Assembly (NCBI GenBank): GCA_963602445.1
Contig: CAVCIY010000026.1
Coordinates: 1,972 to 65,971, forward strand
Direction: 5' to 3'
Length of the DNA: 64,000 bases
Origin: Lachnospiraceae bacterium
GTDB taxonomy: Bacteria; Bacillota; Clostridia; Peptostreptococcales; Anaerovoracaceae
Each line of letters opens with the position of its first letter. Positions within the stretch are counted from its first letter, which is position 1. Under the pieces are notes generated by a model. It was not told where the DNA came from. It saw only the letters and a list, made by a program, of their open reading frames with translations, and ran no database searches. The translations under genes and the position numbers were made by a program. This document shows positions 1 through 64,000 of this stretch, piece after piece.

Positions 1-415
1 GGATTCTAAGTGCTGTGTCAGGATGTGCGGCGATAAGATCCTTCGGAAGACCTGCAGTCTCCTTTCCGAATAATATAAAGCCGCCTTCCTTATATGAAAC
101 ATCCGTATAGCAGACGCCCCCGTGAGTGGTTGCCAAAAAGAGCTTTTGATCGCCGTATTTTTCGAGAAAATCATCGAGACTTTCGTGAATCTCTATATCC
201 AGATGTGACCAATAATCAAGCCCTGCCCGTTTCAGTGACCTGTCGTCTATATTAAATCCGAGAGGCTTTACCAAGTGAAGCTTCACTCCCGTAATGGCAC
301 ATGTTCTGGAGATATTTCCGGTATTTGGCGGAATCTCCGGTTCGACAAGCACCACATGAAGTTTCCCACATTTATCTTTTTCCCATTCTTCCGTCAATTT
401 ATTCTCTTCAGCCAT
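1..415 (-). CDS. trmL: tRNA (cytidine/uridine-2'-O)-methyltransferase TrmL, SpoU/TrmH family. The C-terminus is cut by the window edge.
   Basis: I translated the minus strand by hand from the ATG at 415-413, which follows the RBS aaagaggaaa. The product is MAEENKLTEEWEKDKCGKLHVVLVEPEIPPNTGNISRTCAITGVKLHLVKPLGFNIDDRSLKRAGLDYW.., which carries the typical TrmL PEIPxNTGNI and RAGLDYW motifs. This ORF is absent from the ORF track because it runs off the window. Confidence 0.8.
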   Translation of the reverse strand, partial: MAEENKLTEEWEKDKCGKLHVVLVEPEIPPNTGNISRTCAITGVKLHLVKPLGFNIDDRSLKRAGLDYWSHLDIEIHESLDDFLEKYGDQKLFLATTHGGVCYTDVSYKEGGFILFGKETAGLPKDLIAAHPDTALRI

Positions 416-690
416 TATTTTTCCTCTTTTTCTTTAGTAAGCATGTTTTTTTATCGTCCCGTCATCCCCGAAAACTTTGCTTCTGAATCCCGTCGGGCTG
501 CGGCAAATACATTCTGATTTTTGTCTTTTACTTTATTTTTGGACAAAAATGCTGACGCAATTTGTAACTTATGGTAATATTATAAACGTATCGGCTGAGT
601 GAAGCAACCTTTTACGGTATCACCAAAAGCCGAATTTCAAAAAATATCACGGACTTGCGGCATCGTTCCGCAATCAAAAAGGAGAAAAAA

Positions 691-1194
691 ATGGCATTAT
701 TTCAGGACTGGACTGAGCTTTATGAAAATCAGACGCAGGCAACTTTCCAGACATTTTGGAAAGAATATTCAGACGCTGAAACCAAAATTTATCAGTCAAT
801 TCTCTCTGATACTTCCGTAAAGATGAGCGGCACTATATCGGAGAAGGCTGCCGAGTACGGTGTAAGAGAAGTTATCTTCATGGGATTTCTTGACGGCATA
901 AATGAAAGTCTCGTCACACCAAATGAATCTCTCGAGGAGATGACTCCGGAATCTTCATTTGAGCTTGATATCGATTTTGAGAAGCTTTACTTTAATATGC
1001 ACAAGGCTAAGGCTGATTATCTCTACACACTTCCCGAATGGGATTCTGTACTCACAGACGAGAAGCGTGAGGAGATTGAAAAGGAATATCGCAAGTCAGG
1101 CACTATTGTAAAGGGTCCTAAGATCGGCAGAAACGATCCGTGTCCGTGCGGCAGCGGCAAGAAGTACAAGAAATGCTGCGGAAAAAGTGCCTAA
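691..1194 (+). CDS. SEC-C metal-binding motif protein of unknown function
   Basis: The ORF is 655..1194. I prefer the internal ATG at 691, which follows aaaaggag. The C-terminus [19 protein letters not shown] is a SEC-C zinc-binding motif. Confidence 0.7.
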
Positions 1195-1210
1195 GACAAT
1201 TTAAAAATAA

Positions 1211-1270
1211 TCCCGTATCCGTAAGTCACGATCAAAATCGACACATGACTCCCGGATACGGGATTTTTGT
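1211..1270 (+). terminator. Rho-independent terminator, probably bidirectional between the SEC-C gene and lysA
   Basis: Stem tcccgtatccg (1211-1221) pairs with cggatacggga (1253-1263) and is followed by tttttgtattttt. Confidence 0.6.
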
Positions 1271-1402
1271 ATTTTTATTTTCTATTGATGCTCCGGACAA
1301 ATGTCAAACATATCCTCAGCAATTATTTTTTTGAAGTTGTCCGGTCGAATCTTTGCGAATCACTGTTCCGGCCGCTGCCCATCCATGTATTTGCAAGGTT
1401 GC

Positions 1403-2662
1403 CTAGAGCTCAAGGCTTATCATGTCCTCGTATGTTTCTCTTCTTGCAGCAAGTCTCGATTTTCCATCCTTTATCATAACTACGGCAGGCTTCGGAAGTC
1501 TGTTGTAATTGCTTGCCATAGAGTGATTGTACGCACCTGTGCACAAAACTGCCACATGGTCTCCTATTTCAAGTTCAGGCAGAAGCGTATCCCATACGAG
1601 AATATCCCCTGACTCGCAGCATTTGCCGGCGATAGTCACTAGCTGGTCGTGCTCCTTGTCATGTTTTTCAACTGCTTCAGTCTCATATTCCGCACTGTAA
1701 AGCGCAGTGCGCGGATTGTCAGGCATGCCGCCGTCAACGCCTATATATGTGCGTCCCGCAGAACTGGTCTTTATCGAACAAACTTCATAGAGTGTGATAC
1801 CGGCTTCGCCCACGATCCATCTGCCGGGTTCAATTGTGACAGCAGGACGTCTCAGACCGTTTTCCTTGCTGAATTTTTCAACATATTCCATCACCGGATC
1901 CATAAAATATGATACCTTCGTGCACTCCGGATCCTTCGCATAATGCACTCCGAATCCGCCTCCGCAGTTGAGTTCCTCAGTCTCATATCCGAATTTTTCC
2001 TTAAGCTCAAGCACCATCTTCATGATAATCTTGGTCGCAAGAATATGAGATGAATTGTCATGAAGCTGAGACCCTACATGATAATGGAATCCTCTGAGGC
2101 GAATATGCTTTGCTGCAAGAGCCGCCTGAATGCCGCCGTTCAGAACTCCTTCAACCGATATTCCGAACTTTGAATCGATATGTCCTGTGGAGATATATGC
2201 GTGAGTATGGCTGTCGACACCCGGTGTGACTCTTATAAGTATCTCCACTGTCCTGTCGTATTCTGCAGCCAGTCTTTCAAGAATCTCAAGCTCCGATAAG
2301 CTGTCGACGATAATCGTTCCCACTCCCGCCTCGATTGCCTCACGAATTTCTCCCGGCGTCTTTGCGTTTCCGTGAAATTCTATTACAGACGGGTCTATGC
2401 CTGCCTTGAGTGCCGCATAAAGCTCACCTCCCGACACGACATCGACACCGAGACCCTCTGACTTCACAATCCTTAGAACTTCAAGAACCTGAAAAGCCTT
2501 GCTGGCGTAAACTGCCTTTGTATTTTCATATTTATCGAGAAAATCATGCTTTATCTCGCGGCATCTTTCTCTGATACAATCCTCCGAAACAACATATAAA
2601 GGCGTGCCGTATTCCTCTGCCAGCTTTGCCGTATCACATCCGTAAAATATATAATTTCCCAT
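1403..2662 (-). CDS. lysA: Diaminopimelate decarboxylase
   Basis: The 419 aa product has a PLP-dependent group IV decarboxylase layout (GTPLYV.., HYHVGSQ, CESGD). Confidence 0.9.
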   Translation of the reverse strand: MGNYIFYGCDTAKLAEEYGTPLYVVSEDCIRERCREIKHDFLDKYENTKAVYASKAFQVLEVLRIVKSEGLGVDVVSGGELYAALKAGIDPSVIEFHGNAKTPGEIREAIEAGVGTIIVDSLSELEILERLAAEYDRTVEILIRVTPGVDSHTHAYISTGHIDSKFGISVEGVLNGGIQAALAAKHIRLRGFHYHVGSQLHDNSSHILATKIIMKMVLELKEKFGYETEELNCGGGFGVHYAKDPECTKVSYFMDPVMEYVEKFSKENGLRRPAVTIEPGRWIVGEAGITLYEVCSIKTSSAGRTYIGVDGGMPDNPRTALYSAEYETEAVEKHDKEHDQLVTIAGKCCESGDILVWDTLLPELEIGDHVAVLCTGAYNHSMASNYNRLPKPAVVMIKDGKSRLAARRETYEDMISLEL

Positions 2663-2708
2663 AGCTTTCCCCTCGTCTTTTATTTAAAATAATATTTAAA
2701 AATATTTC

Positions 2709-2863
2709 CTTGTATTTTGCTTGCAGCATTTAATTTGCAGCATTTTCATTGTATTTTTTCTTGCTGCATTTAATTTGCAATTTTTCCCTTGCATTTTACT
2801 TGCGGCATTTAAATTGCGGATTCTCATTTGTATCTTACTTGCAGTACGCTAAAATCGCAGCGA
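2709..2863. repeat. Degenerate tandem repeat, about 39 bp x 4, in the lysA upstream spacer
   Basis: The units resemble ttgtattttgcttgcagcatttaatttgcagcatttt and recur head to tail with substitutions. Confidence 0.6.
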
Positions 2864-2875
2864 TCAATCGTAAGA

Positions 2876-3559
2876 TTAATCGTCATATGAAGGATAATCT
2901 CCGTATCCCGCTCTTTGCTTCGAGCCGTCAAGATGCTTCCTTACCATAGAAACACCAAGCTTCACATCTCTGTCCTGCAGTGCCTTGAGCATAGAATAAT
3001 GTTCCTCGAGAACTTCTTCCATATGGCTGTTGTCGCGCTTTTGGCCGACCTGGAACTGCTTTGTATAATATTGATAGCTTGTGAGAATATCTGTAAGGAG
3101 TCTGTTGTGTGAAGCTTCATATATAAGTTCGTGGAATCTGTTGTTCAGCTCTGCGGCTTTCTCATAATGTTTCTTCAGAGTATAAAATTCCATCTGCTCG
3201 TATATTTCCTGTATGCTTTCAAATTCCTCAGGAGTAATGCGCTCTATCGCCCATTTGAACGCAAGTATCTCATAAGCCTTACGCATTTCATACATATCAG
3301 CGATATCTCTTTCATCGAATCCAAGAACAAATGCTCCTCTGTTTGGAATCATGTCGAGAAGACCTTCCTGAGCAAGCAGGCGGAAAGCTTCTCTTACAGG
3401 TGTTCTGCTGACATTGTACAGATCACAGATTTTCTGCTCTGTCAGCTTTTCGCCGTTCTTAAGCTTTCCCTGAAGAATATCCTCTCTCAGTCTTATAAAA
3501 ATATTTATAGCAAGAGGAAGTCCGGATACAACATTTTCTTTTTCATTTTTGTAATACAT
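2876..3559 (-). CDS. GntR family transcriptional regulator (FadR/FCD subfamily)
   Basis: The N-terminal winged HTH is GEKLTEQKICDLYNVSRTPVREAFRLLAQEGLL. The C-terminus is helical and FCD-like. Confidence 0.85.
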   Translation of the reverse strand: MYYKNEKENVVSGLPLAINIFIRLREDILQGKLKNGEKLTEQKICDLYNVSRTPVREAFRLLAQEGLLDMIPNRGAFVLGFDERDIADMYEMRKAYEILAFKWAIERITPEEFESIQEIYEQMEFYTLKKHYEKAAELNNRFHELIYEASHNRLLTDILTSYQYYTKQFQVGQKRDNSHMEEVLEEHYSMLKALQDRDVKLGVSMVRKHLDGSKQRAGYGDYPSYDD

Positions 3560-3632
3560 ATAATTTACTGCCTCCTTTTACTTTTATTAACTCCTTTTAG
3601 CGCATACACGTTTAGCCGGGCGTTTTTATATA

Positions 3633-5549
3633 TTACTCGCTCTTAAGCATGTTAATCTTTCCGCCAAACCTGATCATCTTCTTTTCGAGTGACGAAAGAT
3701 TGTGTTTCATATTATAGCTTGCCCCCGTCGTAATATTCTTTACGATTATCTCGTCATTCTCAATCTGCTTTACAGGCTCCTCTATGATAAGCTCATCACC
3801 GAGCTTGATATCGTCATAATCTGCCTCATTTGCAAACACGAGCGGAATAATGCCGCTGTTTATGAGATTTGAACGATGGATTCGCGCAAATGACTTGGCC
3901 ATTACAATTCTCACTCCGAGATAAAGCGGAACAAGTGCAGCATGCTCTCTGCTTGAGCCCTGTCCGTAATTTTCTCCGCCTACGATAGCACACTGTCCTG
4001 CTTCCCTGCATCTTGCAGGAAATTGCTTATCAATCTTTTCAAAGCAATAGTTTGAAAGATGCGGTACGTTTGAGCGGTACGGAAGAATCCTGGAGTCAGA
4101 CGGCATGATGTCGTCTGTGGTAATATTGTCTCCCGCATGAAGAACAACGCTTACCTTCAGAGAATCCGATAAAGCTTCATTCAGAGGGAACGGCTTGATA
4201 TTAGGCCCCATGGCAACAGGCGTATTTTCCTTTGTACAGTTCGTAGGATAAATAATGAAATTGTCATTAAAATCAAAGTTTACAGGCTCGATTTCCTCAA
4301 GTTCTGTTCCGAATCCGGTGGTGAGTACTCCTTCAATCGCTGAAATTGCAGCAGTTTCAGGGCTCACAAGATAGATCAGTGCGTCATTTGTGCCGCTTCT
4401 GCCTTTAAAGTTTCTGTTGAATGTCCTTAGAGATACGCCTGCTGATTTTGGCGACTGGCCCATTCCTATACACGGACCGCACGCATTTTCAATAATTCTT
4501 GCGCCGGCGTTTATCATGTCGGCAAGAGCTCCGTTTGAGGCGAGTTTTGATAAAATTTTGCTCGATCCCGGTGAGATCACGAGACTGACATTTTCATTGA
4601 CCTTCTTGCCTTTAAGTATCTCTGCTACTTTCATAAGGTCGGCATATGAAGAATTTGTGCAGCTTCCGATTGCAACCTGATCAATTTTTATCCTGCCGAT
4701 ATTTTTTACAGAATCTACGTTGTCAGGGCTGTGCGGCATAGCTGCGAGAGGTTCGAGCTGCGAGAGATCTACCTTAAGAACCGAGTCGTATTTTGCGTCT
4801 TCATCTGCGCTCAGAGGTCTGAAATCAGCCCCTCTTCCCTGCGATTCCATATATTCTTTTGTATTTTCGTCACTTGGGAATATCGAAGTGGTTGCGCCAA
4901 GCTCCGCACCCATATTTGTAATGGTTGCTCTGTCGGTAACAGAGAGTGACTTGACACCTTCACCGGTATATTCCACAATCTTACCGACTCCCCCCTTTAC
5001 AGTAAGCTTTTGGAGGACATATAAAATGATATCCTTTGCGGAAACCCATGGTCTGAGCTTTCCCGTAAGCTCTACATTTATAACCTCAGGACATGTGAGA
5101 GAATAAGTGCCCTTAGCCATTGCAACTGCAACGTCCAGGCCTCCTGCACCTATTGCGATCATACCGATACCGCCGCCGGTAGGCGTATGGCTGTCAGAGC
5201 CTATAAGAGTCTTTCCCGGAATACCGAAGTTTTCAATATGCAAATGATGACAAATTCCGTTTCCCGGCTTAGAGAACAAAACCCCGTGTCTCTTTGCCAC
5301 ACTCTTGATAAATTCATGGTCATCAGCATTTTCAAATCCCGTCTGAAGAGTGTTGTGATCGATATAAGCTACAGAAAGCTCTGTCTTGATCTTATCGACG
5401 TCAAGAGCCTCAAGCTGAAGATAGACCATTGTGCCTGTCGAATCCTGAGTGAGAGTCTGGTCTATCTTAATCTTTATCTCTTCACCCGGAATCATTTTTC
5501 CTTCGACAAGATGTTCTTCAAGAATTTTGTACGCTAAAGTTTTCCCCAT
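3633..5549 (-). CDS. Aconitate hydratase (aconitase family, about 640 aa form)
   Basis: Aconitase motifs are present: GSDSHTPTGGG, IGSCTNSS, CGPCIG and the swivel-domain GENYGQGSSREHAA. The start is placed at MGKTLAYKIL (ATG 5549) after the RBS aagggggat. The longer ORF to 5615 lacks an RBS. Confidence 0.85.
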   Translation of the reverse strand: MGKTLAYKILEEHLVEGKMIPGEEIKIKIDQTLTQDSTGTMVYLQLEALDVDKIKTELSVAYIDHNTLQTGFENADDHEFIKSVAKRHGVLFSKPGNGICHHLHIENFGIPGKTLIGSDSHTPTGGGIGMIAIGAGGLDVAVAMAKGTYSLTCPEVINVELTGKLRPWVSAKDIILYVLQKLTVKGGVGKIVEYTGEGVKSLSVTDRATITNMGAELGATTSIFPSDENTKEYMESQGRGADFRPLSADEDAKYDSVLKVDLSQLEPLAAMPHSPDNVDSVKNIGRIKIDQVAIGSCTNSSYADLMKVAEILKGKKVNENVSLVISPGSSKILSKLASNGALADMINAGARIIENACGPCIGMGQSPKSAGVSLRTFNRNFKGRSGTNDALIYLVSPETAAISAIEGVLTTGFGTELEEIEPVNFDFNDNFIIYPTNCTKENTPVAMGPNIKPFPLNEALSDSLKVSVVLHAGDNITTDDIMPSDSRILPYRSNVPHLSNYCFEKIDKQFPARCREAGQCAIVGGENYGQGSSREHAALVPLYLGVRIVMAKSFARIHRSNLINSGIIPLVFANEADYDDIKLGDELIIEEPVKQIENDEIIVKNITTGASYNMKHNLSSLEKKMIRFGGKINMLKSE

Positions 5550-5633
5550 TGCAATATCCCCCTTCTTAAATTCGTTCTGAATAATATGATTAGCACATCT
5601 GTAACGTATCGGCAAAAGTCATACATCTGTAAT

Positions 5634-5760
5634 ACAGCAGCAAATGCAGTCGCATCCGGATTGCAGCAGTGAATGCAGTCGCATCCGAATCACAGCAGTG
5701 AATGCAATCGCATCTATATAGCAATAGCAAATGCAGTCGCATCCGGATCGCAGCAGTGAA
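5634..5760. repeat. Tandem repeat, 29 bp x about 4.4, upstream of the aconitase gene
   Basis: The unit gcagcag/aa tgaatgcagtcgcatccggat(t/c) repeats contiguously with point differences. Confidence 0.75.
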
Positions 5761-5989
5761 AGAATACAATCTTCACTTTTGAATACAAATATACACTTCG
5801 TCTATTTGTATACAATTATATTGCTAAAAAATGTTTTTGTAAATACCGTAAATACAATTAATCGCAATTTTTTTGACTGCTTAAAAAAAGACCCCCGACG
5901 GATATTTGTCGCCGAGGTGCCCCAAAATTACAACTTTTTGGGGCACCTCAGTATTTTTCTCGCCGGAGGTGCTCTTCAAATTTTTATCT

Positions 5990-8647
5990 TTACTTTCTCG
6001 TTATCTTTTCGTTTATTTTTACATTCTTTTCTTGATCGGCAGCAATAAATTCTCTGATCTGTCTGAGAACATCCTCAACTTCTTCTTCAAATTCTCTTGC
6101 CGACACTCTGAGAACGCCTGAGCTTAATGCCGACAGCTGAATAAGGGCGTCAGAAGTCACAACTCGTACATTATAATGAGGTCCTATCGAATCGGCAAGC
6201 TTCTGAATATACATATCACCTGTCTCGCGCTCCTCGGTAAAGACAATATGAATCCCGTTGCGATCAATCTTTTTTCTCTTTCCGCCCGCAACCTTATATG
6301 CGTCAAATACGAGTACAAGCTCACATCCCTTAAATGCTTTGTAATTTTCAAGTTTTTCTATAAGTTTTTCACGCGCATAATCTATGTCTGACTCAGCAAT
6401 TTTCTTAAGACTGCTCCATGAAAATACCATATTATAACCGTCAACAATCAGATATTCTTTCTTGCGTGCGGCAGTTTTTTGCTTTGGAATCTCCTCACTG
6501 TCCGGATCCGGCATGATAATATAAGATTCTTTTTTCCCGGAAGACGCACCTTGGACATCCGACCCGAATTCACGCTTCATAAAATCGTCAAGCACTCTCT
6601 CGTCATAATCATAATTGTTTTGATTTTCTATTGCGGGATGCATCTTTTTTGCCGCGTACGATCCATCAAAAGAGTCCTCCGTTGGCTCGAATTTCTCATC
6701 TTTCGGAAGATCGACACTAAGATGAGTATATTTGTCCACATCATACCACTTGACATTTTGACCTGCGCCATGCGAGCAAAATACCGAATCAGCTGTATTT
6801 GCGATGTCGCCTTGCGCATCATATCCGTAGGATTCTATTATTTTATCCTGATTGTGGCATGGTGCATATCCGCTCACTGTCAGACTTAGGCGGCCTTTTC
6901 CGTGCGAATAAGATGCTACCTCAGAGCTGTATCCTCTAAGCGTGGAAACAGGTGCGCTGCCCGTAATGACAGCCGTTTCCGCAAAACTTTCTTCTATTTC
7001 AAATGTTCCGTGTCTAAGCTTGATATCATTTACTGCTCTGCCGATATGCTCTGATGGAATCTCCAGCCTGAAGCTGTAAAAAGGCTCAAGCAGTGCGGCA
7101 TTTCCTGATGCCGCTGCTTTCATAAGACCTTGTCTTACTGCTCTGTAGACCGCCTGCCTGAAGTCGCCGCCTTCGGTATGCTTCTGATGTGCTCGTCCGG
7201 CGGCGATCGTAATTCTCATATCTGTGATAGGAGCCCCTATCAGCACGCCTTTGTGTGTCTTCTCCGCAAGATGCGTTATGATAAGGCGCTGCCAATTTCT
7301 GTCAAGGAGATCTTCACTGCATGCCGTCCTAAAGACGAGACCGCTTCCCCTGGGAAGAGGCTCCATCAAAAGATGAACCTCCGCATAATGGCGCAGCGGC
7401 TCAAAATGCCCGGCACCTAGCACAGGAGCGGTAATAGTCTCGCGATACATTATTTTGCCGTCAGTAAATTCTATGTCATAATCAAATCTCTCAGCCACGA
7501 TACTCTTCAGGATTTCTATCTGAATGTCTCCCATAATGTCAGCAAAAATCTGCTGAAGCTCTTCATTCCACTTTATATGCAGCATTGGTTCTTCTTCTTC
7601 GAGAATCTTAAGCTTTGACAAAACCGTCCTCACGTCGGCGCCATCAGGGATTTTGATTCTGTATGAAAGAACAGGCAAAGTCGCAGGATCCGACGCTCCG
7701 CTGTCCGTGCCCATACCCATGCCCGGATAAGTTTCTGTAAGGCCAGTCACTGTACAGATTGTCCCGGCTTTTACTGAATCTGCCGTCTCAAATTTATCTC
7801 CGGAATATAATCTTATCTGATTGACCTTTTCTTTCTTTTCCTCGCCCTTCTCATTCCTGTACGTGAGAAGATCCTTTACGCTGAGATTTCCGCCCGTTAC
7901 CCTCAGATGAGTCAGCCTTCCGCCTGTGTTGTCTCTGCCGATCTTAAAAACTCTGGCCCCGAAATCCGGGCCAAAATGCTGCGCAAGCGTATAACTTGAA
8001 ATTGCATCAAGAAAATCTTCTATGCCCTCCATCTTAAGAGCCGACCCCGAATAACACGGAAACATTTTGCGATTCAAAATCATTTCCGCAACCGAAAGAT
8101 CAGCAATCTCACCGCTTTCAAGATATTTTTCCATTATTTCATCGTCGCACAATGCGATATTTTCGTCTCGCTCGTCCGACTCCATGTCTACGCAGCTGTC
8201 TGAAAGATACTTTCTGATATCTTCCATTATTTTGAAATGATCCGCCCCGACAAGATCTGTCTTATTTATAAATATAAAGACCGGCACCTCGTAGCGCCTC
8301 AGAAGATCCCAAACTGTAGATGTATGCGACTGGACTCCATCTGTCGCGCTTATCACGAGAATAGCATAATCCATTACGGCTATCGCCCGCTCCATCTCCG
8401 CTGAAAAATCAGCATGTCCCGGTGTATCTATCAATGTCACCTCAAGGTCGCCGTAAGTAAACCTCGCCTGACTTGAAAATATAGTAATTCCCCTGCTCTT
8501 TTCGAGTAAATGAGTGTCAAGATGAGCATCCTTATGGTCAACTCTTCCAAGCTTTCTAATGGAGCCCGTCATATAAAGCATAGCTTCTGAAAGAGTCGTC
8601 TTTCCGCTGTCCACATGTGCCAAAATACCTGCTGTAATATGTCTCAT
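5990..8647 (-). CDS. Fusion protein: EF-G/TetM-like translational GTPase (N-terminal, about 650 aa) joined to a YacP/Rae1-like NYN ribonuclease domain (C-terminal, about 157 aa, nt 5990-6463)
   Basis: G motifs AHVDSGKTTL, DTPGH and NKTD are present, followed by EF-G-like domains II-V. The C-terminus LIVDGYNM..ELVLVFDAYKV..IHIVFT..VVTSDALIQ matches the pattern of B. subtilis YacP/Rae1. The start is ATG 8647 after gggaggtga. The reading frame is continuous with no stop between the two halves. Confidence 0.8.
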   Translation of the reverse strand: MRHITAGILAHVDSGKTTLSEAMLYMTGSIRKLGRVDHKDAHLDTHLLEKSRGITIFSSQARFTYGDLEVTLIDTPGHADFSAEMERAIAVMDYAILVISATDGVQSHTSTVWDLLRRYEVPVFIFINKTDLVGADHFKIMEDIRKYLSDSCVDMESDERDENIALCDDEIMEKYLESGEIADLSVAEMILNRKMFPCYSGSALKMEGIEDFLDAISSYTLAQHFGPDFGARVFKIGRDNTGGRLTHLRVTGGNLSVKDLLTYRNEKGEEKKEKVNQIRLYSGDKFETADSVKAGTICTVTGLTETYPGMGMGTDSGASDPATLPVLSYRIKIPDGADVRTVLSKLKILEEEEPMLHIKWNEELQQIFADIMGDIQIEILKSIVAERFDYDIEFTDGKIMYRETITAPVLGAGHFEPLRHYAEVHLLMEPLPRGSGLVFRTACSEDLLDRNWQRLIITHLAEKTHKGVLIGAPITDMRITIAAGRAHQKHTEGGDFRQAVYRAVRQGLMKAAASGNAALLEPFYSFRLEIPSEHIGRAVNDIKLRHGTFEIEESFAETAVITGSAPVSTLRGYSSEVASYSHGKGRLSLTVSGYAPCHNQDKIIESYGYDAQGDIANTADSVFCSHGAGQNVKWYDVDKYTHLSVDLPKDEKFEPTEDSFDGSYAAKKMHPAIENQNNYDYDERVLDDFMKREFGSDVQGASSGKKESYIIMPDPDSEEIPKQKTAARKKEYLIVDGYNMVFSWSSLKKIAESDIDYAREKLIEKLENYKAFKGCELVLVFDAYKVAGGKRKKIDRNGIHIVFTEERETGDMYIQKLADSIGPHYNVRVVTSDALIQLSALSSGVLRVSAREFEEEVEDVLRQIREFIAADQEKNVKINEKITRK

Positions 8648-8696
8648 CTCATCACCTCCCTGTATAATAATGCTGCAGTAAGTCAAGTGAAGTCAA

Positions 8697-9320
8697 TCAA
8701 AACGAAATCCATTCCCTGTCATCTGTCTTTGGCGTAATAATATAAATTGCCGGTGCCTTACTCGTCTGATTTATCATTTCTATAAAAGCAGTATGATACT
8801 TCGCGGCAGGAAGCTCGGAAAAAAACTTGCCGAGAGCTTTTGCCTCCAAAGCACCTGCCTCATGTCCTCTGTATACCGTAACCGAAACAATACCGTTGGT
8901 TTTTACAAGCCTAAGCGCCTGTTTTACTGCTCGAAGAGTGGTTTCAAACTCAGTTGTGATTTCTTTATTTTCGCCCGGCATATATCCAAGATTAAACACA
9001 AATGCCGAAATACCGCCCCGCAGCTTGGACAGATGCTTTTCGAGATTCACATGTGAATCAAGGATAAGATTAATTTCCGGTTTTGCGGAACATGCAGGCA
9101 TATTATTTTCTTCAAGAAGTTCGGCCGTCTTTTTCAAAGCCAGAGGCTGTATATCAAATGCAAATACTCTTCCGCTGCTTCCTACTGATTTTGCAAGCTC
9201 AAGCGTGTCAAAGCCGTTTCCCATGGTGCAGTCTGCAACAGTGTCGCCCTCACTTATATATGCCTTTACAATATACATGGCAAAAGACGTTGTCCTGACT
9301 ATAAGATTTTCATTTTTCAT
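8697..9320 (-). CDS. Class I SAM-dependent methyltransferase, YtqB/MnmM-like (putative rRNA/tRNA methylase family)
   Basis: The SAM-binding motif DCTMGNGFDT and the overall pattern resemble the YtqB family. Confidence 0.7.
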   Translation of the reverse strand: MKNENLIVRTTSFAMYIVKAYISEGDTVADCTMGNGFDTLELAKSVGSSGRVFAFDIQPLALKKTAELLEENNMPACSAKPEINLILDSHVNLEKHLSKLRGGISAFVFNLGYMPGENKEITTEFETTLRAVKQALRLVKTNGIVSVTVYRGHEAGALEAKALGKFFSELPAAKYHTAFIEMINQTSKAPAIYIITPKTDDREWISF

Positions 9321-9407
9321 ATGTAATCCGATTTATTTTATTATCTTAATTGTAATATTCAACTGATGTATTGACCTTCTTCAGCTGATGTTTTGGCTGA
9401 TAGCTTT

Positions 9408-10112
9408 TTATTTTAAATTTTTAAGATAAGCGATTTCATTCGAGGTCATCTTTCTGTACATGCCGGGTCTCAGATGAGCCATCTGAAGATTTCCTATCGC
9501 TGTCCTTTCCAGGTGAATCACCTTATGACCGAGAGCTTCAAACATGCGTCTCACCTGTCTGTTTTTTCCCTCGGTAATTTTGATTTTAACCAATGAGCTG
9601 CTGTCAGACTGACTGATAATTTCAACTTCGGCAGGCTTAGTGACATATCCGCCGATATCGATGCCTCTTTCGAGTCTCGCGGCTTCTCTGTTAAGAAAAA
9701 TCCCTGAAACCTCAGCTATATATGTCTTATAAAGCTTAGTCTTCGGGCTCGTCAGCTTATATGCAAGTTCGCCGTCATTTGTCATGATTAGCATGCCTGA
9801 TGTATTATAATCAAGCCTGCCGACCGGATATATGCGCTCCTTTATATCAGGCATGAGGTCCATAACAGATTCTCTTCCGTGCTCATCATCTACTGTGGTG
9901 ACACATCCCACCGGTTTGTTCAGAAGATAATATACCATTCGTTTTTCGGGCTTTATAACCGTGCCGTTTACTGAAACTATGTCGCCCTCCTGCACATCAT
10001 ATCCGCACTCGCATGCCGCACCGTTTACCTTTACCTTTCCGGCATTTATAAATTCATCTGCCTTTCTGCGCGAACATACGCCGCTGTGTGCTATATATTT
10101 ATTTAATCTCAT
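9408..10112 (-). CDS. rluB: Pseudouridine synthase, RsuA/RluB family, with an N-terminal S4 domain
   Basis: The S4 motif is MRLNKYIAHSGVCSRRKADEFI. The catalytic motif is VGRLDYNTSG. Confidence 0.85.
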   Translation of the reverse strand: MRLNKYIAHSGVCSRRKADEFINAGKVKVNGAACECGYDVQEGDIVSVNGTVIKPEKRMVYYLLNKPVGCVTTVDDEHGRESVMDLMPDIKERIYPVGRLDYNTSGMLIMTNDGELAYKLTSPKTKLYKTYIAEVSGIFLNREAARLERGIDIGGYVTKPAEVEIISQSDSSSLVKIKITEGKNRQVRRMFEALGHKVIHLERTAIGNLQMAHLRPGMYRKMTSNEIAYLKNLK

Positions 10113-10153
10113 TTTCAGACCTCATTTTATTGTTATCATTTTTTTAAATCTCA

Positions 10154-10185
10154 TTTGATTGCTGTCGGATTTGATTGCTGTCGGA
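10154..10185. repeat. Perfect 16-bp tandem duplication (tttgattgctgtcgga x2)
   Basis: Read directly from the sequence between the rluB start and the esterase stop. Confidence 0.8.
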
Positions 10186-10233
10186 CTTCCTCAAGCCACG
10201 TTTAATTGCTGACGTACTTCTTCGGAGAATATT

Positions 10234-11805
10234 TTATCTGCCATTATATTTTCCGATAATAATATCTTGGAAATATCGCATTTCTTCTTCCCTTGGAAGA
10301 GGACAGCAAGCAGGCCTTTTGCCCTGCTTGGCGCTGTACTCAAGGCGCATCACCTGAGGATTTTCTGCGCTGTAAGCAGTCCACCGGCTTCCCGGGTCTC
10401 CGTTTTTTATAAAGCCGCACCATGCCTGATTCATAAAATCTGCGAGTGCCGCACCGTCTTCATTGTCTCCGCCCACGAACTTCAAATCCTTATTAAATAC
10501 AAAATTCAGCTCCGCAATATGTCTGCATCCGAAGCCTTCCGCACGCAGTACGTCCGTCATATGATTGAAATGATATCCGTAAACTTTTTTCCCTTCATGC
10601 GCAAGCCTGTCGGCATAAGGAAGCATAGAAGACTTAAACATTTCAAGCCCTATCAGGTCCGCATATCTTTCATAAGCCGTATGATTTTCGTCAACAGGAT
10701 ATTTTGCATAAATCTCGTCTGCCAAATCTTCGCCCAGTTCATTCAGATAATCGAGATAATCCTGTTTGCTCGCGTCCGGCGGTGCGAAAAGAGTACCCTC
10801 ATCAGTATTGAATCCGAAAAGCAGATCGACGTCATTTATATAACCCTTCATAGGATTCGGAATGATATCATCCTCGGAAATAAGACCTGCCAAAACAGGG
10901 TCTGTCCTAAGTCCGCGAGCAGAGCCGTCAGGTCTGAATGTCCACATCAATGTCAGCTTTTCGGCCGGCATTTTACGAAGCGTCTCAACGCCTTTTGCGG
11001 AATCATCCGCTCCGAGATCAAGCGCAGCCTCAAGAGACCCCTTTGCAAGAATCATAGGATTTCCGTGTCCGTATTTTGCAATACGACTGATGCCGCTAAT
11101 AGAACCGCTTTCAAGTATACATCTTTTAAAGAGTCCTTTTGCCTCTTTCATCATCATAAGTACGGAAACAGTATATGCCCCGGCAGATTCTCCGCCTACA
11201 GTAATATTTTCGGGATCTCCACCAAATCTGCTTATATTTTTCTTCACCCACTTTAGTGCCGAAAGAGCGTCCAGAATGCCGAAGCATCCGGTATATCCAG
11301 ACTCTTTTTTAAATTCTTCAAGAGCAAAGAATCCCATGATTCCGAGTCTGTAATTTATATTTACATAAACAATTCCGTTTTGTGCAAATTTTTCGCCCCT
11401 GTAAAGAGACATGTTTGATCCGCCTGTCTCAAAAGCTCCGCCGTGAATAAAGACATACACCGGCAGGCCGGCATTTTCGTCAGGTACAATATCATTGTCG
11501 GGATTTCCGTGACCGTCACTTCCGGCTTTTCTAAACGCAGGCGTGCTGACATTGAGATAAAGGCAGTCTTCCGATGCTATGTCAAGGAGCTCGGGGCGGC
11601 GCACATGATCAGTCGAAAAAAGCTGAAGTGACGGTGCGCCAAACTTTGTGCAGTCTTTTATTCCTTCCCAGTGCTTCGGCTCAACCGGAGGTCTGAATCT
11701 CAAATCTCCCACAGGAGGCTTGGCATAAGGAATCCCTCTGAAGACAAGCATTCCATCCTTTTTTTTCCCTTTAATTGTTCCATATACAGTCTCTGCCGTT
11801 ACCAT
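10234..11805 (-). CDS. Carboxylesterase/lipase family protein (type B, PnbA-like)
   Basis: Motifs seen: FRGIPYAKPP, the EDCLYLNV box and the GESAGA nucleophile elbow. Confidence 0.85.
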   Translation of the reverse strand: MVTAETVYGTIKGKKKDGMLVFRGIPYAKPPVGDLRFRPPVEPKHWEGIKDCTKFGAPSLQLFSTDHVRRPELLDIASEDCLYLNVSTPAFRKAGSDGHGNPDNDIVPDENAGLPVYVFIHGGAFETGGSNMSLYRGEKFAQNGIVYVNINYRLGIMGFFALEEFKKESGYTGCFGILDALSALKWVKKNISRFGGDPENITVGGESAGAYTVSVLMMMKEAKGLFKRCILESGSISGISRIAKYGHGNPMILAKGSLEAALDLGADDSAKGVETLRKMPAEKLTLMWTFRPDGSARGLRTDPVLAGLISEDDIIPNPMKGYINDVDLLFGFNTDEGTLFAPPDASKQDYLDYLNELGEDLADEIYAKYPVDENHTAYERYADLIGLEMFKSSMLPYADRLAHEGKKVYGYHFNHMTDVLRAEGFGCRHIAELNFVFNKDLKFVGGDNEDGAALADFMNQAWCGFIKNGDPGSRWTAYSAENPQVMRLEYSAKQGKRPACCPLPREEEMRYFQDIIIGKYNGR

Positions 11806-12027
11806 ATTAATCCCCTTTCATCCGCTGCAAACATTACAATTACACAACTCACAATCAGATAAGGCCTAAGTTATCATTGAATACGATGTGATTATTACAC
11901 AATGCATAATCGTGTAACCGCGTAATGCACAATCTCACGCGACATTGTTATATATTATATTACAAATTTCTTATTTTGACTACCTAGGCAAATTGCTTAA
12001 TACAAGTAAGAAATCTTAAATTTTATC

Positions 12028-12072
12028 TCAAAAAACAAAATATGCCGCATCCGCGCAATGCCACGGATGCGG
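12028..12072 (-). terminator. Rho-independent terminator downstream of the small Cys-rich gene
   Basis: Stem ccgcatccg (12045-12053) pairs with cggatgcgg (12064-12072). On the minus strand it is followed by atattttgtttttt. Confidence 0.6.
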
Positions 12073-12160
12073 TAAAAAAATCCAATTATAAAATCAAAAA
12101 TCAAAATGCAGAAATATTCAGAATAGAAAACCAAAAGACAATAAACTTATCCGACTGATA

Positions 12161-12352
12161 CTACCACCAAAGCTCATCGCCTGTATCATACTGGATATTT
12201 GCAATTTCCTGTTCCATAGAGTCGAAGTTATATTCTATCTTTTCTTCTGTTGTCTTGAAGATTCTTGTGCAGTTTCTGCACTCGCTGTTTGTACAGCTTT
12301 TACAAATCTCCATTTTGCCGGCATATCTTGCCATAGTATAATCATTTGCCAT
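12161..12352 (-). CDS. Small Cys-rich hypothetical protein (63 aa)
   Basis: ATG 12352 follows the RBS aagaggagtga. The product MANDYTMARYAGKMEICKSCTNSECRNCTR.. contains CxxC..CxxC and ends in WW. I recognise no family. Confidence 0.5.
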   Translation of the reverse strand: MANDYTMARYAGKMEICKSCTNSECRNCTRIFKTTEEKIEYNFDSMEQEIANIQYDTGDELWW

Positions 12353-12475
12353 ATCATTCACTCCTCTTTGGTTATAACTGCATGCCAAGTTTTCCCTTGG
12401 TTTTCCTTGTCATACACATTATATCACATTAAAAACATATGTCAATAATCTTGCAAAATATATGTCATGTATACA

Positions 12476-13582
12476 TTACGATGCAAGTTTTTTTATATAT
12501 TCTTTTTTTTCTTTCGGAATCTTCAGGCTGTCTCTGATCTTCCCGAGAGCCATCTTCTCAACAGTCTTAGAAAGAAGTCCTTTTTCAAAATATTTAACTG
12601 CTGAATCATATTGCCTGGATATTGCCTCCGCAAAATACCATGCCTGCATCATCTGAACATAATATTCGTCCGACTTAATTAAAGATACTCTTTTCATAAA
12701 ACTTTCCTCAAATGCGTCATCAAGAAAATGATTCATCAGCATCTTTATACCGAATCGCACAGTGTATATGTCATTTAATGATATCCACTTCAAGGCATAA
12801 GGCAGCAGCTTTTCTTTTTCCTTTTTGAAAACAGGAGGATTCAGACCGTCGCATGTCGCCCAATTATCTACATATTTGAGGAAAGTTTCTGTCATTGTCA
12901 CACAAGTATCGAAATCTTTAATCTCATGAAGTAAAAATCCGTGAAGATTATTTTCTTCATAATATCTGTGCGGCGTTGAATTCAGAAATGTCAGGATATC
13001 ATCCTTTGAAAATTCCGAAAAAATACTTTTGGCATATTTCTTTAAGACCGGGACTCTGACACCTAACACAAGACCTTTATCTACAGTAGGCATGAGCCTG
13101 CTGTGAAAGTCTCTGTAAGACGAATCACTCATGGAAAGAAGAGTCTTTCTTATATTCCATACGGCAGAATCTCTTCTTTCAAGCTCATCATCCGATATAA
13201 AAATGCCCTCGCTAATCATATTGATTTTCTGCGCGCGTGAAAGCTTCTTTATCGCTGCTTCCCTTTTCATTGCGGTGCTTTTGTCCGGGTATATCTCAAG
13301 ATGTACAAGCTTAGCCTCGCCCTTTGCTCTCGTATATTTTGCTCCTTTTCCCTGATTGTGTTTTTTTAGGCGCTTATGGATGTCATTTGTCCATCCCGTA
13401 TACAGGCTGTCATCACCGCATCTGAGCATATATACATAATTGAATTGCTCGTCATCTGATTGTTTTTTTTCAATTCTTTCTTCATCAATTCTTTCTATGA
13501 GTCTTTCTTCAGGTTTTTCAGCATTATCCTGCTCGTCACGCCGCTCGTTATGTCGATTGTTTCCATACTTTTTTTCAGACAT
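12476..13582 (-). CDS. Fusion protein: GIY-YIG nuclease domain (YhbQ/UPF0213-like) joined to an AlkD/AlkC-like DNA alkylation repair (HEAT-repeat) domain
   Basis: The N-terminal half is YVYMLRCGDDSLYTGWTNDIHKRLKKHNQGKGAKYTR..MKREAAIKKLSRAQK, a GIY-YIG pattern. The C-terminal half (YRDFHSRLMPT..LGVRVPVLKKYAK..YYEENNLHGFLL..VDNWATCD) resembles the DNA_alkylation family. Confidence 0.7.
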   Translation of the reverse strand: MSEKKYGNNRHNERRDEQDNAEKPEERLIERIDEERIEKKQSDDEQFNYVYMLRCGDDSLYTGWTNDIHKRLKKHNQGKGAKYTRAKGEAKLVHLEIYPDKSTAMKREAAIKKLSRAQKINMISEGIFISDDELERRDSAVWNIRKTLLSMSDSSYRDFHSRLMPTVDKGLVLGVRVPVLKKYAKSIFSEFSKDDILTFLNSTPHRYYEENNLHGFLLHEIKDFDTCVTMTETFLKYVDNWATCDGLNPPVFKKEKEKLLPYALKWISLNDIYTVRFGIKMLMNHFLDDAFEESFMKRVSLIKSDEYYVQMMQAWYFAEAISRQYDSAVKYFEKGLLSKTVEKMALGKIRDSLKIPKEKKEYIKKLAS

Positions 13583-13605
13583 TCCTTAATTCTCCCTAAA
13601 GATCA

Positions 13606-13693
13606 CTCTCGTCCCGAAAGCGCAAGCCCAGCCAAACTCTGCCCAAAAACTTATTCTCGTCCCGAAAGCGCAAGCCTGGCCAAGCTCTGCCCT
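13606..13693. repeat. Tandem repeat, 48 bp x about 2
   Basis: ctcgtcccgaaagcgcaagcc(c/t)(a/g)gccaa(a/g)ctctgccc occurs twice, 48 bp apart. Confidence 0.8.
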
Positions 13694-13694
13694 T

Positions 13695-14633
13695 TTATCT
13701 CATAAAAAGATAGACGAAATATATAGCATATAAAATAATAAATACTATACCGTGCCACCTCTTAAGCGCGCGTTCTTTCCTGCAAAAGAGCAAAAGAAGA
13801 AGCGCAGCCGCTATACTTACAACAGCATCTATCAGGAAGTCCGTGCCGAATGTCAGAGGAGTAATAAGCGATGATGTGCCGAGTATGAAGAGGATATTGA
13901 AGATATTGCTTCCTACAATATTACCTACTGCCAGATCAGCATTTCCTCTCAATGCAGCCTTTGTACTCGTAATGAGCTCTGGAAGACTTGTCCCGCAGGC
14001 TACGATTGTAAGACCTATTACTCGATCGCTTATCCCGGCCGCCTCCGCAATCACGGTTGCGCCGTCAACAGCTGCTTCACTTCCGAGTACGATCGCCGCA
14101 AGTCCGATTAAGATGCAAAATATCGATCTTCCGACAGAAAGAATCTTGACATCTTCGTTATCATCATCTGAACCCTTCTTTGCCTGAAAGTACAGATATA
14201 CCAGAAATGCTATGAAAATCAGCCACTGAATAATGCCGTATACTACGGAAAGTTTTCCGAAAGCACAGCCAAATATCGCAAGTACGGTTGAAACACCGAC
14301 AACGATAGGCATCTCCACCTTAACGGTCTGATTTCTTACGGTAAGCGGAGTAATGATTGCTGATATGCCGAGAATAATCAAGATATTAAAAATATTGCTG
14401 CCGACAATATTTCCGACAGAAATGCCGCTGTTTTCTCTGATTGCGGCATTTATACTTACTGCTGCTTCCGGAAGTGATGTCCCGAATGCGGCTACGGTAA
14501 GACCTATAATAATCATAGGAATATTAAACTTAGCGGCTGCGCTCGTAGCCCCGTCGATAAAATAATCCGCACCCTTCATTAAGAGCAAAAATCCGACAAC
14601 CAGCATGAAAATATTAAAAAATATATCCGTCAT
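13695..14633 (-). CDS. Calcium/sodium antiporter (CaCA family, YrbG-like)
   Basis: Two internal alpha-repeats are present: GTSLPE..GNIVGSNIFNIL occurs twice. The start is placed at ATG 14633 after ggagaa. The ORF-track start at 14669 is a GTG without an RBS. Confidence 0.85.
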   Translation of the reverse strand: MTDIFFNIFMLVVGFLLLMKGADYFIDGATSAAAKFNIPMIIIGLTVAAFGTSLPEAAVSINAAIRENSGISVGNIVGSNIFNILIILGISAIITPLTVRNQTVKVEMPIVVGVSTVLAIFGCAFGKLSVVYGIIQWLIFIAFLVYLYFQAKKGSDDDNEDVKILSVGRSIFCILIGLAAIVLGSEAAVDGATVIAEAAGISDRVIGLTIVACGTSLPELITSTKAALRGNADLAVGNIVGSNIFNILFILGTSSLITPLTFGTDFLIDAVVSIAAALLLLLFCRKERALKRWHGIVFIILYAIYFVYLFMR

Positions 14634-14708
14634 TGCAATTTCTCCAAATCTTTTTTCGTAATTTAGCACTGATTTTTATCAAACCATATGTCTTCTTTTT
14701 ATCATGTT

Positions 14709-15572
14709 TTATTTTTGCATTCCGTGTGTCTTGCCAAGCTTCTCCAGGAATGCCGTCAATTTTTTTCTTTTTATTATACATATCAAAACGATTATAATAA
14801 TGGCAGCAGCAACTATTGCAGCGCTTATAAAATTGTGTCCGTAAATCAAAACACCCATAAGAATTGATATACTCATTGCGGGAGTTCTTCCGGCAAGTGA
14901 GATGATAAAGAAGTCGAAAGCATCTACATCAGTCGCACCTGCTATATATGAAACAATATCCTTTGGAAGTCCGGGAATCAAGTATATCAGAAAAACAACT
15001 GTCATAGCCTTTTTTGTCTTCATCATCTTTTGATACTTTTCATATCTTTCTTCCCCGCAAATGACCTTCACGGCATTTTTCCCAAGAAGCTTTGCGAGGT
15101 AAAATGTTATTGCAGTACCTACAAAAGCACCCACAATGGTGAGGACAAATGTCAGCAGGAAGCCGAAAATATATCCTCCCGCTATCTGGATAACCTGCCC
15201 CGGAAGCACGCTGATAACTATCTGCATGACCTGGCACACAAGATAAACTATGATTCCCGCATTTTTGTAGCCGGAGATCCATGCATCGAAATCCTTTACG
15301 GACTTGAAATTTTCAACTATATCAGGATTGTGCTTGTAAAAAAGGATCGGAATCAGCACAATGATCGCGATTAAGAGCACCAGCTCGGCAATATAAAATA
15401 TCTTTCTTCCGACAGAAGGTGAAGCATTGTCGCTTTCCGAAACTTTGCTCTTTTGCGAAGCATTATCATTTTCTGATGTGCCGTCATTTTCTGATGTGCC
15501 GTCATTTTCTGAATGTCTCTCATCTTTCAAATAATCATTCGATTTTTCATTTTTATTTTTGTTTTTTTTCAT
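14709..15572 (-). CDS. TVP38/TMEM64 (DedA-related) family membrane protein with a repetitive N-terminal tail
   Basis: The core is VLPGQVIQIAGGYIFG..LIPGLPKD. The N-terminus carries ENDGTS x3. Confidence 0.75.
   Translation of the reverse strand: MKKNKNKNEKSNDYLKDERHSENDGTSENDGTSENDNASQKSKVSESDNASPSVGRKIFYIAELVLLIAIIVLIPILFYKHNPDIVENFKSVKDFDAWISGYKNAGIIVYLVCQVMQIVISVLPGQVIQIAGGYIFGFLLTFVLTIVGAFVGTAITFYLAKLLGKNAVKVICGEERYEKYQKMMKTKKAMTVVFLIYLIPGLPKDIVSYIAGATDVDAFDFFIISLAGRTPAMSISILMGVLIYGHNFISAAIVAAAIIIIVLICIIKRKKLTAFLEKLGKTHGMQK
15466..15519. repeat. In-frame 18-bp x 3 tandem repeat inside the TVP38 gene (encodes ENDGTS repeats)
   Basis: tcattttctgatgtgccg is repeated contiguously. Confidence 0.85.
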
Positions 15573-15667
15573 CTGTTCCCCTTTATACTGTGCAAAATAA
15601 GTCCCTTTCTACCCTTCTGCACTCTGCTCTGATCTGATCAATACCCCATATATCTATGACCGCAAGC

Positions 15668-16963
15668 CTACCCAAGCTTGACAAGATTATCCTCATAAAG
15701 CGACTGGAGTGCCTTAATAATTCCAAACTTTGAGTGATCATACGTAAGACCGCCCTGAAAATATACTATATATGGCTCGCGTATAGGCCCGTCTGCAGAA
15801 AGCTCTATTGATGAGCCTTGTACGAATGCTCCCGCTGCCATAATGACAGGATCGTCGTATCCCGGCATTGCGGACGGCTCAGGCGTGACATATGAATCGA
15901 CAGGTGCGGCACTCTGAATTCCCTTGCAAAATGAAATCATTGCTTCCGGAGATTTCAGCTTAACAGCCTCTATAATGTCACTTCTCTCATCATCAGGGCC
16001 AGGACATACTTCAAATCCGAGCTTGCTGAATACCTCCGCACAAAGCATCGCACCTTTAAGTGCGCCCGCAACCACACTCGGAGCTGTAAAAAATCCCTGG
16101 AGCATACTTCTTGTCTGACCAAACATAAGGCCGCATTCCTTGCCGATTCCCGGTGAGGTCATGCGATACGAGATCTGCTCTATAAGATCCTTTTTCCCTA
16201 CAATATAACCACCTGACAGTGCAATACCGCCGCCCGGATTTTTGATCAGAGAGCCTGCCATAACATCTACACCTACATCGGTCGGCTCAAGCATGTCGAG
16301 AAATTCGCCGTAACAGTTGTCTGCCATGCAAATTATGTCACTTTTCACTGACTTGACTGCCTCAGCCCATTGCTTTATCTCAGGAATGGTTATCGCTCTT
16401 CTCCAATCATATCCCGTAGCTCTCTGGACACACATCATGCGTGTTTTTTCATTTATGACATTTTTCACACCTTCAATATCGATTCTACCATCCTCAAGCA
16501 AATCGACTTGCTTGTATGTAATGCCAAACTCCTTAAGAGAACCGCATTTTTTGCCTCTGATTCCTATTACTTCTTCGAGAGTATCATACGGTCTTCCCGT
16601 ACAATATACAATCTCATCACCCGGTCTGAGAATTCCGGAAAGTGTAAGTGTCAGCGCATGAGTGCCGTTCACGATAAGAGGCCTTACAATCGATGCTTCC
16701 GTATGAAAAACATCCGCGTAAACATTTTCAAGCGCATCACGTCCCACGTCGTCATATCCGTATCCCGTTTTCCACGCAAAATGCATATCAGATATACGAT
16801 TCTTTCTAAAAGCGTCAAGAACCTTATACTGATTATATGTTGAAATGTCCTCAATATCAGAAAATTTGTCTCTGAGCCTTTCCTCGGCATCTGAAACTAT
16901 TTTAAGTACCTCAGGTGATATTTTGAAATTCTTTGTAAGAAGATTGTATGTATTTTTCTGCAT
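15668..16963 (-). CDS. Aluminium-resistance / methionine gamma-lyase-like PLP enzyme (YnbB family)
   Basis: The 431 aa product has the pattern YNQYKVLDAF..ISDMHF..GYGYDD.GRD typical of the YnbB family. Confidence 0.75.
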   Translation of the reverse strand: MQKNTYNLLTKNFKISPEVLKIVSDAEERLRDKFSDIEDISTYNQYKVLDAFRKNRISDMHFAWKTGYGYDDVGRDALENVYADVFHTEASIVRPLIVNGTHALTLTLSGILRPGDEIVYCTGRPYDTLEEVIGIRGKKCGSLKEFGITYKQVDLLEDGRIDIEGVKNVINEKTRMMCVQRATGYDWRRAITIPEIKQWAEAVKSVKSDIICMADNCYGEFLDMLEPTDVGVDVMAGSLIKNPGGGIALSGGYIVGKKDLIEQISYRMTSPGIGKECGLMFGQTRSMLQGFFTAPSVVAGALKGAMLCAEVFSKLGFEVCPGPDDERSDIIEAVKLKSPEAMISFCKGIQSAAPVDSYVTPEPSAMPGYDDPVIMAAGAFVQGSSIELSADGPIREPYIVYFQGGLTYDHSKFGIIKALQSLYEDNLVKLG

Positions 16964-16986
16964 TTTTATTTTTCCTCTTTGTGATT

Positions 16987-18162
16987 TTATTTCTTGTTTT
17001 CACTTTTGTCAAATTCGTCGTCCCATTCGAAGCTTCCTATAAGCTCGCGTCTGGTATTTGCCTTGTGGGCGGCATAAAGCTGGGTAGTCGTGACATTTTC
17101 GTGATCGAGCAGCTGCTGGACGTCAAAAATGGAATTTCCTCTGCCTATAAGTGACGTGGCTGCGGTAGCTCTCAGCTTGTGCGGGCTGTAGCCGGCTGCT
17201 CTTGAAGTCGACATTGCAATCGACGTGTACTTCTTGACGAGTTCGCGAATCTGACGTTCTGTCATCCTGCCTCCCTGCAGGGAAAGGAAAAGCGCATCCT
17301 CGCATCCTTCTTTTATCTTCTTTATCTCCGCACGTTCGACATCAATATATTCGTGAAGTGCCTTTAGGACAGTTTTGTTGTTTAGCGGCATAGCTGACTC
17401 TTTGCCCCTTTTTCTATATATAATAAATTCGCCTCTGTCAAAATTAAAGGAAGAGACATTCAGCTGCTGAAGCTCTGAAAGTCTCAGACCGTAAGTAACG
17501 AAAAGGACAAGTATGGCCTTGTCGCGTTTTTTTGTCTTCTCCCAGTATTGGCGCTCTTTTTTCGTCAAATGACTTCCCGTCGTGACAGCATCAAGCATAA
17601 GCATTACCTCATGCTCCTGAAGAGCCTTGATCTCCCTGTCTGAAGCAGACGGAACCCTCACCGGCTCAAGCTTGTCGGATATGCTTTTGTCGATAATATC
17701 TTCCCTGTAAAGATATCTGAACAAAACCGACAGCGACGATTTTTTCCTTGCCAAAGCCCGATTTCCGTTTTCATATATCGTAATATTTCCTTCATCATCC
17801 TTAACGGCATATCTTCTGCAATAATCAAGGAATATATTAACATCGACACCCTGGATTTCGGAAAATTCAGACGCCTTTATCTTCTTCGTCTCTTTCGCGG
17901 AAGTAAGATCTGTATTTTCAATAAGATATTGGCAGAAAAATCTTATATCTCTGAGATAAGCGCAGACGGTCATTGGAAGAACCGATCTTTTGAGATACAT
18001 ATAAAAGCCTCTCATAAATGATGGTAACTGCGCCATAAGATTGGCAGCTTCTTCCTCTAATTGGATTTCGCGTTCAATAACATTGGCCGGCTTGCCTTTT
18101 TTCGTATTGTACCTTATGCTTTGCTTTTTTTTCTCGGATTTTTCGATATCTTTTGACTGCAT
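16987..18162 (-). CDS. Tyrosine-type site-specific recombinase/integrase (Xer-like, with a long N-terminal extension)
   Basis: The C-terminal catalytic pattern is GLRLSEL..HKLRATAATSL..LLDHENVTTTQLY. A SAM-like N-terminal domain is present. Confidence 0.8.
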   Translation of the reverse strand: MQSKDIEKSEKKKQSIRYNTKKGKPANVIEREIQLEEEAANLMAQLPSFMRGFYMYLKRSVLPMTVCAYLRDIRFFCQYLIENTDLTSAKETKKIKASEFSEIQGVDVNIFLDYCRRYAVKDDEGNITIYENGNRALARKKSSLSVLFRYLYREDIIDKSISDKLEPVRVPSASDREIKALQEHEVMLMLDAVTTGSHLTKKERQYWEKTKKRDKAILVLFVTYGLRLSELQQLNVSSFNFDRGEFIIYRKRGKESAMPLNNKTVLKALHEYIDVERAEIKKIKEGCEDALFLSLQGGRMTERQIRELVKKYTSIAMSTSRAAGYSPHKLRATAATSLIGRGNSIFDVQQLLDHENVTTTQLYAAHKANTRRELIGSFEWDDEFDKSENKK

Positions 18163-18183
18163 TTTCTTACCCTCAAAATATTC

Positions 18184-19116
18184 TTAAAGCATTTCATCAA
18201 GTATATCTGTTATCTCCTTTAGAGCTGAGTCGACATCCTTTCCGCTGAGCATGATCGTGTGCATTTCGTCGCCGTAACGCCTGAACCATGTCATCTGACG
18301 CTTCGCATAACGGCGGCTGTTGCGCTTAGTCAGCCTGACCGCCTCATTCATGTCATAGAGTCCGTCAAAGGCTCCTATTATTTCCTTATAACCTATGCCC
18401 TTCATGGAAATGTCATCGCTTCTGAGCCCCATGTCAAGAAGTGAGCGGATTTCTTCTTCAAGACCCATATCTATCATAATGTCAACGCGTCTGTTTATCC
18501 GGTCATAGAGTTCCTCACGCTCTCGCTCAAGACAGAAGATCACAGTATCATATGATGAGGTCTTGCGAAAAGATTTTTCAAAGTCTGGAATATTATTCCC
18601 GCTGTCTGCAGCCTCAATCGCCCTTATAATCTTTTTTATATTGTTTGGATGAATGCGTGCGGCTGCTTCGGGATCCTTCTTAGCCAGAATATCGTGTATA
18701 TATTGGCCGCCGTGCTCGCCGGCAAGAGTGCGATAATATTCTCTTAGCTCGTTATCAGCCGAAGCCGAGGAAAAATCCATATCATAAATAATAGAATTAA
18801 TATATAATCCCGTTCCGCCGGCAACAATCGGGACAAGCCCGCGCGAAAAAATGTCCTCTATGGCATCTCTTGCCATGATGCTGTATTCGGCGACGCTGAA
18901 GGGTCTTGCGGGATCTATCTCGTCGACCAGCCAATGCCTTGCGCGCGCGGTCTCTTTCGGTGTAGGCTTTGCGCTTCCTATATTCATATATTTGTAAATC
19001 TGCATCGAGTCAGCGGAAACTATTTCCCCGCCGATTTTTTCAGCCAGTCTGATTGCGATTTCCGTCTTTCCCGAAGCAGTAGGTCCCGCAATGACGGGTA
19101 CTGTTCTTTTTTTCAT
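18184..19116 (-). CDS. miaA: tRNA dimethylallyltransferase
   Basis: The P-loop is IAGPTASGKT, with the overall MiaA pattern. The start is ATG 19116 after gagg. Confidence 0.9.
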   Translation of the reverse strand: MKKRTVPVIAGPTASGKTEIAIRLAEKIGGEIVSADSMQIYKYMNIGSAKPTPKETARARHWLVDEIDPARPFSVAEYSIMARDAIEDIFSRGLVPIVAGGTGLYINSIIYDMDFSSASADNELREYYRTLAGEHGGQYIHDILAKKDPEAAARIHPNNIKKIIRAIEAADSGNNIPDFEKSFRKTSSYDTVIFCLEREREELYDRINRRVDIMIDMGLEEEIRSLLDMGLRSDDISMKGIGYKEIIGAFDGLYDMNEAVRLTKRNSRRYAKRQMTWFRRYGDEMHTIMLSGKDVDSALKEITDILDEML

Positions 19117-19140
19117 ACTGAACCTCGTTCTTGACCTCAA

Positions 19141-21291
19141 CTATCTCTTAAACAAAGCCTCGATTTCCGTTCTCTTAAGCCTTATGACAGTCGGTCTGCC
19201 ATGCGGACACGAAAACGGATTTTCGGCTTTGGCCAGCTGCTTTAAAAGTGATTCGATTTCGGCATCCGAAAGAGTTGTATTTCCTTTGACTGCCGACTTG
19301 CATGCTCTTGTAATAATCTTGGCAACTGTTTTCTCGCTTCTGAAGCTTTTTTCATATTCTATGCTGTCGAAAAAGTCATCAAGAAAAATCTCAGCTTCCT
19401 TGTGGCTCATATATGAAGGAAATGCCTTGAATGCGTAAGTTTTAGGGCCGAATTGACTTATGTCAAATCCGGACATTTCGAGAAATCCGATCCATTCTTC
19501 TTCGCGTTCCTTTACGGAATAGCTGACATCAATTCTTATCGGAGTCATAGTAAGCTGCGATGCGGTCTTTTCCGAATAAAAGCTCTTCGTAAGCTTTTCG
19601 AAGAATATTCTTTCGTGCGCTGCATGCTGGTCTATCATATAGAATGTGTCATCGCTCACACCGAGTATGTATGTCCCGAATATCGATCCTATCGGTCTGA
19701 TTTCAGAAATATCAAAAGGCCTCGACAAAGCCTTGTCTATATGAGGAATAAATTTGAGATTTTCCGGAATTTTGACTGAAGAATGAGCAAAATCCGACTC
19801 ATCACCGCTCACGCTCGCGTCCATGCCTTCGCTGTTGCTCACGCTCGCGTCCGTGCCTTCACTGTTGCTTTCACTTCCGCTCGCACACGCGCCATTGCCA
19901 TCGAACGTATCTTCACCCACGCTGCCGCTCACGCTTGTGCTCTTCTCTCCGCTGCTGCCCGTGCTAGTGCCCCCGCTCACACTTTCGACTGCATAAGGCG
20001 AGATTTCCTCTCCGGCTGCTGAGTCAGATTCATACACTTCACCATAATAACCGGCACCTTCCGCTCTTCTCGCCTCTTCTCTTTTCTTTCTGAGTATCGA
20101 ACGCAAGTCGACCTGCTCGCCTGAAGAAGCGGCACTTTTCACGTTTTTCCTGCCGTATTTTTCGGTATCATCAGTCTTTATTTTTATACTTCCGAGGGCG
20201 TCTCTTACCCTAAGCCCCGCTTTTACTGCCTGAAGGACAGCATCATAGACAGCTACATCGTTGTCAAATCTGATCTCGCTCTTGTTTGGATGAATATTCA
20301 CATCTAAAAGTGCGGGATTTATATCTATAAATATAAATGCAATCGGATATCTGCCGTCAAACAAGCGCTGCTTATATCCGTCAGAAATCGCCTTTTCGAT
20401 CACTTTACTGTGCACATAGCGTCCGTTTACGAAAAATATTTGATTTTTTCTGTTTGTCTTTGTCATTTCCGGAGGCGAGATATATCCTTCGATTTTTATT
20501 TCGTTTTCCGCACTTGCATTTTTCGTGCCCGTGCCTTTTTCACTTGCATCTTTCGTGCCTGCGCCTTTTTCACTTGCGCCGGAATCGACATTTTCGATCT
20601 TTATCAGCTTCTTAGCTGTATTTGGGTCAAAGACTGTCGCTATCACCGCAAGACGGTCGCCCCTTCCCGGAGTTGTAAATAAAGTATTTGAATTATTTAT
20701 CATTCTTATTCTGATGTCAGGATAAGCAAGCGTCATTTTTGTCATAAAATCTATGATAAGTGAGCTTTCTGTATTGTCTGCTTTCAAGAATTTCAAGCGT
20801 GCCGGAGTATTGAAAAACAAATCCCTTACGACGACTGTCGTTCCGTCGGCACATCCCGTATCTTCTACGGAGATAATGTCACCGCCCCTGTTTAATACAT
20901 GAGTCCCCAGCTTTTCGCCCTCAGCCTTTGTGGTCAGCTCAATCCTTGATACAGCTGCTATGCTTGCAAGAGCCTCACCGCGGAATCCGAGCGTTTCAAT
21001 TGCATCAAGATCCTGAATTTGCGAGATTTTGCTTGTTGCATGACGCTTAAAAGCTACAGTCACAAATTCCTTCTGAATTCCGCAGCCGTTGTCTGTCACC
21101 CTGATATAACTTTTTCCGCCGTTTTTTATCTCAACCGTAATAAAATCGGCTCCCGCATCTATGGAATTTTCTACAAGCTCCTTTACAATCGACACAGGTC
21201 TGTCCACAACCTCACCGGCAGCGATTTTGTCGGCAATGCGCCTCGGAAGCTCTGTAATAGTATGTTGTATTGCATGAAAAACTCTTCCCAT
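19141..21291 (-). CDS. mutL: DNA mismatch repair endonuclease MutL, with repetitive linker insertions
   Basis: The GHKL ATPase N-terminus is IAAGEVVDRP. The C-terminal endonuclease motif is DQHAAHERIFFE. The RBS gggaggaagg precedes ATG 21291. Confidence 0.9.
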   Translation of the reverse strand: MGRVFHAIQHTITELPRRIADKIAAGEVVDRPVSIVKELVENSIDAGADFITVEIKNGGKSYIRVTDNGCGIQKEFVTVAFKRHATSKISQIQDLDAIETLGFRGEALASIAAVSRIELTTKAEGEKLGTHVLNRGGDIISVEDTGCADGTTVVVRDLFFNTPARLKFLKADNTESSLIIDFMTKMTLAYPDIRIRMINNSNTLFTTPGRGDRLAVIATVFDPNTAKKLIKIENVDSGASEKGAGTKDASEKGTGTKNASAENEIKIEGYISPPEMTKTNRKNQIFFVNGRYVHSKVIEKAISDGYKQRLFDGRYPIAFIFIDINPALLDVNIHPNKSEIRFDNDVAVYDAVLQAVKAGLRVRDALGSIKIKTDDTEKYGRKNVKSAASSGEQVDLRSILRKKREEARRAEGAGYYGEVYESDSAAGEEISPYAVESVSGGTSTGSSGEKSTSVSGSVGEDTFDGNGACASGSESNSEGTDASVSNSEGMDASVSGDESDFAHSSVKIPENLKFIPHIDKALSRPFDISEIRPIGSIFGTYILGVSDDTFYMIDQHAAHERIFFEKLTKSFYSEKTASQLTMTPIRIDVSYSVKEREEEWIGFLEMSGFDISQFGPKTYAFKAFPSYMSHKEAEIFLDDFFDSIEYEKSFRSEKTVAKIITRACKSAVKGNTTLSDAEIESLLKQLAKAENPFSCPHGRPTVIRLKRTEIEALFKR
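19807..19880. repeat. In-frame 30-bp x about 2.4 repeat in the mutL linker
   Basis: gctcacgctcgcgtcc(a/g)tgccttc(g/a)ctgtt is repeated and encodes SNSEG(T/M)DASV. Confidence 0.85.
20511..20580. repeat. In-frame 30-bp x about 2.3 repeat in mutL
   Basis: cacttgcat(t/c)tttcgtgcc(c/t)g(t/c)gccttttt is repeated and encodes (G/A)SEKG(A/T)GTK(D/N)A. Confidence 0.85.
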
Positions 21292-21362
21292 ATATGCCTT
21301 CCTCCCGAACCTCTTTTTTCCGAATATCTTCTGAATACGGATATTTTTTTAATATTTTTAAA

Positions 21363-24047
21363 TCAAAATTCATCCACAGCCTTTTTCAATTTTTCAAGTA
21401 TATCTATCGCCCCCGCAGGAGTAATATTCATAATGTCTACACCGCGAAGCATATCGACAGCAGGATGCTGCAGAAATGTGAGAAATGACATTTGCTCGCC
21501 TTCAAATCCGGCATTCGACTGCCCAGCTTCGTATCTGTCATTTTCATATTTCTCATTTTCATATTTCTCATTTTCATATTCTCCGTTTGTCTCACAAACG
21601 CCTGCATCCTCAATATTTTTCTGCGACGCCTCAAGCTGTGCAAGTTTCAACGATGCGGCCTTGAGAACATAATCAGGAAATCCGGCAAGCTTGGCGACAT
21701 TTATCCCGTAACTTCTGCTGGCTGTCCCTTCGACAATTTTGTGGAGAAATACCACATCGCCGTTGCTCTCGCTCACGGAAACATTGAGATTTTTGAGTCC
21801 CTTCAAGGTTTTCTCAAGCACAGTAAGCTCATGATAGTGAGTCGCAAAGAGCGTTCTTACTCTGCGCTTTTCGTTACACAATGCGTCAACCGTAGCCCAC
21901 GCGATAGCAAGCCCATCATAAGTGCTGGTCCCTCTTCCGATCTCATCAAGAATTACAAGGCTCCGCTCGCTTGCAGTATTTAAAATATTTGCAAGCTCGC
22001 TCATTTCGACAAAGAATGTACTTTGCCCCTGAGTGAGATTGTCCGAGGCACCTATCCTTGTATAAATTCTGTCTGTAACACCGATAACCGCACTGTCCGC
22101 CGGCACAAAGCATCCCATCTGCGCCATCAGGACTATAAGCGCAGTCTGCCTCATATATGTTGATTTTCCGGCCATATTCGGTCCGGTGATAAGAAGCATG
22201 CTCTGCGTGTCGCGGTCTATATAAGTGTCATTTGAAACGAAAGTACTTCCGCAGGCAGACTGTTCTATTACGGGATGCCTTCCGGCAACTATCGAAATAA
22301 CGTCGCCGCCGTTTACTTCCGGCTTCACATATCCGTTTTCGCTGCTGACTTCTGCAAACGAAAGAAGTACATCAAGCGAAGCTATCGCATCAGCTGTCTT
22401 TTGGACATCCGCCGTAAATCCTTTGAGAAATTCGCGAAGTTCTGTGAAGAGCTGATATTCAAGATTATTTATGTTTGTCTCCGCATTTAGGACGAGAATT
22501 TCCATTTCCTTAAGCTTTGGAGTGATAAAACGCTCGGCGTTTACAAGAGTCTGTTTTCTTATATAATCATCCGGAACATTGCCAAGCTGCGCCTTCGAGA
22601 CCTCGATATAATATCCGAATACTTTGTTGAATCCTACCTTGAGATTCTTTATGCCCGTCCTCTCGCGCTCGGCATTTTCAAGTCCCATTATCCAAGAAAT
22701 GCTCCCGCTCGAGGATTCCTTGATATCATCAAGTTGTTTTGAATATCCGTCCTTTATGATTCCTCCGTCTTTGACTGAAATCGGCGGCTCTTCCTTGATG
22801 GCGGATGATATTCTCTCGTAAGCTTCATCAAGAGTATCTGTATTTTCTCCGATCTGTCTTAAAAGTTCGTTTTCTGAAGCAAGAAGATCTGATTTGAGAT
22901 CCGGCAGATAAGCGAGTGAATTTCTCAGAGAAAGCATATCTCTCGCGTTTGCGTTGCCTGCGGCGATTCTTCCGGAAAGTCTCTCGAGATCATATACGCC
23001 CTTTAGAGATTCTTTTATATTGTTTCTCATCATCACGTCAATCACAAGAGCTTCGACAGCATCAAGGCGTTTGTTTATCTGCGCTTCATCGCTTAACGGT
23101 TCCTTGATCCACATCTTGAGCTTTCTGCTTCCCATTGCGGTCTTCGTCTTGTCTAGAACGCCGAGAAGTGAACCCTTCACCTTTTTCTCAAACAATGTCT
23201 CTGTCAGCTCCAGATTTTTGACTGCCGACCTGTCCAGCGACATAACGCCTTCGTTTCTTATGATTCTGAGATTGAGAAGCTGTTCGATATTGTTTTTCTG
23301 TGTCTCGGAAAGATAGCAAAGCATACCCCCCAGAGCCCTGGCCGCAGCTTTTAAATCAGCAAGTCCCAGTCCCTCAAATGACGCAACCTTAAAATGTCTC
23401 TTGATTGCCGCTTCGGCATAATCCTTTACATAATAGCTCTCGTCAGGTGATGAAATATAAGCGCGGCTAAGGAGCGAAATTTCCTCTGCAAGCTTTGGGG
23501 CACTGTATTTTGTCATCGTATTTAGAATGACTTCCCGCACATCTATTCTGATAAGCTCATTTACAGCGTCCGACACATCTGTATATTCGCCTGCGGCAAG
23601 AAAGCCGGTAGATATATCGCAATATGCAAGTCCGACTGTATCCTCATCTATATAGACCGATGCCAGATAGTTGTTTTCGCTCTCATCAAGCATTATATTG
23701 TCGATAACGGTCCCCGGCGTAACGATTCTGATGACCTCGCGCTTCACAAGCCCCTTTGCCGCGGCCGGGTCCTCGGTCTGCTCACAGATCGCAACCTTGT
23801 ATCCTTTATTTATGAGCTTTGAAATATATGTTTCGGCAGAATGATACGGCACACCGCACATAGGTGCGCGTTCCTTCAGACCGCAGCTTTTCCCCGTCAG
23901 AGTGACCTCCATCTCTTTTGATGCAGTAATAGCATCATCAAAGAACATTTCATAAAAGTCGCCCAGACGGAAAAATAGTATACAATCCTTGTACTGCTCC
24001 TTTATGTCCATATATTGCTGCATCATGGGTGTAAGCTTTTCAGTCAT
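21363..24047 (-). CDS. mutS: DNA mismatch repair protein MutS
   Basis: The N-terminus is TPMMQQY..IK, the Walker A is GPNMAGKST, and TH.HEL is present. The start is ATG 24047 after ggaggc. Confidence 0.9.
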   Translation of the reverse strand: MTEKLTPMMQQYMDIKEQYKDCILFFRLGDFYEMFFDDAITASKEMEVTLTGKSCGLKERAPMCGVPYHSAETYISKLINKGYKVAICEQTEDPAAAKGLVKREVIRIVTPGTVIDNIMLDESENNYLASVYIDEDTVGLAYCDISTGFLAAGEYTDVSDAVNELIRIDVREVILNTMTKYSAPKLAEEISLLSRAYISSPDESYYVKDYAEAAIKRHFKVASFEGLGLADLKAAARALGGMLCYLSETQKNNIEQLLNLRIIRNEGVMSLDRSAVKNLELTETLFEKKVKGSLLGVLDKTKTAMGSRKLKMWIKEPLSDEAQINKRLDAVEALVIDVMMRNNIKESLKGVYDLERLSGRIAAGNANARDMLSLRNSLAYLPDLKSDLLASENELLRQIGENTDTLDEAYERISSAIKEEPPISVKDGGIIKDGYSKQLDDIKESSSGSISWIMGLENAERERTGIKNLKVGFNKVFGYYIEVSKAQLGNVPDDYIRKQTLVNAERFITPKLKEMEILVLNAETNINNLEYQLFTELREFLKGFTADVQKTADAIASLDVLLSFAEVSSENGYVKPEVNGGDVISIVAGRHPVIEQSACGSTFVSNDTYIDRDTQSMLLITGPNMAGKSTYMRQTALIVLMAQMGCFVPADSAVIGVTDRIYTRIGASDNLTQGQSTFFVEMSELANILNTASERSLVILDEIGRGTSTYDGLAIAWATVDALCNEKRRVRTLFATHYHELTVLEKTLKGLKNLNVSVSESNGDVVFLHKIVEGTASRSYGINVAKLAGFPDYVLKAASLKLAQLEASQKNIEDAGVCETNGEYENEKYENEKYENDRYEAGQSNAGFEGEQMSFLTFLQHPAVDMLRGVDIMNITPAGAIDILEKLKKAVDEF
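21538..21582. repeat. In-frame 15-bp x 3 repeat near the mutS 3' end (encodes YENEK repeats)
   Basis: tcattttcatatttc is repeated contiguously. Confidence 0.85.
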
Positions 24048-24127
24048 TTTATGCCTCCGTATCTTCGGGTCTCCGTATCTTCGGTGCCTTTTCGATGACA
24101 TTTATCCGCATTTTACATTCCGTATTT

Positions 24128-24246
24128 TTCAGTCCGCATTCTTCACTTCGCAATCTTCAGTCCGCAATCTTCAGTCTGCAATCTTCAGTTTGCGTTCTTA
24201 TGATCATTTTAATTAAGATCTCTTGATTTTAATTAAGATCTCTTGG
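24128..24246. repeat. Two adjacent tandem repeats: about 14-bp units (ttcagtccgcaatc-like, several copies) and a perfect 20-bp x 2 unit spanning the DUF896 stop codon
   Basis: attttaattaagatctcttg occurs at 24206-24225 and again at 24226-24245. The second copy contains the last codons and the TAA of the 24229..24456 gene. Confidence 0.85.
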
Positions 24247-24456
24247 CTTTCTCTTTCGCGTAACTGGTGTGACACTTCCGTCAGCCTCAACAATCTGAAT
24301 CTGTTCGAGCTGACTTCTCATGCGGCTTCTGAAGTTTGCGAGATACTCCTTTCTGAGAGCGTCTCTTTCCATTATTTCTTCGTCCGTAAGTCCCTCACGC
24401 TTTGCCTTATGGGCAAGTTCGTTTATTCTTTCAAGTACTTTGTCTGAAACTACCAT
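24229..24456 (-). CDS. DUF896/UPF0291 family small protein (YnzC-like)
   Basis: The pattern RINELA.K.K..GLT.EE..E...LR.EYL..FR matches the family. Confidence 0.7.
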   Translation of the reverse strand: MVVSDKVLERINELAHKAKREGLTDEEIMERDALRKEYLANFRSRMRSQLEQIQIVEADGSVTPVTRKRKPRDLN

Positions 24457-24479
24457 ATGTTATAATTCCTTTCAATGGG

Positions 24480-25349
24480 TTATCTTGCGAGAATTTCAAC
24501 ACCGTCCTCTGTCACAAGAATCTGGTATTCGAATTGTGCCGACGGTTCACCATCATAAGTATAAATAGTCCATCCGTCATCCTCGTCCTCAAAAATGTCA
24601 GCCTTGCCCATATTGATCATCGGTTCGATCGTGAAAATCATGCCCGGTACCAGAAGAATATCCGTGTCCGGCTCACCGATGTGGCTCACCCACGGCTCCT
24701 CGTGAAATTCCAGCCCGATACCGTGGCCGCCTATCTCACGCACGACAGAAAAGCCGTTTTTCTTTGCATGTTCATTTATCGCATAACCCACATCGCCGAG
24801 AAATCCCCAAGGCTTCACAGCCGCAACTCCGAGTTCAAGACACTCCTTGGTGACTTCGACAAGCTTGCGCTTCTTTTCACTCACATCACCTATAAGATAC
24901 ATTCTCGAGGAATCGCCGAAATATCCGTTATAAATCGTACTGCAGTCGATATTTACAATGTCTCCGTCCTCAAGAATCGTGAATTCATCCGGAATCCCAT
25001 GGCATACAACATCATTTATAGAAATACACACGCTCTTCGGATATCCCTCATAATCCAAAGGCGCAGGAATTCCCCCAAGCTCTCTTGTATATGCGTCAAT
25101 CTTATCATTTAACTCAAGTGTAGACACACCCGCCTTTACAAAAGGCTCTATATAATCCAGGACAAGAGTATTTATGCGCGCCGCCTCGCGTACGCCCTCA
25201 ATCTGCTCAGGAGTTTTGATCATATAATGCTCCGGAACCTCGTGCCCCTCATCTTCGATTTCTCTGATTTTTTTGTCAAAATCATAATGACATGCTTTGT
25301 ATTTTTTCCCGCTGCCGCACCAGCACGGGTCATTTCTCCCAATTTTCAA
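24480..25349 (-). CDS. map: Type I methionine aminopeptidase with an N-terminal SEC-C zinc motif
   Basis: The N-terminus is [18 protein letters not shown]. The M24 metal ligands appear in the expected pattern (VCHGIP, D..VNIDCS, GHGIG, FTIEP). The start is TTG at 25349. Confidence 0.85.
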   Translation of the reverse strand: MKIGRNDPCWCGSGKKYKACHYDFDKKIREIEDEGHEVPEHYMIKTPEQIEGVREAARINTLVLDYIEPFVKAGVSTLELNDKIDAYTRELGGIPAPLDYEGYPKSVCISINDVVCHGIPDEFTILEDGDIVNIDCSTIYNGYFGDSSRMYLIGDVSEKKRKLVEVTKECLELGVAAVKPWGFLGDVGYAINEHAKKNGFSVVREIGGHGIGLEFHEEPWVSHIGEPDTDILLVPGMIFTIEPMINMGKADIFEDEDDGWTIYTYDGEPSAQFEYQILVTEDGVEILAR

Positions 25350-25413
25350 CTTTACTGCTCACCTTTCAATATTTATATTCTGTCCGGCCATACTGTCCGC
25401 ACCGAGTAATTTA

Positions 25414-25839
25414 TCAATGCGAATCAAGCCAGCTCTGTAAAATAACGACTGCTGCTTGCTTATCTATCACTGTTTTTCTCTTTTTTCTTGAGACATCAGC
25501 CTGAATAAGAACACTTTCGGCAATCTTTGTGGTAAATCTCTCATCCTGGAATTCGACCTTTATATCGTTCATTCCGATGCTGCGCATCTTATTTTCCAGC
25601 ATAGTCCTGAAATCGCGAACCTTCTGAGTCTGGACGCTGTCTGTTCCGTTTAAATTCAGCGGAAGCCCTATAACCACGGTCGAACATTCGTGTTCTTTTA
25701 TAAGAGCTATGACCTTGTCGGCATCCTTTCTTATGCCTATACGCTCTATAGTCATAAGTCCGTTTGCCGTAATTCCGAGAGGGTCGCTTAGCGCAACTCC
25801 TATAGTTTTGTCACCGACATCAAGCGATATCGTTCTCAT
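25414..25839 (-). CDS. ruvX: Holliday junction resolvase-like RuvX/YqgF
   Basis: Motifs MRTISLDVGDKTIGVA..GLP.N..G and DERFTT are present. Confidence 0.85.
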   Translation of the reverse strand: MRTISLDVGDKTIGVALSDPLGITANGLMTIERIGIRKDADKVIALIKEHECSTVVIGLPLNLNGTDSVQTQKVRDFRTMLENKMRSIGMNDIKVEFQDERFTTKIAESVLIQADVSRKKRKTVIDKQAAVVILQSWLDSH

Positions 25840-25859
25840 TTATTTTCTCCTTTCAGCGA

Positions 25860-25965
25860 AACTTTCTCTGCACTTGCCGACGAAGCTTTCTTTGCTGTTG
25901 TCGGCAAAGCTTTCCGCACTCTTGCCGACGAAGCTTTCTTTGCTGTTGTCGGCAAAGCTTACACT
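25860..25965. repeat. Tandem repeat, about 47 bp x 2, each unit containing its own hairpin
   Basis: The unit is cttgccgacgaagctttctttgctgttgtcggcaaagctt. Its arms ttgccgac and gtcggcaa can pair. Confidence 0.8.
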
Positions 25966-25994
25966 TCCGCCGTTTATTTTTAAAAACTGCCTTT

Positions 25995-26038
25995 TATTTT
26001 AAAGACAAATTGCCCGGGTTTAGAAGAACCCGGGCAAC
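25995..26038 (-). terminator. Terminator hairpin downstream of ireB
   Basis: Stem ttgcccgggtt pairs with aacccgggcaa. On the minus strand a T-rich tract (tttgtctttaaaa) follows. Confidence 0.5.
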
Positions 26039-26051
26039 GAGAAAGTATGAT

Positions 26052-26303
26052 TTACTTGTCCAAATATTCTCTCAATAATGCTTCGACGAGATAATCTCTT
26101 TCAATCTGTCTGATGAGATTTCTTGCATTGTTGTGACCGGTAATATACGACGGATCGCCCGAGAGTATGTATCCGACCAGCTGATCGAGAGGATTGTATC
26201 CCTTTTCTTCAAGAGCGTCGCAGACATTCTGAAGAATCAGCTTCATTGTCTTGTCCTTTATCTTATCAGAATTGTCAAAAGTAATCGTATCCTTGTCCAT
26301 CAC
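26052..26303 (-). CDS. ireB: IreB family regulatory phosphoprotein (UPF0297)
   Basis: [29 protein letters not shown] is the family hallmark. Confidence 0.8.
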
Positions 26304-26582
26304 TTCGCCCCCTTTTTTTTATCCTAAATACAAAGTGAATATATGTACACACAAACTATTAATCCACCTTTATATTAAATCAATATTCGTACTATTGCAA
26401 GGGATATTCCCGGTAAATTATTCTGTTTTTTTGGTTGTTTGCTGAAATATTTCCGCTCCGGTTTTTTGCATTTGCCACACATCCTGATTGCGTTCGTCAA
26501 AGTCCGGATTTTAGTCGCACTTTGAGCCGGATTTGTGCGGAATTCCTGCAGCATCGCTTACGCACAGTTCGATTTTGCCTTT

Positions 26583-29246
26583 TTAATGGATAAGCGTAGC
26601 TGCAAATTCGAGCGCTTCGTCAACCTTTGAAGGATCCTTTGCGCCTGCCTGAGCCATGTCAGCCTTGCCGCCGCCGCCGCCGCCGGCAATCTTTGCAATC
26701 TGCTTGATCATATTTCCTGCGTGATATCCTTTTTCGAGCAAGCTGTCGGAAACAGAGACAAGGAACATTACCTTAGGGCCGTTTACAGTAGCAAGGACAT
26801 TGATAATATCCTTTTCCTCTGCCTTAAGCTTGTCTGAAAGCGTTCTCAGATCCGCTATATCTGTATCCTCGAACTTTGCGGTTACAAGCTTGATGCCGGA
26901 AATCTCCTTGGCAGACTTGATAAGATCACCTGCGGAATCGCCCATAGACTGACTCTTAAGCTCGTCAAGCTCCTTCTTCAGCGTCTTTACTTCGTCGAGA
27001 AGAGCGCTTACTCTTGGGATGATATTTGACTTAGGGGTTCTGAGCTTTTCAGAAAGCTCATCTATGAGAGCATCCTCTTTTGCGATATGATCATATAAGC
27101 CGCGTCCCGTAATGGCCTCGATACGTCTGGTGCCCGATGCTACGCCTGCCTCACTGATAATTCTGACAGAACCTATCTGGCCTGCATTTGAGATGTGAGT
27201 GCCGCCGCACAATTCCATGCTGAAATCGCCTACAGAAACAACTCTTACTTCATCAGCATACTTTTCGCCAAACAGAGCCGTTGCGCCTGTCTTCTTTGCG
27301 TCATCGATATTCATGATTTCGGTTGATACGTCAGCAAATGAATTGATTACTTCATTTGATATTCTTTCAACCTCTGCAAGCTCCTCAGCGGTAAGCGCCT
27401 CAAAATGAGTAAAGTCAAATCTGAGAGAGTCGGCTGTGACAGAAGAACCTGCCTGCGCAACATGCTCGCCGAGAACCTTCTTAAGAGCCGCATGAAGAAT
27501 ATGAGTGGCAGTATGATTTCTTGCGATATTATTTCTGTTTAAAATATCCACAGATGCAGTGACAACGTCGCCCGCGGAAATTTTGCCTGCCTTGACGATT
27601 GCCTTATGAACAAAGAGATTCTTTGCCTTTACGGTATATGTAACCTCAGCCAAAGCATTGTCTTCGCCGCCTGCACCGGCGTTAGTGCCTACGCCTCCTG
27701 AAGTGATAATACCCTTGTCGCCTGCCTGACCTCCCATTTCTGCATAGAACGGAGTCTTGTCAAGTATAATGGAAACCTCTTCTCCGGCAGATGCTGAATC
27801 TACAGGTTTTTTGTCCTTAAGAATCGCAACGATCTTGCATTCGTCCTCATATCTGTCATATCCCGTAAATATCGTATCATCCGTAGAATTGAAAAATCCG
27901 AGCTCTTCATCCTGCCATGCGATTTCATCGTCAGACTTTCTTGCTGCGCGCGCCTGCTCCTTTTGCTTTTCCATGCATGCGTTAAATCCGTCTTCGTCGG
28001 CGGAAATTCCGCTTTCCTCAAGTATTTCCACAGTAAGCTCGAGAGGGAATCCGTAAGTGTCATAAAGTTTAAATACCTTTTCGCCCTCAAGAACAGTCTT
28101 TCCTTCCTTCTTGAGTTCTTCAATATATTCGCCGATGATATTTGTGCCCTGGTCGATAGTTTCGCTGAACTTTTCCTCTTCGACAGTCAGAATCTTGAAG
28201 ATATAATCTTTCTTTTCTACGAGTGCAGGATAAGCATCGCCTGAAACATCGATTACCCTCTTCGCAAGTTCTGCCATGAAATTGCCTTCGATTCCGAGAA
28301 TCTTTCCGTGTCTTGCGGCTCTTCTTAAGAGTCTTCTGAGGACATATCCTCTTCCTTCGTTTCCCGGCATGATGCCGTCGCTGATCATAAATGTAACAGA
28401 ACGCACATGGTCAGTGATAATCCTGATGGAAATGTCTTCCTTAGCCTTGCCTCCCTTGTATTCTACGCCTGAAAGCTCAACAACTCCGTCGAGAATATAT
28501 TTGATAGTATCAATAGCAAATATAGAATCAGTCTCCTGCATGACACATGCCATTCTTTCGAGGCCCATACCCGTATCGATATTCGGATGCTCGAGAGGAT
28601 TGTAATTTCCTTCTTCATCTCTGTCAAATTGAGTAAATACATGATTCCAGAATTCTATGTATCTGTCGCAATCACATCCCGGCTTGCAGTCAGGCTTGCC
28701 GCAACCGTACTCCGGACCTCTGTCAAAATAGATCTCGGAGCAAGGGCCGCACGGACCGATGCCGATTTCCCAGAAATTGTCATCCTTGCCCAGTCTGACA
28801 ATCCTTTCCTCAGGCATACCTATCTTATCCCTCCAGATAGCATAAGCTTCGTCGTCATCCTGATAAACTGTAGCCCAAACTCTGTCTTCAGGCAGCTTGA
28901 GCCATTTTGTAATAAATTCCCAGCCCCACTGTAAAGATTCTTCTTTGAAATAATCTCCAAATGAGAAGTTTCCCATCATCTCAAAAAATGTACCGTGTCT
29001 GTCTGTATAACCGATATTTTCAATATCACCCGTACGTATGCACTTTTGGCATGTAGTCATTCTCTTGCGAGGAGGAGTCTCCAGACCTGCAAAATAAGGC
29101 TTAAGCGGTGCCATGCCTGAGTTGATGAGCATCAGGCTCTTGTCCTTTTCGGGAACGAGCGAGTAACTCTCGTGAGCCAGATGACCTTTGCTTTCCCAAA
29201 ATTCCAGAAACATTTTTCTGATTTCATTAAGTCCGAGTTTTTCCAT
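26583..29246 (-). CDS. alaS: Alanine--tRNA ligase
   Basis: The 887 aa product carries class II AlaRS motifs and the editing-domain HTATHIL and CGGTH signatures. Confidence 0.95.
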   Translation of the reverse strand: MEKLGLNEIRKMFLEFWESKGHLAHESYSLVPEKDKSLMLINSGMAPLKPYFAGLETPPRKRMTTCQKCIRTGDIENIGYTDRHGTFFEMMGNFSFGDYFKEESLQWGWEFITKWLKLPEDRVWATVYQDDDEAYAIWRDKIGMPEERIVRLGKDDNFWEIGIGPCGPCSEIYFDRGPEYGCGKPDCKPGCDCDRYIEFWNHVFTQFDRDEEGNYNPLEHPNIDTGMGLERMACVMQETDSIFAIDTIKYILDGVVELSGVEYKGGKAKEDISIRIITDHVRSVTFMISDGIMPGNEGRGYVLRRLLRRAARHGKILGIEGNFMAELAKRVIDVSGDAYPALVEKKDYIFKILTVEEEKFSETIDQGTNIIGEYIEELKKEGKTVLEGEKVFKLYDTYGFPLELTVEILEESGISADEDGFNACMEKQKEQARAARKSDDEIAWQDEELGFFNSTDDTIFTGYDRYEDECKIVAILKDKKPVDSASAGEEVSIILDKTPFYAEMGGQAGDKGIITSGGVGTNAGAGGEDNALAEVTYTVKAKNLFVHKAIVKAGKISAGDVVTASVDILNRNNIARNHTATHILHAALKKVLGEHVAQAGSSVTADSLRFDFTHFEALTAEELAEVERISNEVINSFADVSTEIMNIDDAKKTGATALFGEKYADEVRVVSVGDFSMELCGGTHISNAGQIGSVRIISEAGVASGTRRIEAITGRGLYDHIAKEDALIDELSEKLRTPKSNIIPRVSALLDEVKTLKKELDELKSQSMGDSAGDLIKSAKEISGIKLVTAKFEDTDIADLRTLSDKLKAEEKDIINVLATVNGPKVMFLVSVSDSLLEKGYHAGNMIKQIAKIAGGGGGGKADMAQAGAKDPSKVDEALEFAATLIH

Positions 29247-29330
29247 TTTGTCCTCCTGCTTTTATTCTCATGATGAAACGGTTGCCTTAAAATGAAACAA
29301 TTGCTTTAAAATAAATGATTGCCTTAAATT

Positions 29331-29585
29331 CAAAAACTCGCCCCTGTAACTTTAAATTACAGGGGCGAGCATAAGTCGCGGTACCACCCTGATTATCCGA
29401 CACCTCTTGCGCCGGACATCTCTTGACCGATAACGAGGTCAGACGTTCCAAACTACACATATTATATATACTTCATCCGGACTGCTCGGAAGCTGCTTCA
29501 AAAAGCTGCGGCGAGAAGGCTCTCAGCATCCCTTCCTCTCTGTGCGCCTGCCAATCTTTCCTACTATTCTTCTTCATCGCATTTT
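29331..29585 (-). promoter_or_regulatory. T-box leader (tRNA-sensing riboswitch) controlling alaS
   Basis: On the minus strand, stem I begins gcgatgaagaagaatagtag. The conserved T-box sequence taatcagggtggtaccgcg is the reverse complement of 29377-29395. It is followed by the terminator ctcgcccctgtaa/ttacaggggcgag (29337-29369) and ttttt. A GCC (Ala) triplet lies in a plausible specifier region, but I have not folded the leader. Confidence 0.85.
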
Positions 29586-29730
29586 TTTCGCGTCATTATT
29601 TTTCAATAATGGTCAAATTATAACATATATGTAAATCAAAGTCTACTTCATAATTATAATAAAAAATTATAATTAAAATTAAATTTCATAATCAAAGACC
29701 ACATATTAAATTCATGCCCCCGCACAAACT

Positions 29731-31539
29731 TTAATATTTTTTATTGAAATTCATCATCATCGCTGCGACCTGAGCTCTTGAAGCCGGAGAACCTGCCGAA
29801 ATAACACCGCCGATTCCGTCAAAGAGCCCGCTTTCTTCTGCCCAGCTCATTGCTGACTGCGCCCAGTCCGAAACAGCGCCGTACTTTGTCGGAACCTGAC
29901 CGCCTGCAAAAGTCTTTTCTGCGCCCGAGTAGCGATAAAGAATCGTAACCATCTGTTCGAGCGTAATATTCTTCATCGGGCTGAACTTTCCGTCACCCAT
30001 GCCGTTTACGACAGAATTTGCTGCCGCCCACTCGACGGCATCAGTATACCATGTGCCTGACGGAATATCCGAAAATCTTCCGGTAAAAGAAGCCTGCGGT
30101 GTATCTGCATAACGATGGAGAACTACGGTAAACATAGCTCTCGTCATATTTGAGTCAGGGGAAAATGTCGTGTCCGAAGTGCCGTTAAATAATCCGGCAT
30201 TTCCCACATAGTCAACTGCGCTCTTGTACCACGCATCTGACGAAACGTCATCAAATGTATAAAGCGAAGCCGTACAAGGACGCTTGTTTATATTGCATAT
30301 ATCAAGTTCTTTTCCGTTAGAATCGAAGCATTGAACTGTGAGCGAATCAGAAGTCGAGCGCACGATCTCATAATTTGAAGTATTATATATCGACTTTTCG
30401 GCAAATGTTTCGTCACCCGAATCATAGAATTTCTGACCCGAAACGCCCATTATATATGTAATTCCGTTCTCGTAATCCGTCTTGCCGTTTGTCAGCGGAC
30501 AGCTGCGCGAATATACATGCTGATGCCCCTCAAATACAAGATCCACACCGTAATCTAGGAAAATCTGTTCCCATGCCTGCCTTATCGCAATGGATGTCGA
30601 GTCATTGTGAACCATATATACGGGATTGTGCGTCACAACTATCTGCCAATCAGCGTCAGAAGATGCAAGATCCTTCTTCATCCACGTCTTTATTCTCTCG
30701 TAATCAGAATCGCTAAGCTCCTGTTCGCCGCTGTAAACCCATGAATTCACAACCATGATGTGACAATTGGCATAATCATATGAATAAAATTCTTCTTTGA
30801 ATCCTTCGGGACCATTTTGCGGAAAAGCAAAGAAATTGAGGAACATCTCAGGCTTTCCGCCTATGTAGTTGCTCTCGTGGTTTCCGACAGTCGAAAACAA
30901 CTGCACACCTGAAAATACAGGGGATGCTACTTTTCTGAATTCAATAAATTGCTCTTTTGAAATACCGCTTTGAACGACATCTCCTCCCATCACTGCCATT
31001 CCGAGATCGGGATTTTCCTTCTTCATGGTCTGAGTAAGCTTCTGCCATGCGGCAAATTCTGTCTCCATGTCACTGTTTATCTGTAAATCACCAAGATATG
31101 CAAAGCATCCCTCTTTTGCATCGGGATTGTCAGTAGTGAATGAAGCTTCCTTCCCCCACGCGCCGTCCTTGCCTACGCGGTAATAATATTCCGTGCCTGC
31201 GCTAAGACCGTCGGCAGTAGCCTCAAATTGCCAAAAATCACCTGTCTTCTCTATGCTTATATCGGAACATACAGCCTTAAACTGCTTCGCATTCTGAAAT
31301 CCGCTCTCATTATAGTCAGCATAGCTTACAACCTGAACATATTCATCAGCCGAAGCATCGTCAGTCCAATTAAAGGTCTGAGTAGTCGTCTCGTCGCCTG
31401 TCCACGAAAGCAGAACACCGTAATCCTTTTGCGTGTCAGCGGCATAAACACCGACACCTCCGACAGCTGTCAAGGAAAAAATCATGCATAAGCTTAGAAG
31501 CAAAGCAGCAATCCTAAATCGAAAATTCTTCTTGTTCAT
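29731..31539 (-). CDS. Secreted metallophosphoesterase (purple-acid-phosphatase-like) with three C-terminal SLH cell-wall anchoring domains
   Basis: The product has a signal peptide, a PAP N-terminal-like region (YYYRVG), metallophosphatase motifs (GDLQ, GNHE, GHQHVY) and SLH repeats (FDDVSSDAWY.., FSDIPSGTWY..). Confidence 0.8.
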   Translation of the reverse strand: MNKKNFRFRIAALLLSLCMIFSLTAVGGVGVYAADTQKDYGVLLSWTGDETTTQTFNWTDDASADEYVQVVSYADYNESGFQNAKQFKAVCSDISIEKTGDFWQFEATADGLSAGTEYYYRVGKDGAWGKEASFTTDNPDAKEGCFAYLGDLQINSDMETEFAAWQKLTQTMKKENPDLGMAVMGGDVVQSGISKEQFIEFRKVASPVFSGVQLFSTVGNHESNYIGGKPEMFLNFFAFPQNGPEGFKEEFYSYDYANCHIMVVNSWVYSGEQELSDSDYERIKTWMKKDLASSDADWQIVVTHNPVYMVHNDSTSIAIRQAWEQIFLDYGVDLVFEGHQHVYSRSCPLTNGKTDYENGITYIMGVSGQKFYDSGDETFAEKSIYNTSNYEIVRSTSDSLTVQCFDSNGKELDICNINKRPCTASLYTFDDVSSDAWYKSAVDYVGNAGLFNGTSDTTFSPDSNMTRAMFTVVLHRYADTPQASFTGRFSDIPSGTWYTDAVEWAAANSVVNGMGDGKFSPMKNITLEQMVTILYRYSGAEKTFAGGQVPTKYGAVSDWAQSAMSWAEESGLFDGIGGVISAGSPASRAQVAAMMMNFNKKY

Positions 31540-31676
31540 ATAATAATACATCCGCCCTTTTGGCAGATCCTCCTTTCAAAACAACCACCGAACCGACGAT
31601 AAATCACGGCACAAACAACTCCTGTCTGCGCCGTTAAAATTATAACACACTAAAAAATAAAATACCACGAATAAAC

Positions 31677-32147
31677 TCAAGTTCTTACTTTCCATCGTTC
31701 AATCGTAATTTTCTCATGAGAAGAACCTTCAATTTCATCAAGTAATTCCACGCTAAAATCATCAGCACTTACAGAGCATTTTACATCCGACGGGTAATCT
31801 CTGTTCCAGCGGCACATAATCACTTCGTCATTGTCGCTCAAAAATGCAGCTGGATCGATAAGTTCATCGAAAAATATTATATTCTCTCCGGATTTCACGT
31901 CTCCGGATTTCGCGTCTCCGGATTTTGCGTCATTTGAAAAAGTATCGAGCGGCAATATCTCAGATATATTTCCAATTGCTTTGACACCCTCAAATCCTTC
32001 AAAAAGCGCAGCCGAATAATCCTGAATATAAATCGTCCTGTCTCCCGCAAAAGCTTTAATCCACTCAATCAGCTTTGAGTCTCTGCTTTGACGTCTTTTG
32101 TTAAAAAGCATACCCATTGCGTTGTCTATACATACTATAGCAATCAT
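31677..32147 (-). CDS. Hypothetical protein. The N-terminus is faintly DHFR-like, and it contains DAKSG repeats.
   Basis: The ORF is 31677..32240. I chose the start at MIAIVCIDNAMGMLFNKRRQSRD (ATG 32147), and this choice is uncertain. Confidence 0.45.
   Translation of the reverse strand: MIAIVCIDNAMGMLFNKRRQSRDSKLIEWIKAFAGDRTIYIQDYSAALFEGFEGVKAIGNISEILPLDTFSNDAKSGDAKSGDVKSGENIIFFDELIDPAAFLSDNDEVIMCRWNRDYPSDVKCSVSADDFSVELLDEIEGSSHEKITIERWKVRT
31885..31929. repeat. In-frame 15-bp x 3 repeat (encodes DAKSG-type pentapeptides)
   Basis: tctccggattt(c/t)(a/g)cg occurs three times, contiguously. Confidence 0.85.
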
Positions 32148-32441
32148 ACCTGCATTTATTCCCCCTTCGTGTATCACGTCAACCCGTGCCGCACCGGCGT
32201 AAATATGTATAATTATACTAAAATAGAACTCAAAAGACAAACTGTCATTAATGCGTATATTTCTACATTAATCTAACAGACATGAACTAAGTCCCTGTAA
32301 TTCTAATAGCGATTTTAAACAATCGCGCCATAGAAACTGCCTCGCTCCGTCCGCGGCAAAATTACCGATATTCTTGAAATATCAATGGGTTTGAGGTATT
32401 GTATTTTAAGCTTTCACGCACCCTCCAAATCGCTATTTATA

Positions 32442-32470
32442 TTGCATGTAATTTGATTTTATGCTATAAT
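32442..32470 (+). promoter_or_regulatory. Sigma-70-type promoter candidate for the TAXI-TRAP operon
   Basis: TTGCAT (32442-32447), a 17-nt spacer, then an extended -10 tgcTATAAT (32462-32470). A palindrome tttgactgcgtcaaa lies just downstream. Confidence 0.5.
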
Positions 32471-32559
32471 ATGTATGAAAATGATGCGGTTTGACTGCGT
32501 CAAAAATCAAAAAATATTTATGGTTTTAAGCAAAATAGAAAGGACAAGAGGAATTATTT

Positions 32560-33537
32560 ATGAAAAAAATTTTAGCAGTTATTCTTGCACTTGTTATGGT
32601 ATTTGCTTTCACAGCATGTGGAAGTTCTTCTAATGACGGAAGCTCCGATAATGCCTCAGGCAGCGAATTACGTTTCGTTACCGGCGGTACTTCCGGTACT
32701 TATTATGCATTTGGTTCTGTAATCGCCCAGCATGCCACAAACAACGCCGGCGTAAAGATTACAGCTCTCGCAGGAAACGGCTCACAGGCAAATATTGAAG
32801 AGCTCGCTTCCGGAAATGCAGAACTCGCATTCTGCCAGTCAGACGTTATGGCTTATGCTTATGAAGGCGAAAAGCTCTTCGAAGAACCGGTGACAGGCTT
32901 CTCTACTGTAGCAAATCTCTACACAGAGCAGGTTCAGATCGTAACTACTGATCCGGAAATCAAGACTGTTGCAGACCTCAAGGGCAAGAATGTTTCCATA
33001 GGCGCAGGCGGTTCCGGTACTTACTTCAACGCAATCGATATCCTCGGTGCATATGACCTTACAGAAGATGACATAAGTGCTACATATCAGGACTTCGGTG
33101 ATTCTGCCGACGCTCTGAAGGACGGCAAGATTGATGCGGCATTCATCGTAGCAGGTGCTCCTACTACAGCTATTACCGACCTTGCTACTACTAAGGATGT
33201 TTATCTCGTATCTCTCGATGACGAACATGTTGCTAAGCTTATCGAATCTTCACCTTACTATTCAAGCTGCACTATCGCTGCTGATGTTTACGGTCTCGAT
33301 TCCGACATCACTACTGTAGGTGTAGGTGCTGTTATTCTCGCAGCTGACTCAGTTTCTGAGGATGATATTTACGCGCTTTGCGCTGACATCTTTGACAACG
33401 CTGCTGATCTCGTAGACAGCCACGCAAAGTATGCTGAAGTAAATCTTGACACAGCAACATCCATCACGACAGTTCCTTATCACCCGGGTGCTGTAAAGTA
33501 TTTCGCTGAAAAAGGATATGAAGTTTCCGGCAAATAA
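32560..33537 (+). CDS. TAXI-family TRAP transporter solute-binding lipoprotein
   Basis: The lipobox is FTACGSS. The TAXI pattern GGTSGTYY..G is present. Confidence 0.85.
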   Translation: MKKILAVILALVMVFAFTACGSSSNDGSSDNASGSELRFVTGGTSGTYYAFGSVIAQHATNNAGVKITALAGNGSQANIEELASGNAELAFCQSDVMAYAYEGEKLFEEPVTGFSTVANLYTEQVQIVTTDPEIKTVADLKGKNVSIGAGGSGTYFNAIDILGAYDLTEDDISATYQDFGDSADALKDGKIDAAFIVAGAPTTAITDLATTKDVYLVSLDDEHVAKLIESSPYYSSCTIAADVYGLDSDITTVGVGAVILAADSVSEDDIYALCADIFDNAADLVDSHAKYAEVNLDTATSITTVPYHPGAVKYFAEKGYEVSGK

Positions 33538-33634
33538 AAATTATCGCTAAAAGCCGACATTTTGCTTAACCAAGCCCGCGGCAGCGGATACTGCCGCGGG
33601 ATATTTTAATACTTACATATGGAGGTGACACGAT

Positions 33635-35683
33635 TTGAGTATTTTTAAGAAAAAAGACGCTCCCGTTGATCAAGTAGAACATGTTGACGGAAGTGACTTA
33701 GATGCGGTTATGAGAAAGTATGACAAAGAGTCAAATACAAGAATTTGGGAAGGTATTCCCAAAGTAATCATTGAGATCTTTATGGCATGCTTTTCCATTT
33801 ACTGCATCCTTATGACGCTTTTTTCAACGGCTCTGCCGGAAACGCGTCTCTCCCTTTTTTTGGGGTTCATAATCATCGCCGGATTTCTTGCGTACCCGGC
33901 AAGCAAGAAGCATGTTCGTACAAATTATATGCCTTGGTATGACATACTTCTCATGGTTGTAGGAGCAGCATGCTTCTTCTTTTATGCCATAAATGCCCTG
34001 ACTATCATCAAGCTCTCGACGATGATCAAACCGCTTCATGTAGTCATCGGTGTCATAGGCATACTTGTTCTTGTAGAGCTTTGCAGAAGATGCGTGGGTA
34101 TACCTATTCTTTGCGTAGCAGGCGCACTCGTTATTTATGCATTCTATTTCCAATTTAAGTTTTCCAGTACGCCATATATCGCACTTAAAAATGTCGTTCT
34201 TAAGCTCTTCTACTCTACAAATGGCGTGATCGGAACTCCGGTAAATGTCTGCTATACTTATATCATATTATTCATCATATTCGGTGCATTCCTTGAGAGA
34301 ACAGGTATCGCAAACTTCTTTATAGCATTTGCAAACCGTCTGGCAGGATGGTCTTGCGGCGGACCGGCAAAAGTTGCAGTTATATCTTCAGCGCTTTGCG
34401 GCATGGTTTCCGGTTCTTCCGTAGGAAATACCGTTACTACAGGTTCCGTTACTATTCCTATGATGAAAAAGACAGGATACAAGCCTGAATTTGCAGGTGC
34501 TGTAGAAGCTGCCGCATCTACAGGCGGACAGATTATGCCTCCTATCATGGGTGCTGCCGCATTCCTTATGGCCGAGTATACGGGGCTGCCTTATGCGACG
34601 GTTGCCGTCAAAGCAATTTTACCGGCTTTCCTCTACTTCCTCGGCATATTCATAGCAGTTCATCTTGAAGCAAAGAAGCTGAGCCTAAATGGCATACCGC
34701 GTTCTGAGCTTCCGAAGTGGAAATATCTCGGCGAAAATTGTTATTTGATAATTCCTCTCATAATTCTCGTCTGGCTGGTATCCACAGGCGTAAAGACAAT
34801 GGCTTCTTCGGCTGCGATTTCAATCGTTGCGGCATTCTTTATCGGATGGATAAACTTCTTCGTTACAGCTTATAAAGAAAGAAAAGAAGGCGAAACATTC
34901 GGAAGTGTTCTTTTGGACAGCATAAAGACTGCTTTTATAACATCTGCGGATGCTCTTACGGCTGGTGCTAAGGGCGGCGTTACAGTTGCCGTAGCATGTG
35001 CCATGGCAGGAATCATCGCAGGATGCATCACCGTTACAGGCCTTGCGTCTACACTTATAAACGCCATAGTTCAGCTTGCCGGAAATACTTCCATCATAGG
35101 TCTCGTTCTCACGATGGTCTGCTGCATCGTACTTGGCATGGGCGTACCTACTACTGCAAACTACTGCATCATGGCATCCACATGTGCACCTATCCTTATT
35201 GAACTCGGATTCCCTACAGTAGCAGCTCACTTCTTCGTATTCTATTTCGGTATCGTTGCAGATATCACACCTCCTGTAGCACTTGCTGCTTATGCAGGTT
35301 CAGCTATTGCGAAATCAGACCCTATGAAGACAGGTGTAAACGCCACAAAGCTCGCTATCGCGGCATTTATCGTGCCATATATCTTCGCTTACAGCCCTCA
35401 GATGCTCTTCCTCGGAGACAATATCCATTGGTATACTGTAGTTCAGATTTCATGCACAGCCGTCCTCGGACTGTTTGGCATAGCAGCTGCTCTGAACGGA
35501 CATCTCTGGGTAAAGGTAAATCCTATATTCAGACTGCTTCTCGTAGGCGGCGGCATAGGCATGATGATTCCGGGAACCGTCTCAGACCTTGTGGGACTGT
35601 TTATAATCGGAGGTGTATGCGTTGTACAATATATGCTCGGAAAGAAAAACCGTTCAGGATCAGATACACCGCTTGCAGCATAG
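33635..35683 (+). CDS. TRAP transporter fused permease (TAXI-type, DctQM-like)
   Basis: This 682 aa polytopic membrane protein lies immediately downstream of the TAXI binding protein. The start is TTG after ggaggtga. Confidence 0.85.
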   Translation: MSIFKKKDAPVDQVEHVDGSDLDAVMRKYDKESNTRIWEGIPKVIIEIFMACFSIYCILMTLFSTALPETRLSLFLGFIIIAGFLAYPASKKHVRTNYMPWYDILLMVVGAACFFFYAINALTIIKLSTMIKPLHVVIGVIGILVLVELCRRCVGIPILCVAGALVIYAFYFQFKFSSTPYIALKNVVLKLFYSTNGVIGTPVNVCYTYIILFIIFGAFLERTGIANFFIAFANRLAGWSCGGPAKVAVISSALCGMVSGSSVGNTVTTGSVTIPMMKKTGYKPEFAGAVEAAASTGGQIMPPIMGAAAFLMAEYTGLPYATVAVKAILPAFLYFLGIFIAVHLEAKKLSLNGIPRSELPKWKYLGENCYLIIPLIILVWLVSTGVKTMASSAAISIVAAFFIGWINFFVTAYKERKEGETFGSVLLDSIKTAFITSADALTAGAKGGVTVAVACAMAGIIAGCITVTGLASTLINAIVQLAGNTSIIGLVLTMVCCIVLGMGVPTTANYCIMASTCAPILIELGFPTVAAHFFVFYFGIVADITPPVALAAYAGSAIAKSDPMKTGVNATKLAIAAFIVPYIFAYSPQMLFLGDNIHWYTVVQISCTAVLGLFGIAAALNGHLWVKVNPIFRLLLVGGGIGMMIPGTVSDLVGLFIIGGVCVVQYMLGKKNRSGSDTPLAA

Positions 35684-35757
35684 ACTAAACATCAAACTTA
35701 AAGATTAAGATATCTCAGATTAAATTAGGTGTCAGAATCTTAATAAGACCAATAAAA

Positions 35758-35788
35758 AACGGGAGCTCCTCGGAGTTCCCGTTCTTTT
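35758..35788 (+). terminator. Rho-independent terminator of the TRAP operon
   Basis: Stem acgggagctc pairs with gagttcccgt (one mismatch), followed by tctttt. Confidence 0.6.
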
Positions 35789-35914
35789 ATTATACTTTAT
35801 TAATGATATTATATCTTATTTCTACGCTCTTCCGGATTTGGATATATTCTTTTTCTGATGATATTATATCTGTCTTCTATCTGTCTTCGCCCGGATGAAG
35901 CGCGAAGCATAAAT

Positions 35915-36703
35915 TTAGATATATTCCTTGATGATTTCATCGATAGTACCGTCAGCTTTCATCTCTTCAATAGCAGAGTTAATAGTGTCTAAAAGCTCTG
36001 TATTTCCCTTCTGAACAGCGATACCGTATTCTTCTTCAGCAAACTGTTCTGAGTCAGTTACGATCTTGAGGCCTTCCTGGTCAGCGATATAGCTTTCAGC
36101 AGTCGCAGAGTCAATAACAACTACGTCGCACTTGCCGTTTACGAGTTCCATTACACATTCTGTTCCCTTCTTGAATGCAGTATATTCATATCCGAGATCC
36201 TTTACGCAAGTTTCACCTGTGTAACCCTGAACTACAGCGATTCCTTTGCCTTCCATATCGGCAGCGCATGTGATGTCAGAATCTTCCTTAACGATCATAA
36301 CCTGAGTAGCTGTGTAGTAAGGCTCTGAGAAGTCTACAGACTTAGCTCTTTCTTCAGTAATAGTCATGCCTGAGATAGTAGCATCAATCTGACCATTCTG
36401 GAGAGCTACGAGCAGAGAGTCAAATTCCATGCTCTGCATTTCGATTTTGTTTCCTGTTTTTTCGCCGATTTCCTTAGCGATAGCCATGTCAATGCCGTCA
36501 TACTCGCCAAGAACGCCGTCAGCAACAACTTCCTCAAACGGCGGGAATTCCGCATTTGTGGCAAATACGATAGTTCCTTCTGTACCTGCTGATTCTGCAG
36601 AAGTAGAAGCACTGTCATTTGATGTGTCAGAACTGCCGCATGCTGTGAACATGCATAAGCACGTAACGAGTGCGAGAACAATTGCTAAAATTTTCTTTTT
36701 CAT
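35915..36703 (-). CDS. Amino acid ABC transporter substrate-binding lipoprotein
   Basis: The lipobox is FTACGSS. The pattern is that of a family 3 SBP (GIDMAIAKEI.., ISGMTIT.ER). Confidence 0.85.
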   Translation of the reverse strand: MKKKILAIVLALVTCLCMFTACGSSDTSNDSASTSAESAGTEGTIVFATNAEFPPFEEVVADGVLGEYDGIDMAIAKEIGEKTGNKIEMQSMEFDSLLVALQNGQIDATISGMTITEERAKSVDFSEPYYTATQVMIVKEDSDITCAADMEGKGIAVVQGYTGETCVKDLGYEYTAFKKGTECVMELVNGKCDVVVIDSATAESYIADQEGLKIVTDSEQFAEEEYGIAVQKGNTELLDTINSAIEEMKADGTIDEIIKEYI

Positions 36704-36746
36704 TTTCTTTCACCTCTCTGAAAAAATAATTTAACTGATTAAAAAA

Positions 36747-37499
36747 CTATAATATTTTACTTAAAAATCCTCTCGTCCTTTCGTGTTGAGGATTATTAAA
36801 TACTTCCTCAGGCGTGCCGTCTTCCACGACATAGCCGCCGTCAATAAACATAACTCTTGATGCAACCTCGCGCGCAAAGCCCATCTCATGAGTGACAATG
36901 ATCATAGTCATGCCGTCTTTTGCGAGATTTTTCATAACATCAAGCACTTCTCCGATCATCTCGGGATCGAGCGCCGAAGTAGGCTCGTCAAAGAGCATAA
37001 TCTCAGGATTCATCGCGAGAGCTCTTGCGATAGCAACTCTTTGCTTCTGTCCGCCGGAAAGCTGGATAGGATAATTGTCCGCCTTGTCTTCAAGTCCGAC
37101 TCTCTTTAGAAGATTCATCGCAACATCATTTGCTTCGTGCTTTGAGAGCTTCTTTAGCTTGACCGGAGCATATGTAACATTTTCGAGAATGGTAAAATGC
37201 GGAAAAAGATTGAAGTGCTGAAATACCATACCCATCTTTTGACGAATGCGATTTATATCTGTCTTGTGGTCGTTTATCTTCTCACCGTCGAGGAAAACTT
37301 CTCCGGAAGTAACATCCTCAAGCATATTCAGGCATCTTAAAAATGTACTCTTGCCTGATCCCGAAGGACCGACAATAACTACGACCTCGCCCTTATCTAT
37401 AGTCTTTGTGATACCCTTGAGAACTTCAACCTCTCCGAAGCTTTTTTTGAGGTCATTTATCACAATCATACTGCTGTCTGCGGGCTTAGAATTCTTCAT
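36747..37499 (-). CDS. Amino acid ABC transporter ATP-binding protein (GlnQ-like)
   Basis: Walker [10 protein letters not shown], signature LSGGQKQR and Walker [12 protein letters not shown] are present. Confidence 0.9.
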
Positions 37500-37529
37500 A
37501 TGGTTCCTCCTTCCTGCTGCTTCGAGCGA

Positions 37530-38219
37530 TTATCTCATATCTGACTTACGAAGAGTATCCTCAATCTTCCTAAGAATGACTGTGAGTATCTTGATAAGTC
37601 CGTAATAGATGATAGCTGTACCTACCAGCGGCATGAAGGCAAGGAAGGTTTCAGCCTTGATAAAGTCACCGGCCTTCTGGATATCCACAAGTCCTACGTA
37701 ACCGACGATAGCAGTTTCCTTTATAAGAACTATGAATTCATTGCATAATGTAGGGAAAATATTTTTTATGGCTTGCGGCAAAACAATGCCCACCATAGTC
37801 TGCGAGGCGCTGAGTCCCAGCGAACGGCCGGCCTCTGTCTGACCGTGATCTATAGAAAGGATTCCCGCTCTGATAATCTCGGCCACATATCCGCCTGAAT
37901 TTATACCAAAGGCGATACCGGCTATAACCCACTTCGGCCATCTTACCGTAGCAAATACTACGAAGTAAATAATCATCAGCTGCGTAACGGAAGGCGTACC
38001 TCTGATAACATCTGTATAAACAAGACCTATAGCTCTGAGAACTTTATTCTTGGAAAGGTTGCAAAGAGCGATCAAAAAACCGATGACAACGCCAAGAATA
38101 AGAGCAAGCAAGGATACCTGAATAGTGATACCTATACCTTTTACGAGCAACATATATCTGTCTTGCTCAATAAAGCAGCGCGTAAATTGTTCCGCGATGC
38201 TTGCAAACCATGCATTCAT
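37530..38219 (-). CDS. Amino acid ABC transporter permease (HisMQ family)
   Basis: The EAA-like motif is EAGRSLGLS... Confidence 0.85.
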   Translation of the reverse strand: MNAWFASIAEQFTRCFIEQDRYMLLVKGIGITIQVSLLALILGVVIGFLIALCNLSKNKVLRAIGLVYTDVIRGTPSVTQLMIIYFVVFATVRWPKWVIAGIAFGINSGGYVAEIIRAGILSIDHGQTEAGRSLGLSASQTMVGIVLPQAIKNIFPTLCNEFIVLIKETAIVGYVGLVDIQKAGDFIKAETFLAFMPLVGTAIIYYGLIKILTVILRKIEDTLRKSDMR

Positions 38220-38364
38220 AATATAAATCCTCCAATATATTTTTTTGGGCTTTCGGCAAACAAAAAGGCAATAAATCTATGCACTGCACTGCTCCGCCCA
38301 TCGCATTACAGTATACCATTACATATTGGTAAATTCAATATTTATACACCCTTTTTTATAATTA

Positions 38365-38470
38365 TACCGCCTTATTTTTAAAATATCATGCCTCCCCGAT
38401 TTTAACATTCCATACCGCCCCGGTTTTAATATTCCGTGCCGAATTTATTTACATGCGGCGCCTTATTTTT
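38365..38470. repeat. Degenerate tandem repeats (about 24-bp units) upstream of the ABC transporter operon
   Basis: ccgattttaacattccatacc and ccggttttaatattccgtgcc are adjacent. (c/g)cgccttattttt recurs at both ends. Confidence 0.5.
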
Positions 38471-38747
38471 TCAATTCCATTATAAACATGTCATAAAAAC
38501 GGTCCCAACCGGAAATCATCGGCGAATTTTCGCCGCCTCCGTTTGTGCTGCGCTTCATTGCCGCGTGATAATCCTCCGTCCACGCAATGACGTCCATAGG
38601 ATAAACCTCTATCCCATTTTCACGTGCTATCGCACAAAGATTTGTCAATGAATTTTTTCCGTCGGCAGTAGCAAGTATCTTCCTTCGCAAAACATCATCG
38701 GCACGCGCCTTGTCTCTTAATAAAGTTAATTTTTCATAGACAGACAT
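38463..38747 (-). CDS. Small protein with a Nif11-like N-terminal domain (94 aa)
   Basis: A strong RBS aaggaggg precedes ATG 38747. LRDKARADDVLRRKILAT..LCAIARENGIEV resembles Nif11-type domains. A GGG tract precedes a 23-aa tail. Confidence 0.55.
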   Translation of the reverse strand: MSVYEKLTLLRDKARADDVLRRKILATADGKNSLTNLCAIARENGIEVYPMDVIAWTEDYHAAMKRSTNGGGENSPMISGWDRFYDMFIMELKK

Positions 38748-38789
38748 AATATCCCTCCTTAAAAAAACTTTTAGAAACTCTCAAAATAT

Positions 38790-38945
38790 CCGTAAACATC
38801 CCGAGCTAACAAAAAGCTCGAAATGCCGCAAGCTTCCGAGCCAAATACCGAGCTAACGAAAAAAATCGAAATGCCGCAAGCTTCCGAGCCAAATACAAGC
38901 CAAAGAATAAAAAGCTCCCGAAATACCGTAAGCATCCCGGGAGCC
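38790..38945. repeat. Tandem repeat, 47 bp x about 3 (third copy degenerate)
   Basis: ccgagctaac(a/g)aaaa(a/g)(g/a)(c/t)tcgaaatgccgcaagcttccgagccaaata is repeated. Confidence 0.8.
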
Positions 38946-39028
38946 GTCGAAAATCGCATATTTATATTGAAAATAATTTTTCAGATGCTGTTTTATTTTG
39001 CTTAGTCGCTTTATTTTGATAAGCTGCT

Positions 39029-40384
39029 TTACTTCTTAGCTGCGTCGTTTTCTTTCTTGTCAGAGCGTCCGAGAACAGCATTGATGATGATTCCGAGAAT
39101 GAGTGAGCATGCAACCTCTGTAAGTGTAACAGCGCCGATCTGAAGAGCCATGCCGCCGATACCTGTGATGAGGATAGCTGCTACTACGAAGAGATTTCTG
39201 TTGTTGCCGAGATCGACATCCTGAATCATCTTGAGACCCGAAACAGCGATGAAACCGTAAAGTGTGATACATACGCCGCCCATTACACAAGAAGGAATAG
39301 TAGCGAGGAATGTTACAAACGGTCCGAAGAATGAGATGATCATGCAAAGGATAGCTGTAGCTAAGATAGTAACAACCGAAGCATTTCCTGTGATAGCCAC
39401 GCAGCCGATAGATTCGCCGTATGTGGTATTTGGACATCCGCCAAAGAATGCGCCTGCCATCGAGCCTACACCGTCACCGAGAAGAGTTCTGTGGAGACCC
39501 GGATCTTCAAGAAGCTCAACTTCTATGATTGAAGACAGGTTTTTGTGGTCAGCGATGTGCTCAGCAAATACTACGAACGCTACAGGAACATATGCCACAG
39601 CGATAGTTGCGATATACTGGCCGTCTATCTGTGAAAGACCCTTTGCTGCTGTAATGAATGTAAAATCAGGAATCCACTGCATACTCTGGAATAATGAGAA
39701 ATCAATTACTATAAGTGCATCATTTCCTGTAGTTGTACCTATGATTGTAAAGATAGCAGCGACAACATAACCTGCGAGGATACCGATGATGAACGGAATA
39801 AGCTTAGCCATTCTCTTGCCGAATACCGAGCAGATCATAACTGTAAACAGAGTAACAAGTGCGCAGATAAGTCCGATCCAGCCGGAAGTATTCATGACGA
39901 AAGCACTGTCGCCTGCTTCAGCAAGTGATAATGCATCGCTTACCGCATTGCCTGCGAGCGAAAGTCCGATAAGAGCAACCGTAGGTCCGATAACTACAGT
40001 CGGCATGATCTTGTTTATCCATGCAACACCCGCAATCTTTACAACGATAGCGATCACAACATATACAAGACCTGCGAAGAAAGCACCGATAATGATGCCC
40101 GCATATCCGGCTTCCGTACTGATTGCTCCCGCAAACGCAGCGAACATAGAGCCAAGAAATGCAAATGATGAGCCAAGGAATACCGGGCTTCTGAACTTAG
40201 TAAAAAGCAGATAAATTATAGTTCCGACACCTGCGCCAAACAGTGCGGCAGACTGGCTCATGCCATTTCCTATGATTGTAGGAACAGCGATAGTAGCTGC
40301 GAGAATAGCAAGAACCTGCTGTAAAGCGAATATAATAACTTCGCCAAACTTTGGTCTGTCTTTTACTCCGTAAACGAGTTTCAT
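39029..40384 (-). CDS. NCS2 family nucleobase (uracil/xanthine) permease
   Basis: This polytopic permease begins MKLVYGVKDRPKFGEVIIFALQQVLA. ATG 40384 follows aaaggagga. The upstream ORF extension to 40657 only reads through a DNA repeat. Confidence 0.85.
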   Translation of the reverse strand: MKLVYGVKDRPKFGEVIIFALQQVLAILAATIAVPTIIGNGMSQSAALFGAGVGTIIYLLFTKFRSPVFLGSSFAFLGSMFAAFAGAISTEAGYAGIIIGAFFAGLVYVVIAIVVKIAGVAWINKIMPTVVIGPTVALIGLSLAGNAVSDALSLAEAGDSAFVMNTSGWIGLICALVTLFTVMICSVFGKRMAKLIPFIIGILAGYVVAAIFTIIGTTTGNDALIVIDFSLFQSMQWIPDFTFITAAKGLSQIDGQYIATIAVAYVPVAFVVFAEHIADHKNLSSIIEVELLEDPGLHRTLLGDGVGSMAGAFFGGCPNTTYGESIGCVAITGNASVVTILATAILCMIISFFGPFVTFLATIPSCVMGGVCITLYGFIAVSGLKMIQDVDLGNNRNLFVVAAILITGIGGMALQIGAVTLTEVACSLILGIIINAVLGRSDKKENDAAKK

Positions 40385-40489
40385 AAAATCCTCCTTTAGT
40401 AATAATAAAAAATAGCTGATAATAATTAAAAAAATAACTGATGAGATGATATAAATTGAGCAAATGATATCTTTAATCATCCGGCATAC

Positions 40490-40612
40490 TTCCGGCAAGT
40501 GCAAGGCAGATGCCTGAAACATACAGCTGCACTTCGGCAAGTGCAAGGCAGATGCCTGAAACATACAGCAGCACTTCGGCAAGTACGAGGCAGATGCCCG
40601 CAAACGTGTGAC
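40490..40612. repeat. Tandem repeat, 42 bp x about 2.9, in the permease leader
   Basis: cttc(c)ggcaagtgcaaggcagatgcctgaaacatacagc(t/a)gca is repeated. Confidence 0.85.
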
Positions 40613-40721
40613 ATGCTCTTGATAATCGTATAACAGATATCGGCAAGCACCTGACATGCTTTAGATAGTTGTATAACGCTAAAAAAGTTGATTTCTTCAC
40701 GAAAATACAAATGTCAATGCT

Positions 40722-40755
40722 CAAAAAAAAAACCTTGCCGCACATACGACAAGGT
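40722..40755 (-). terminator. Strong intrinsic terminator lying upstream of the nucleobase permease. It is either a leader attenuator or the end of a short transcript.
   Basis: On the minus strand, accttgtcg pairs with cggcaaggt and is followed by ten T residues. Confidence 0.65.
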
Positions 40756-41339
40756 GAAATCACTTAGGTAAGTAAAATATATAAGAATAGTTGAAAGAAT
40801 AAAAAAATCTTGAAATTTCAACGATTCATTCAATTTTTCGCCCTGCCGGTTTTCTGCACCGAAACTAGAGGTTTTTTTACCTCATCTATAATAACATAAT
40901 TCTGAAAAAATGGAAGAGCAATTTTACAATTATTTAAAAAAAACATCAAAAGTATGTCGATAATTTAACTTAGGCTTGTGAATCATAAAGCAAGATTTTT
41001 TTCAGTGCTTGTTAAAAACCGCACAAACATTGATATTTCAACAAATTTTCGATATAATTTTGTGTAAAACTGAAGTTTTGCCTTCAATTTTTTGTACTTA
41101 TTTAATATGTCCGCTAAGTATTATTACTTAGTACAATTTCGCTTTCGACAAAAAATATTAGTCTTTTAAGAAAATTTTTTCGAAATCAACATATTATTAA
41201 GAATATTTCAAAGCAAATCACCTGCAGCCGCAAAAGTTTCGTATTACAACCTATGACATTTACCAAAATTTTTTCGATTGTTAGTATGCTTATCATTTAA
41301 TTATTTTGATATTTTTGTGGTTTTGCAGTGAAAATTGTT

Positions 41340-41368
41340 TTGTAATTATTTCAAAATTCGTCTATAAT
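41340..41368 (+). promoter_or_regulatory. Sigma-70-type promoter candidate for the ArsB/NhaD transporter gene
   Basis: TTGTAA (41340-41345), a 17-nt spacer, then TATAAT (41363-41368), about 40 nt upstream of the ATG. Confidence 0.45.
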
Positions 41369-41411
41369 AAATATGTTATTAATACCTAATATTTTTATTA
41401 AGGAGGTTTAC

Positions 41412-42776
41412 ATGTTAGCAAAAATTATTGCGATTATTATCTTCTTAGCCATGTTTGTTTTAATAGTCATGGAGAAGATAGAAAAACAATGGATTACACT
41501 TTCATGTGGTCTGCTTACGCTGGTTCTTGTATTTGGCGTGGGCATGCGTTCAATGAAAGCAGTTATCGAGACTTTGAATTTCAAGACGATATTCACTCTC
41601 GGTTTCTGGTACGGATCCGGTGAGTCGAGTACCGGTGTAAACTGGGCAACCATCATATTCCTTTTCGGCATGATGGTTATGGTAGAGGGCATGGCCAGAG
41701 TAGGATTCTTCAGATGGCTTTGCATGAGAATAGCTAAGGCTGTAAATTATAAGGTAGTTCCTATCTTTATCACATTTATGGTTCTTTCGGCAATCCTTTC
41801 GATGTTTATCGACTCTATCACAGTTATCCTGTTCCTCGCAGCAGTAACTATAGAGCTCGCTCAGCTGCTCAAGTTCAATCCTGTTCCTATGATTCTCGCA
41901 GAAGTATTCTGTGCGAACCTCGGCGGTTCGGCAACTATGTGCGGTGACCCACCAAATATCATCATCGGAACAAGCTTCGGACTTTCGTTCGCTGACTTCC
42001 TCTTAAATACAGGCGCTATAGCATTGGTAAGCCTTATCATCTCTGTTGTCTATTTCCACTTTGTATTCAAGAAGCAGCTGGCAACAGAAGGAACTGTTGA
42101 TACATCTTCACTTCCTGATCCTTCAACTGCGATCACAGACAAGAGCGGTTTTATCAAGAGCACAGTCATCTTCTTACTTGCTGTAGTTGCTCTTATCACT
42201 CATGCACAGACTGAGCTTTCAGTAGCAACTATTGGTGTTGCGGTAGCTATATTGACAATCGTAGTTGCCCCTAGCCACGCTAAGGAAATCATAAAGGGTG
42301 TTGACTTCAAGACTCTCGGTTTCTTCGTAGGTCTTTTCATAGTTGTAGGCGGTCTTGAGCAGACAGGTGTACTCGAGCTTATCGCAAGCCTCATCGAAAA
42401 GGCAGCAGGCAGCAACATCTACATCCTCATAGCAATCATCCTCTGGATATCAGCTATATGCTCCGCATTCATCGACAATATTCCGTTTGCGGCAACTATG
42501 GTTCCTATCGTAAGATCGATCGCCGCAACTTATGCTGACCCTACAGGCGTTCTCCACGCACTTTCATGGTCACTGGCTATCGGTACTGACATCGGCGGAA
42601 GCGCAACTCCTATCGGAGCATCTGCAAATGTTGTAGGTATTGCAAAGGCTCAGGCAGCAGGATACAAGATCGGTTGGGGCAAGTACTGCAAGTCAATGGC
42701 TCCTGCTACGATCATAGTAGTTACAATTTCTATGATTTATCTCTTCTTAAGATATGTGCCGGGCTTAGGTCTCTAA
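41412..42776 (+). CDS. ArsB/NhaD superfamily anion/ion transporter
   Basis: The RBS aaggagg precedes ATG 41412. The polytopic protein carries a GDPPNII motif. Confidence 0.75.
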   Translation: MLAKIIAIIIFLAMFVLIVMEKIEKQWITLSCGLLTLVLVFGVGMRSMKAVIETLNFKTIFTLGFWYGSGESSTGVNWATIIFLFGMMVMVEGMARVGFFRWLCMRIAKAVNYKVVPIFITFMVLSAILSMFIDSITVILFLAAVTIELAQLLKFNPVPMILAEVFCANLGGSATMCGDPPNIIIGTSFGLSFADFLLNTGAIALVSLIISVVYFHFVFKKQLATEGTVDTSSLPDPSTAITDKSGFIKSTVIFLLAVVALITHAQTELSVATIGVAVAILTIVVAPSHAKEIIKGVDFKTLGFFVGLFIVVGGLEQTGVLELIASLIEKAAGSNIYILIAIILWISAICSAFIDNIPFAATMVPIVRSIAATYADPTGVLHALSWSLAIGTDIGGSATPIGASANVVGIAKAQAAGYKIGWGKYCKSMAPATIIVVTISMIYLFLRYVPGLGL

Positions 42777-42904
42777 TTTAAGATATGATATTTTAAAGTT
42801 GTTAGAATAATCAGAATGTTCAGGACAAGAATATTCAGGACAACTGAAATATTATATTATTAGATATCATTAGAAATTAAAAAGACATTAAAAATGTCAA
42901 ATGT

Positions 42905-42975
42905 AAAAACCCCCGGTCGGGGAATCACAAAGATATGTGATTCCCCGACCGGGGGTGAAATATTTTTTTCGCTGA
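42905..42975. terminator. Bidirectional terminator (20-bp perfect stem)
   Basis: cccccggtcggggaatcaca (42910-42929) pairs with tgtgattccccgaccggggg (42936-42955). The stem is flanked by aaaaa upstream and ttttttt downstream. Confidence 0.8.
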
Positions 42976-43026
42976 ATTTCAATGCCGTCTATCCGGCGCA
43001 TATCCGTTACTTCTGCTTTACATCTG

Positions 43027-44295
43027 TTACTTCGTGTCTATCGCCACGCACCACGCATATCGGCAGCGCCGGTTTCCGATTTCGGTCCGGTTATCGGATT
43101 CTCCGCATTCTTCAAATCCGTCAAGCTCGCCGAAAACATATATTCTGTCATCAATATCTTGATGAACAACGATATCCTCGCCGGCGGTTTTTATATCTAT
43201 CGAAAAGCTGCCAAGTGCACTCTTTAGACCGCATCCTACCGTCTTTAAAAAGCTTTCCTTAAGAGTCCACAGACGGAAGAACATTTCGTCCCTGCTCTTA
43301 CTTCCCGAGCCTTCGCCGCCGCATTTTTGCCCCGACTCCAACTCCGACTCCGACTCCGACATTATCAGGTTATACTCACTTTCATCATAAAATCTCCTGG
43401 CAATATCCATATTTGCTTTGGTGACTTCTTGAACATCACAGCCGACATCTATTTCGTTCAAACAAGCCTTCGACAAAAGCTTTTTTAGCTTGTCCGAACC
43501 TTTTGATGCAGGATGCTTGCCTCTAGCTTTTTCATCGTCCGAGCAAAGTATGATATGCTTGATATCAAGCCTCTCACCGAAGTAATCAATAGCATCCGAG
43601 ACTTTCCCAGCATCGTTCGCAATTCTCACGGCAGAATCAGCAGATTTTTCGGTGGAATCTGCAATTCTATCGACATCATCCGAAATGCTTTCGACATAAT
43701 CAGGAATATTTTCAGCAGTATATGCAACACTCTCGGCGGAACCAGCAGCATTTTCGGCGACATCCGCAATGTTTTCAAAAGAATACGCAGTCCCGGATTT
43801 CGTAATTACATTTCGATCGTTCTCACAGGACCTTATACCTTTCAAATCATATGCCGATATGCACATGACCTTCGTGCCGGAATGCGACAGATTAAACCTA
43901 AATGAGTCATAAAGATTCGGAATATACGGCTTTCCGCCTGCTCCAAGCTTTACTTTTTCAAGGATTTCTATCACTTCGGCAAAAATTCTTTCGGCATCGG
44001 CAAGCGGCGCATAATCAGTCGGTCTTTTGCCGTCGTACGGCATGCAAGCAGTCGGCGGTTTGCCGAAAGCAAGCGGAGCACTGTCGGTTATCGTCACATA
44101 ACCGGCGGCCGATATATAATCAACAAGCGCCTTATAAAGCAAAATACCCGCTCCAAGCGACGCCCGTTTGTCGATTTTACGTATTTTTTTGTCAATTTTT
44201 TCTTTGCGATACCCGGGCATCATATCATAATATTTTTCATATAATGACTCCTCTTCAAGCACCGATGTATCGAAAATATATAAATTTATGTTCAT
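43027..44295 (-). CDS. Sfp-type 4'-phosphopantetheinyl transferase with large low-complexity insertions
   Basis: FNLSHSG, IDVGCDVQEV and FFRLWTLKESFLK are PPTase motifs. About 130 aa of repetitive acidic sequence lies between the two half-domains, and an SESESELES tract is also present. Confidence 0.7.
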   Translation of the reverse strand: MNINLYIFDTSVLEEESLYEKYYDMMPGYRKEKIDKKIRKIDKRASLGAGILLYKALVDYISAAGYVTITDSAPLAFGKPPTACMPYDGKRPTDYAPLADAERIFAEVIEILEKVKLGAGGKPYIPNLYDSFRFNLSHSGTKVMCISAYDLKGIRSCENDRNVITKSGTAYSFENIADVAENAAGSAESVAYTAENIPDYVESISDDVDRIADSTEKSADSAVRIANDAGKVSDAIDYFGERLDIKHIILCSDDEKARGKHPASKGSDKLKKLLSKACLNEIDVGCDVQEVTKANMDIARRFYDESEYNLIMSESESELESGQKCGGEGSGSKSRDEMFFRLWTLKESFLKTVGCGLKSALGSFSIDIKTAGEDIVVHQDIDDRIYVFGELDGFEECGESDNRTEIGNRRCRYAWCVAIDTK

Positions 44296-44321
44296 ACAGG
44301 CCGCCTTTTGTGGGGGTAGCT

Positions 44322-44714
44322 TTAGTTTTTCAGCATATTCTTAATCTTTTCTATAATTGTAATATCAGCCGGAAGCCACTTCACACTGTCAAGCATGTCA
44401 TATGAAAGCCATTTTGCTTCCTGAGCTTCATTAAGAACGATATCGCCGTTCACGATTTCGCACCAAAAGCAATCCATCGAGAGATGAAAATCGGGATAAT
44501 CATACTCGACGGTCTCAATTAAACTGCCGACGCTAATCTCAACATTAAGCTCTTCCTTGATTTCACGAACAAGAGCTTCTTCAGAAGTCTCACCTGGTTC
44601 AATCTTTCCTCCCGGAAATTCCCATCCGCCTTTAAACTCGCCATAACCGCGTGAAGCGGCAAAGATTCTCTCACCGCTGCGGATTACAGCCGCAACAACT
44701 CTAATCGTTTTCAT
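44322..44714 (-). CDS. NUDIX hydrolase (MutT-like (d)NTP pyrophosphohydrolase)
   Basis: The Nudix box is GGKIEPGETSEEALVREIKEELN. Confidence 0.85.
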   Translation of the reverse strand: MKTIRVVAAVIRSGERIFAASRGYGEFKGGWEFPGGKIEPGETSEEALVREIKEELNVEISVGSLIETVEYDYPDFHLSMDCFWCEIVNGDIVLNEAQEAKWLSYDMLDSVKWLPADITIIEKIKNMLKN

Positions 44715-44784
44715 GCACTTCTCCTTTCCTGCAGCCTGACGTCATGATGCCAATTTTACCGGTCACTGTCCGGTCTTGTGCGAC

Positions 44785-44932
44785 ATATTCACATATATCG
44801 CCGGCATGACCTCTTTCGCAGCATATTCAAAAAGCAGTACTGTCTAATCCGACACTGGATATTCATATGCATCGCCGGCATGACCTCCTCCGCGATACAT
44901 TTACAATCATTGCTGCCTAATCCTGCACAATA
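44785..44932. repeat. Tandem repeat, 74 bp x 2. The second copy overlaps the stop codon of the helicase gene.
   Basis: atattca(c/t)at(a/g)(t/c)atcgccggcatgacctc..ctaatcc occurs twice, 74 bp apart. Confidence 0.75.
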
Positions 44933-47900
44933 TAATCATAAATATCACTTCTAACAGGAACATCCAGTCTGTATAAAATCTCAAACGCACTGTCTTTTGT
45001 AGACTCCATATAAACCGGTTTCGGCTCACCCTGCGCAAATATCTCACCGAGAAAATAAAATTCTTTTGCTTCTTTATCATCTTTATTTTTTCTGACAAAC
45101 AGATATATCCTATTTTCTGCGTCTTCCGGATTTTTCTTGTAGATATGCATCGCATCCTGAGATGTAATTTTCCTCGGATGCTTTGACAATGCGATCAGCA
45201 AGTTTTCCGAGACAAATCTGTCCTCATATGCTATCGCATCCTCAGCCTTATCATAATTTATAAATACAGGCATGGTCTTTGTGTCAGAATCGTAAAAATA
45301 ACCGCCTATATTTTGCGCATTTAAATTTCTTTTCCAGCAAAGCAAACGGCAGACATCCTCGTAAGTATATTTTTGATACAATTGAAAACATGTGTCCTTA
45401 TATGAATGGCTGTAATTTTCATCATATCGCTGCTCTCCGAAGCTTAGCAGCTCCAAGACCATCTCCCTGAATTTCGGATTTTTCAATCTCTGCCAAAATT
45501 CTTCGGCGATTACGAAGCTTCCGTCTTCATTACGTTTCACAAAAACGCACTTGTCATATTTTTTTCGTTCCTCTTCCTTTGGGAAAAGATTCGTCAAATT
45601 TCTATATACAGACTCTTCAAGAGCAGGAGAAACGTAAAGATTATGCTTTGATGCCATCAGCTTATCAAGATAAACACGCATCCTGTTTTGCTGTTCTATC
45701 TGCAGATTTATTTGCTGCTCTGTTTGCAGATCTATTCGCTGTAATGTTCGCAGATCTGTTCGCTGTAATGTTTGCAGATCTGTTTGATTATTTCCTTGTT
45801 TATCAACTCGCCTATCTGTTTGTTGGATTATAAGAGAGCGCAGAAGCGCAATCTCGTGAATCCGCTTGTAAAGAACAAGCTTCCTTGACATATATTCAAC
45901 GATACTTTCCTCTTCACCTGATAACATGCAGCCGTAATCAGGCTCATATTTCTTTAAAAAAGCATAATATGAACCGAATTTTTCAAATATTTTCACAACA
46001 TCAATCGAACCGTATTGTTTAAATTCCAAAATTGTCGGAATTCTTCCCAGCTTGTGTTTGAGTGCATTATATGATTCTTTTATAATCCGCACATCATTTG
46101 TTCTTGCCTTATCGATAGATGCATAAATGCGTTTCTTCGATACCTCGTCAAAGTGTATGGTTGAGCTTCCGGGTATAATACGAGCGCCCTCCCTGATATA
46201 TCTTCTCATCGTATCTTTGTTCCAGCTGGAATCTCCAAAAAGAGATACCGGAATCATAAAATTATTTGTGTAATTTCCGATGAAATCAAGAATCACCACA
46301 TACTCTTTTCCCGGATATTTGCGAAGCCCGCGTCCGAGCTGCTGGATAAATATAACAGGAGACTGCGTGGGTCTGAGCATTATTACCTGATTGATTTCCG
46401 GTATGTCTACGCCTTCATTGAATATATCTACTGTAAATATATAGTCAAGCTGTGATTTACTTTTGCTGTCATTTACGAGAGCTGAAATGACATCCTCACG
46501 ATAAGCCTGCTTGTCGTCACCCGTAAGAACAGCCGTTCTGTAATAATTTCCGTCCTTCTTTTTTCTCTCATTGAATTTCCTTGAAAGTTCCCTCGCCTCT
46601 TCTTTTCTGCTGCAAAAAACAAGTCCCTTTACTCTTTCACCGCTGAATCCAAAATATTGAGCCTTTTCAATCACATAATCCACGCGGATATCCGAAACAA
46701 GAGCAGAGAAATTTTTTAGTCCCGTAGAATCATCGAAAACTTTACCGTCAATTTCAAGCTCTGATATTCCGAAATAATGGAACGGACAAAGCAAATCTTC
46801 CTCAAGTGCCTGAGAAAGTCTTATCTCATAGGCAATATTGTGGTCAAAAAGCTCATAGATGTCATAATTGTTTGTGTCAGGGCTCGCTGTCATTCCAAGC
46901 CAGAATCTAGGCTTAAAATAATTCATGATACGCCTGTAGCTCTCCGAGCCCGCATGGTGACATTCATCAAGTATGACAGCATCAAACGCGTTCTTGTCAA
47001 ATCTGTTGTAAATTTCGGGCTTTGACATCATCTGCATAGTTGAAAACAGAAGGTCTGCATTCATATCTCTGTGACTTCCGGAAAGGAGGCCGTATGTCTT
47101 TGAATTTCCGAAAATAAGACGGTATGCTGACATAGCCTGCTTTGCTATCTGTTCTCTGTGCACGACAAATAATATCCTTCTTGGCTTCATTTCTCTCATA
47201 GCAAATGCAGAAGCCATCGTTTTACCGGTGCCCGTGGCAGACAAAAGAAGCGCCTTGTCCTTTCCTTCTTCATAAATCTTTTGCATATTCGCAATAAAGC
47301 CCACCTGCATTGAATTCGGCTTTAATCGATATGCGTCAATAGACGGGATTTTTGCGGCTCTTGTAATCTCTTTTTGTTCACGGATGATTTTATTTCGTGT
47401 GTAAATTTCAGTATATTCGTCAATGAATTTGTCAAAACTCTGTGATTTTTCCGAATTCCACAGTTCATCGAACTCACTAATGATGTCTTGCGTGTACTCG
47501 CCGCTTCGCGTCGACACAATCTTTGTATTCCATTCGCGGTTCAGCGTAAGAGCACTTTGCGTTACATTTGAGCTGCCCACAATGATGCGATACATGTCGT
47601 CTTTTTTGAAAATATAACCTTTTGTATGAAAACCCTCACTTCCGTCTCCCGTTCGGTACATTCTAAGCTCGATATTTTTAAATTCCGCAAGACGTCTCAG
47701 CGCCTTAGGTTGGCTAAAGGCTAGATAATCTGTCGTAAGTATCCTGCCCGGGATATTTCTCTTCTCCAGATCCTGCAAACTAAGAAGCAGCGGCGTAATT
47801 CCGCTCATCGTAATAAATGCTACACTTATACAAAATTCATCGCACGCCCCAAACTCCTCTTCAAGAGACGAGAGCACCTTCTGTCCTTCTCTGAAATTGT

Positions 47901-48003
47901 TTGAAATGAACTGCGGCTTGTATGCCAAATTTGATTTTATTTCATAATCGATAAAAGCAGTGCCAAGTCCTTGCTTCAGATAATTGATTTTCTTGGTATT
48001 CAT
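44917..48003 (-). CDS. PLD-like nuclease / SF2 (DEAH) helicase / DUF3427-like C-terminal domain protein
   Basis: The N-terminal HKD motif is FHTKGYIF..GSSNVT. The helicase has Walker A ATGTGKT and DECHH. The long C-terminal region resembles DUF3427-type proteins. The start is ATG 48003. Confidence 0.75.
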   Translation of the reverse strand: MNTKKINYLKQGLGTAFIDYEIKSNLAYKPQFISNNFREGQKVLSSLEEEFGACDEFCISVAFITMSGITPLLLSLQDLEKRNIPGRILTTDYLAFSQPKALRRLAEFKNIELRMYRTGDGSEGFHTKGYIFKKDDMYRIIVGSSNVTQSALTLNREWNTKIVSTRSGEYTQDIISEFDELWNSEKSQSFDKFIDEYTEIYTRNKIIREQKEITRAAKIPSIDAYRLKPNSMQVGFIANMQKIYEEGKDKALLLSATGTGKTMASAFAMREMKPRRILFVVHREQIAKQAMSAYRLIFGNSKTYGLLSGSHRDMNADLLFSTMQMMSKPEIYNRFDKNAFDAVILDECHHAGSESYRRIMNYFKPRFWLGMTASPDTNNYDIYELFDHNIAYEIRLSQALEEDLLCPFHYFGISELEIDGKVFDDSTGLKNFSALVSDIRVDYVIEKAQYFGFSGERVKGLVFCSRKEEARELSRKFNERKKKDGNYYRTAVLTGDDKQAYREDVISALVNDSKSKSQLDYIFTVDIFNEGVDIPEINQVIMLRPTQSPVIFIQQLGRGLRKYPGKEYVVILDFIGNYTNNFMIPVSLFGDSSWNKDTMRRYIREGARIIPGSSTIHFDEVSKKRIYASIDKARTNDVRIIKESYNALKHKLGRIPTILEFKQYGSIDVVKIFEKFGSYYAFLKKYEPDYGCMLSGEEESIVEYMSRKLVLYKRIHEIALLRSLIIQQTDRRVDKQGNNQTDLQTLQRTDLRTLQRIDLQTEQQINLQIEQQNRMRVYLDKLMASKHNLYVSPALEESVYRNLTNLFPKEEERKKYDKCVFVKRNEDGSFVIAEEFWQRLKNPKFREMVLELLSFGEQRYDENYSHSYKDTCFQLYQKYTYEDVCRLLCWKRNLNAQNIGGYFYDSDTKTMPVFINYDKAEDAIAYEDRFVSENLLIALSKHPRKITSQDAMHIYKKNPEDAENRIYLFVRKNKDDKEAKEFYFLGEIFAQGEPKPVYMESTKDSAFEILYRLDVPVRSDIYDYIVQD
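45700..45795. repeat. In-frame 24-bp x 4 repeat inside the helicase gene
   Basis: (t/c)gcagatct(a/g)tt(c/t)gctgtaatgtt units encode TDLQTLQR-like octapeptides. Confidence 0.85.
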
Positions 48004-48062
48004 TTGATTTGCGTCTCCCGGATGATGAATTTGTTTACACACAAGAAGATTATAACATATAA

Positions 48063-48099
48063 CAAGGCACAATCGCTCTTTTTTTAGCGATTGTGCCTT
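48063..48099 (-). terminator. Hairpin downstream of the rubrerythrin gene (possible terminator)
   Basis: aaggcacaatcgct pairs with agcgattgtgcctt. The U-tract is weak. Confidence 0.4.
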
Positions 48100-48227
48100 G
48101 CTTATGTCTTACTGTATTAAAATTTTGACACTGCCTTTTGCTTGCAGCTGTGTCTCACGTTCTCAGACTTTGTCTTTTTCTTATAAACGTGTACTTATAA
48201 ACGTGCCTTCCGGCCTCAGACTTTGAA

Positions 48228-48767
48228 CTAATAATTCTCACAATTCACTTCAAAATATGCCTTAGGATGAGCGCATGCCGGGCAAACCTCAGGAGCCTTT
48301 GTGCCGACTACGATGTGACCGCAATTGCGGCATTCCCACACCTTGACCTCGCTCTTTTCAAAGACTTCCTTTGCTTCGACATTCTTGAGCAACGCACGAT
48401 ATCTTTCTTCGTGATGCTTTTCGATAGCCGCAACGAGTCTGAACTTAAATGCAAGAGCCTTAAAGCCTTCCTCTTCAGCTGTCTTTGCGAAATCTTCGTA
48501 CATGTCTGTCCATTCGTAATTTTCGCCGTCAGCCGCAGCTTCGAGATTTGCAGCTGTGTCGCCGATTCCTTCAAGCTCCTTGAACCACATCTTTGCGTGT
48601 TCCTTTTCATTTTCCGCTGTCTTTAAGAAAAGTGCGGCAATCTGCTCATAACCTTCCTTCTTTGCTGCGGAAGCGAAATAAGTATACTTGTTTCGTGCCT
48701 GTGATTCGCCTGCAAATGCAGCCTGTAAATTCTTTTCTGTCTGTGTTCCTGCATACTTGTTTGACAT
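48228..48767 (-). CDS. rbr: Rubrerythrin
   Basis: The diiron ferritin-like domain shows the E..E..H patterns. The C-terminal rubredoxin motif is CRNCG..CPAC. ATG 48767 follows aaggagga. Confidence 0.9.
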
Positions 48768-48844
48768 TTTTGTCCTCCTTTTTACAATATCATCTTGCTT
48801 TAATTTATATAATTTATGCATTACATTACATTACATTGCCCTGC

Positions 48845-48960
48845 TGCTGAGCAGCCTGCGCTGCGCCGCATCATCTTGACGCCGAGCAATCTGTTTATCT
48901 GCGCCGCATTATCTTGCTGCTGAGCAGCCTGCGCTGCGCCGCATCATCTTGACGCCGAGC
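48845..48960. repeat. Tandem repeat (72-bp period with 36-bp substructure). One copy contains the last 7 codons and the stop of the downstream-most gene.
   Basis: ctgctgagcagcctgcgctgcgccgcatcatcttgacgccgagcaatc occurs at about 48845 and again at about 48917. Confidence 0.8.
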
Positions 48961-50431
48961 AATCCGCATAAGTGTCAAAAGTCACCTTATCTACAACCTT
49001 CATTAATTCATTGTCATAAACAACGAAATTCAGGCCTCTCTTGTTTTGGCAATAGTTCACGTCATCGATAGTTATCGTGCTTGTCGTGCCGGCATAAGAA
49101 CCGCAGCTTGTCACAGAATAGAATGTATTCTTGTTTCTGATGCTGCCCGAAAGACTTGCCTCGCTTCCTGAAATAAGCGATTCACTCACGCCGTTTTCAG
49201 GCGAAATAACCGCGGCATAGCTCCATCTCATCTTGTCTGTCAGATCCTTTTTCAGACCGAGCTTCTTCAGACCTGCTTTGACCTCGTCGGTAAGTCCCGC
49301 GCTTGCATCATCTGTCGCAGCGATAAATATAGTATAACTGTCGTCATCTATCTCTTCAAGATATTCTTCCATATCGTCTATATGCACAAGCTCGCAATTC
49401 TTTTTAATATGGTCATAATAATCCCTCGTCGACTCATATTGCTCATCCTCGACAGGCTTCACATCATACTCGTCACGAAGAAGCTCGCCGATATATTTCG
49501 ACATTTTTATCGCGCCCCATAGGTTTGCATGGTCTGCCGCATTCTCCTTCGGAGATTCTATGTCGAGCGACTCGTAAATCTCAGTCGAACACATGTTATA
49601 ATAGTCAAGGTCGTTTTCCTCGGCATATTCTGTAAGAGTGTTGTTGTAGGAGTCATTCATCGGATTGTTTGGCTGAGAGATAAGGACAAGCTCAATGCCT
49701 TCGTCCTTGCAAAGCTTAACAGTCTTATCCATATAAGTCTTCATGACGTCCGGAATTTCCTGCCTCGACTCTGTATTTCCGTTGCTTTCAAATGTCGGAT
49801 ACTCGCCCGTTCCGTAAGTTTCTATAGGTGAAAATCCTTTAAGCTCACTGTACTTGGACTCGTCAAAAACAAAATCATATTCGGTCAGGTCCGACCATCT
49901 TGTGTGAAAGCGTATATTTCTGAGATAATAGCTCTCTTCATTTTGAGATTTGTCTATCTTACAGATGTCAGATACTGCCTCACGCTTGACGGAAGACCAT
50001 TTCATCGAGTCCATACACTTTCGGATCAGGCCTTCGTAAGTATTTATCTTGCTTCCGGGATGAATCTGAAACAGAAATCTCGTGTCGAGAACTACGACCT
50101 GTGGGCTTTGGAAACGAAGTGCTTCCTTCAGCCAATAATAACTGAGAAATATGCTTTGCTGTTCGCTCCCGAGATTGTAGCTTCTGATGCCGTAATCATT
50201 GTAGATTTCCTGCGGCGAAAATGCATTTACCGTGACACTCGAACCGAGGAAAAGTACATCTACGGTATTTTTCTCCATCTCGTAGAATTGATTATATGAA
50301 GACGTAGTCGGCCAAATATTATTTTTGAGAATATATTTTGGCATAACCACTTGGTTTATCCAGTGAAGCGACAGGCATAGGATAAGCAAAAATGCAGCAG
50401 CCTTTATTACATTTGAAATATGTTTTCGCAT
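48944..50431 (-). CDS. Membrane-anchored SGNH/DltD-like protein, the probable partner of the adjacent MBOAT
   Basis: It has an N-terminal TM segment and an FLGSSV block reminiscent of DltD/SGNH block I. Its start ATG 50431 lies 2 nt from the MBOAT stop and has the RBS ggaggc. Confidence 0.6.
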   Translation of the reverse strand: MRKHISNVIKAAAFLLILCLSLHWINQVVMPKYILKNNIWPTTSSYNQFYEMEKNTVDVLFLGSSVTVNAFSPQEIYNDYGIRSYNLGSEQQSIFLSYYWLKEALRFQSPQVVVLDTRFLFQIHPGSKINTYEGLIRKCMDSMKWSSVKREAVSDICKIDKSQNEESYYLRNIRFHTRWSDLTEYDFVFDESKYSELKGFSPIETYGTGEYPTFESNGNTESRQEIPDVMKTYMDKTVKLCKDEGIELVLISQPNNPMNDSYNNTLTEYAEENDLDYYNMCSTEIYESLDIESPKENAADHANLWGAIKMSKYIGELLRDEYDVKPVEDEQYESTRDYYDHIKKNCELVHIDDMEEYLEEIDDDSYTIFIAATDDASAGLTDEVKAGLKKLGLKKDLTDKMRWSYAAVISPENGVSESLISGSEASLSGSIRNKNTFYSVTSCGSYAGTTSTITIDDVNYCQNKRGLNFVVYDNELMKVVDKVTFDTYADCSASR

Positions 50432-50432
50432 T

Positions 50433-52787
50433 TTAAAAGCCTCCGTATATAAAATCTGCCGCATCGAAGCCTATTCCGTAGGTTCCGAAAATCCATACGC
50501 TCCATATTGCGCACAGGTAAATGATCCATCTGATTATCAGACTTTGTCTGTTGAACCAGTCTCTGATTTTTATGCCGTTTTCCTGTACGGCACTTACAGC
50601 GATAAGAATCAGAACGCTGACAGCAAGAATCTCGAAATCCTTTTGGCTGAGGCCGAAATCGAAAATCGAGTTGTCGAAAAATATCCACGGATTGAAATTG
50701 CTGAACATAGCACCGATCATCATGAATCCTTCCGCAAGAGTATCAGCTCGGAAAATGATCCACGCAACCATTACGAGGAATGATGTAATGATCATGTCTA
50801 TGATTTTTCGTGCCTTAGAATCCTTAGAAAGGGAAATCTTCTCAAGAATAGCGTCCTTCGGTTTATGAATCGCGTCACCTATTATCTGATATACCGCATG
50901 CATAAGTCCCCAGACAATATATTTCCATCGGCTTCCGTGCCACAGTCCGCTGACCGCAAATGTGCATATAAGATTGAAGTACTTGCGCACCTTGCCTTTT
51001 CTGTTTCCGCCGAGCGGAATGTAAATGTAGTCACGCAGCCATTCGCTGAGTGATATATGCCATCTTCTCCAAAATTCCTTGATCGATGTCGAGAAGTAAG
51101 GATGGTTGAAATTGTTTACAAGCTCTATCCCGAACAATCCTGCGACACCTCTCGAAATCGTCACGCACGAGAGAAAATCCGTATAAAGCTGAATGCTGTA
51201 TAAAATCCCTGCAAGAAGAATATAGCAGCCCGAATAAACTTCCGAATTTTCAAATATATAATCAACGACTATCGCAGACTTTTCGGCGATCATATACTTT
51301 AAAAACACTCCCCAAATGATCAGCTGCACACCGCGCATGATTTTCTCGAAGTCATAAGCAGTACCCTTGTACAGGGTCTCACTGAGCTGAGAATATCTCG
51401 ATATCGGGCCCTGTATGATAATAGGGAAAAATGATACATAAAGAGTATATTTTAGCGGATTTTTCTGTGCAGAGCAGTCCCCTCTGTATACATCTACAAG
51501 ATAAGAGATAATCTGCATAGAGTAAAATGAAAGTCCTATCGGAATAATCCATGAAATTTCTTTGCCTCCGGCAGACGAGCTTTCTATCAGATCTCCAAAC
51601 TTAGTAACGATCAGCGGTGCCGCCGAAAATATAATACCAAGCGCCAGCACAAATTTCATCAATGCGCTTCCTGCATTTTTTGAAGCTTTGCTTCCGCCCG
51701 CAGACTTATCGGCAGGTGCGAAAGCCTCTCTCTCACCTTCCACTCTGTCAGCAGTTGCCGGGGCTTTCTGTCTCGAAACTTCGGGTTTTGAATCTTCAGG
51801 CCTCGAAGCATCCCCCTCACCTGCCGCTCTGTCAGCAGTTGCCGGGGCTTTCTGTCTCGAAACTTCAGGCTTTGAAACTTCAGGCCTCGAAGCATCCCCC
51901 TCACCTGCCGCTCTGTCAGTAGGTGCCGGGGCTTTCTGTCTCGAAACTTCAGGCTTTGAAACTTGAGACTCTGAAGCAATTCTCTCACTTACGGCTCTAT
52001 CCGCATGCCTATAATCCGCAGGCCTCGAACCCGGATGCTCGTAAGCACCCCTTTCTCTTACTGCTCTGCCTGCGGGTACGAAAGCCTCAGGGCCTAACTC
52101 TGCATGCCTTGAAGCAACTCTCGCCCTTGACGCTCTGTCTGAAGGTGCGAAAGCCTCAGGACCAAACACGGAACCCTCCGGCTTTGAAGCTTCATGCCTC
52201 GAAGGTGCATGACCGTAAGAATCAGGCCTCGAACCTGAATGCTCGTAAGCATTCCTCTCGCTTGACACTCTGTCCGCAGGATAGCTGCGTGCGTCTTGCC
52301 TCTTTCGCATTTGACGTCTGTCACGCTCCCTAGGAGAGCCGTTTACAATCTTTTCGGTATATTCCTCAGATCTGCCCCTTTTTGCATTCAGAGGCATCAT
52401 TTTCCGCGGACCGTCCGCATTCCTTGCCTCATCACGCGCCCGCAGACCGTCCGCCACACATTCACTTTCCTTCTTTTCCGTGCGCTGCAGGCGGCCTCTC
52501 GCAGCATCTAAAATAAGTGCCGCCAGATAACTTATCAGAATCGACGCTCCAAAGACAATAAGCTGCATATTGTCATCTGACACCTGAAAACAGAAATATA
52601 CGCTCGCCGCCAGCAGCACGAGCCATCTTCCTTTTTTCGGAATAATATAAAAAAGAATAACTGCCAAAATAACAAAAATATAATATCTCGCAGCCACATA
52701 ACTCATGGCTGTTTTATGTATGCATTCCAGTAATCCAAGAAAATACTGACCCACGTTAATTTGCTCCTTTTTCTGCATATGTCGCAC
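50433..52787 (-). CDS. MBOAT family O-acyltransferase (AlgI/DltB/PatA-like) carrying an intrinsically repetitive insertion of about 290 aa
   Basis: The C-terminal two-thirds has the MBOAT pattern (FW.RWHISLS.WLRDYIYIPLGGN, GLWHG). The N-terminal TM helices are separated from the rest by a Pro/Ser/Ala/Arg-rich repeat region. The start is uncertain: GTG 52754 follows aaggag, and ATG 52706 is also possible. Confidence 0.8.
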   Translation of the reverse strand: MRHMQKKEQINVGQYFLGLLECIHKTAMSYVAARYYIFVILAVILFYIIPKKGRWLVLLAASVYFCFQVSDDNMQLIVFGASILISYLAALILDAARGRLQRTEKKESECVADGLRARDEARNADGPRKMMPLNAKRGRSEEYTEKIVNGSPRERDRRQMRKRQDARSYPADRVSSERNAYEHSGSRPDSYGHAPSRHEASKPEGSVFGPEAFAPSDRASRARVASRHAELGPEAFVPAGRAVRERGAYEHPGSRPADYRHADRAVSERIASESQVSKPEVSRQKAPAPTDRAAGEGDASRPEVSKPEVSRQKAPATADRAAGEGDASRPEDSKPEVSRQKAPATADRVEGEREAFAPADKSAGGSKASKNAGSALMKFVLALGIIFSAAPLIVTKFGDLIESSSAGGKEISWIIPIGLSFYSMQIISYLVDVYRGDCSAQKNPLKYTLYVSFFPIIIQGPISRYSQLSETLYKGTAYDFEKIMRGVQLIIWGVFLKYMIAEKSAIVVDYIFENSEVYSGCYILLAGILYSIQLYTDFLSCVTISRGVAGLFGIELVNNFNHPYFSTSIKEFWRRWHISLSEWLRDYIYIPLGGNRKGKVRKYFNLICTFAVSGLWHGSRWKYIVWGLMHAVYQIIGDAIHKPKDAILEKISLSKDSKARKIIDMIITSFLVMVAWIIFRADTLAEGFMMIGAMFSNFNPWIFFDNSIFDFGLSQKDFEILAVSVLILIAVSAVQENGIKIRDWFNRQSLIIRWIIYLCAIWSVWIFGTYGIGFDAADFIYGGF
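51743..51975. repeat. In-frame 84-bp x about 2.8 tandem repeat inside the MBOAT gene. More degenerate copies extend to about 52300.
   Basis: ctctgtcagcagttgccggggctttctgtctcgaaacttc.. recurs at 51743, 51827 and 51911. It encodes a 28-aa unit, SKPEVSRQKAPATADRAAGEGDASRPE. Confidence 0.85.
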
Positions 52788-53033
52788 AAAATGCGACCGG
52801 GGAGAAAATATACATCCTTATTTTTTCGCATTCAGCGTAATTATAACATATTTTGATATCATTATTACATGATATTATTATTACAACTTTTTCGGTCAGT
52901 TATCGGCTTCACAAGCACCCAAAATATGCATTTATCAATGTTAAAAATAATCATTTGACGAAACAGGAAAGCACGCATTATCAAGGCCGAAAGCATCTGC
53001 GCGCCAAGGTCAAAAACATCCGCATGCCAAGGC

Positions 53034-53071
53034 TGAAAAAAACAGGGAAAACACATTTCATGCTTTCCCTG
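53034..53071 (-). terminator. Rho-independent terminator of bioY
   Basis: On the minus strand, cagggaaagc pairs with gttttccctg and is followed by ttttttt. Confidence 0.65.
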
Positions 53072-53076
53072 CTTTC

Positions 53077-53140
53077 ATTAATCAAAGTCTGTCAAAATTT
53101 GCAGCTGTCATTATCAAAGTCTGTCAAAATTCGCAAAATC
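53077..53140. repeat. Tandem repeat, about 32 bp x 2, just downstream of bioY
   Basis: atcaaagtctgtcaaaatt occurs twice. Confidence 0.75.
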
Positions 53141-53676
53141 TATACTTTGCCAATATGCTTACCTACTCTCACGCTTATCCGCCATGCCAAAAGAAGCTTC
53201 AGCAGGTCTGGAATAACAAACGGCAGCACGCACATTGCGATCGTCGCAAAAAATCCTTTTCCGGACGTCCCGACTGCCATGAACCAAAGAGTCCCTATCA
53301 AATAGCAGATCAAAAGCCCGCCGACAAGCAGCAGCACCTTTCCTTTGCTTCCTTTTTTTGCGGTGCTCCCGACATGGGATTCGCCAAGGATATAGACAAG
53401 TCCCATGAAGATGAAACCTATTATATATCCGCCTGTCGGACCTATCACATGACTTATTCCGCCCTGAAATCCCGAAAAAACCGGAACTCCGACTATTCCA
53501 AGCAGCAGATAAAGCCCTATAGCGGCAGTACCTCTTTTCCCGCCGAGAATCAGAAGCGCAAGAAATACGCCAAATGTCTGCATTGTAAAAGGAACCGCCG
53601 CAGGTACCGAGATCCACGAACATATACTTATAACAGCCGCCATAACGGCCACAAGTGTCATATCTTTAACTTTCAT
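53140..53676 (-). CDS. bioY: Biotin transporter BioY (ECF S-component)
   Basis: The sequence PFTMQTFGVFLA..GLYLLLGIVGVPVFSGFQGG..GPTGGYIIGF matches BioY. Confidence 0.9.
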   Translation of the reverse strand: MKVKDMTLVAVMAAVISICSWISVPAAVPFTMQTFGVFLALLILGGKRGTAAIGLYLLLGIVGVPVFSGFQGGISHVIGPTGGYIIGFIFMGLVYILGESHVGSTAKKGSKGKVLLLVGGLLICYLIGTLWFMAVGTSGKGFFATIAMCVLPFVIPDLLKLLLAWRISVRVGKHIGKV

Positions 53677-53734
53677 GATAACACCCCAACTTTCTTACAT
53701 TAATCCATACTCATTTTCCGTCTTCCGCGCTGTA

Positions 53735-54694
53735 TCATGACAGCGAAATCGTGATAATTCCGGCGAAAATCAGCGCAATAAAGAAATATTGCGTGGCTGT
53801 AAGCTTTTCTTTCAGAAGAATTCTTGAAAGAGTAAATGATATTATAATAGTTCCCGCACCAAGAATAACTGCTGCCATTCCAGTACCCTCAGAGAGCGAA
53901 AACATATAAGTCGACTGACCTGCAGTTTCAAATAATGCCGCAAGAATCTTATTTTTCTGAGAAGCTATACTTTTTAAGGAAAATTTTTCGTCACTCTCGC
54001 CTGAAGAAACTGAAAACAGCTTGACATTCTTTCGCTTTAAGTAAAGCAAAATAAAAATTGAACATATGAAAAATGCGATCTCATAGCAGCAATTTGCCGT
54101 ATGTTCAAGATTTTCCTCAGTCACACCGACAAGAACAGATGTTTCTGCGCTGTCCGTATAATAAATATCAAAAAATGTTCCTATAGCATCAAGAATCATA
54201 TAGCAAAAAGGCATCGCTATCGAAACTAATGCAAGCTTTTTTCCGTATTTTCCGGTTCTTTTTTCCTTTCCTGATCTGTCAAAAATCCCGGCGCCCAGAA
54301 TGCCGACAAATACAAGTATAATAGCTATCACCATCTGTGTATTCAGCTTTTGGTGCAGAAAAACGGCACACAGGATAGGAACCACCGCGCACGATGTATT
54401 TTCGATCGGATCTGCGATAGATTCTTCGATATAACGAACTCCGAAATAAGAACATGTCATCGAAACGATATAGCATAATGCCACCGGTAAATATTTCAGG
54501 AAATTTATCGGGAAATATTTCAAACTCACACCTTGTGTAAACAGTATGATCAAAGCATAAATTCCAAAGCAAAATCCCACAAAGACAGTAGTCTTCAAAT
54601 GAGCATACTTTTCATCGGCAGTATTGCCTTTTTTGTAAAAAATCTCTGCCATTCCCCAGGAAAATGTCGAAAAAATCAAAAAAAACCACAACAT
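53735..54694 (-). CDS. DMT/EamA-like family membrane transporter
   Basis: A 10-TM-like profile with two related halves. ATG 54694 follows agagg. Confidence 0.6.
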   Translation of the reverse strand: MLWFFLIFSTFSWGMAEIFYKKGNTADEKYAHLKTTVFVGFCFGIYALIILFTQGVSLKYFPINFLKYLPVALCYIVSMTCSYFGVRYIEESIADPIENTSCAVVPILCAVFLHQKLNTQMVIAIILVFVGILGAGIFDRSGKEKRTGKYGKKLALVSIAMPFCYMILDAIGTFFDIYYTDSAETSVLVGVTEENLEHTANCCYEIAFFICSIFILLYLKRKNVKLFSVSSGESDEKFSLKSIASQKNKILAALFETAGQSTYMFSLSEGTGMAAVILGAGTIIISFTLSRILLKEKLTATQYFFIALIFAGIITISLS

Positions 54695-54759
54695 AAAAAT
54701 ACCTCTGTTTTTACTAAACACCAACTATATCCAATTCATATTCTCAGTCAGATCATAAG

Positions 54760-54868
54760 CTCGTCCAAAACATGCACGCGGCATTGCAAGCCTTCGCTCT
54801 GCCAACTTTTCCGCTCGTGCAAAATCCGCACGCGGCATTGCAAGCCCTCGCCTCGGCCGCTGCACCGC
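54760..54868. repeat. Tandem repeat, 54 bp x 2
   Basis: ctcgt(c/g)caaaa(c/t)(a/c)(t/c)gcacgcggcattgcaagcc is repeated. Confidence 0.8.
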
Positions 54869-55209
54869 TTGGCTTTACGACTTGACCTTTACGCTCGGCT
54901 CTCGCACCCGGCTTAGAGATTCATCGCAAGCAGCATAAAAAATACGCATTGATAACTGAGTATAACATAAAAAAGTACCTTCGTTCATTAAAAATTGTTT
55001 TTTATACAACATGACGCCCGCAAAATATCAAAATAATTGCGGACGTCATATCTTTTATTAATAGCAAATTGTATCGTAAATCCATCATTGATGGTGATGG
55101 GCAGGTTAAATTTGTGATGGGCTTGATGGTGGTGATGGCAGGATAACTTACTGCCGCACAAGCCCATCACGGTTTTCAGGTTTGTATATGGCTTATTCTT
55201 AAATTCAAA

Positions 55210-55491
55210 TTATATTCCCTTGCCGCTGCGTAAGCTACCGCTGCGAAAATTGCTGCTGCGTAAGCTGTCGCTGCGAAAATCGTTTCCGCTTAAATTGCCG
55301 GCACTCAAATCACTGTCGCCTAAGTGACTGTGACAACCGCCTCCAAGGGCACAATGAGCACAATTGCCGCCGCATGAGGACTTTCCCTTTTTCTTATCCC
55401 TCATGAGTTTGGCTGAAATCGACACAACTATTGCGGCCAACACCAGTATAACGACTATCGTTCCTATGTTATCTGCAAGCCATGCCATCAT
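55210..55491 (-). CDS. FeoB-associated Cys-rich membrane protein with a repetitive C-terminal extension
   Basis: It has an N-terminal TM segment followed by CGGNCAHCALGGGC. The tail contains an in-frame 30-bp x 2 repeat (55225-55284). Confidence 0.75.
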   Translation of the reverse strand: MMAWLADNIGTIVVILVLAAIVVSISAKLMRDKKKGKSSCGGNCAHCALGGGCHSHLGDSDLSAGNLSGNDFRSDSLRSSNFRSGSLRSGKGI

Positions 55492-55653
55492 AAAGCATAC
55501 CCCCTTTTTCGTGTAAACTGATATCCTAATCTGTTTCCTTTTTACCCTTTTAGCTCTTTTGTCAAAAGGCTTCTGACTGATTTTCCTGTCATAAAGCCTT
55601 TTGTCTTAAAGCTCTTTCCCTAATGTTTTTTTCCAAGATTTTATTTAAATGTA

Positions 55654-58053
55654 TTACTTTAATCTGTCTGCTTCCTTATAAGGTCTGAACAGCATATAGA
55701 TCATAGCGGCAAAGACTACGACGGCTGCGATAAGTCCAATTATATTTAAGTTTCCGGTGAAAGCGTTTCCGAATTGGTTGATCATAAGAGCAATACAATA
55801 AGCAAATCCGCACTGGTACAAAATCGCAAACCATGTCCATTTTCTGTTGTTCATCTCACGCTTGATTGCGCCGATTGCAGCGAAGCAAGGAGCGCAAAGG
55901 AGGTTGAATACCATGAAAGCATATCCTGTAATTCCCGTAAATGTATCTGCGAGAGTAGCATATACATTTCCGCTTGCGCCGTAGAGTATTCCCATAGTGC
56001 CTACAATATTTTCCTTTGCGACGAGACCTGTAATGGACGCGACTGTAGCCTGCCATGTGCCAAATCCGAGCGGCATAAATATCCATGCGATAGCGCCGCC
56101 GATTGAGGCGAGAATGGAAAGATTGAGTTCATCTTCAGAAAGCATTCTGAAACCTTCTTCTGTAAATCCGAAGTATGATGTAAACCATACTGCTATAGTT
56201 GAGAGAAGGATTATAGTTCCGGCCTTCTTGATAAATGACCAGCCGCGTTCCCACATAGAGCGGAGAACATTTTTGAGTGTAGGCAGATGATATGCAGGAA
56301 GTTCCATTACGAACGGTGCAGGATCGCCTGAGAACATCTTTGTCTTCTTAAGCATAATGCCTGATATGATAATGGCAAGCATACCGATGAAATATGCAGA
56401 AGTTGCCACCCATGCACTTCCTCCAAAGATTGCGCCCGCAATCATTGCGATAAACGGAACCTTTGCGCCGCACGGTATAAATGTGGTTGTCATAATGGTC
56501 ATCCTGCGGTCACGTTCATTTTCAATAGTTCTTGATGCCATGATGCCCGGTACGCCGCAGCCTGTTCCGACAAGCATAGGTATAAACGACTTTCCCGAAA
56601 GTCCGAATTTTCTGAAAATACGGTCAAGAACGAATGCGATACGTGCCATATATCCGCATGCTTCAAGTGCTGCAAGCATGAAGAATAATACGAGCATCTG
56701 AGGAACAAATCCGAGGACAGCACCGACACCGGCAACTATACCGTCAAGGATAACGCCTCTTACGACAGCTCCTGCTCCATCCTCCGCTACATTCAGCGCA
56801 TTCAGGAGATTCTCGATAAGAGTAGGCACTCCCGGAACCCATATGCCATAGTCGGCAGGGTCAGGCTCTTCGCCGAAAGAATCTATCGTTTCAAGAGAAT
56901 TTTCATATTCGTCCAATGTTGCTCTTTCTTCACTTACCGCAAGAGTTTCTTCGTCTTCTACTTCATATGTGAAGCTGTCCGTAGGCTCTGTGCCGTTTTC
57001 TTCGACATAAGCATCATATCCGTCAACGATAAGCGATGCTTTTGAATATTCCTCAGACGCTTCTTCATAAGCCGACGAGCCGATGCCAAACAGGTGCCAG
57101 CCGTCGCCAAAAAGTCCGTCATTTGCCCAGTCTGTCGCTGCAGAGCCGACTCCAACCATAGAGATCCAGTAAACTAAAAACATTATAATTGCGAATATAG
57201 GCAGTCCAAGCCAACGGTTAGTAACGATCTTGTCGATTTTATCGGATGAGCTGAGTGCTTCGCTGCTCTTTTTCTTGTAGCAGGCCTTTATGATTGATGC
57301 TATGTAGATATAACGCTCGTTCGTAATAATCGATTCTGCGTCATCATCAAGTTCTTTTTCGGCTGCGCTTATGTCATTTTCGATATGGGCAAGCTTATCT
57401 GAAGGAATCTTCAATTTTTCCAACACCTTGCTGTCGCGCTCAAATATCTTGATTGCGTACCATCTTTGCTGCTCCTCGGGCATGTCATGCAGTACAGCCT
57501 CTTCTATATGAGCCACAGCATGCTCAACGGCTCCTGAGAAGCTGTGCATCGGAACTGTTTTCGTATGCTTTGCAGCATCGATTGCCTTCTCGGCAGCTTC
57601 CATCGTGCCGGTTCCTTTGAGTGCGGAAATCTCCACAACCTCGCAACCGAGCTGCTTTGCAAGCTCACTTGTGCGGATAACGTCACCGTTTTTCTTGACT
57701 ATATCCATCATATTTATTGCGACTACTACAGGAATTCCAAGCTCTGTAAGCTGAGTTGTGAGGTAGAGGTTTCTCTCAAGATTCGTGCCGTCTACCAGAT
57801 TCAATATCGCATCAGGTCTCTCATCTATCAGATAATTTCTCGCAACTACTTCTTCGAGAGTATATGGTGAAAGCGAATAAATTCCCGGAAGGTCCGTGAT
57901 GATTACATCATCATGTTTTTTCAGTTTTCCTTCCTTCTTTTCTACTGTAACTCCCGGCCAGTTTCCCACAAACTGGTTTGAACCGGTAAGCGCATTAAAA
58001 AGCGTGGTTTTTCCGCAATTCGGATTTCCCGCAAGTGCAATTTTAATACTCAT
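55654..58053 (-). CDS. feoB: Ferrous iron transporter FeoB
   Basis: The N-terminal G-domain is GNPNCGKTTLFN, followed by a polytopic permease. Confidence 0.95.
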   Translation of the reverse strand: MSIKIALAGNPNCGKTTLFNALTGSNQFVGNWPGVTVEKKEGKLKKHDDVIITDLPGIYSLSPYTLEEVVARNYLIDERPDAILNLVDGTNLERNLYLTTQLTELGIPVVVAINMMDIVKKNGDVIRTSELAKQLGCEVVEISALKGTGTMEAAEKAIDAAKHTKTVPMHSFSGAVEHAVAHIEEAVLHDMPEEQQRWYAIKIFERDSKVLEKLKIPSDKLAHIENDISAAEKELDDDAESIITNERYIYIASIIKACYKKKSSEALSSSDKIDKIVTNRWLGLPIFAIIMFLVYWISMVGVGSAATDWANDGLFGDGWHLFGIGSSAYEEASEEYSKASLIVDGYDAYVEENGTEPTDSFTYEVEDEETLAVSEERATLDEYENSLETIDSFGEEPDPADYGIWVPGVPTLIENLLNALNVAEDGAGAVVRGVILDGIVAGVGAVLGFVPQMLVLFFMLAALEACGYMARIAFVLDRIFRKFGLSGKSFIPMLVGTGCGVPGIMASRTIENERDRRMTIMTTTFIPCGAKVPFIAMIAGAIFGGSAWVATSAYFIGMLAIIISGIMLKKTKMFSGDPAPFVMELPAYHLPTLKNVLRSMWERGWSFIKKAGTIILLSTIAVWFTSYFGFTEEGFRMLSEDELNLSILASIGGAIAWIFMPLGFGTWQATVASITGLVAKENIVGTMGILYGASGNVYATLADTFTGITGYAFMVFNLLCAPCFAAIGAIKREMNNRKWTWFAILYQCGFAYCIALMINQFGNAFTGNLNIIGLIAAVVVFAAMIYMLFRPYKEADRLK

Positions 58054-58116
58054 GACAGTTTGTCCCTCCTAATTTAGCATTATTTATGAATTAGTACTAT
58101 TTAAATTTAGTTAATC

Positions 58117-58344
58117 TTATTCTACTTCTATCATTTCGGCATCAGCCTTTCTGAGTGAAAGCTCATATCCGCGGACAGTAATTTCAATAGGATCTCCCAG
58201 CGGAGCTACCTTGCGGACAGCAATTTCCGTGCCTTTTGTGATGCCCATGTCCATGATTCTACGCTTGATAGCGCCTTCACCGCTGATTTTCTTCACCTTC
58301 GCCTTGTCACCGATTTTAACATCCTTCAAAGTCTTCATTTTCAT
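58117..58344 (-). CDS. feoA: FeoA family protein
   Basis: A 75 aa SH3-like FeoA pattern (G....V..I.G......R.MDMGI.KG). Confidence 0.85.
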   Translation of the reverse strand: MKMKTLKDVKIGDKAKVKKISGEGAIKRRIMDMGITKGTEIAVRKVAPLGDPIEITVRGYELSLRKADAEMIEVE

Positions 58345-58477
58345 ACATCCTTTCGTTAAGCGTCATATCATTCTTCACCAAGCTTAAAACCATCATATAC
58401 CAAAGTTTGAACCTTAAGGCACCATTCGTCAAGCTTCTCTGAATTTTTCATAGTATCAAAACATCTTTTGTAAAATT

Positions 58478-58690
58478 CTATACCATGATTTTTCTCGCAA
58501 GCTCTTCACTTATGGCAACTCTTGACTCTTTCACATTTACTATAACGTTGCCGGATAGAGAAGTAATGACCGTAACTGTTCCACCGACATTAAAGCCCAA
58601 ATTTTCAAGGTGTTTTTTCACTTCGGGGCTTCCGCCGATTTTTTTCACGATATTTTCCTCTCCGACGTTAGCAAGTGCTAATGGAAACAT
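58478..58690 (-). CDS. feoA: FeoA family protein (second copy)
   Basis: 70 aa, with LENLGF..G pattern. Confidence 0.8.
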   Translation of the reverse strand: MFPLALANVGEENIVKKIGGSPEVKKHLENLGFNVGGTVTVITSLSGNVIVNVKESRVAISEELARKIMV

Positions 58691-58752
58691 CTACTCACTC
58701 CTTTTCAGATATTTCATTCAAGGGTACTTCCTGTATTTTAAACAGGATTGGT

Positions 58753-58806
58753 AGTTACCCCCGGTTAACTGTAATTCATTATAGTTAACCACGGGTAACT
58801 TGTCAA
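58753..58806 (-). promoter_or_regulatory. feo operon promoter with two overlapping palindromic operator candidates
   Basis: On the minus strand: TTGACA (58806-58801), a 17-nt spacer, then TATAAT (58783-58778). The palindromes AGTTACCCGTGGTTAACT (58800-58783) and AGTTAACCGGGGGTAACT (58770-58753) occupy the spacer and the +1 region. Confidence 0.7.
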
Positions 58807-58937
58807 CACCAATATCAGAATTTTCTTTAAAGTTTAGGATTTTTTTACTAGTTTACATTATGCAACTGTTTTTTTCGTTTCGAGATATGCATCTTAAACA
58901 TGTAGTTGTTTTTTTTTCAGAGTTTACATTATGCAAC

Positions 58938-58966
58938 TTGTTTTTACAAATAAAGTAATATATAAT
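58938..58966 (+). promoter_or_regulatory. Promoter candidate for the DtxR-family regulator gene
   Basis: TTGTTT (58938-58943), a 17-nt spacer, then TATAAT (58961-58966). Confidence 0.4.
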
Positions 58967-58991
58967 GTAGTATAAATGGAGGTATTGCGCT

Positions 58992-59360
58992 ATGGCATTA
59001 CAGGAATCAGGAGAAATGTATCTCGAGACGATACTCATGCTCTCACAGAAAAACAATCTCGTCCGCTCTGTTGATGTTGCGGAATACATGGGATATTCAA
59101 AGCCGGCTGTCAGCCGCGGACTTGCAAAGCTGAAGCAGGAAAGATATATATTGATAGATCAGGACGGTTATATCGCACTTACGGAGAGCGGACGTGTTGT
59201 CGCAGAAAAGATGTACGAGCGCCATGTTCTTTTGTCAAGCTTTCTCATGCAGCTTGGTGTCGATGAAGAAACTGCTTCACAAGACGCATGCCGCATAGAG
59301 CATGTCGTGAGCGACAAAAGCTTCGAGGCTATGAAAAAATATATTGAAAAATATCTGTAG
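58992..59360 (+). CDS. DtxR/MntR family metal-dependent transcriptional regulator (short form)
   Basis: The sequence is SGEMYLETILML......VRSVDVAEYMGYSKPAVSRGL.KL. It is divergent from the feo operon. Confidence 0.85.
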   Translation: MALQESGEMYLETILMLSQKNNLVRSVDVAEYMGYSKPAVSRGLAKLKQERYILIDQDGYIALTESGRVVAEKMYERHVLLSSFLMQLGVDEETASQDACRIEHVVSDKSFEAMKKYIEKYL

Positions 59361-59376
59361 TCGTAAAATAGTAAAA

Positions 59377-59441
59377 AACCCGCAATCTTAACTCAGATTC
59401 CAAAGGCTCGTCCTTTGGAATCCAAAAGAAGATTGCGGGTT
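59377..59441. terminator. Bidirectional terminator between the regulator gene and the histidine kinase gene
   Basis: Outer stem aacccgcaatctt pairs with aagattgcgggtt. Inner stem attccaaagg pairs with cctttggaat. An A-run precedes the structure and T residues follow it. Confidence 0.7.
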
Positions 59442-59446
59442 TAAAT

Positions 59447-60796
59447 TTAGTATTGGCACTTAGGAAAAACAACTGTAAAAGTTGTTCCTTCCTTTTCCTT
59501 GCTGCTGACCGTGATGTCTGCATGGTGTATAAGAGCCGCATGCTTGACTATAGAAAGCCCCAGACCTGTACCGCCTATTTCTCTCGAATGGCTCTTATCC
59601 ACTCGGTAGAAACGTTCAAAGATGCGTGATTTATGTTCTTCGGGGATTCCTATGCCGGTGTCGCGAACAGAAAGAACAGCGCTGTCATCACTGCTGCTGA
59701 CAAATACCTTGACAGCTCCGCCCGGCCTGTTGTACTTTATGGCATTGTCGCACAGGTTATATACAATGCTGTACAGAAGCTGCGGGATTCCCTGCAGCAC
59801 AGCCGGTTCTCCGCTGAACTCTATCGATATTCCCATATCATCTGCTTCAGCCTCAACGCTGTCGATGGCATTCTTGGCTACAAGTGAAAGGTCAACCTCT
59901 TCCCATTGCATTTCGCCTGAATCGTCGTCAAGCTTTGTGAGATCAAGGATATCACTGACCAGCTTTGTCATTCGCTGCGCTTCATTTCGAATTTTACCGG
60001 CAAAAGGTCTGATGTCCTCCGGCTTTACCATGCCGTTTTCAAGAAGCTCCGCATATCCCGAAATCGCATGAAGAGGTGTCTTCAGCTCATGTGAGGCATT
60101 TGCCGTAAATTCTTGATGAATCTGAGATGTTCTCTCCAGCTGTTCCTGATTTCTCTTTATCTCGGTCTGCTGCATATTCATCCTTCTAAGGAGAGGTTCT
60201 ATTTCTTTTAATTCTTTTTTGCCCGCAAAATCGAGAGGTCTTTCCGGATCTATCTTGTTTATCGGTTCGACGATTCTCTTTGAGAGTCTCGATGCCAAGA
60301 TAAGTGATGCTATAAGCGCAAGCAATGCCACAAATGCGATCGGCTGCCCAAATGCAAGAAGGAGTGTCCAGAGCGTTATTTGCTTGCTCGACAGCCTCAG
60401 TATGCTGCCGTCAGAAAGAAGCTTCGCCTCATAAAATTGTCTTTCCGAAAGTGTCGTGGAATATCTGCTCGCGTCACCCCAGCCATACTTCACGGCTTCC
60501 TTTACTTCTTCGCGCTGCATATGATTTTCCATATTTTCCGAATCCGCTTCATTGTCATAAATGACCGTCCCGTCCGAGTCGATCCACGTGATTCTGTAGT
60601 CAACATCCTTAAGCGACTTAAAATATTCTGTTCCGCCAAGCATCGCACCCTGAGCCGCAAGCTCAGTCTCTATTTTCAGCTGGTCCTTTTGCACGCCTGA
60701 AAAATATGTATAACTTACACCCATCACAAAAACCAGTGACGCGACAAAAACAATGAGTGCAACGCTCCAAATAGCATTAAATATCTTATTGCTCAT
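59447..60796 (-). CDS. Sensor histidine kinase (PhoR-like)
   Basis: It has two TM segments, an H-box FTANASHELKTPL and the HATPase motifs DNAIKY, DTGIGI and GGTGLGLSIV. Confidence 0.85.
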   Translation of the reverse strand: MSNKIFNAIWSVALIVFVASLVFVMGVSYTYFSGVQKDQLKIETELAAQGAMLGGTEYFKSLKDVDYRITWIDSDGTVIYDNEADSENMENHMQREEVKEAVKYGWGDASRYSTTLSERQFYEAKLLSDGSILRLSSKQITLWTLLLAFGQPIAFVALLALIASLILASRLSKRIVEPINKIDPERPLDFAGKKELKEIEPLLRRMNMQQTEIKRNQEQLERTSQIHQEFTANASHELKTPLHAISGYAELLENGMVKPEDIRPFAGKIRNEAQRMTKLVSDILDLTKLDDDSGEMQWEEVDLSLVAKNAIDSVEAEADDMGISIEFSGEPAVLQGIPQLLYSIVYNLCDNAIKYNRPGGAVKVFVSSSDDSAVLSVRDTGIGIPEEHKSRIFERFYRVDKSHSREIGGTGLGLSIVKHAALIHHADITVSSKEKEGTTFTVVFPKCQY

Positions 60797-60875
60797 TTTT
60801 GCTCCTCCATTTCAATAAGACTGCCAAAACACCATTTAATAACCGCTATCTAAAACTCTGTTTTGTAATTGGCAA

Positions 60876-61544
60876 CTAAGGCTCCATTTTGTAACCGACA
60901 CCGCGAACTGTCTGTATCAGTTTTCCGGATACTCCCAGCTTTGTTCTCAGCGTACCGACATGAACGTCGACTGTACGGCTTTCCCCGATAAAGTCCGAAC
61001 TCCATACTGACGAAAGAAGGTTATCTCTCGAAAATACCTTCCCCGGATTTTCCATAAACAACTTAAGAAGATCATACTCTTTCAGAGTCAATGCTATATT
61101 TTGCCCGTCTGCTTCCACAGTATGACGTGCTTCGTCAAGCACGATTTTTCCGCACGTTAAAACAGGAAATTTTTCCTTCGGACGGGCACGTCTCAAGACA
61201 GCTTTGATCCTAGATACCATTTCCATCATTCCAAACGGCTTGCAAAGATAATCGTCTGCTCCAAGATCAAGCCCGATTACCTTGTCATATTCCGTTTCCT
61301 TTGCTGTTGCCATTATTACCGGAATGTCTGCCGTATCACTCGACGAACGCAATTTTTTCAAAATACTGATGCCATCCTCCCCGGGGAGCATGATATCAAG
61401 AAGTATAAGCTCAGGAAGCTGTGAATTCACAGCTTCCCAAAAAGGTTCGCTGTCAGAAAAGCCCTTTGCCTCAAATCCGGCCATATTAAGTGTATAAAGC
61501 ATCAATTCGCGGATGCTGTCTTCGTCTTCAACATAATAAATCAT
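60876..61544 (-). CDS. OmpR/PhoB family response regulator
   Basis: The receiver domain (LLDIMLPGEDG) is followed by a winged-helix domain (VDVHVGTLRTKL..RGVGY). Confidence 0.9.
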   Translation of the reverse strand: MIYYVEDEDSIRELMLYTLNMAGFEAKGFSDSEPFWEAVNSQLPELILLDIMLPGEDGISILKKLRSSSDTADIPVIMATAKETEYDKVIGLDLGADDYLCKPFGMMEMVSRIKAVLRRARPKEKFPVLTCGKIVLDEARHTVEADGQNIALTLKEYDLLKLFMENPGKVFSRDNLLSSVWSSDFIGESRTVDVHVGTLRTKLGVSGKLIQTVRGVGYKMEP

Positions 61545-61744
61545 ATTTTTCTCCTTTTTCAGGACATTATATTTGGTTTATATCTTCCATTGCGATCTGA
61601 CTCTTAAAAATAACAACTGTCATGTTACACCGAAAATAATGAAACATCTCTACTTACATTACAACTATAAGACATAAATTTCAAATTGTTTATCTATAAT
61701 ATGTAAAATTCGAGTAAAAATTTTTCAAAGCATGCTTGAGCTAT

Positions 61745-61857
61745 AATCGCTCAATGCACAGCGTACGGATCGCAAAGCATTCGCGCTGCACGATATCCTC
61801 ATTGTACATCACACGCATCGCACGGTATCCGCATCGCAAAGCACCCGCATTGCACAA
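61745..61857. repeat. Degenerate tandem repeats (about 30-bp units, gcac/gcat-rich)
   Basis: Related units cgcatcgcaaagca(t/c)(t/c)cgc..tgcac recur three to four times. Confidence 0.55.
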
Positions 61858-61890
61858 CACCCGCAAATCCTCGACAGGGATTTGCGGGTG
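61858..61890 (-). terminator. Hairpin downstream of the Na/Pi cotransporter gene (no clear U-tract)
   Basis: cacccgcaaatcc pairs with ggatttgcgggtg. Confidence 0.35.
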
Positions 61891-61925
61891 CGATATCCGA
61901 CTAAAAATATTAATTCTTGCAAATA

Positions 61926-63653
61926 TTAGTTTTGATAATTTAAAACCATTTTCTCATGTTCTCCACTGTTGTCTTCAGCTTCACTTATGGCTTTTTTCGT
62001 ATCTGAATCTTCATTGCCGCTTATCACGCAATCCGCAATATTCAAACAATGATCCGCTATTCTCTTGAGATTCGTCAGTATATCCGACAATACAAAGCCC
62101 GTCTCAATGCTCGATTCACCATTCCGCAGTCTTTGTATGTGATGATATCTCAAGTCTTCCTTCATGCCATCTATGGCATATTTAAGAGGTTTAACACCCA
62201 GAGCCGCATGAACGTCATTATTATCAAAAGCATCAGTTGTAACTTTGAGTATTTCCGATACAGCCTGGCACATCTTGGTCAGTTCCACTTCAGTGGAATG
62301 AGCAAATGTCGTATCCTTTCGCTTTATCTCTTCGGCAGAATCAACGATACTGGAGCTGTGATCGGCAATTCTCTCAAAATCTCCTATAAGTTTCAAATAT
62401 TGAGTAACAGTCACGCTGTCCTTATCGCTGATTTCACAGGCACTTAGCTTCACAAGATATTTTCCCATTATATCTTCATAATGGTCTGTCTTTTCTTCAC
62501 AGAACCGAACCTGCTCAGCTAACTCTCCCGAGTAGGACCTAAGGCACATCAAACTTTTGTCGAGTGATTCTTTTGTATAAGCTGCCATATCATGCATAAC
62601 ACTTTCACAGCGCTTAAGTGCGATACTCGGAGTCACAAGAAGTCTCTCGTCAAGCTCTATAGCCTTTGATTCTCTCTTATCGTCCGGTACGAGGACGCAA
62701 ACAAGCTTTTCAAGGAATCCGCCAAGCGGCAGCATCAATATCGTACATAGAATATTAAATGCCGAATGACAAATTGCGATTCCCACAAGCGATGCCGAAT
62801 CCGTGAGTATCATCGGCGAAAATACCGCCTTTACGATACAAAAGACTGTCAGCCAAACTACTGTTCCAAGTACATTAAAACTAAGATGCACCATAGCTGC
62901 GCGTTTTGCATTTTTGTTTGTGCCTACTGATGAAAGAAGAGCTGTCACACATGTTCCGATATTTTGACCCATTATAATAGGAATTGCCGCACCGTAAGAA
63001 ACCTGACCCGTAGATGCGAGTGCCTGTAAAATGCCGACTGATGCAGATGATGATTGAATAATTCCTGTAAGAATCGCTCCCGCAAGAACTCCGAGAATAG
63101 GATTTGTGAATGTTATGAAAAGCTGTCTGAATTCAGGCACCTCGCTGAGTCCGGCAACTGAGTTCGACATTGTTTCCATTCCAAACATCAGAGTTGCAAA
63201 TCCCAAAAGAATAACGCCCGAATCTTTTTTCTTGTCATTCTTGCAAAACATATAAAGGATGATGCCGATAAGAGCCAAAATCGGCGTAAATGAAGTAGGT
63301 TTCAGAAGCCTGACAAATACATTTTCACTGTCTATACCCGCAAGGCTCAAAATCCATGCTGTTACCGTAGTTCCGATATTGGCACCCATGATTACATTTA
63401 TGGATTGTGATAAGCTCATCAGACCTGAGTTTACAAATCCCACAACCATAACAGTCGTAGCCGATGAACTCTGAATAATAGACGTAATCCCAAGCCCTGT
63501 AAGAAGTCCGGCCCATTTGCTTCCTGTCAGCTTTCCGAGCAGTGTACGCAAGCCGCTTCCAACTCTGCGCTCTAAAGCTTGCCCCATAAGATTCATACCA
63601 AACAGAAACAAGCTTAGTCCGCCTATCAAATTAAGTACGCTAAAAATGTCCAT
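61926..63653 (-). CDS. Na/Pi cotransporter family protein with a C-terminal PhoU-like domain
   Basis: The duplicated motifs SSSATTVMVVGF and QSSSASVGIL are typical of the NptA/YjbB family. The C-terminus has helical PhoU-like repeats. Confidence 0.85.
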   Translation of the reverse strand: MDIFSVLNLIGGLSLFLFGMNLMGQALERRVGSGLRTLLGKLTGSKWAGLLTGLGITSIIQSSSATTVMVVGFVNSGLMSLSQSINVIMGANIGTTVTAWILSLAGIDSENVFVRLLKPTSFTPILALIGIILYMFCKNDKKKDSGVILLGFATLMFGMETMSNSVAGLSEVPEFRQLFITFTNPILGVLAGAILTGIIQSSSASVGILQALASTGQVSYGAAIPIIMGQNIGTCVTALLSSVGTNKNAKRAAMVHLSFNVLGTVVWLTVFCIVKAVFSPMILTDSASLVGIAICHSAFNILCTILMLPLGGFLEKLVCVLVPDDKRESKAIELDERLLVTPSIALKRCESVMHDMAAYTKESLDKSLMCLRSYSGELAEQVRFCEEKTDHYEDIMGKYLVKLSACEISDKDSVTVTQYLKLIGDFERIADHSSSIVDSAEEIKRKDTTFAHSTEVELTKMCQAVSEILKVTTDAFDNNDVHAALGVKPLKYAIDGMKEDLRYHHIQRLRNGESSIETGFVLSDILTNLKRIADHCLNIADCVISGNEDSDTKKAISEAEDNSGEHEKMVLNYQN

Positions 63654-64000
63654 GCTTCAATTCATCCTTTCTCTTCATCTCATTCTTAAATTTATACTCT
63701 TACTACAGTACCTTAGATATCGTGATATTGCACTTGACAATATATCATCGCAATATTTTGCATTGTAAAAACTTCGGCATCATTTGTGTACTTATACGAA
63801 ATGGTATTTTTTTGATCTCACATTCTTAAAGTGTGGTAACAACCACGTTTTTACCACACCTACATATAAGAATATCTTTTAGATATTAAATCAAATACCT
63901 GCTGATTGTAAAATTTAAGTAAAATTTATTTTACACAATATAAAATTTTGAAACATGAAGAGTTTTGGATGCTTTAAAATATTTTTACATTTTACAGTAA

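Follow-up and report, generated by a model that had tools for sequence, protein, structure and literature searches.

Dense, locus-specific minisatellites in a housekeeping region of an Anaerovoracaceae-like Clostridia species as a probable footprint of clade-specific tandem duplication

Why does a stretch of bacterial chromosome occupied by an ordinary set of housekeeping genes carry a different tandem repeat in so many of its spacers? The window analysed here (64 kb in total) is chromosomal DNA of an uncultured, gut-type, Anaerovoracaceae-like Clostridia species, and its genes include a lysA-like gene, aconitase, mutS-mutL-miaA, alaS with a T-box and feoAB, among others. TRF (period ≥10, score ≥50) finds 30 merged arrays in it, covering 2.3 kb at a density of 0.47/kb, and 20 dinucleotide-preserving shuffles yielded 0-1 arrays each (mean about 0.3) compared with 30-31 in the real sequence. 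A direct-repeat search adds two further diverged arrays, bringing the total to about 32 independent low-copy minisatellites. Their head-to-tail units exceed the roughly 9 bp that marks VNTRs and minisatellites (TRF periods 10-84 bp); unit size is about 11-84 bp, mostly 15-55 bp, copies number 2-5, and many arrays are diverged (69-80% matches by TRF). Array sequence makes up 21% of total spacer DNA. Arrays occur in 18 of the 26 spacers of at least 100 nt, where a preliminary description had spoken of nearly every longer spacer. The 15 loci listed there all exist, and 14 are tandem: TRF recovered 12 of the 15 at near-identical coordinates, the direct-repeat search places those given as 13606-13693 and 44785-44932 at 13594-13689 and 44785-44940, and the segments at 58840-58945 form a non-adjacent pair and not a head-to-tail array. 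Spacer arrays are thus real, but their framing as an intergenic phenomenon was incomplete, as about ten arrays lie within coding sequences.

Several arrays take up most of their spacer (TRF unless stated; percentages in brackets are matches). A 39-bp unit in 3.6 copies (2705-2844; 75%) accounts for 66% of the spacer between a GntR/FCD gene and the LysA-like decarboxylase gene, two copies of 48 bp (13594-13689; 83%; direct-repeat search) for 86% of that between Na/Ca exchanger and GIY-YIG genes, and 3.1 copies of 35 bp (48849-48961; 72%) for 78% of that upstream of rubrerythrin. The aconitase start codon lies 19 nt downstream of 4.2 copies of a 29-bp unit (5635-5756; 76%). The array at 25862-25960 has the ireB terminator hairpin on one side and the ruvX ribosome-binding site on the other; it had been described as 47 bp x2 at 25860-25965, and although the array is real its unit is 48 bp x2, equivalent to 24 bp x4.1. 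Similarly, the array reported as 47 bp x3 at 38790-38945 exists, but as 2.1 copies of 48 bp (38801-38913; 87-93%). The DUF896-mutS spacer holds 14 bp x6, or 28 bp x3 (24105-24189; 80-87%), and a perfect 20 bp x2.0 array (24206-24245), which is without microhomology and copies the end of the DUF896 gene that carries its stop codon. Around the minus-strand T-box leader of alaS (29358-29586) are 3.0 copies of 19 bp located between the leader and the alaS start (29273-29328; 81%) and an AT-rich array of 2.6 copies of 19 bp (29647-29696; 74%), at which several strain contigs end. At a xanthine/uracil permease gene, 18 bp x2.5 lies at the stop codon (38987-39031; 74%), 22 bp x2.0 directly upstream of the called start at 40384 (40400-40442; 86%) and 42 bp x2.6 upstream of the gene (40488-40598; 94%), where an extension of the ORF is not protein-like. 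Three arrays share the BioY-MBOAT spacer: 16 bp x2.0 (52854-52885; 93%), 23 bp x2.5 (52982-53040; 77%) and, at the BioY stop plus 4 nt, 32 bp x2.0 (53071-53135; 90%). The others are a perfect 16 bp x2.1 array whose periodicity continues just 1 bp past two copies (10153-10185), a perfect 11 bp x2.0 array (35867-35888), 20 bp x2.2 plus 24 bp x2.5 (38338-38435), 15 bp x2.1 in a convergent spacer (42813-42843; 93%), 74 bp x2 between NUDIX and helicase genes (44785-44940; about 75%; direct-repeat search), 54 bp x2.1 upstream of an EamA transporter gene (54759-54869; 79%), and 32 bp x2.7 or 16 bp x3.8 between a Na/Pi-PhoU gene and a response regulator gene (61769-61865; about 70%).

We compared the window, by one common method, with 85 related Clostridia loci (1.43 Mb in total). 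The preliminary observation would have lost its interest had genome-wide repeat density been indistinguishable from that of related Clostridia; instead the window lies above its relatives by the same measure, with 1.90 versus 0.188 intergenic arrays per kb (about 10-fold, Poisson P = 9e-13) and 0.22 versus 0.047 coding arrays per kb (4.7-fold, P = 1.5e-5), most comparators being contigs of short-read MAGs around mutS or alaS, with crude ORF calls. Among arrays scoring at least 80 the difference is 22-fold (0.297 versus 0.013 per kb, Poisson P = 2e-19). The excess depends on unit size: there is none over the comparators at periods of 12 bp or less (few arrays fall in the 1-6 bp range, 1 versus 2), and it rises from 2.8-fold at 13-18 bp to 7-fold at 19-24, 18-fold at 25-36 and 30-fold at 37-60 bp. 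The intergenic fraction is also higher, at 14.8% in the window and 8.2% in relatives, a difference that detectable arrays explain just in part.

Within genes no array disrupts the reading frame, and each lies in a linker or loop. MutL carries 30 bp x2.1 in its inter-domain linker (19807-19869; 93%) and 30 bp x2.2 in an N-terminal-domain loop insertion that is absent from relatives (20511-20577; 91%), and perfect 15 bp x2.9 copies encode EKYEN repeats in the C-terminal linker of MutS (21538-21580). Further in-frame arrays occur in the N-terminal part of a VTT-domain ORF (18 bp x2.6, perfect; 15466-15512), a hypothetical ORF of 187 aa (15 bp x3.1; 31885-31931; 93%), an ACPS-domain ORF of 422 aa (21 bp x2.8; 43656-43713; 72%), a DUF3427 helicase (24 bp x4.2, or 12 bp x7; 45687-45786; 84%) and the C-terminus of a FeoB-associated small protein (30 bp x2.0, or 15 bp x3.7; 55220-55280; 90%). 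An insertion of about 300 aa gives the MBOAT protein a hydrophilic loop, of which 2.8 copies of an 84-bp unit (51732-51964; 95%) form part, and the same loop holds 30 bp x1.9 (52192-52249; 78%). Periods are divisible by three in 11 of 12 in-ORF arrays, compared with 7 of 18 intergenic ones (P = 0.007 by Fisher's exact test), and the single in-ORF exception lies within a non-coding ORF extension. Searched for damage, MutS retains GDFYEMF, the Walker A motif GPNMAGKST and DEIGRGTSTYDG, and MutL retains DQHAAHERIFFE and CPHGRP. A mismatch-repair-deficient mutator is ruled against by these intact motifs together with the lack of excess at periods of 7-12 bp; MutS and MutL, the window genes inspected for a replication or repair defect, offer no candidate, and the window does not include the other candidate genes.

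The arrays are still changing. Twenty-five contigs of the window's species, mostly 97.5-99.9% identical (its MAGs include GCA_963589835.1 and GCA_963611885.1), cover about 24 of the arrays, and at 7-8 of these the copy number varies by whole units, which confirms the copy-number polymorphism that the preliminary description had proposed to look for and places these loci among polymorphic VNTRs. The array at 25862-25960 has 2, 4 or 5 units depending on the strain; one strain (L084) lacks a unit of the MutS array, another (L093) lacks one at 40488-40598 and has a single copy at 35867-35888, a polymorphic duplication or its reversal; most strains have an extra 24-bp unit at 38338-38435, and 48 or 98 bp are missing at 38801-38913 in some. 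In the MBOAT array the differences are -84, -69, -54 and -342 bp, the -54 lying at the array's edge, from 51965, and the -342 taking the flanking loop too. A 36-bp insertion at 52439 in two strains, separate from the array at 52192-52249, matches the sequence to its left at 86% identity, and duplications measuring 10, 11 and 13 bp each occur in one strain but not in others. Distinct indels of at least 8 bp are mostly tandem gains or losses, deletions of 54 and 98 bp being the clearest exceptions.

Mis-assembly or over-polishing of repeats might produce such a picture, as the contig is of metagenome type and the short-read contigs of the species are often broken within arrays. However, the arrays are reproduced base for base over 10 kb in nine or more assemblies made independently from different samples with different pipelines, nearly all assembly differences of at least 8 bp are gains or losses of tandem units, and in-gene arrays keep the reading frame. 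Nor do the arrays collapse in independent short-read assemblies from other samples (99.8% identity); any differences from the window there are of whole units. An artefact is thus largely refuted, and we regard it as highly improbable.

How far the repeat-rich state extends can be judged from relatives. A sister species (MutS 82% identical; MAG GCA_963644445.1) is similarly dense, at 0.46 arrays/kb over the 8.7 kb covered, with other units at other sites: 42 bp x3 in MutS, 36 bp x5.2 and 18 bp x3.2 in MutL, and 17 bp x7.8 in a spacer. The next relatives (MutS 67-68% or AlaRS 80-82% identity) have 0-0.14 arrays/kb and are not repeat-rich. No array conservation was seen in the orthologous spacers of the sister species. 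The DUF896-mutS spacer has 181 nt in the window, about 60% of it arrays, versus 19 nt in the sister species, and the miaA-integrase spacer has 234 nt in the sister species, including a 132-nt array, versus 21 nt in the window. Coverage is 64 kb, from a source contig of about 66 kb, for one species and 8.7 kb for the other, and a genome-wide statement is an extrapolation from these.

We consider it probable (roughly two chances in three) that the arrays are the footprint of an unusually high, clade-specific input of minisatellite-scale tandem duplications, filtered by selection. As they still change copy number between strains, duplication is most likely unusually frequent in the lineage. Density and polymorphism could alternatively reflect slower loss of arrays or weaker selection against them: duplication would then occur at a normal rate, and removal would be inefficient because spacer length is only weakly selected, because the effective population is small or because deletion bias is low. 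The raised intergenic fraction fits such retention, as do the many diverged arrays (69-80% matches), which imply persistence. However, selection appears to be working, with a pN/pS of 0.16 (336 strain SNPs) and intergenic diversity about half of synonymous diversity; arrays are also enriched 4.7-fold within conserved genes; strains at least 99% identical often differ by a new duplication and often by a lost unit, so deletion is active; and a general relaxation would not confine the excess to units of 13 bp or more. Retention is therefore possible but rather unlikely. The preliminary description had offered a high duplication rate as one of two alternatives, and we favour it over the other because in-frame arrays also build up inside essential genes, because strains that are nearly identical differ in the presence of new duplications of 10-13 bp, because the sister species is equally dense at other sites, and because purifying selection looks normal. 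Its suggestion of selection for UTR expansion gained no support.

Under a raised input, new arrays would arise when replication misaligns or switches template independently of RecA, or when a displaced strand is faultily processed, and whole units would then be gained and lost by ordinary in-register slippage. Selection then filters the outcome: within genes the survivors are confined to linkers and loops and keep the frame; a spacer accepts any period, and so lengthens. In yeast rad27, E. coli polA 5'-nuclease and ssDNA-exonuclease or replisome mutants, duplications of about 5-100 bp are more frequent and minisatellites unstable, with no mismatch-repair defect, and rad27 duplications have flanking direct repeats of 3-12 bp. 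The window may be likened to flap-endonuclease deficiency in its size range, intact MutS and MutL, and lack of short-unit excess. This is an analogy of outcome alone. The youngest perfect duplications have 0-1 bp of flanking microhomology (n about 5), compared with 3-12 bp in rad27. Classical slipped-strand models do not predict so little microhomology, which counts against our preferred explanation.

The Burkholderia pseudomallei genome is about 7.25 Mb. A 'preponderance' of arrays has been described in it, about 70% of them intergenic and mostly with 6-9 bp units in 4-10 copies (PMC1853098); from the percentages given there we compute about 609 arrays, or, over that genome size and by that study's own criteria, about 0.08/kb versus 0.47/kb here. 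Bacterial VNTR loci of the kind used in MLVA typing, and those of repeat-rich genomes such as this one, resemble the window's in being low-copy, head-to-tail, mostly intergenic or in frame, and polymorphic between strains by whole units, but the window's units are 15-85 bp in 2-5 copies, unique to their locus and without short-unit excess.

A different origin would be a family of dispersed repeats, mobile or interspersed and resembling MIRU, REP or MITE elements, that entered spacers and was then amplified. Mycobacterial MIRU-VNTRs are tandem units of 40-100 bp in spacers of operon genes, polymorphic in copy number, and belong to one sequence family of conserved classes over about 40 loci. Spacer location between co-directional genes and copy-number polymorphism are common to both systems, but the window's loci share no unit and its arrays also lie inside genes. 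In all-against-all alignments, units of different loci score no higher (mean 5.96, maximum 12) than random segments (mean 5.90, maximum 10.5-20); this bears out the earlier statement that units are unrelated between loci, and because of it a REP/MITE family, like a MIRU-type one, is ruled against. Terminal inverted repeats and shared cores are absent, and several arrays are plainly copied from local native sequence (a stop-codon end, an RBS region, the end of a MutS helix). We therefore give a dispersed family next to no weight. CRISPR arrays, which also consist of short direct repeats in non-coding DNA, were rightly dismissed, because the copies here abut without unique spacers and Pfam scans of 40 ORFs of the window found no cas domain; copies also number at most about 5.

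Spacer arrays might instead have been selected as regulatory devices, either as repeats of an operator, promoter or UTR module or as contingency loci in which copy number tunes the expression of downstream genes. Start codons lie 20-60 nt downstream of many arrays, copy number varies from strain to strain, one array duplicates a ribosome-binding-site region, and the non-tandem pair at 58840-58945 is operator-like. However, the unit differs at each locus, so a common factor would have no motif to recognise across loci; coding regions undergo the same process; orthologous spacers of the sister species lack conserved arrays; and the affected genes are housekeeping genes and not surface or contingency genes. 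Arrays are predicted to fold no more strongly (mean z -1.54, with 12 of 32 below -2) than random units repeated in tandem in silico (mean z -1.76, with 36% below -2), which rules against structured cis-regulatory RNA repeats, and an Rfam search of the window returned the alaS T-box alone. Selected devices are thus improbable, and we read the arrays themselves as mostly by-products. The non-tandem pair stands apart: in the divergent feoA / dtxR-like promoter region (58840-58945) a 35-nt segment occurs twice, its copies 71 bp apart, and these copies, which contain the quasi-palindrome AGTTTACATTATGCAACT, are probably a pair of operators.

TRF returned 69 rows for the window at a score of at least 30, and 30 independent arrays covering 2.3 kb after merging at a score of at least 50 and a period of at least 10 bp; these latter thresholds define arrays (head-to-tail tandem repeats) throughout, unless otherwise stated. 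Dinucleotide-preserving shuffles of the window (n = 20) yielded 0-1 arrays apiece. The preliminary description had listed 15 loci as intergenic tandem minisatellites. Twelve of these are TRF arrays with essentially the same coordinates, and two further, more diverged loci were recovered by repeat search, at 13594-13689 (48 bp x2, 83%) and 44785-44940 (74 bp x2, about 75%). The last, at 58840-58945, contains no tandem array; instead, a 35-nt segment is present twice, 71 bp apart (58840-58874 and 58911-58945). The quasi-palindrome AGTTTACATTATGCAACT occurs in both copies, and the pair sits in the 300 bp that separate feoA (58479-58691, minus strand) from a divergently transcribed gene for a DtxR-family repressor (58992-59360, plus strand). 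Because AGTTTACATTATGCAACT lies in this divergent promoter region the locus is more likely an operator pair, and we regard the two copies as probable, putative operators.

With refined gene starts, arrays are present in 18 of the 26 spacers of at least 100 nt in the window and in none of the shorter spacers, and they make up 21% of all spacer DNA. As far as could be tested, they have all the features of head-to-tail VNTR/minisatellite loci, and they are such loci in the ordinary sense; they are not CRISPR arrays. Two long spacers, at 11806-12475 (670 nt) and 26304-26582 (279 nt), have no detectable array, Rfam match or ORF of at least 80 aa, and could contain decayed repeats, a small gene or a novel RNA.

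Pfam scans of 40 large ORFs identify the window as a housekeeping chromosomal region, with nearly all genes on the minus strand. The genes encode a LysA-like decarboxylase, a GntR/FCD regulator, aconitase, an rRNA methylase, a pseudouridine synthase, methionine gamma-lyase, a Xer-like integrase, MiaA, MutL, MutS, MetAP, RuvX, IreB, AlaRS, TRAP and ABC transporters, a xanthine/uracil permease, a DUF3427 helicase, rubrerythrin, an MBOAT acyltransferase, BioY, FeoAB, a two-component system and a Na/Pi-PhoU protein. The sequence is about 43% GC, with a plus-strand GC skew that is negative throughout. Since Anaerovorax odorimutans (MutS, about 60% identity) and 'Anaerovoracaceae bacterium' (AlaRS, 74%) are among the best named relatives of these two proteins, the host is, judged by protein similarity, an uncultured Anaerovoracaceae-like member of the Clostridia. 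The earlier label of a Firmicute core region is correct. A search of the window found no tRNA, and the sole Rfam match in a scan of its whole length is a T-box leader upstream of alaS (29358-29586, minus strand), which is complete (123 bits). A 19 bp x3 array lies between this leader and the start codon; the gap from T-box to alaS is 111 nt in the window, 31 nt in L111 and 124 nt in the repeat-free L113, the latter two being contigs of related Clostridia, so this gap is no dependable yardstick for insertion.

We compared array density with that of 85 loci from related Clostridia (1.43 Mb in total), centred on two genes, mutS and alaS. Eighty are mutS-centred loci of GTDB species representatives, among the matches listed, and five are from closer relatives reached via MutS and AlaRS homologues; all sequences were treated with identical TRF settings and an identical crude ORF caller. 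We found that the window exceeds the comparators 10-fold in intergenic arrays (1.90 versus 0.188 per kb, P = 9e-13), 4.7-fold in coding arrays (0.22 versus 0.047 per kb, P = 1.5e-5) and 22-fold in arrays scoring at least 80 (0.297 versus 0.013 per kb, P = 2e-19, all by Poisson test). Its density is thus distinguishable from that of related Clostridia; the preliminary description had named the opposite outcome as one that would take away its interest. The 17 closest GTDB loci among the matches listed (MutS 50-63% identical to that of the window, 63% being the best match among them) have 0-1 arrays each. Relatives at 80-82% AlaRS identity have 0-0.13 arrays/kb, with low scores only, and include loci on contigs of 1.6 Mb and 265 kb whose names suggest long-read assemblies. 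Short-read assembly alone does not explain the low density of the comparators, because short-read contigs of the window's own species have 0.40-0.56 arrays/kb.

The excess is confined to a particular range of unit sizes. Relative to the comparators, arrays in the window are 0.7-fold as frequent at periods of 10-12 bp, 2.8-fold at 13-18 bp, 7.4-fold at 19-24 bp, 18-fold at 25-36 bp and 30-fold at 37-60 bp. There is no excess at 7-9 bp (0 arrays in the window, 19 in the comparators), and at 1-6 bp the numbers are too small to judge (one and two, respectively). Perfect two-copy duplications with units of 6-12 bp are as frequent as in the comparators; those with units of 13-24 bp number five in 64 kb, versus two in 1.43 Mb. 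The phenomenon is minisatellite-scale, not general slippage. Nested periodicities at single sites (14/28, 24/48, 15/30 and 16/32 bp by TRF) fit repeated rounds at one site.

The arrays had been presented as a spacer phenomenon, which holds for the majority of long spacers but misses about ten arrays inside called genes. Two of these are in MutL (30 bp x2.1 and 30 bp x2.2), one in MutS (15 bp x2.9), one in the DUF3427 helicase (24 bp x4.2), one each in a VTT-domain protein, a hypothetical protein, an ACPS-domain protein and a FeoB-associated protein, and two in the MBOAT protein, one of which (84 bp x2.8, 95%) is the strongest in the window. In alignments, the arrays of MutL and MutS are insertions without counterpart in relatives, located in linkers between domains or in a surface loop. 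In the MBOAT acyltransferase (50433-52787, minus strand), a hydrophilic, repeat-built insertion of about 300 aa with units SRPEVSKPEVSRQKAPA...DRAAGEGDA separates the N-terminal membrane helices from the MBOAT catalytic core, and its length varies among strains by up to 342 bp. The period is divisible by three in 11 of 12 arrays within ORFs versus seven of 18 in spacers (P = 0.007, Fisher's exact test). The sole exception within an ORF falls in an upstream extension of the permease ORF; this N-terminal extension was rejected as a coding repeat protein, as its translation is non-protein-like and gene callers start downstream, and it was counted as non-coding. From the position of in-gene arrays in linkers and loops, and from their frame bias, we conclude that the duplication process acts everywhere and that selection decides which arrays stay. 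A mismatch-repair defect is rejected as the cause: GDFYEMF, the Walker A motif and DEIGRGTSTYDG are intact in MutS, as are the ATPase motifs, DQHAAHERIFFE and CPHGRP in MutL; the arrays of both lie in linkers, and units of 7-12 bp are not in excess.

The only sister species to hand (contig L090, GCA_963644445.1; MutS 82% identical) has four arrays in 8.7 kb (0.46/kb), none of them shared with the window. The MutS linker contains one of 42 bp x3, the MutL linker two (36 bp x5.2 and 18 bp x3.2) and the miaA-integrase spacer one of 17 bp x7.8. Orthologous spacers differ in length accordingly. The DUF896-mutS spacer measures 181 nt in the window versus 19 nt in L090, and in the window contains a perfect 20 bp x2 duplicate of the upstream gene's stop-codon end, a 14 bp x6 array and a weak 16 bp x2 duplicate of the RBS region; the miaA-integrase spacer measures 21 nt in the window versus 234 nt in L090. 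These differences in arrays and spacer lengths indicate that the arrays postdate the divergence of the two species, each of which acquired its own independently. The two sister species share the trait, which has no counterpart at the next level of relatedness. Adjoining the 17 bp x7.8 array, miaA of L090 is called in two pieces (6103-6992), one of 193 aa without Pfam match and the other a 96-aa IPPT fragment; this may reflect a frameshift, a pseudogene or an assembly error.

Exact-protein look-ups yielded 25 contigs of the window's own species, from independent samples and assemblers (megahit, Logan, NCBI MAGs) and mostly 97.5-99.9% identical to it. The arrays recur across these independent assemblies, and most distinct indels of at least 8 bp relative to the window are gains or losses of tandem units, so the possibility that the arrays are assembly artefacts, raised beforehand, is not borne out. 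The array upstream of ruvX has two, four or five units of 24 bp among strains; a 15-bp unit is missing from the MutS array in one strain; the arrays at 38376, 38801 and 40488 differ by plus 24 bp, minus 48 or 98 bp, and minus 42 bp, respectively; and the MBOAT loop differs by -84, -69, -54, -342 and +36 bp. Also polymorphic are three simple duplications, one of 11 bp seen in the window alone, one of 13 bp in strain contig L087 alone and one of 10 bp in strain contig L096 alone; they show births or their exact reversal. Births and deaths can be seen between strains with 99.8% identity. Eight short-read strain contigs (L081, L082, L087, L094, L097, L098, L102 and L105) often end inside arrays, at window positions 29679-29710, 25931, 40578-40595, 51840 and 52859, which suggests that copy-number heterogeneity within samples breaks assembly graphs.

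The 336 SNPs between strains give a pN/pS of 0.16, with intergenic diversity at about half the synonymous level; a general relaxation of selection is therefore unlikely. An accumulation of arrays by retention, with no raised input, is likewise disfavoured: purifying selection is normal, arrays are enriched inside essential genes, units are actively lost and the spectrum is size-specific. A regulatory role for the spacer arrays is not supported either. All-against-all alignment of the units found no shared motif or family beyond random controls, with base composition at background, and unrelated units also rule out dispersed elements of the MIRU/REP/MITE type; moreover, the sister species does not conserve the arrays. 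The raw folding score of the arrays is strong (mean z = -1.54), yet random window segments tandemised in silico give -1.76, so the apparent RNA or ssDNA structure is produced by repetition itself and is an artefact.

What the data show directly is an excess with a defined size range, clade limits and turnover, a filter on reading frame, and units of local origin, with native sequence duplicated in place. We infer a higher input of tandem duplications of 13-85 bp in this clade, the copy number of which would then be altered by in-register slippage. The youngest perfect duplications (about five events) show only 0-1 bp of periodicity past two copies, that is, almost no flanking microhomology, which fits classical slippage poorly; fill-in or end-joining of staggered breaks might be responsible. 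It is possible, at a probability of roughly 0.3, that the two-species clade has a size-specific, heritable mutator phenotype that yields tandem duplications of about 13-85 bp, with microhomology scant or absent and short units untouched. The cause would be a change peculiar to the clade, affecting ssDNA exonucleases, end joining, the replisome or the processing of lagging-strand flaps. Such a process would lengthen spacers and insert disordered linkers into the essential proteins MutS, MutL and an MBOAT acyltransferase. Defects in 5'-flap processing (yeast rad27, the E. coli polA 5'-nuclease) raise duplications of such sizes and minisatellite instability, as do loss of ssDNA exonucleases and replisome mutations; by analogy, all three may be considered candidate causes. 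If the mutator reading is true, the clade is a natural experiment for a factor that normally suppresses the birth of minisatellites in bacteria.

Tandem-repeat-rich bacterial genomes and VNTRs are well known, and the Burkholderia pseudomallei genome is about 7.25 Mb in size. This species has been described as unusually repeat-rich, with about 609 arrays calculated from the paper's percentages, mostly of 6-9 bp units (PMC1853098). At the genome size given above, the count corresponds to about 0.08 arrays/kb under the paper's own criteria. It was the sole usable benchmark; our literature search found no description of the window lineage or general prokaryotic minisatellite baseline. New here is the extreme, size-specific density at which this lineage carries minisatellites unique to their loci, as seen in one 64-kb window and 8.7 kb of the sister species; it is best filed as a repeat-rich genome. 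The lineage stands out by a sharp contrast: a 10-30-fold excess limited to units of 15-60 bp, in two sister species, with the next relatives lacking it. If the excess is a mutational bias, comparing the repair and replication gene sets of rich and poor sister clades could give a pointer to the minisatellite-limiting factor in Firmicutes. The arrays are also ready-made markers for strain typing; they break short-read assemblies of the organism and inflate spacer and protein lengths, which is relevant to the annotation of such MAGs.

Two multidomain ORFs were observed in the same region. The first, of 368 aa (12476-13582, minus strand), combines a GIY-YIG nuclease domain with an AlkD-like DNA_alkylation repair domain; at the orthologous site, downstream of the Na/Ca exchanger, the related Clostridia contigs L091 and L092 have other genes. 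The second, of 898 aa (5990-8686, minus strand), has an EF-G/TetM-like translational GTPase at aa 15-613 (GTP_EFTU and EFG domains II-IV and C), joined to a YacP/Rae1-type NYN ribonuclease domain at aa 746-894. No stop codon interrupts the junction, which is bridged by a plausible, hydrophilic linker; the ORF would fuse a ribosome-binding GTPase with a ribosome-associated nuclease.

Follow-up and report, generated by a model that had tools for sequence, protein, structure and literature searches.

Fusion of an EF-G-like translational GTPase to a Rae1-type NYN endonuclease domain, widespread in gut Clostridia

The fusion gene and its integrity

The window, a stretch of 64,000 nucleotides, carries on its minus strand a gene whose product joins a translational GTPase to a YacP/Rae1-type nuclease (Table 1). 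The uninterrupted ORF in the ORF list spans 5990..8686 and amounts to 898 aa when counted from an upstream TTG; the ATG, which is preceded by a Shine-Dalgarno sequence, lies 49 nt past the stop of the upstream gene. The predicted terminator consists of a 14-bp GC-rich hairpin (5914-5949), then seven T on the strand of the gene (5883-5889). The order confirmed along the protein is an EF-G/TetM-like GTPase of five domains, an element of 50 aa specific to the family, a tether of ~85 aa predicted to be disordered, and lastly a NYN nuclease of the YacP/Rae1 type.

Table 1. Features of the fusion gene and of the two genes upstream of it
Feature	Position	Strand	Residues	Basis
Complete CDS, GTPase-NYN fusion	5990..8647	-	885 aa from ATG at 8647	start and stop read directly
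TAA stop of fusion gene	5990-5992	-		direct reading
Shine-Dalgarno GGGAGG, 7 nt upstream of ATG	8655..8660	-		sequence reading
Probable transcription terminator region	5883..5949	-		terminator scan and direct reading
G domain	7991..8644	-	2-219	Pfam GTP_EFTU, E=1e-52
Domains II and III	7466..7963	-	229-305 and 325-394	Pfam EF-G_D2, EFG_III above cut-off; AF2 confident
Domain IV	7115..7459	-	397-511	Pfam EFG_IV
Domain IV loop III tip (AHQKHTEGGDF)	7160..7192	-	A486-F496	alignment with Tet(M)/(O)/(W)/B(P)
Domain V	6848..7093	-	519-600	Pfam EFG_C, E=1e-17
Family-specific C-terminal element	6713..6859	-	597-645	conservation
Flexible tether, predicted disordered	6458..6712	-	646-730 (85 aa)	AF2 pLDDT <50 for 649-686 and 693-728
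Conserved short helix motif in tether	6557..6607	-	681-697	reads YDERVLDDFMKREFGSD
YacP/Rae1-type NYN endonuclease domain	5993..6457	-	731-885	Pfam NYN_YacP
MnmM (formerly YtqB) tRNA U34 methyltransferase	8697-9320	-		Pfam/NCBIfam, 188 bits vs cut-off 135
RsuA/RluB/RluF-family pseudouridine synthase	9408-10112	-		Pfam/NCBIfam

A preliminary description of this DNA had reported one uninterrupted 885-codon frame, and this was borne out. Five public contigs assembled independently of one another (from NCBI, ENA and Logan; four shown) encode the identical 885-aa protein, and full-length fused homologs accounted for 120/120 among the matches listed. A frameshift or stop introduced by sequencing is therefore excluded, and the frame is not split into two ordinary genes. 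All motifs quoted in that description (AHVDSGKTTL, DTPGH, NKTD, LIVDGYNM, LVFDAYKV, IHIVFT and VVTSDALIQ) were located in the translation. Its claim that a GTPase and a YacP/Rae1 NYN domain share a single protein also held, as the HMM search that it had proposed placed six Pfam domains above their gathering scores, those of the GTPase as well as NYN_YacP. Residue conservation was assessed over 120 homologs, 50-83% identical to the fusion protein.

The GTPase-NYN architecture itself is not new. It was recorded by Atkinson 2015 (PMC4342817) and by Matelska 2017 (PMC5499597), in both cases without functional data, and our literature search found no functional study of such a fusion, in agreement with the preliminary description. 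What is added here is the identity of the GTPase as a subfamily outside the tetracycline ribosomal protection proteins (RPPs), the distribution of fused and unfused forms, and a conservation test of the genomic neighbourhood.

The GTPase half and its subfamily

Judged by its G1-G5 motifs and five-domain architecture, both of which are present, the GTPase of the fusion is a member of the translational GTPase superfamily, EF-G/EF2 branch. The motifs read AHVDSGKTT (G1), RGITI (switch I), DTPGH with the catalytic His78 (G3), NKTD (G4) and GSALK (G5), and residues K16, T17, T55, H78, K129 and D131 were invariant in 120/120 homologs. The AF2 model gave a confident EF-G-like body whose best Foldseek matches were EF-G structures (E ~1e-53). 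The N-terminal 645 residues thus apparently make up a complete translational GTPase that is predicted to be active.

This GTPase shares its five-domain fold, G motifs and catalytic His with EF-G and EF-G2-type paralogs. It differs from EF-G in its low identity (~23-28%), in the absence of the large G' insertion (the TetM alignment is continuous, whereas the EF-G alignment is split around the G' region) and in the added C-terminal element, tether and nuclease; the EF-G equivalog cut-off was missed (NCBIfam TIGR00484, 293 bits vs 659). The tip loops of domain IV, GHFEPLRHYAEV, RNWQR and AHQKHTEGGDF, are subfamily-specific, with residues invariant in the 120 homologs. At the tip of loop III, K489-F496 were invariant (120/120), and HTEGGDF was found in 127 of 150 cluster representatives. 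The GTPase forms a subfamily of its own, marked by this invariant KHTEGGDF tip. The tip His in the GSYHEVDSS loop of T. thermophilus EF-G aligns with H487 of the fusion; genuine RPPs have Tyr there.

Comparison with tetracycline ribosomal protection proteins

Atkinson 2015 (PMC4342817) suggested that the protein is a tetracycline-resistance RPP that gained an RNase. The best NCBIfam model for the GTPase is indeed tet_protect, NCBI records give many homologs the name 'TetM/TetW/TetO/TetS family', and the fusion has in common with Tet(M)/Tet(O) the domain order G-II-III-IV-V without the large G' insertion; residues 1-594 align end-to-end with TetM 1-610. However, neither tet_protect model reached its curated cut-off (NF012153, 407 bits vs 775; NF033148, 272 vs 1100), and identity to Tet(M)/(O)/(W)/(S) is ~28%. 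Loop III lacks YSPVS (TetM Tyr506-Val510, including Pro509), and GRAHQKHTEGGDF is aligned there. At the corresponding loop Tet(M)/(O)/(W) have GLYYSPVSTPADF, and TetB(P) has FFSPASTPADF. In the fusion family AH.KHTEGGDF replaces YYSPVSTPADF, and Pro509, to which a role in tetracycline displacement is ascribed (PMC8161019), is therefore missing. The RPP domain IV loops HIEVPPNPFWAS and GLYYSPVSTPADF both differ from the tip loops of the fusion, loop I being different as well.

The C-terminus differs likewise. The TetM C-terminal helix or extension (...QPRRPNSRIDKVRYMF) was not found, its place being occupied by the 50-aa element GYD..D..NT.DSVFC.HGAG..V.W...H, and tblastn alignments to tet genes ended at query residues 594-596. 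Tet(M)/Tet(O) RPPs are typically carried by mobile elements, whereas the fusion gene is chromosomal, taxon-congruent and carries a nuclease; genes of its family lie on chromosomes or large non-mobilizable replicons, and no resistance, transposon or efflux partners were present at the loci examined. Their phylogeny tracks taxonomy, unlike the patchy horizontal-transfer pattern of RPPs. An RPP that acquired an RNase is thus scarcely credible, and the protein does not belong to the tetracycline-resistance family. Of the earlier label "EF-G/TetM-like", the likeness stands; the protein is not TetM proper and stands apart as a subfamily whose domain IV tip and C-terminal element are distinctive.

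C-terminal element and tether

The consensus of the C-terminal element is GY.PC...GYDPE.D..NT.DSVFC.HGAG..V.W..V..Y.H. Three of its residues (C597, C624 and H642) do not vary and H626 reaches at least 90% conservation, a combination that hints at a possible metal site. AF2 predicted a confident small helix-hairpin-helix fold for this element, which had no match in Pfam or PDB. Unfused homologs also carry it and end just past its last residues.

Family members have 76-208 aa (median 107) between the C-terminal element and the DGYN motif of the nuclease. The preliminary description spoke of an acidic linker. This is correct for the window protein, whose tether is mildly acidic (20 D+E, 14 K+R), but it is not a family trait, the linker being net basic family-wide (K+R 23%, D+E 14%). 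Within the tether lies a motif with the family consensus DKELE.I(M/F).R.(F/Y)G, in which G695 never varies and conservation of E685, L686, I689 and R692 is 90% or higher; AF2 placed a low-confidence helix at 683-694. The AF2 model showed no docked arrangement of the NYN domain on the GTPase body and no contact between them. A tether that is predicted to be disordered and never shorter than 76 aa fits a reach-over mechanism rather than rigid A-site insertion. The earlier notion of delivery to the A-site accordingly needs updating, since any model requires a tether of 76-208 residues and not direct insertion.

The NYN nuclease domain and Rae1

The NYN_YacP match (residues 733-881; E=2e-42, 145 bits vs gathering score 24.6) covers a domain that AF2 modelled confidently. 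It matched the sequence of the B. subtilis YacP/Rae1 crystal structure (5MQ8/5MQ9) with E=4e-25 and is 38% identical to B. subtilis Rae1 over 133-137 residues. The acidic active-site residues D736, D782, D811 and D833 were invariant in 119-120 of the 120 homologs, and all four are common to Rae1 (PF05991). In the alignment D736 corresponds to Rae1 D7 and D811 to D81, so that the catalytic residues whose presence the preliminary description had left to be confirmed are in place; Rae1 D7N D81N is a published catalytically dead mutant (PMC10351889). With their catalytic residues intact, both enzyme halves look active by sequence.

Rae1 is the characterised family member, and its mRNA cleavage is translation-dependent (PMC10351889, PMC12407103). 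Both Rae1 and the fusion are expected to act on ribosome-bound mRNA; no ribosome-bound structure of Rae1 exists. Rae1 has one domain, is ~170-180 aa long and has its gene after rlmB, whereas the NYN domain of the fusion is the C-terminus of an 885-aa GTPase. Stand-alone Rae1 proteins also end in a conserved tail, LD.E.L.KLE.IRR, that the NYN domain of the fusion lacks. This tail loosely resembles the conserved helix in the tether.

Distribution and inheritance

The GTPase subfamily was present in at least 596 species genomes, and the subfamily region formed 507 clusters (50% identity clustering, E<=1e-30). The fused form occurred in Clostridia as a single clade in the NJ tree, and the unfused GTPase in Lactobacillaceae, Bifidobacterium, Coriobacteriia and Paenibacillus. 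Among Clostridia-like loci, all those that extend to the 3' end of the gene are fused; three that looked unfused came down to an assembly gap or to alignment artefacts, and two further loci were cut by a contig end. The tree of the fused proteins tracks taxonomy, and the gene looks vertically inherited. The fusion architecture is widespread in gut Clostridia, under strong purifying conservation, and the fusion is ancient and retained.

The survey of fused and separate occurrence that had been proposed thus upholds the suggestion of a Rosetta-stone link, and the pattern is the classical one. Paenibacillus has the unfused GTPase and a separate rlmB-adjacent NYN/yacP-like gene on one replicon, Collinsella has GTPase and NYN/YacP as separate genes at the genus level, and Clostridia have a single polypeptide. 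Such independence elsewhere would also be expected of a fusion of convenience, in which loss of an intergenic stop led to shared expression with no mechanistic coupling, and the disordered tether and the lack of interdomain contact in the AF2 model fit that explanation too. We nevertheless consider it highly improbable, given that the fusion is kept clade-wide in all classifiable Clostridia-like loci down to ~50% identity, that the tether has its own conserved motif, and that both partners target the same machine, the translating ribosome.

There are hints that the fusion replaces stand-alone Rae1 in its carriers. Canonically, yacP lies directly after rlmB/yacO and usually before sigH, as was seen in Acetoanaerobium and C. 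difficile, with rlmB adjacency in Paenibacillus, Listeria and Bacillus records. The fusion gene does not occupy this position and lies between mnmM and an aconitase gene. Fusion-bearing Monoglobus has no yacP in the slot after rlmB, and its fused NYN domain was the only NYN in the available records; the collection covers that genome only in part, and carriers may still encode a stand-alone Rae1 elsewhere in their genomes. Stand-alone YacP loci and fused loci had no assembly in common.

The partners are also separable. Since the GTPase occurs alone in many lineages, it must have a nuclease-independent function. Conversely, Acetoanaerobium has stand-alone YacP and no such GTPase on a 2.63-Mb record. 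B. subtilis is not known to encode a member of this GTPase subfamily, nor has its Rae1 been reported to depend on one. The GTPase is therefore not a general requirement of Rae1.

Genomic neighbourhood

The mnmM and pseudouridine synthase genes (8697..10112) are context only and lie outside the system, although they are possibly co-transcribed. The preliminary description had pointed to RNA-centred neighbours; both genes are present as described, and the same order was found in the sister species (83% identical), but conservation stops there, as neither lay within 5 kb of the other family loci (0/80). The only recurrent operon partner among the 80 loci was ylmH, which overlapped or abutted the fusion stop codon in seven. 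YlmH is an RQC factor (PMC11317155).

This context bears on whether rRNA (or tRNA) is what the NYN domain cuts, with the GTPase docked on 70S or on subunits. Such cleavage could have a role in maturing rRNA and controlling the quality of assembly, or in ribosome decommissioning under stress or sporulation. The C-terminal helix of TetM is located at h44, beside the decoding centre; by analogy, the tether would start close to 16S rRNA. The fusion gene follows RNA-modification genes in the window and in the sister species, unfused members adjoin an S14 paralog in L. salivarius, and stand-alone yacP adjoins rlmB in the loci examined and is also near a mini-RNase III gene in C. difficile. An 'rRNA RNase' was proposed by Atkinson 2015 (PMC4342817), the prediction of rRNA/tRNA processing for YacP is older, and Matelska 2017 (PMC5499597) read the yacP context as involvement in an rRNA/tRNA processome. 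An rRNA or tRNA substrate is nonetheless unlikely in our judgement: the characterised Rae1 cleaves mRNAs, translation-dependently (PMC10351889, PMC12407103), the RNA-modification neighbours are missing from 80/80 other loci, and no conserved linkage to rRNA operons or assembly factors was found at the loci surveyed.

The neighbourhoods also speak to a regulated translation-shutdown toxin or anti-phage effector, as opposed to a housekeeping rescue factor, in which a GTPase-guided nuclease would hit ribosome-bound RNA under stress or infection and cause global translation arrest. Ribosome-dependent mRNases such as RelE are toxins (cited in PMC10351889), a CART preprint speculates on Rae1 defence against phage mRNAs, and one Agathobacter locus adjoins a BrnT/CopG toxin-antitoxin pair. 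However, no recurrent antitoxin, immunity or defence-island neighbour was found in the 80 fused or 34 unfused loci, and PADLOC defence models gave no match to the fusion protein. The phage collection held no fused copy, its 11 NYN matches spanning only the NYN part of the query. As the gene also looks vertically inherited, in one taxonomy-tracking clade and at least 596 species genomes, we attach very little likelihood to such an effector.

Proposed function of the fusion

We propose, with evenly balanced confidence, that the gene encodes a ribosome-docking, GTP-gated Rae1 endoribonuclease that cuts mRNA on stalled or collided ribosomes. The GTPase would bind the ribosomal factor site, where the invariant domain IV tip (AH.KHTEGGDF) would probe the decoding centre, and the disordered tether of ~75-210 residues would let the NYN nuclease reach mRNA on the same or a neighbouring ribosome. 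The analogy with B. subtilis Rae1 suggests that the cut would fall at the trailing edge of the stalled ribosome or between collided ribosomes. It would leave a non-stop end, upstream ribosomes would be passed to tmRNA or RQC, and GTP hydrolysis would then free the factor from the ribosome.

Ribosome binding, an mRNA (not rRNA) substrate, the trigger by stalled or collided ribosomes and GTP gating are what we infer from several observations: the six domains above Pfam cut-offs, the EF-G-like AF2 body, the invariant catalytic residues, clade-wide retention, the Rosetta-stone pattern, the ylmH partner in 7/80, the disordered tether and the hints of Rae1 replacement. Counting against the mechanism, the factor-binding site is far from the mRNA exit side where Rae1 cuts, and the long tether makes this reach possible only. 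The undocked NYN domain in the AF2 model, the potential for an rRNA or tRNA substrate, the lineages with the GTPase alone and the Acetoanaerobium YacP that lacks such a GTPase weigh on the same side.

Known surveillance systems offer partial parallels. SmrB, the MutS2 SMR domain and Cue2 are recruited to collided ribosomes, where SmrB and Cue2 cut mRNA; the SMR domain of B. subtilis MutS2 is without nuclease residues. E. coli SmrB and yeast Cue2 do the job proposed for the fusion, an mRNA cut at or between stalled, collided ribosomes that leads to upstream rescue (PMC13622287). Their SMR nuclease fold is unrelated to the NYN/PIN-like fold of the fusion, and the disome interface is recognised via SMR, UBA or CUE modules, as against a translational GTPase in the fusion. 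In eukaryotes and archaea, with Pelota/Dom34-Hbs1 and related GTPase-delivered factors, a translational GTPase brings a surveillance module to the factor site of the stalled ribosome and lets it go on GTP hydrolysis. The concept is alike; that GTPase is EF-Tu/eEF1A-like, with a separate, non-nucleolytic partner and subunit splitting as the outcome, whereas the GTPase of the fusion is EF-G-like and covalently joined to a nuclease.

A broader and more tentative idea, which we doubt more than we credit, is that the KHTEGGDF-type GTPase, fused or free, is a dedicated and previously unrecognised sensor of stalled or collided ribosomes that recruits and licenses Rae1-type nucleases. In the large Clostridia clade both would be one polypeptide and the fusion the only Rae1 of the cell; the free GTPase of Lactobacillaceae, Bifidobacterium, Coriobacteriia and Paenibacillus would act in trans with free Rae1, an interaction that might involve the conserved C-terminal tail of Rae1. 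If true, bacteria would have their own form of mRNA surveillance by GTPase escort, and the way in which Rae1 is directed to ribosomes would be explained. The fusion may reveal how nucleases of the Rae1 type reach stalled ribosomes.

Integrity and layout of the fusion gene

The gene joining the EF-G/TetM-like GTPase to the YacP/Rae1-type NYN nuclease lies in one unbroken reading frame, and its features are collected in the table. Translation most likely begins at the ATG at 8647, positioned 7 nt 3' of a GGGAGG Shine-Dalgarno sequence and 49 nt past the stop codon of the upstream gene. Pfam assigned six domains to the product, each above its gathering score, and the C-terminal part matched the sequence of the B. 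subtilis YacP/Rae1 crystal structure with E=4e-25. Five contigs from independent assemblies (four listed) encode an identical 885-aa protein, and the same six-domain architecture was present in all 120 of the best database matches listed, at 50-83% identity. A frameshift or assembly artefact is thereby excluded, and the fusion is real. The preliminary description, which had proposed a single-frame GTPase-NYN fusion rather than two adjacent genes, was therefore correct on this point.

Positions of the fusion gene, its domains and associated features (window coordinates unless a locus or residues are named)
Feature	Position	Strand	Remark
Open reading frame	5990..8686	minus	no interruption
TAA stop	5990-5992	minus	885-aa product; 14-bp hairpin and T-run come next
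GTP_EFTU	residues 2-219		Pfam
EF-G_D2	residues 229-305		Pfam
EFG_III	residues 325-394		Pfam
EFG_IV	residues 397-511		Pfam
EFG_C	residues 519-600		Pfam
C-terminal element	6713-6859 (aa 597-645)		
Tether motif	6557-6607		DKELE.I(M/F).R.(F/Y)G
NYN_YacP	residues 733-881		Pfam, 145 bits vs cut-off 24.6
Hairpin	5883-5949		GAGGTGCCCCAAAA...TTTTGGGGCACCTC
Antisense ORF	~5731-6391	plus	
Antisense ORF, locus L001	L001:9214-9603	minus	
GIY-YIG/AlkD-like ORF	12476-13582	minus	368 aa
YlmH-type gene	L067:6356-7102		
YlmH-type gene	L086:6397-7140		
YlmH-type gene	L089:6358-7104		
YlmH-type gene	L038:5735-6478		
YlmH-type gene	L053:6438-7193		
YlmH-type gene	L047:5796-6401		
YlmH-type gene	L064:6193-7113		
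Unfused GTPase gene LSL_RS10690	L013:5529-7920		L. salivarius UCC118 megaplasmid pMP118

Several further features were observed. The hairpin separating the fusion gene from the aconitase gene downstream of it is GC-rich and perfect over 14 bp; T/A runs border it on either strand, and it may terminate transcription in both directions. Public gene calls on all four contigs of the species include a 129-aa ORF antisense to the fusion gene at its 3' end, and a similar family lay opposite the NYN region in 67 of the 80 loci; codon bias probably accounts for both as shadow ORFs. In the homolog P0042, a 1040-aa metagenome protein from ENA, about 117 residues, from the end of domain IV through domain V, were exactly duplicated (RLVLTHLEEKEH...SLMRGYQ present twice), which is the product of misassembly or else of a recent tandem duplication. 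The window also holds a further nuclease fusion, in which a GIY-YIG nuclease (aa 48-121) precedes a DNA_alkylation repair AlkD-like domain (aa 144-345).

Comparison of the GTPase with tetracycline resistance proteins and EF-G

Of the NCBIfam models, tet_protect fitted the GTPase best, yet its 407 bits fall short of the curated cut-off of 775; the EF-G models likewise fell below cut-off. Identity to Tet(M), Tet(O), Tet(W) and Tet(S) was about 28%, and the alignments stopped at residue 594-596. Loops were compared by alignment with authentic Tet(M), Tet(O), Tet(W) and TetB(P). In loop III of domain IV, these ribosomal protection proteins (RPPs) carry GLYYSPVSTPADF, with Pro509 occupying the tetracycline site (PMC8161019), whereas the subfamily to which the GTPase belongs has GRAH.KHTEGGDF, in which K489-F496 are invariant. 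Loop I differs as well (HIEVPPNPFWAS in RPPs, GHFEPLRHYAEV in the subfamily), and where RPPs end in a helix (...QPRRPNSRIDKVRYMF) the subfamily has a conserved 50-aa element, GYDPE.D..NT.DSVFC.HGAG..V.W..V..Y.H. As H487 aligns with the tip histidine of the T. thermophilus EF-G loop GSYHEVDSS, a position at which genuine RPPs have Tyr, the domain IV tip is nearer to EF-G than to Tet.

The score, the identity, the loops and the C-terminus rule out a bona fide TetM, and TetM identity fails as a supporting argument for the preliminary interpretation. On the same grounds, the tetracycline-resistance-type names that NCBI gives to many homologs are probably over-annotations. Tetracycline resistance itself, the function in those names, is very improbable, with an RPP-level score, the loop III Pro509 motif and the C-terminal helix all absent. 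The family is very common in human-gut Lachnospiraceae and Oscillospiraceae; its misnaming inflates resistome counts, and showing that the RPP determinants are absent is useful in itself. We also considered a mobile or plasmid-borne gene and rejected it, as the 'plasmid' matches were non-mobilizable replicons of 150-520 kb, some with housekeeping genes.

Catalytic residues, predicted structure and tether

Conservation was assessed in an alignment of 120 family members. The GTPase residues K16 and T17 of G1, T55 of switch I, the DTPGH motif with the catalytic His78, and K129 and D131 of NKxD were invariant throughout. The NYN acidic residues D736, D782, D811 and D833 were invariant in 119-120 of the 120, and by position counting on the HMMER alignment D736 and D811 correspond to D7 and D81 of Rae1, the residues changed in the published catalytic-dead D7N D81N enzyme (PMC10351889). 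An AlphaFold2 model built from a 76-sequence alignment (mean pLDDT 79.7) gave a confident EF-G-like body (1-645) and NYN domain (731-885), with residues 649-728 disordered except for a low-confidence helix at 683-694. Foldseek matched the model to EF-G structures at E about 1e-53.

The C-terminal element was confidently modelled. Its C597, C624 and H642 are invariant and H626 nearly so, and together these residues may form a candidate CCHH metal site. A search of residues 595-735, this element included, for a known domain returned no Pfam or PDB match. The tether of the window protein is mildly acidic, but linkers across the family are net basic, so acidity, previously cited as a supporting trait, does not hold as one. 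Among the top 150 clusters of a representative protein library (see below), the spacing from the C-terminal element to DGYN was 76-208 residues (median 107). Within the tether motif E685, L686, I689 and R692 are at least 90% conserved and G695 is invariant. Stand-alone YacPs (L167-L246) have a conserved C-terminal tail, RN.LE.RLD.E.L.KLE.IRR, which is absent from the C-termini of fused proteins; these instead have a loosely similar conserved helix in the tether, on the N-terminal side of the NYN core. The likeness is too weak to claim homology, and the tether helix may be a partner-binding peptide equivalent to the Rae1 tail.

Distribution of fused and separate forms

Genomes were scanned with the subfamily-specific peptides GHFEPLRH and KHTEGGDF, which confirmed the subfamily in at least 596 species genomes. 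Among the best 80 loci, 75 were fused, two were cut at contig ends, two, both labelled Bifidobacterium, were unfused, and one was L082. A second scan, anchored on unfused sequences, yielded 31 new unfused loci with NYN absent within 5 kb (12 Lactobacillaceae, 5 Bifidobacterium, 13 Collinsella/Coriobacteriaceae and the "uncultured bacterium" locus L158, which we grouped with Coriobacteriia in the tree), and its Clostridia-like loci were fused in every case. On inspection, the apparent separate NYN genes at L082 and, in the second scan, L131 were alignment overhangs, and the apparent split gene at L160, also from the second scan, was broken by a run of N. Further unfused members occur on L. salivarius megaplasmids and in Subdoligranulum variabile, L. 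fermentum and Paenibacillus cellulosilyticus. In a 1.84-billion-protein representative library clustered at 50% identity, 507 clusters matched the subfamily region at E<=1e-30; at least 73 of the top 150 were fused and about 25-38 unfused.

A neighbour-joining tree, computed without bootstrap from the GTPase body and with RPPs as the root, gathered all fused proteins in one clade of 95, outside which lay the unfused Lactobacillaceae lineage and the unfused Bifidobacterium plus Coriobacteriia lineage; this single clade points to a single ancient fusion event. The unfused copy of the Oscillospiraceae member S. variabile (L019, OY725836.1) ends directly past the C-terminal element and was placed at the base of the whole subfamily, apart from other Clostridia; this placement could have arisen through long branches or GC content, through horizontal transfer, or because the unfused state is ancestral. 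Three typical Clostridia-type fused genes (L043, L046 and L075) come from MAG contigs assigned to Prevotella sp., Bacteroides sp. and Alloprevotella sp.; mis-binning of these contigs is the most likely cause, rather than transfer into Bacteroidota.

GTPase and NYN nuclease are separate in some lineages and fused in another. In Paenibacillus, one 2.7-Mb replicon holds both the unfused GTPase and, next to rlmB, an NYN/yacP-like gene, and the Clostridia-like loci carry the fusion, in agreement with the Rosetta-stone link originally proposed. Collinsella aerofaciens has an NYN gene about 5 kb from nusG, the unfused GTPase being found in other Collinsella genomes. Acetoanaerobium, which belongs to the order of the window's organism, has the gene run rlmB-yacP-sigH-tuf, and the subfamily GTPase is absent from its 2.63-Mb record. 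In fusion-bearing Monoglobus, with nusG and rlmB as anchors, an unrelated gene follows rlmB and the canonical yacP slot is empty; the fused NYN is the only one in the available records, which cover part of the genome. No second NYN gene was found in the window, and the best 80 stand-alone yacP loci (Peptostreptococcaceae, Filifactoraceae, Tissierellia, Clostridiaceae and others) had no assembly in common with the 102 fusion-bearing assemblies. Replacement of stand-alone Rae1 by the fusion is suggested but not proven. That the two halves were joined simply as a fusion of convenience seems to us improbable.

Gene neighbourhood

The neighbours named in the preliminary description were identified correctly, as MnmM (formerly YtqB; NCBIfam equivalog, 188 bits vs 135) and an RsuA/RluB/RluF-family pseudouridine synthase, but the RNA-centred arrangement is not conserved. 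The gene order is kept in the 83%-identical Anaerovoracaceae relative and absent from all 80 other loci, so it weighs little functionally. A conserved RNA-centred operon was thus rejected, MnmM, the pseudouridine synthase and aconitase adjoining the fusion gene only in the sister species. Clustering of flanking ORFs revealed no broadly conserved partner, and none was found for the unfused GTPase beyond within-genus synteny.

A YlmH-type gene (PF17774 YlmH_RBD plus S4) lay directly 3' of the fusion gene at seven of 80 loci, abutting its stop codon or, in three of the seven, overlapping it. All seven loci belong to one 22-member Oscillospirales-like subclade, and their YlmH proteins share only 28-33% identity with the L067 copy. 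YlmH is a ribosome quality control (RQC) factor in B. subtilis (PMC11317155), and its recurrence points, weakly but independently, to ribosome rescue. A role in shutting down translation under stress or in defence has little probability; a PADLOC search of the fusion gave zero matches, and a defence system was rejected.

In L. salivarius, the unfused GTPase LSL_RS10690, which carries a TetM-family resistance annotation, has as neighbours an S14 paralog gene (rpsN) in divergent orientation and a 'putative metal homeostasis protein'; this GTPase gene is present in at least 33 megaplasmid records of the species. The gene may be linked to zinc-dependent ribosome remodelling.

Possible mechanism and significance

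The fusion itself was already known, its architecture having been published twice (Atkinson 2015, PMC4342817; Matelska 2017, PMC5499597). The text of two recent Rae1 papers (PMC12407103, PMC13622287) does not mention it, and our literature search, which did not extend to the original Rae1 paper, found no functional study, in line with the earlier statement that none was known. Rae1 action requires translation, and its cut site is at the ribosome's trailing edge, not at the A site as once proposed (PMC12407103), so delivery of the nuclease to the A site is not upheld. Rae1 produces truncated mRNAs that lead to tmRNA rescue of collided ribosomes, and it is central to CART, the Gram-positive collided-ribosome rescue pathway, for which a ribosome-bound Rae1 structure is lacking (PMC13622287).

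The proposal of a GTPase-guided RNase remains reasonable and is in part backed by the comparative data, although four of its arguments have fallen away: identity with TetM, acidity of the linker, an RNA-centred operon and delivery to the A site. We give models of a GTP-gated, ribosome-docked Rae1, taken as a family, an even chance; cleavage directed at rRNA or the ribosome itself is unlikely. In the docked models, the GTPase would let the protein bind the ribosome and sense its state, tasks for which free Rae1 must rely on some other means, and a tether of at least 76 residues would let the nuclease reach mRNA beyond the factor site. Two speculative geometries can be drawn. In the first, the factor would sit on a stalled ribosome with a vacant or slow A site, and the nuclease would get to the mRNA exit by passing around the 30S subunit. 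In the second, it would bind the trailing, collided ribosome. This ribosome is held in a rotated pre-translocation state, and so would be an EF-G-type substrate; its mRNA entry side would abut the exit side of the leading ribosome, the Rae1 cut site. The EF-G-like tip histidine slightly favours the second geometry. GTP hydrolysis would time or end the encounter.

The remaining value of the fusion lies in its being an abundant, mis-annotated and uncharacterised putative ribosome factor. As far as the literature searched shows, lactobacilli and bifidobacteria likewise have an uncharacterised translation factor in their unfused KHTEGGDF-type GTPase. A Rae1 domain covalently joined to a factor-site GTPase is a strong hint on the ribosome side of Rae1 recruitment, and it offers a practical handle, since the GTPase could be locked on ribosomes by GDPNP or a His78 mutant for cryo-EM and cleavage mapping. 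The fusion would give experiments direct access to the way in which nucleases of the Rae1 type act on stalled ribosomes.
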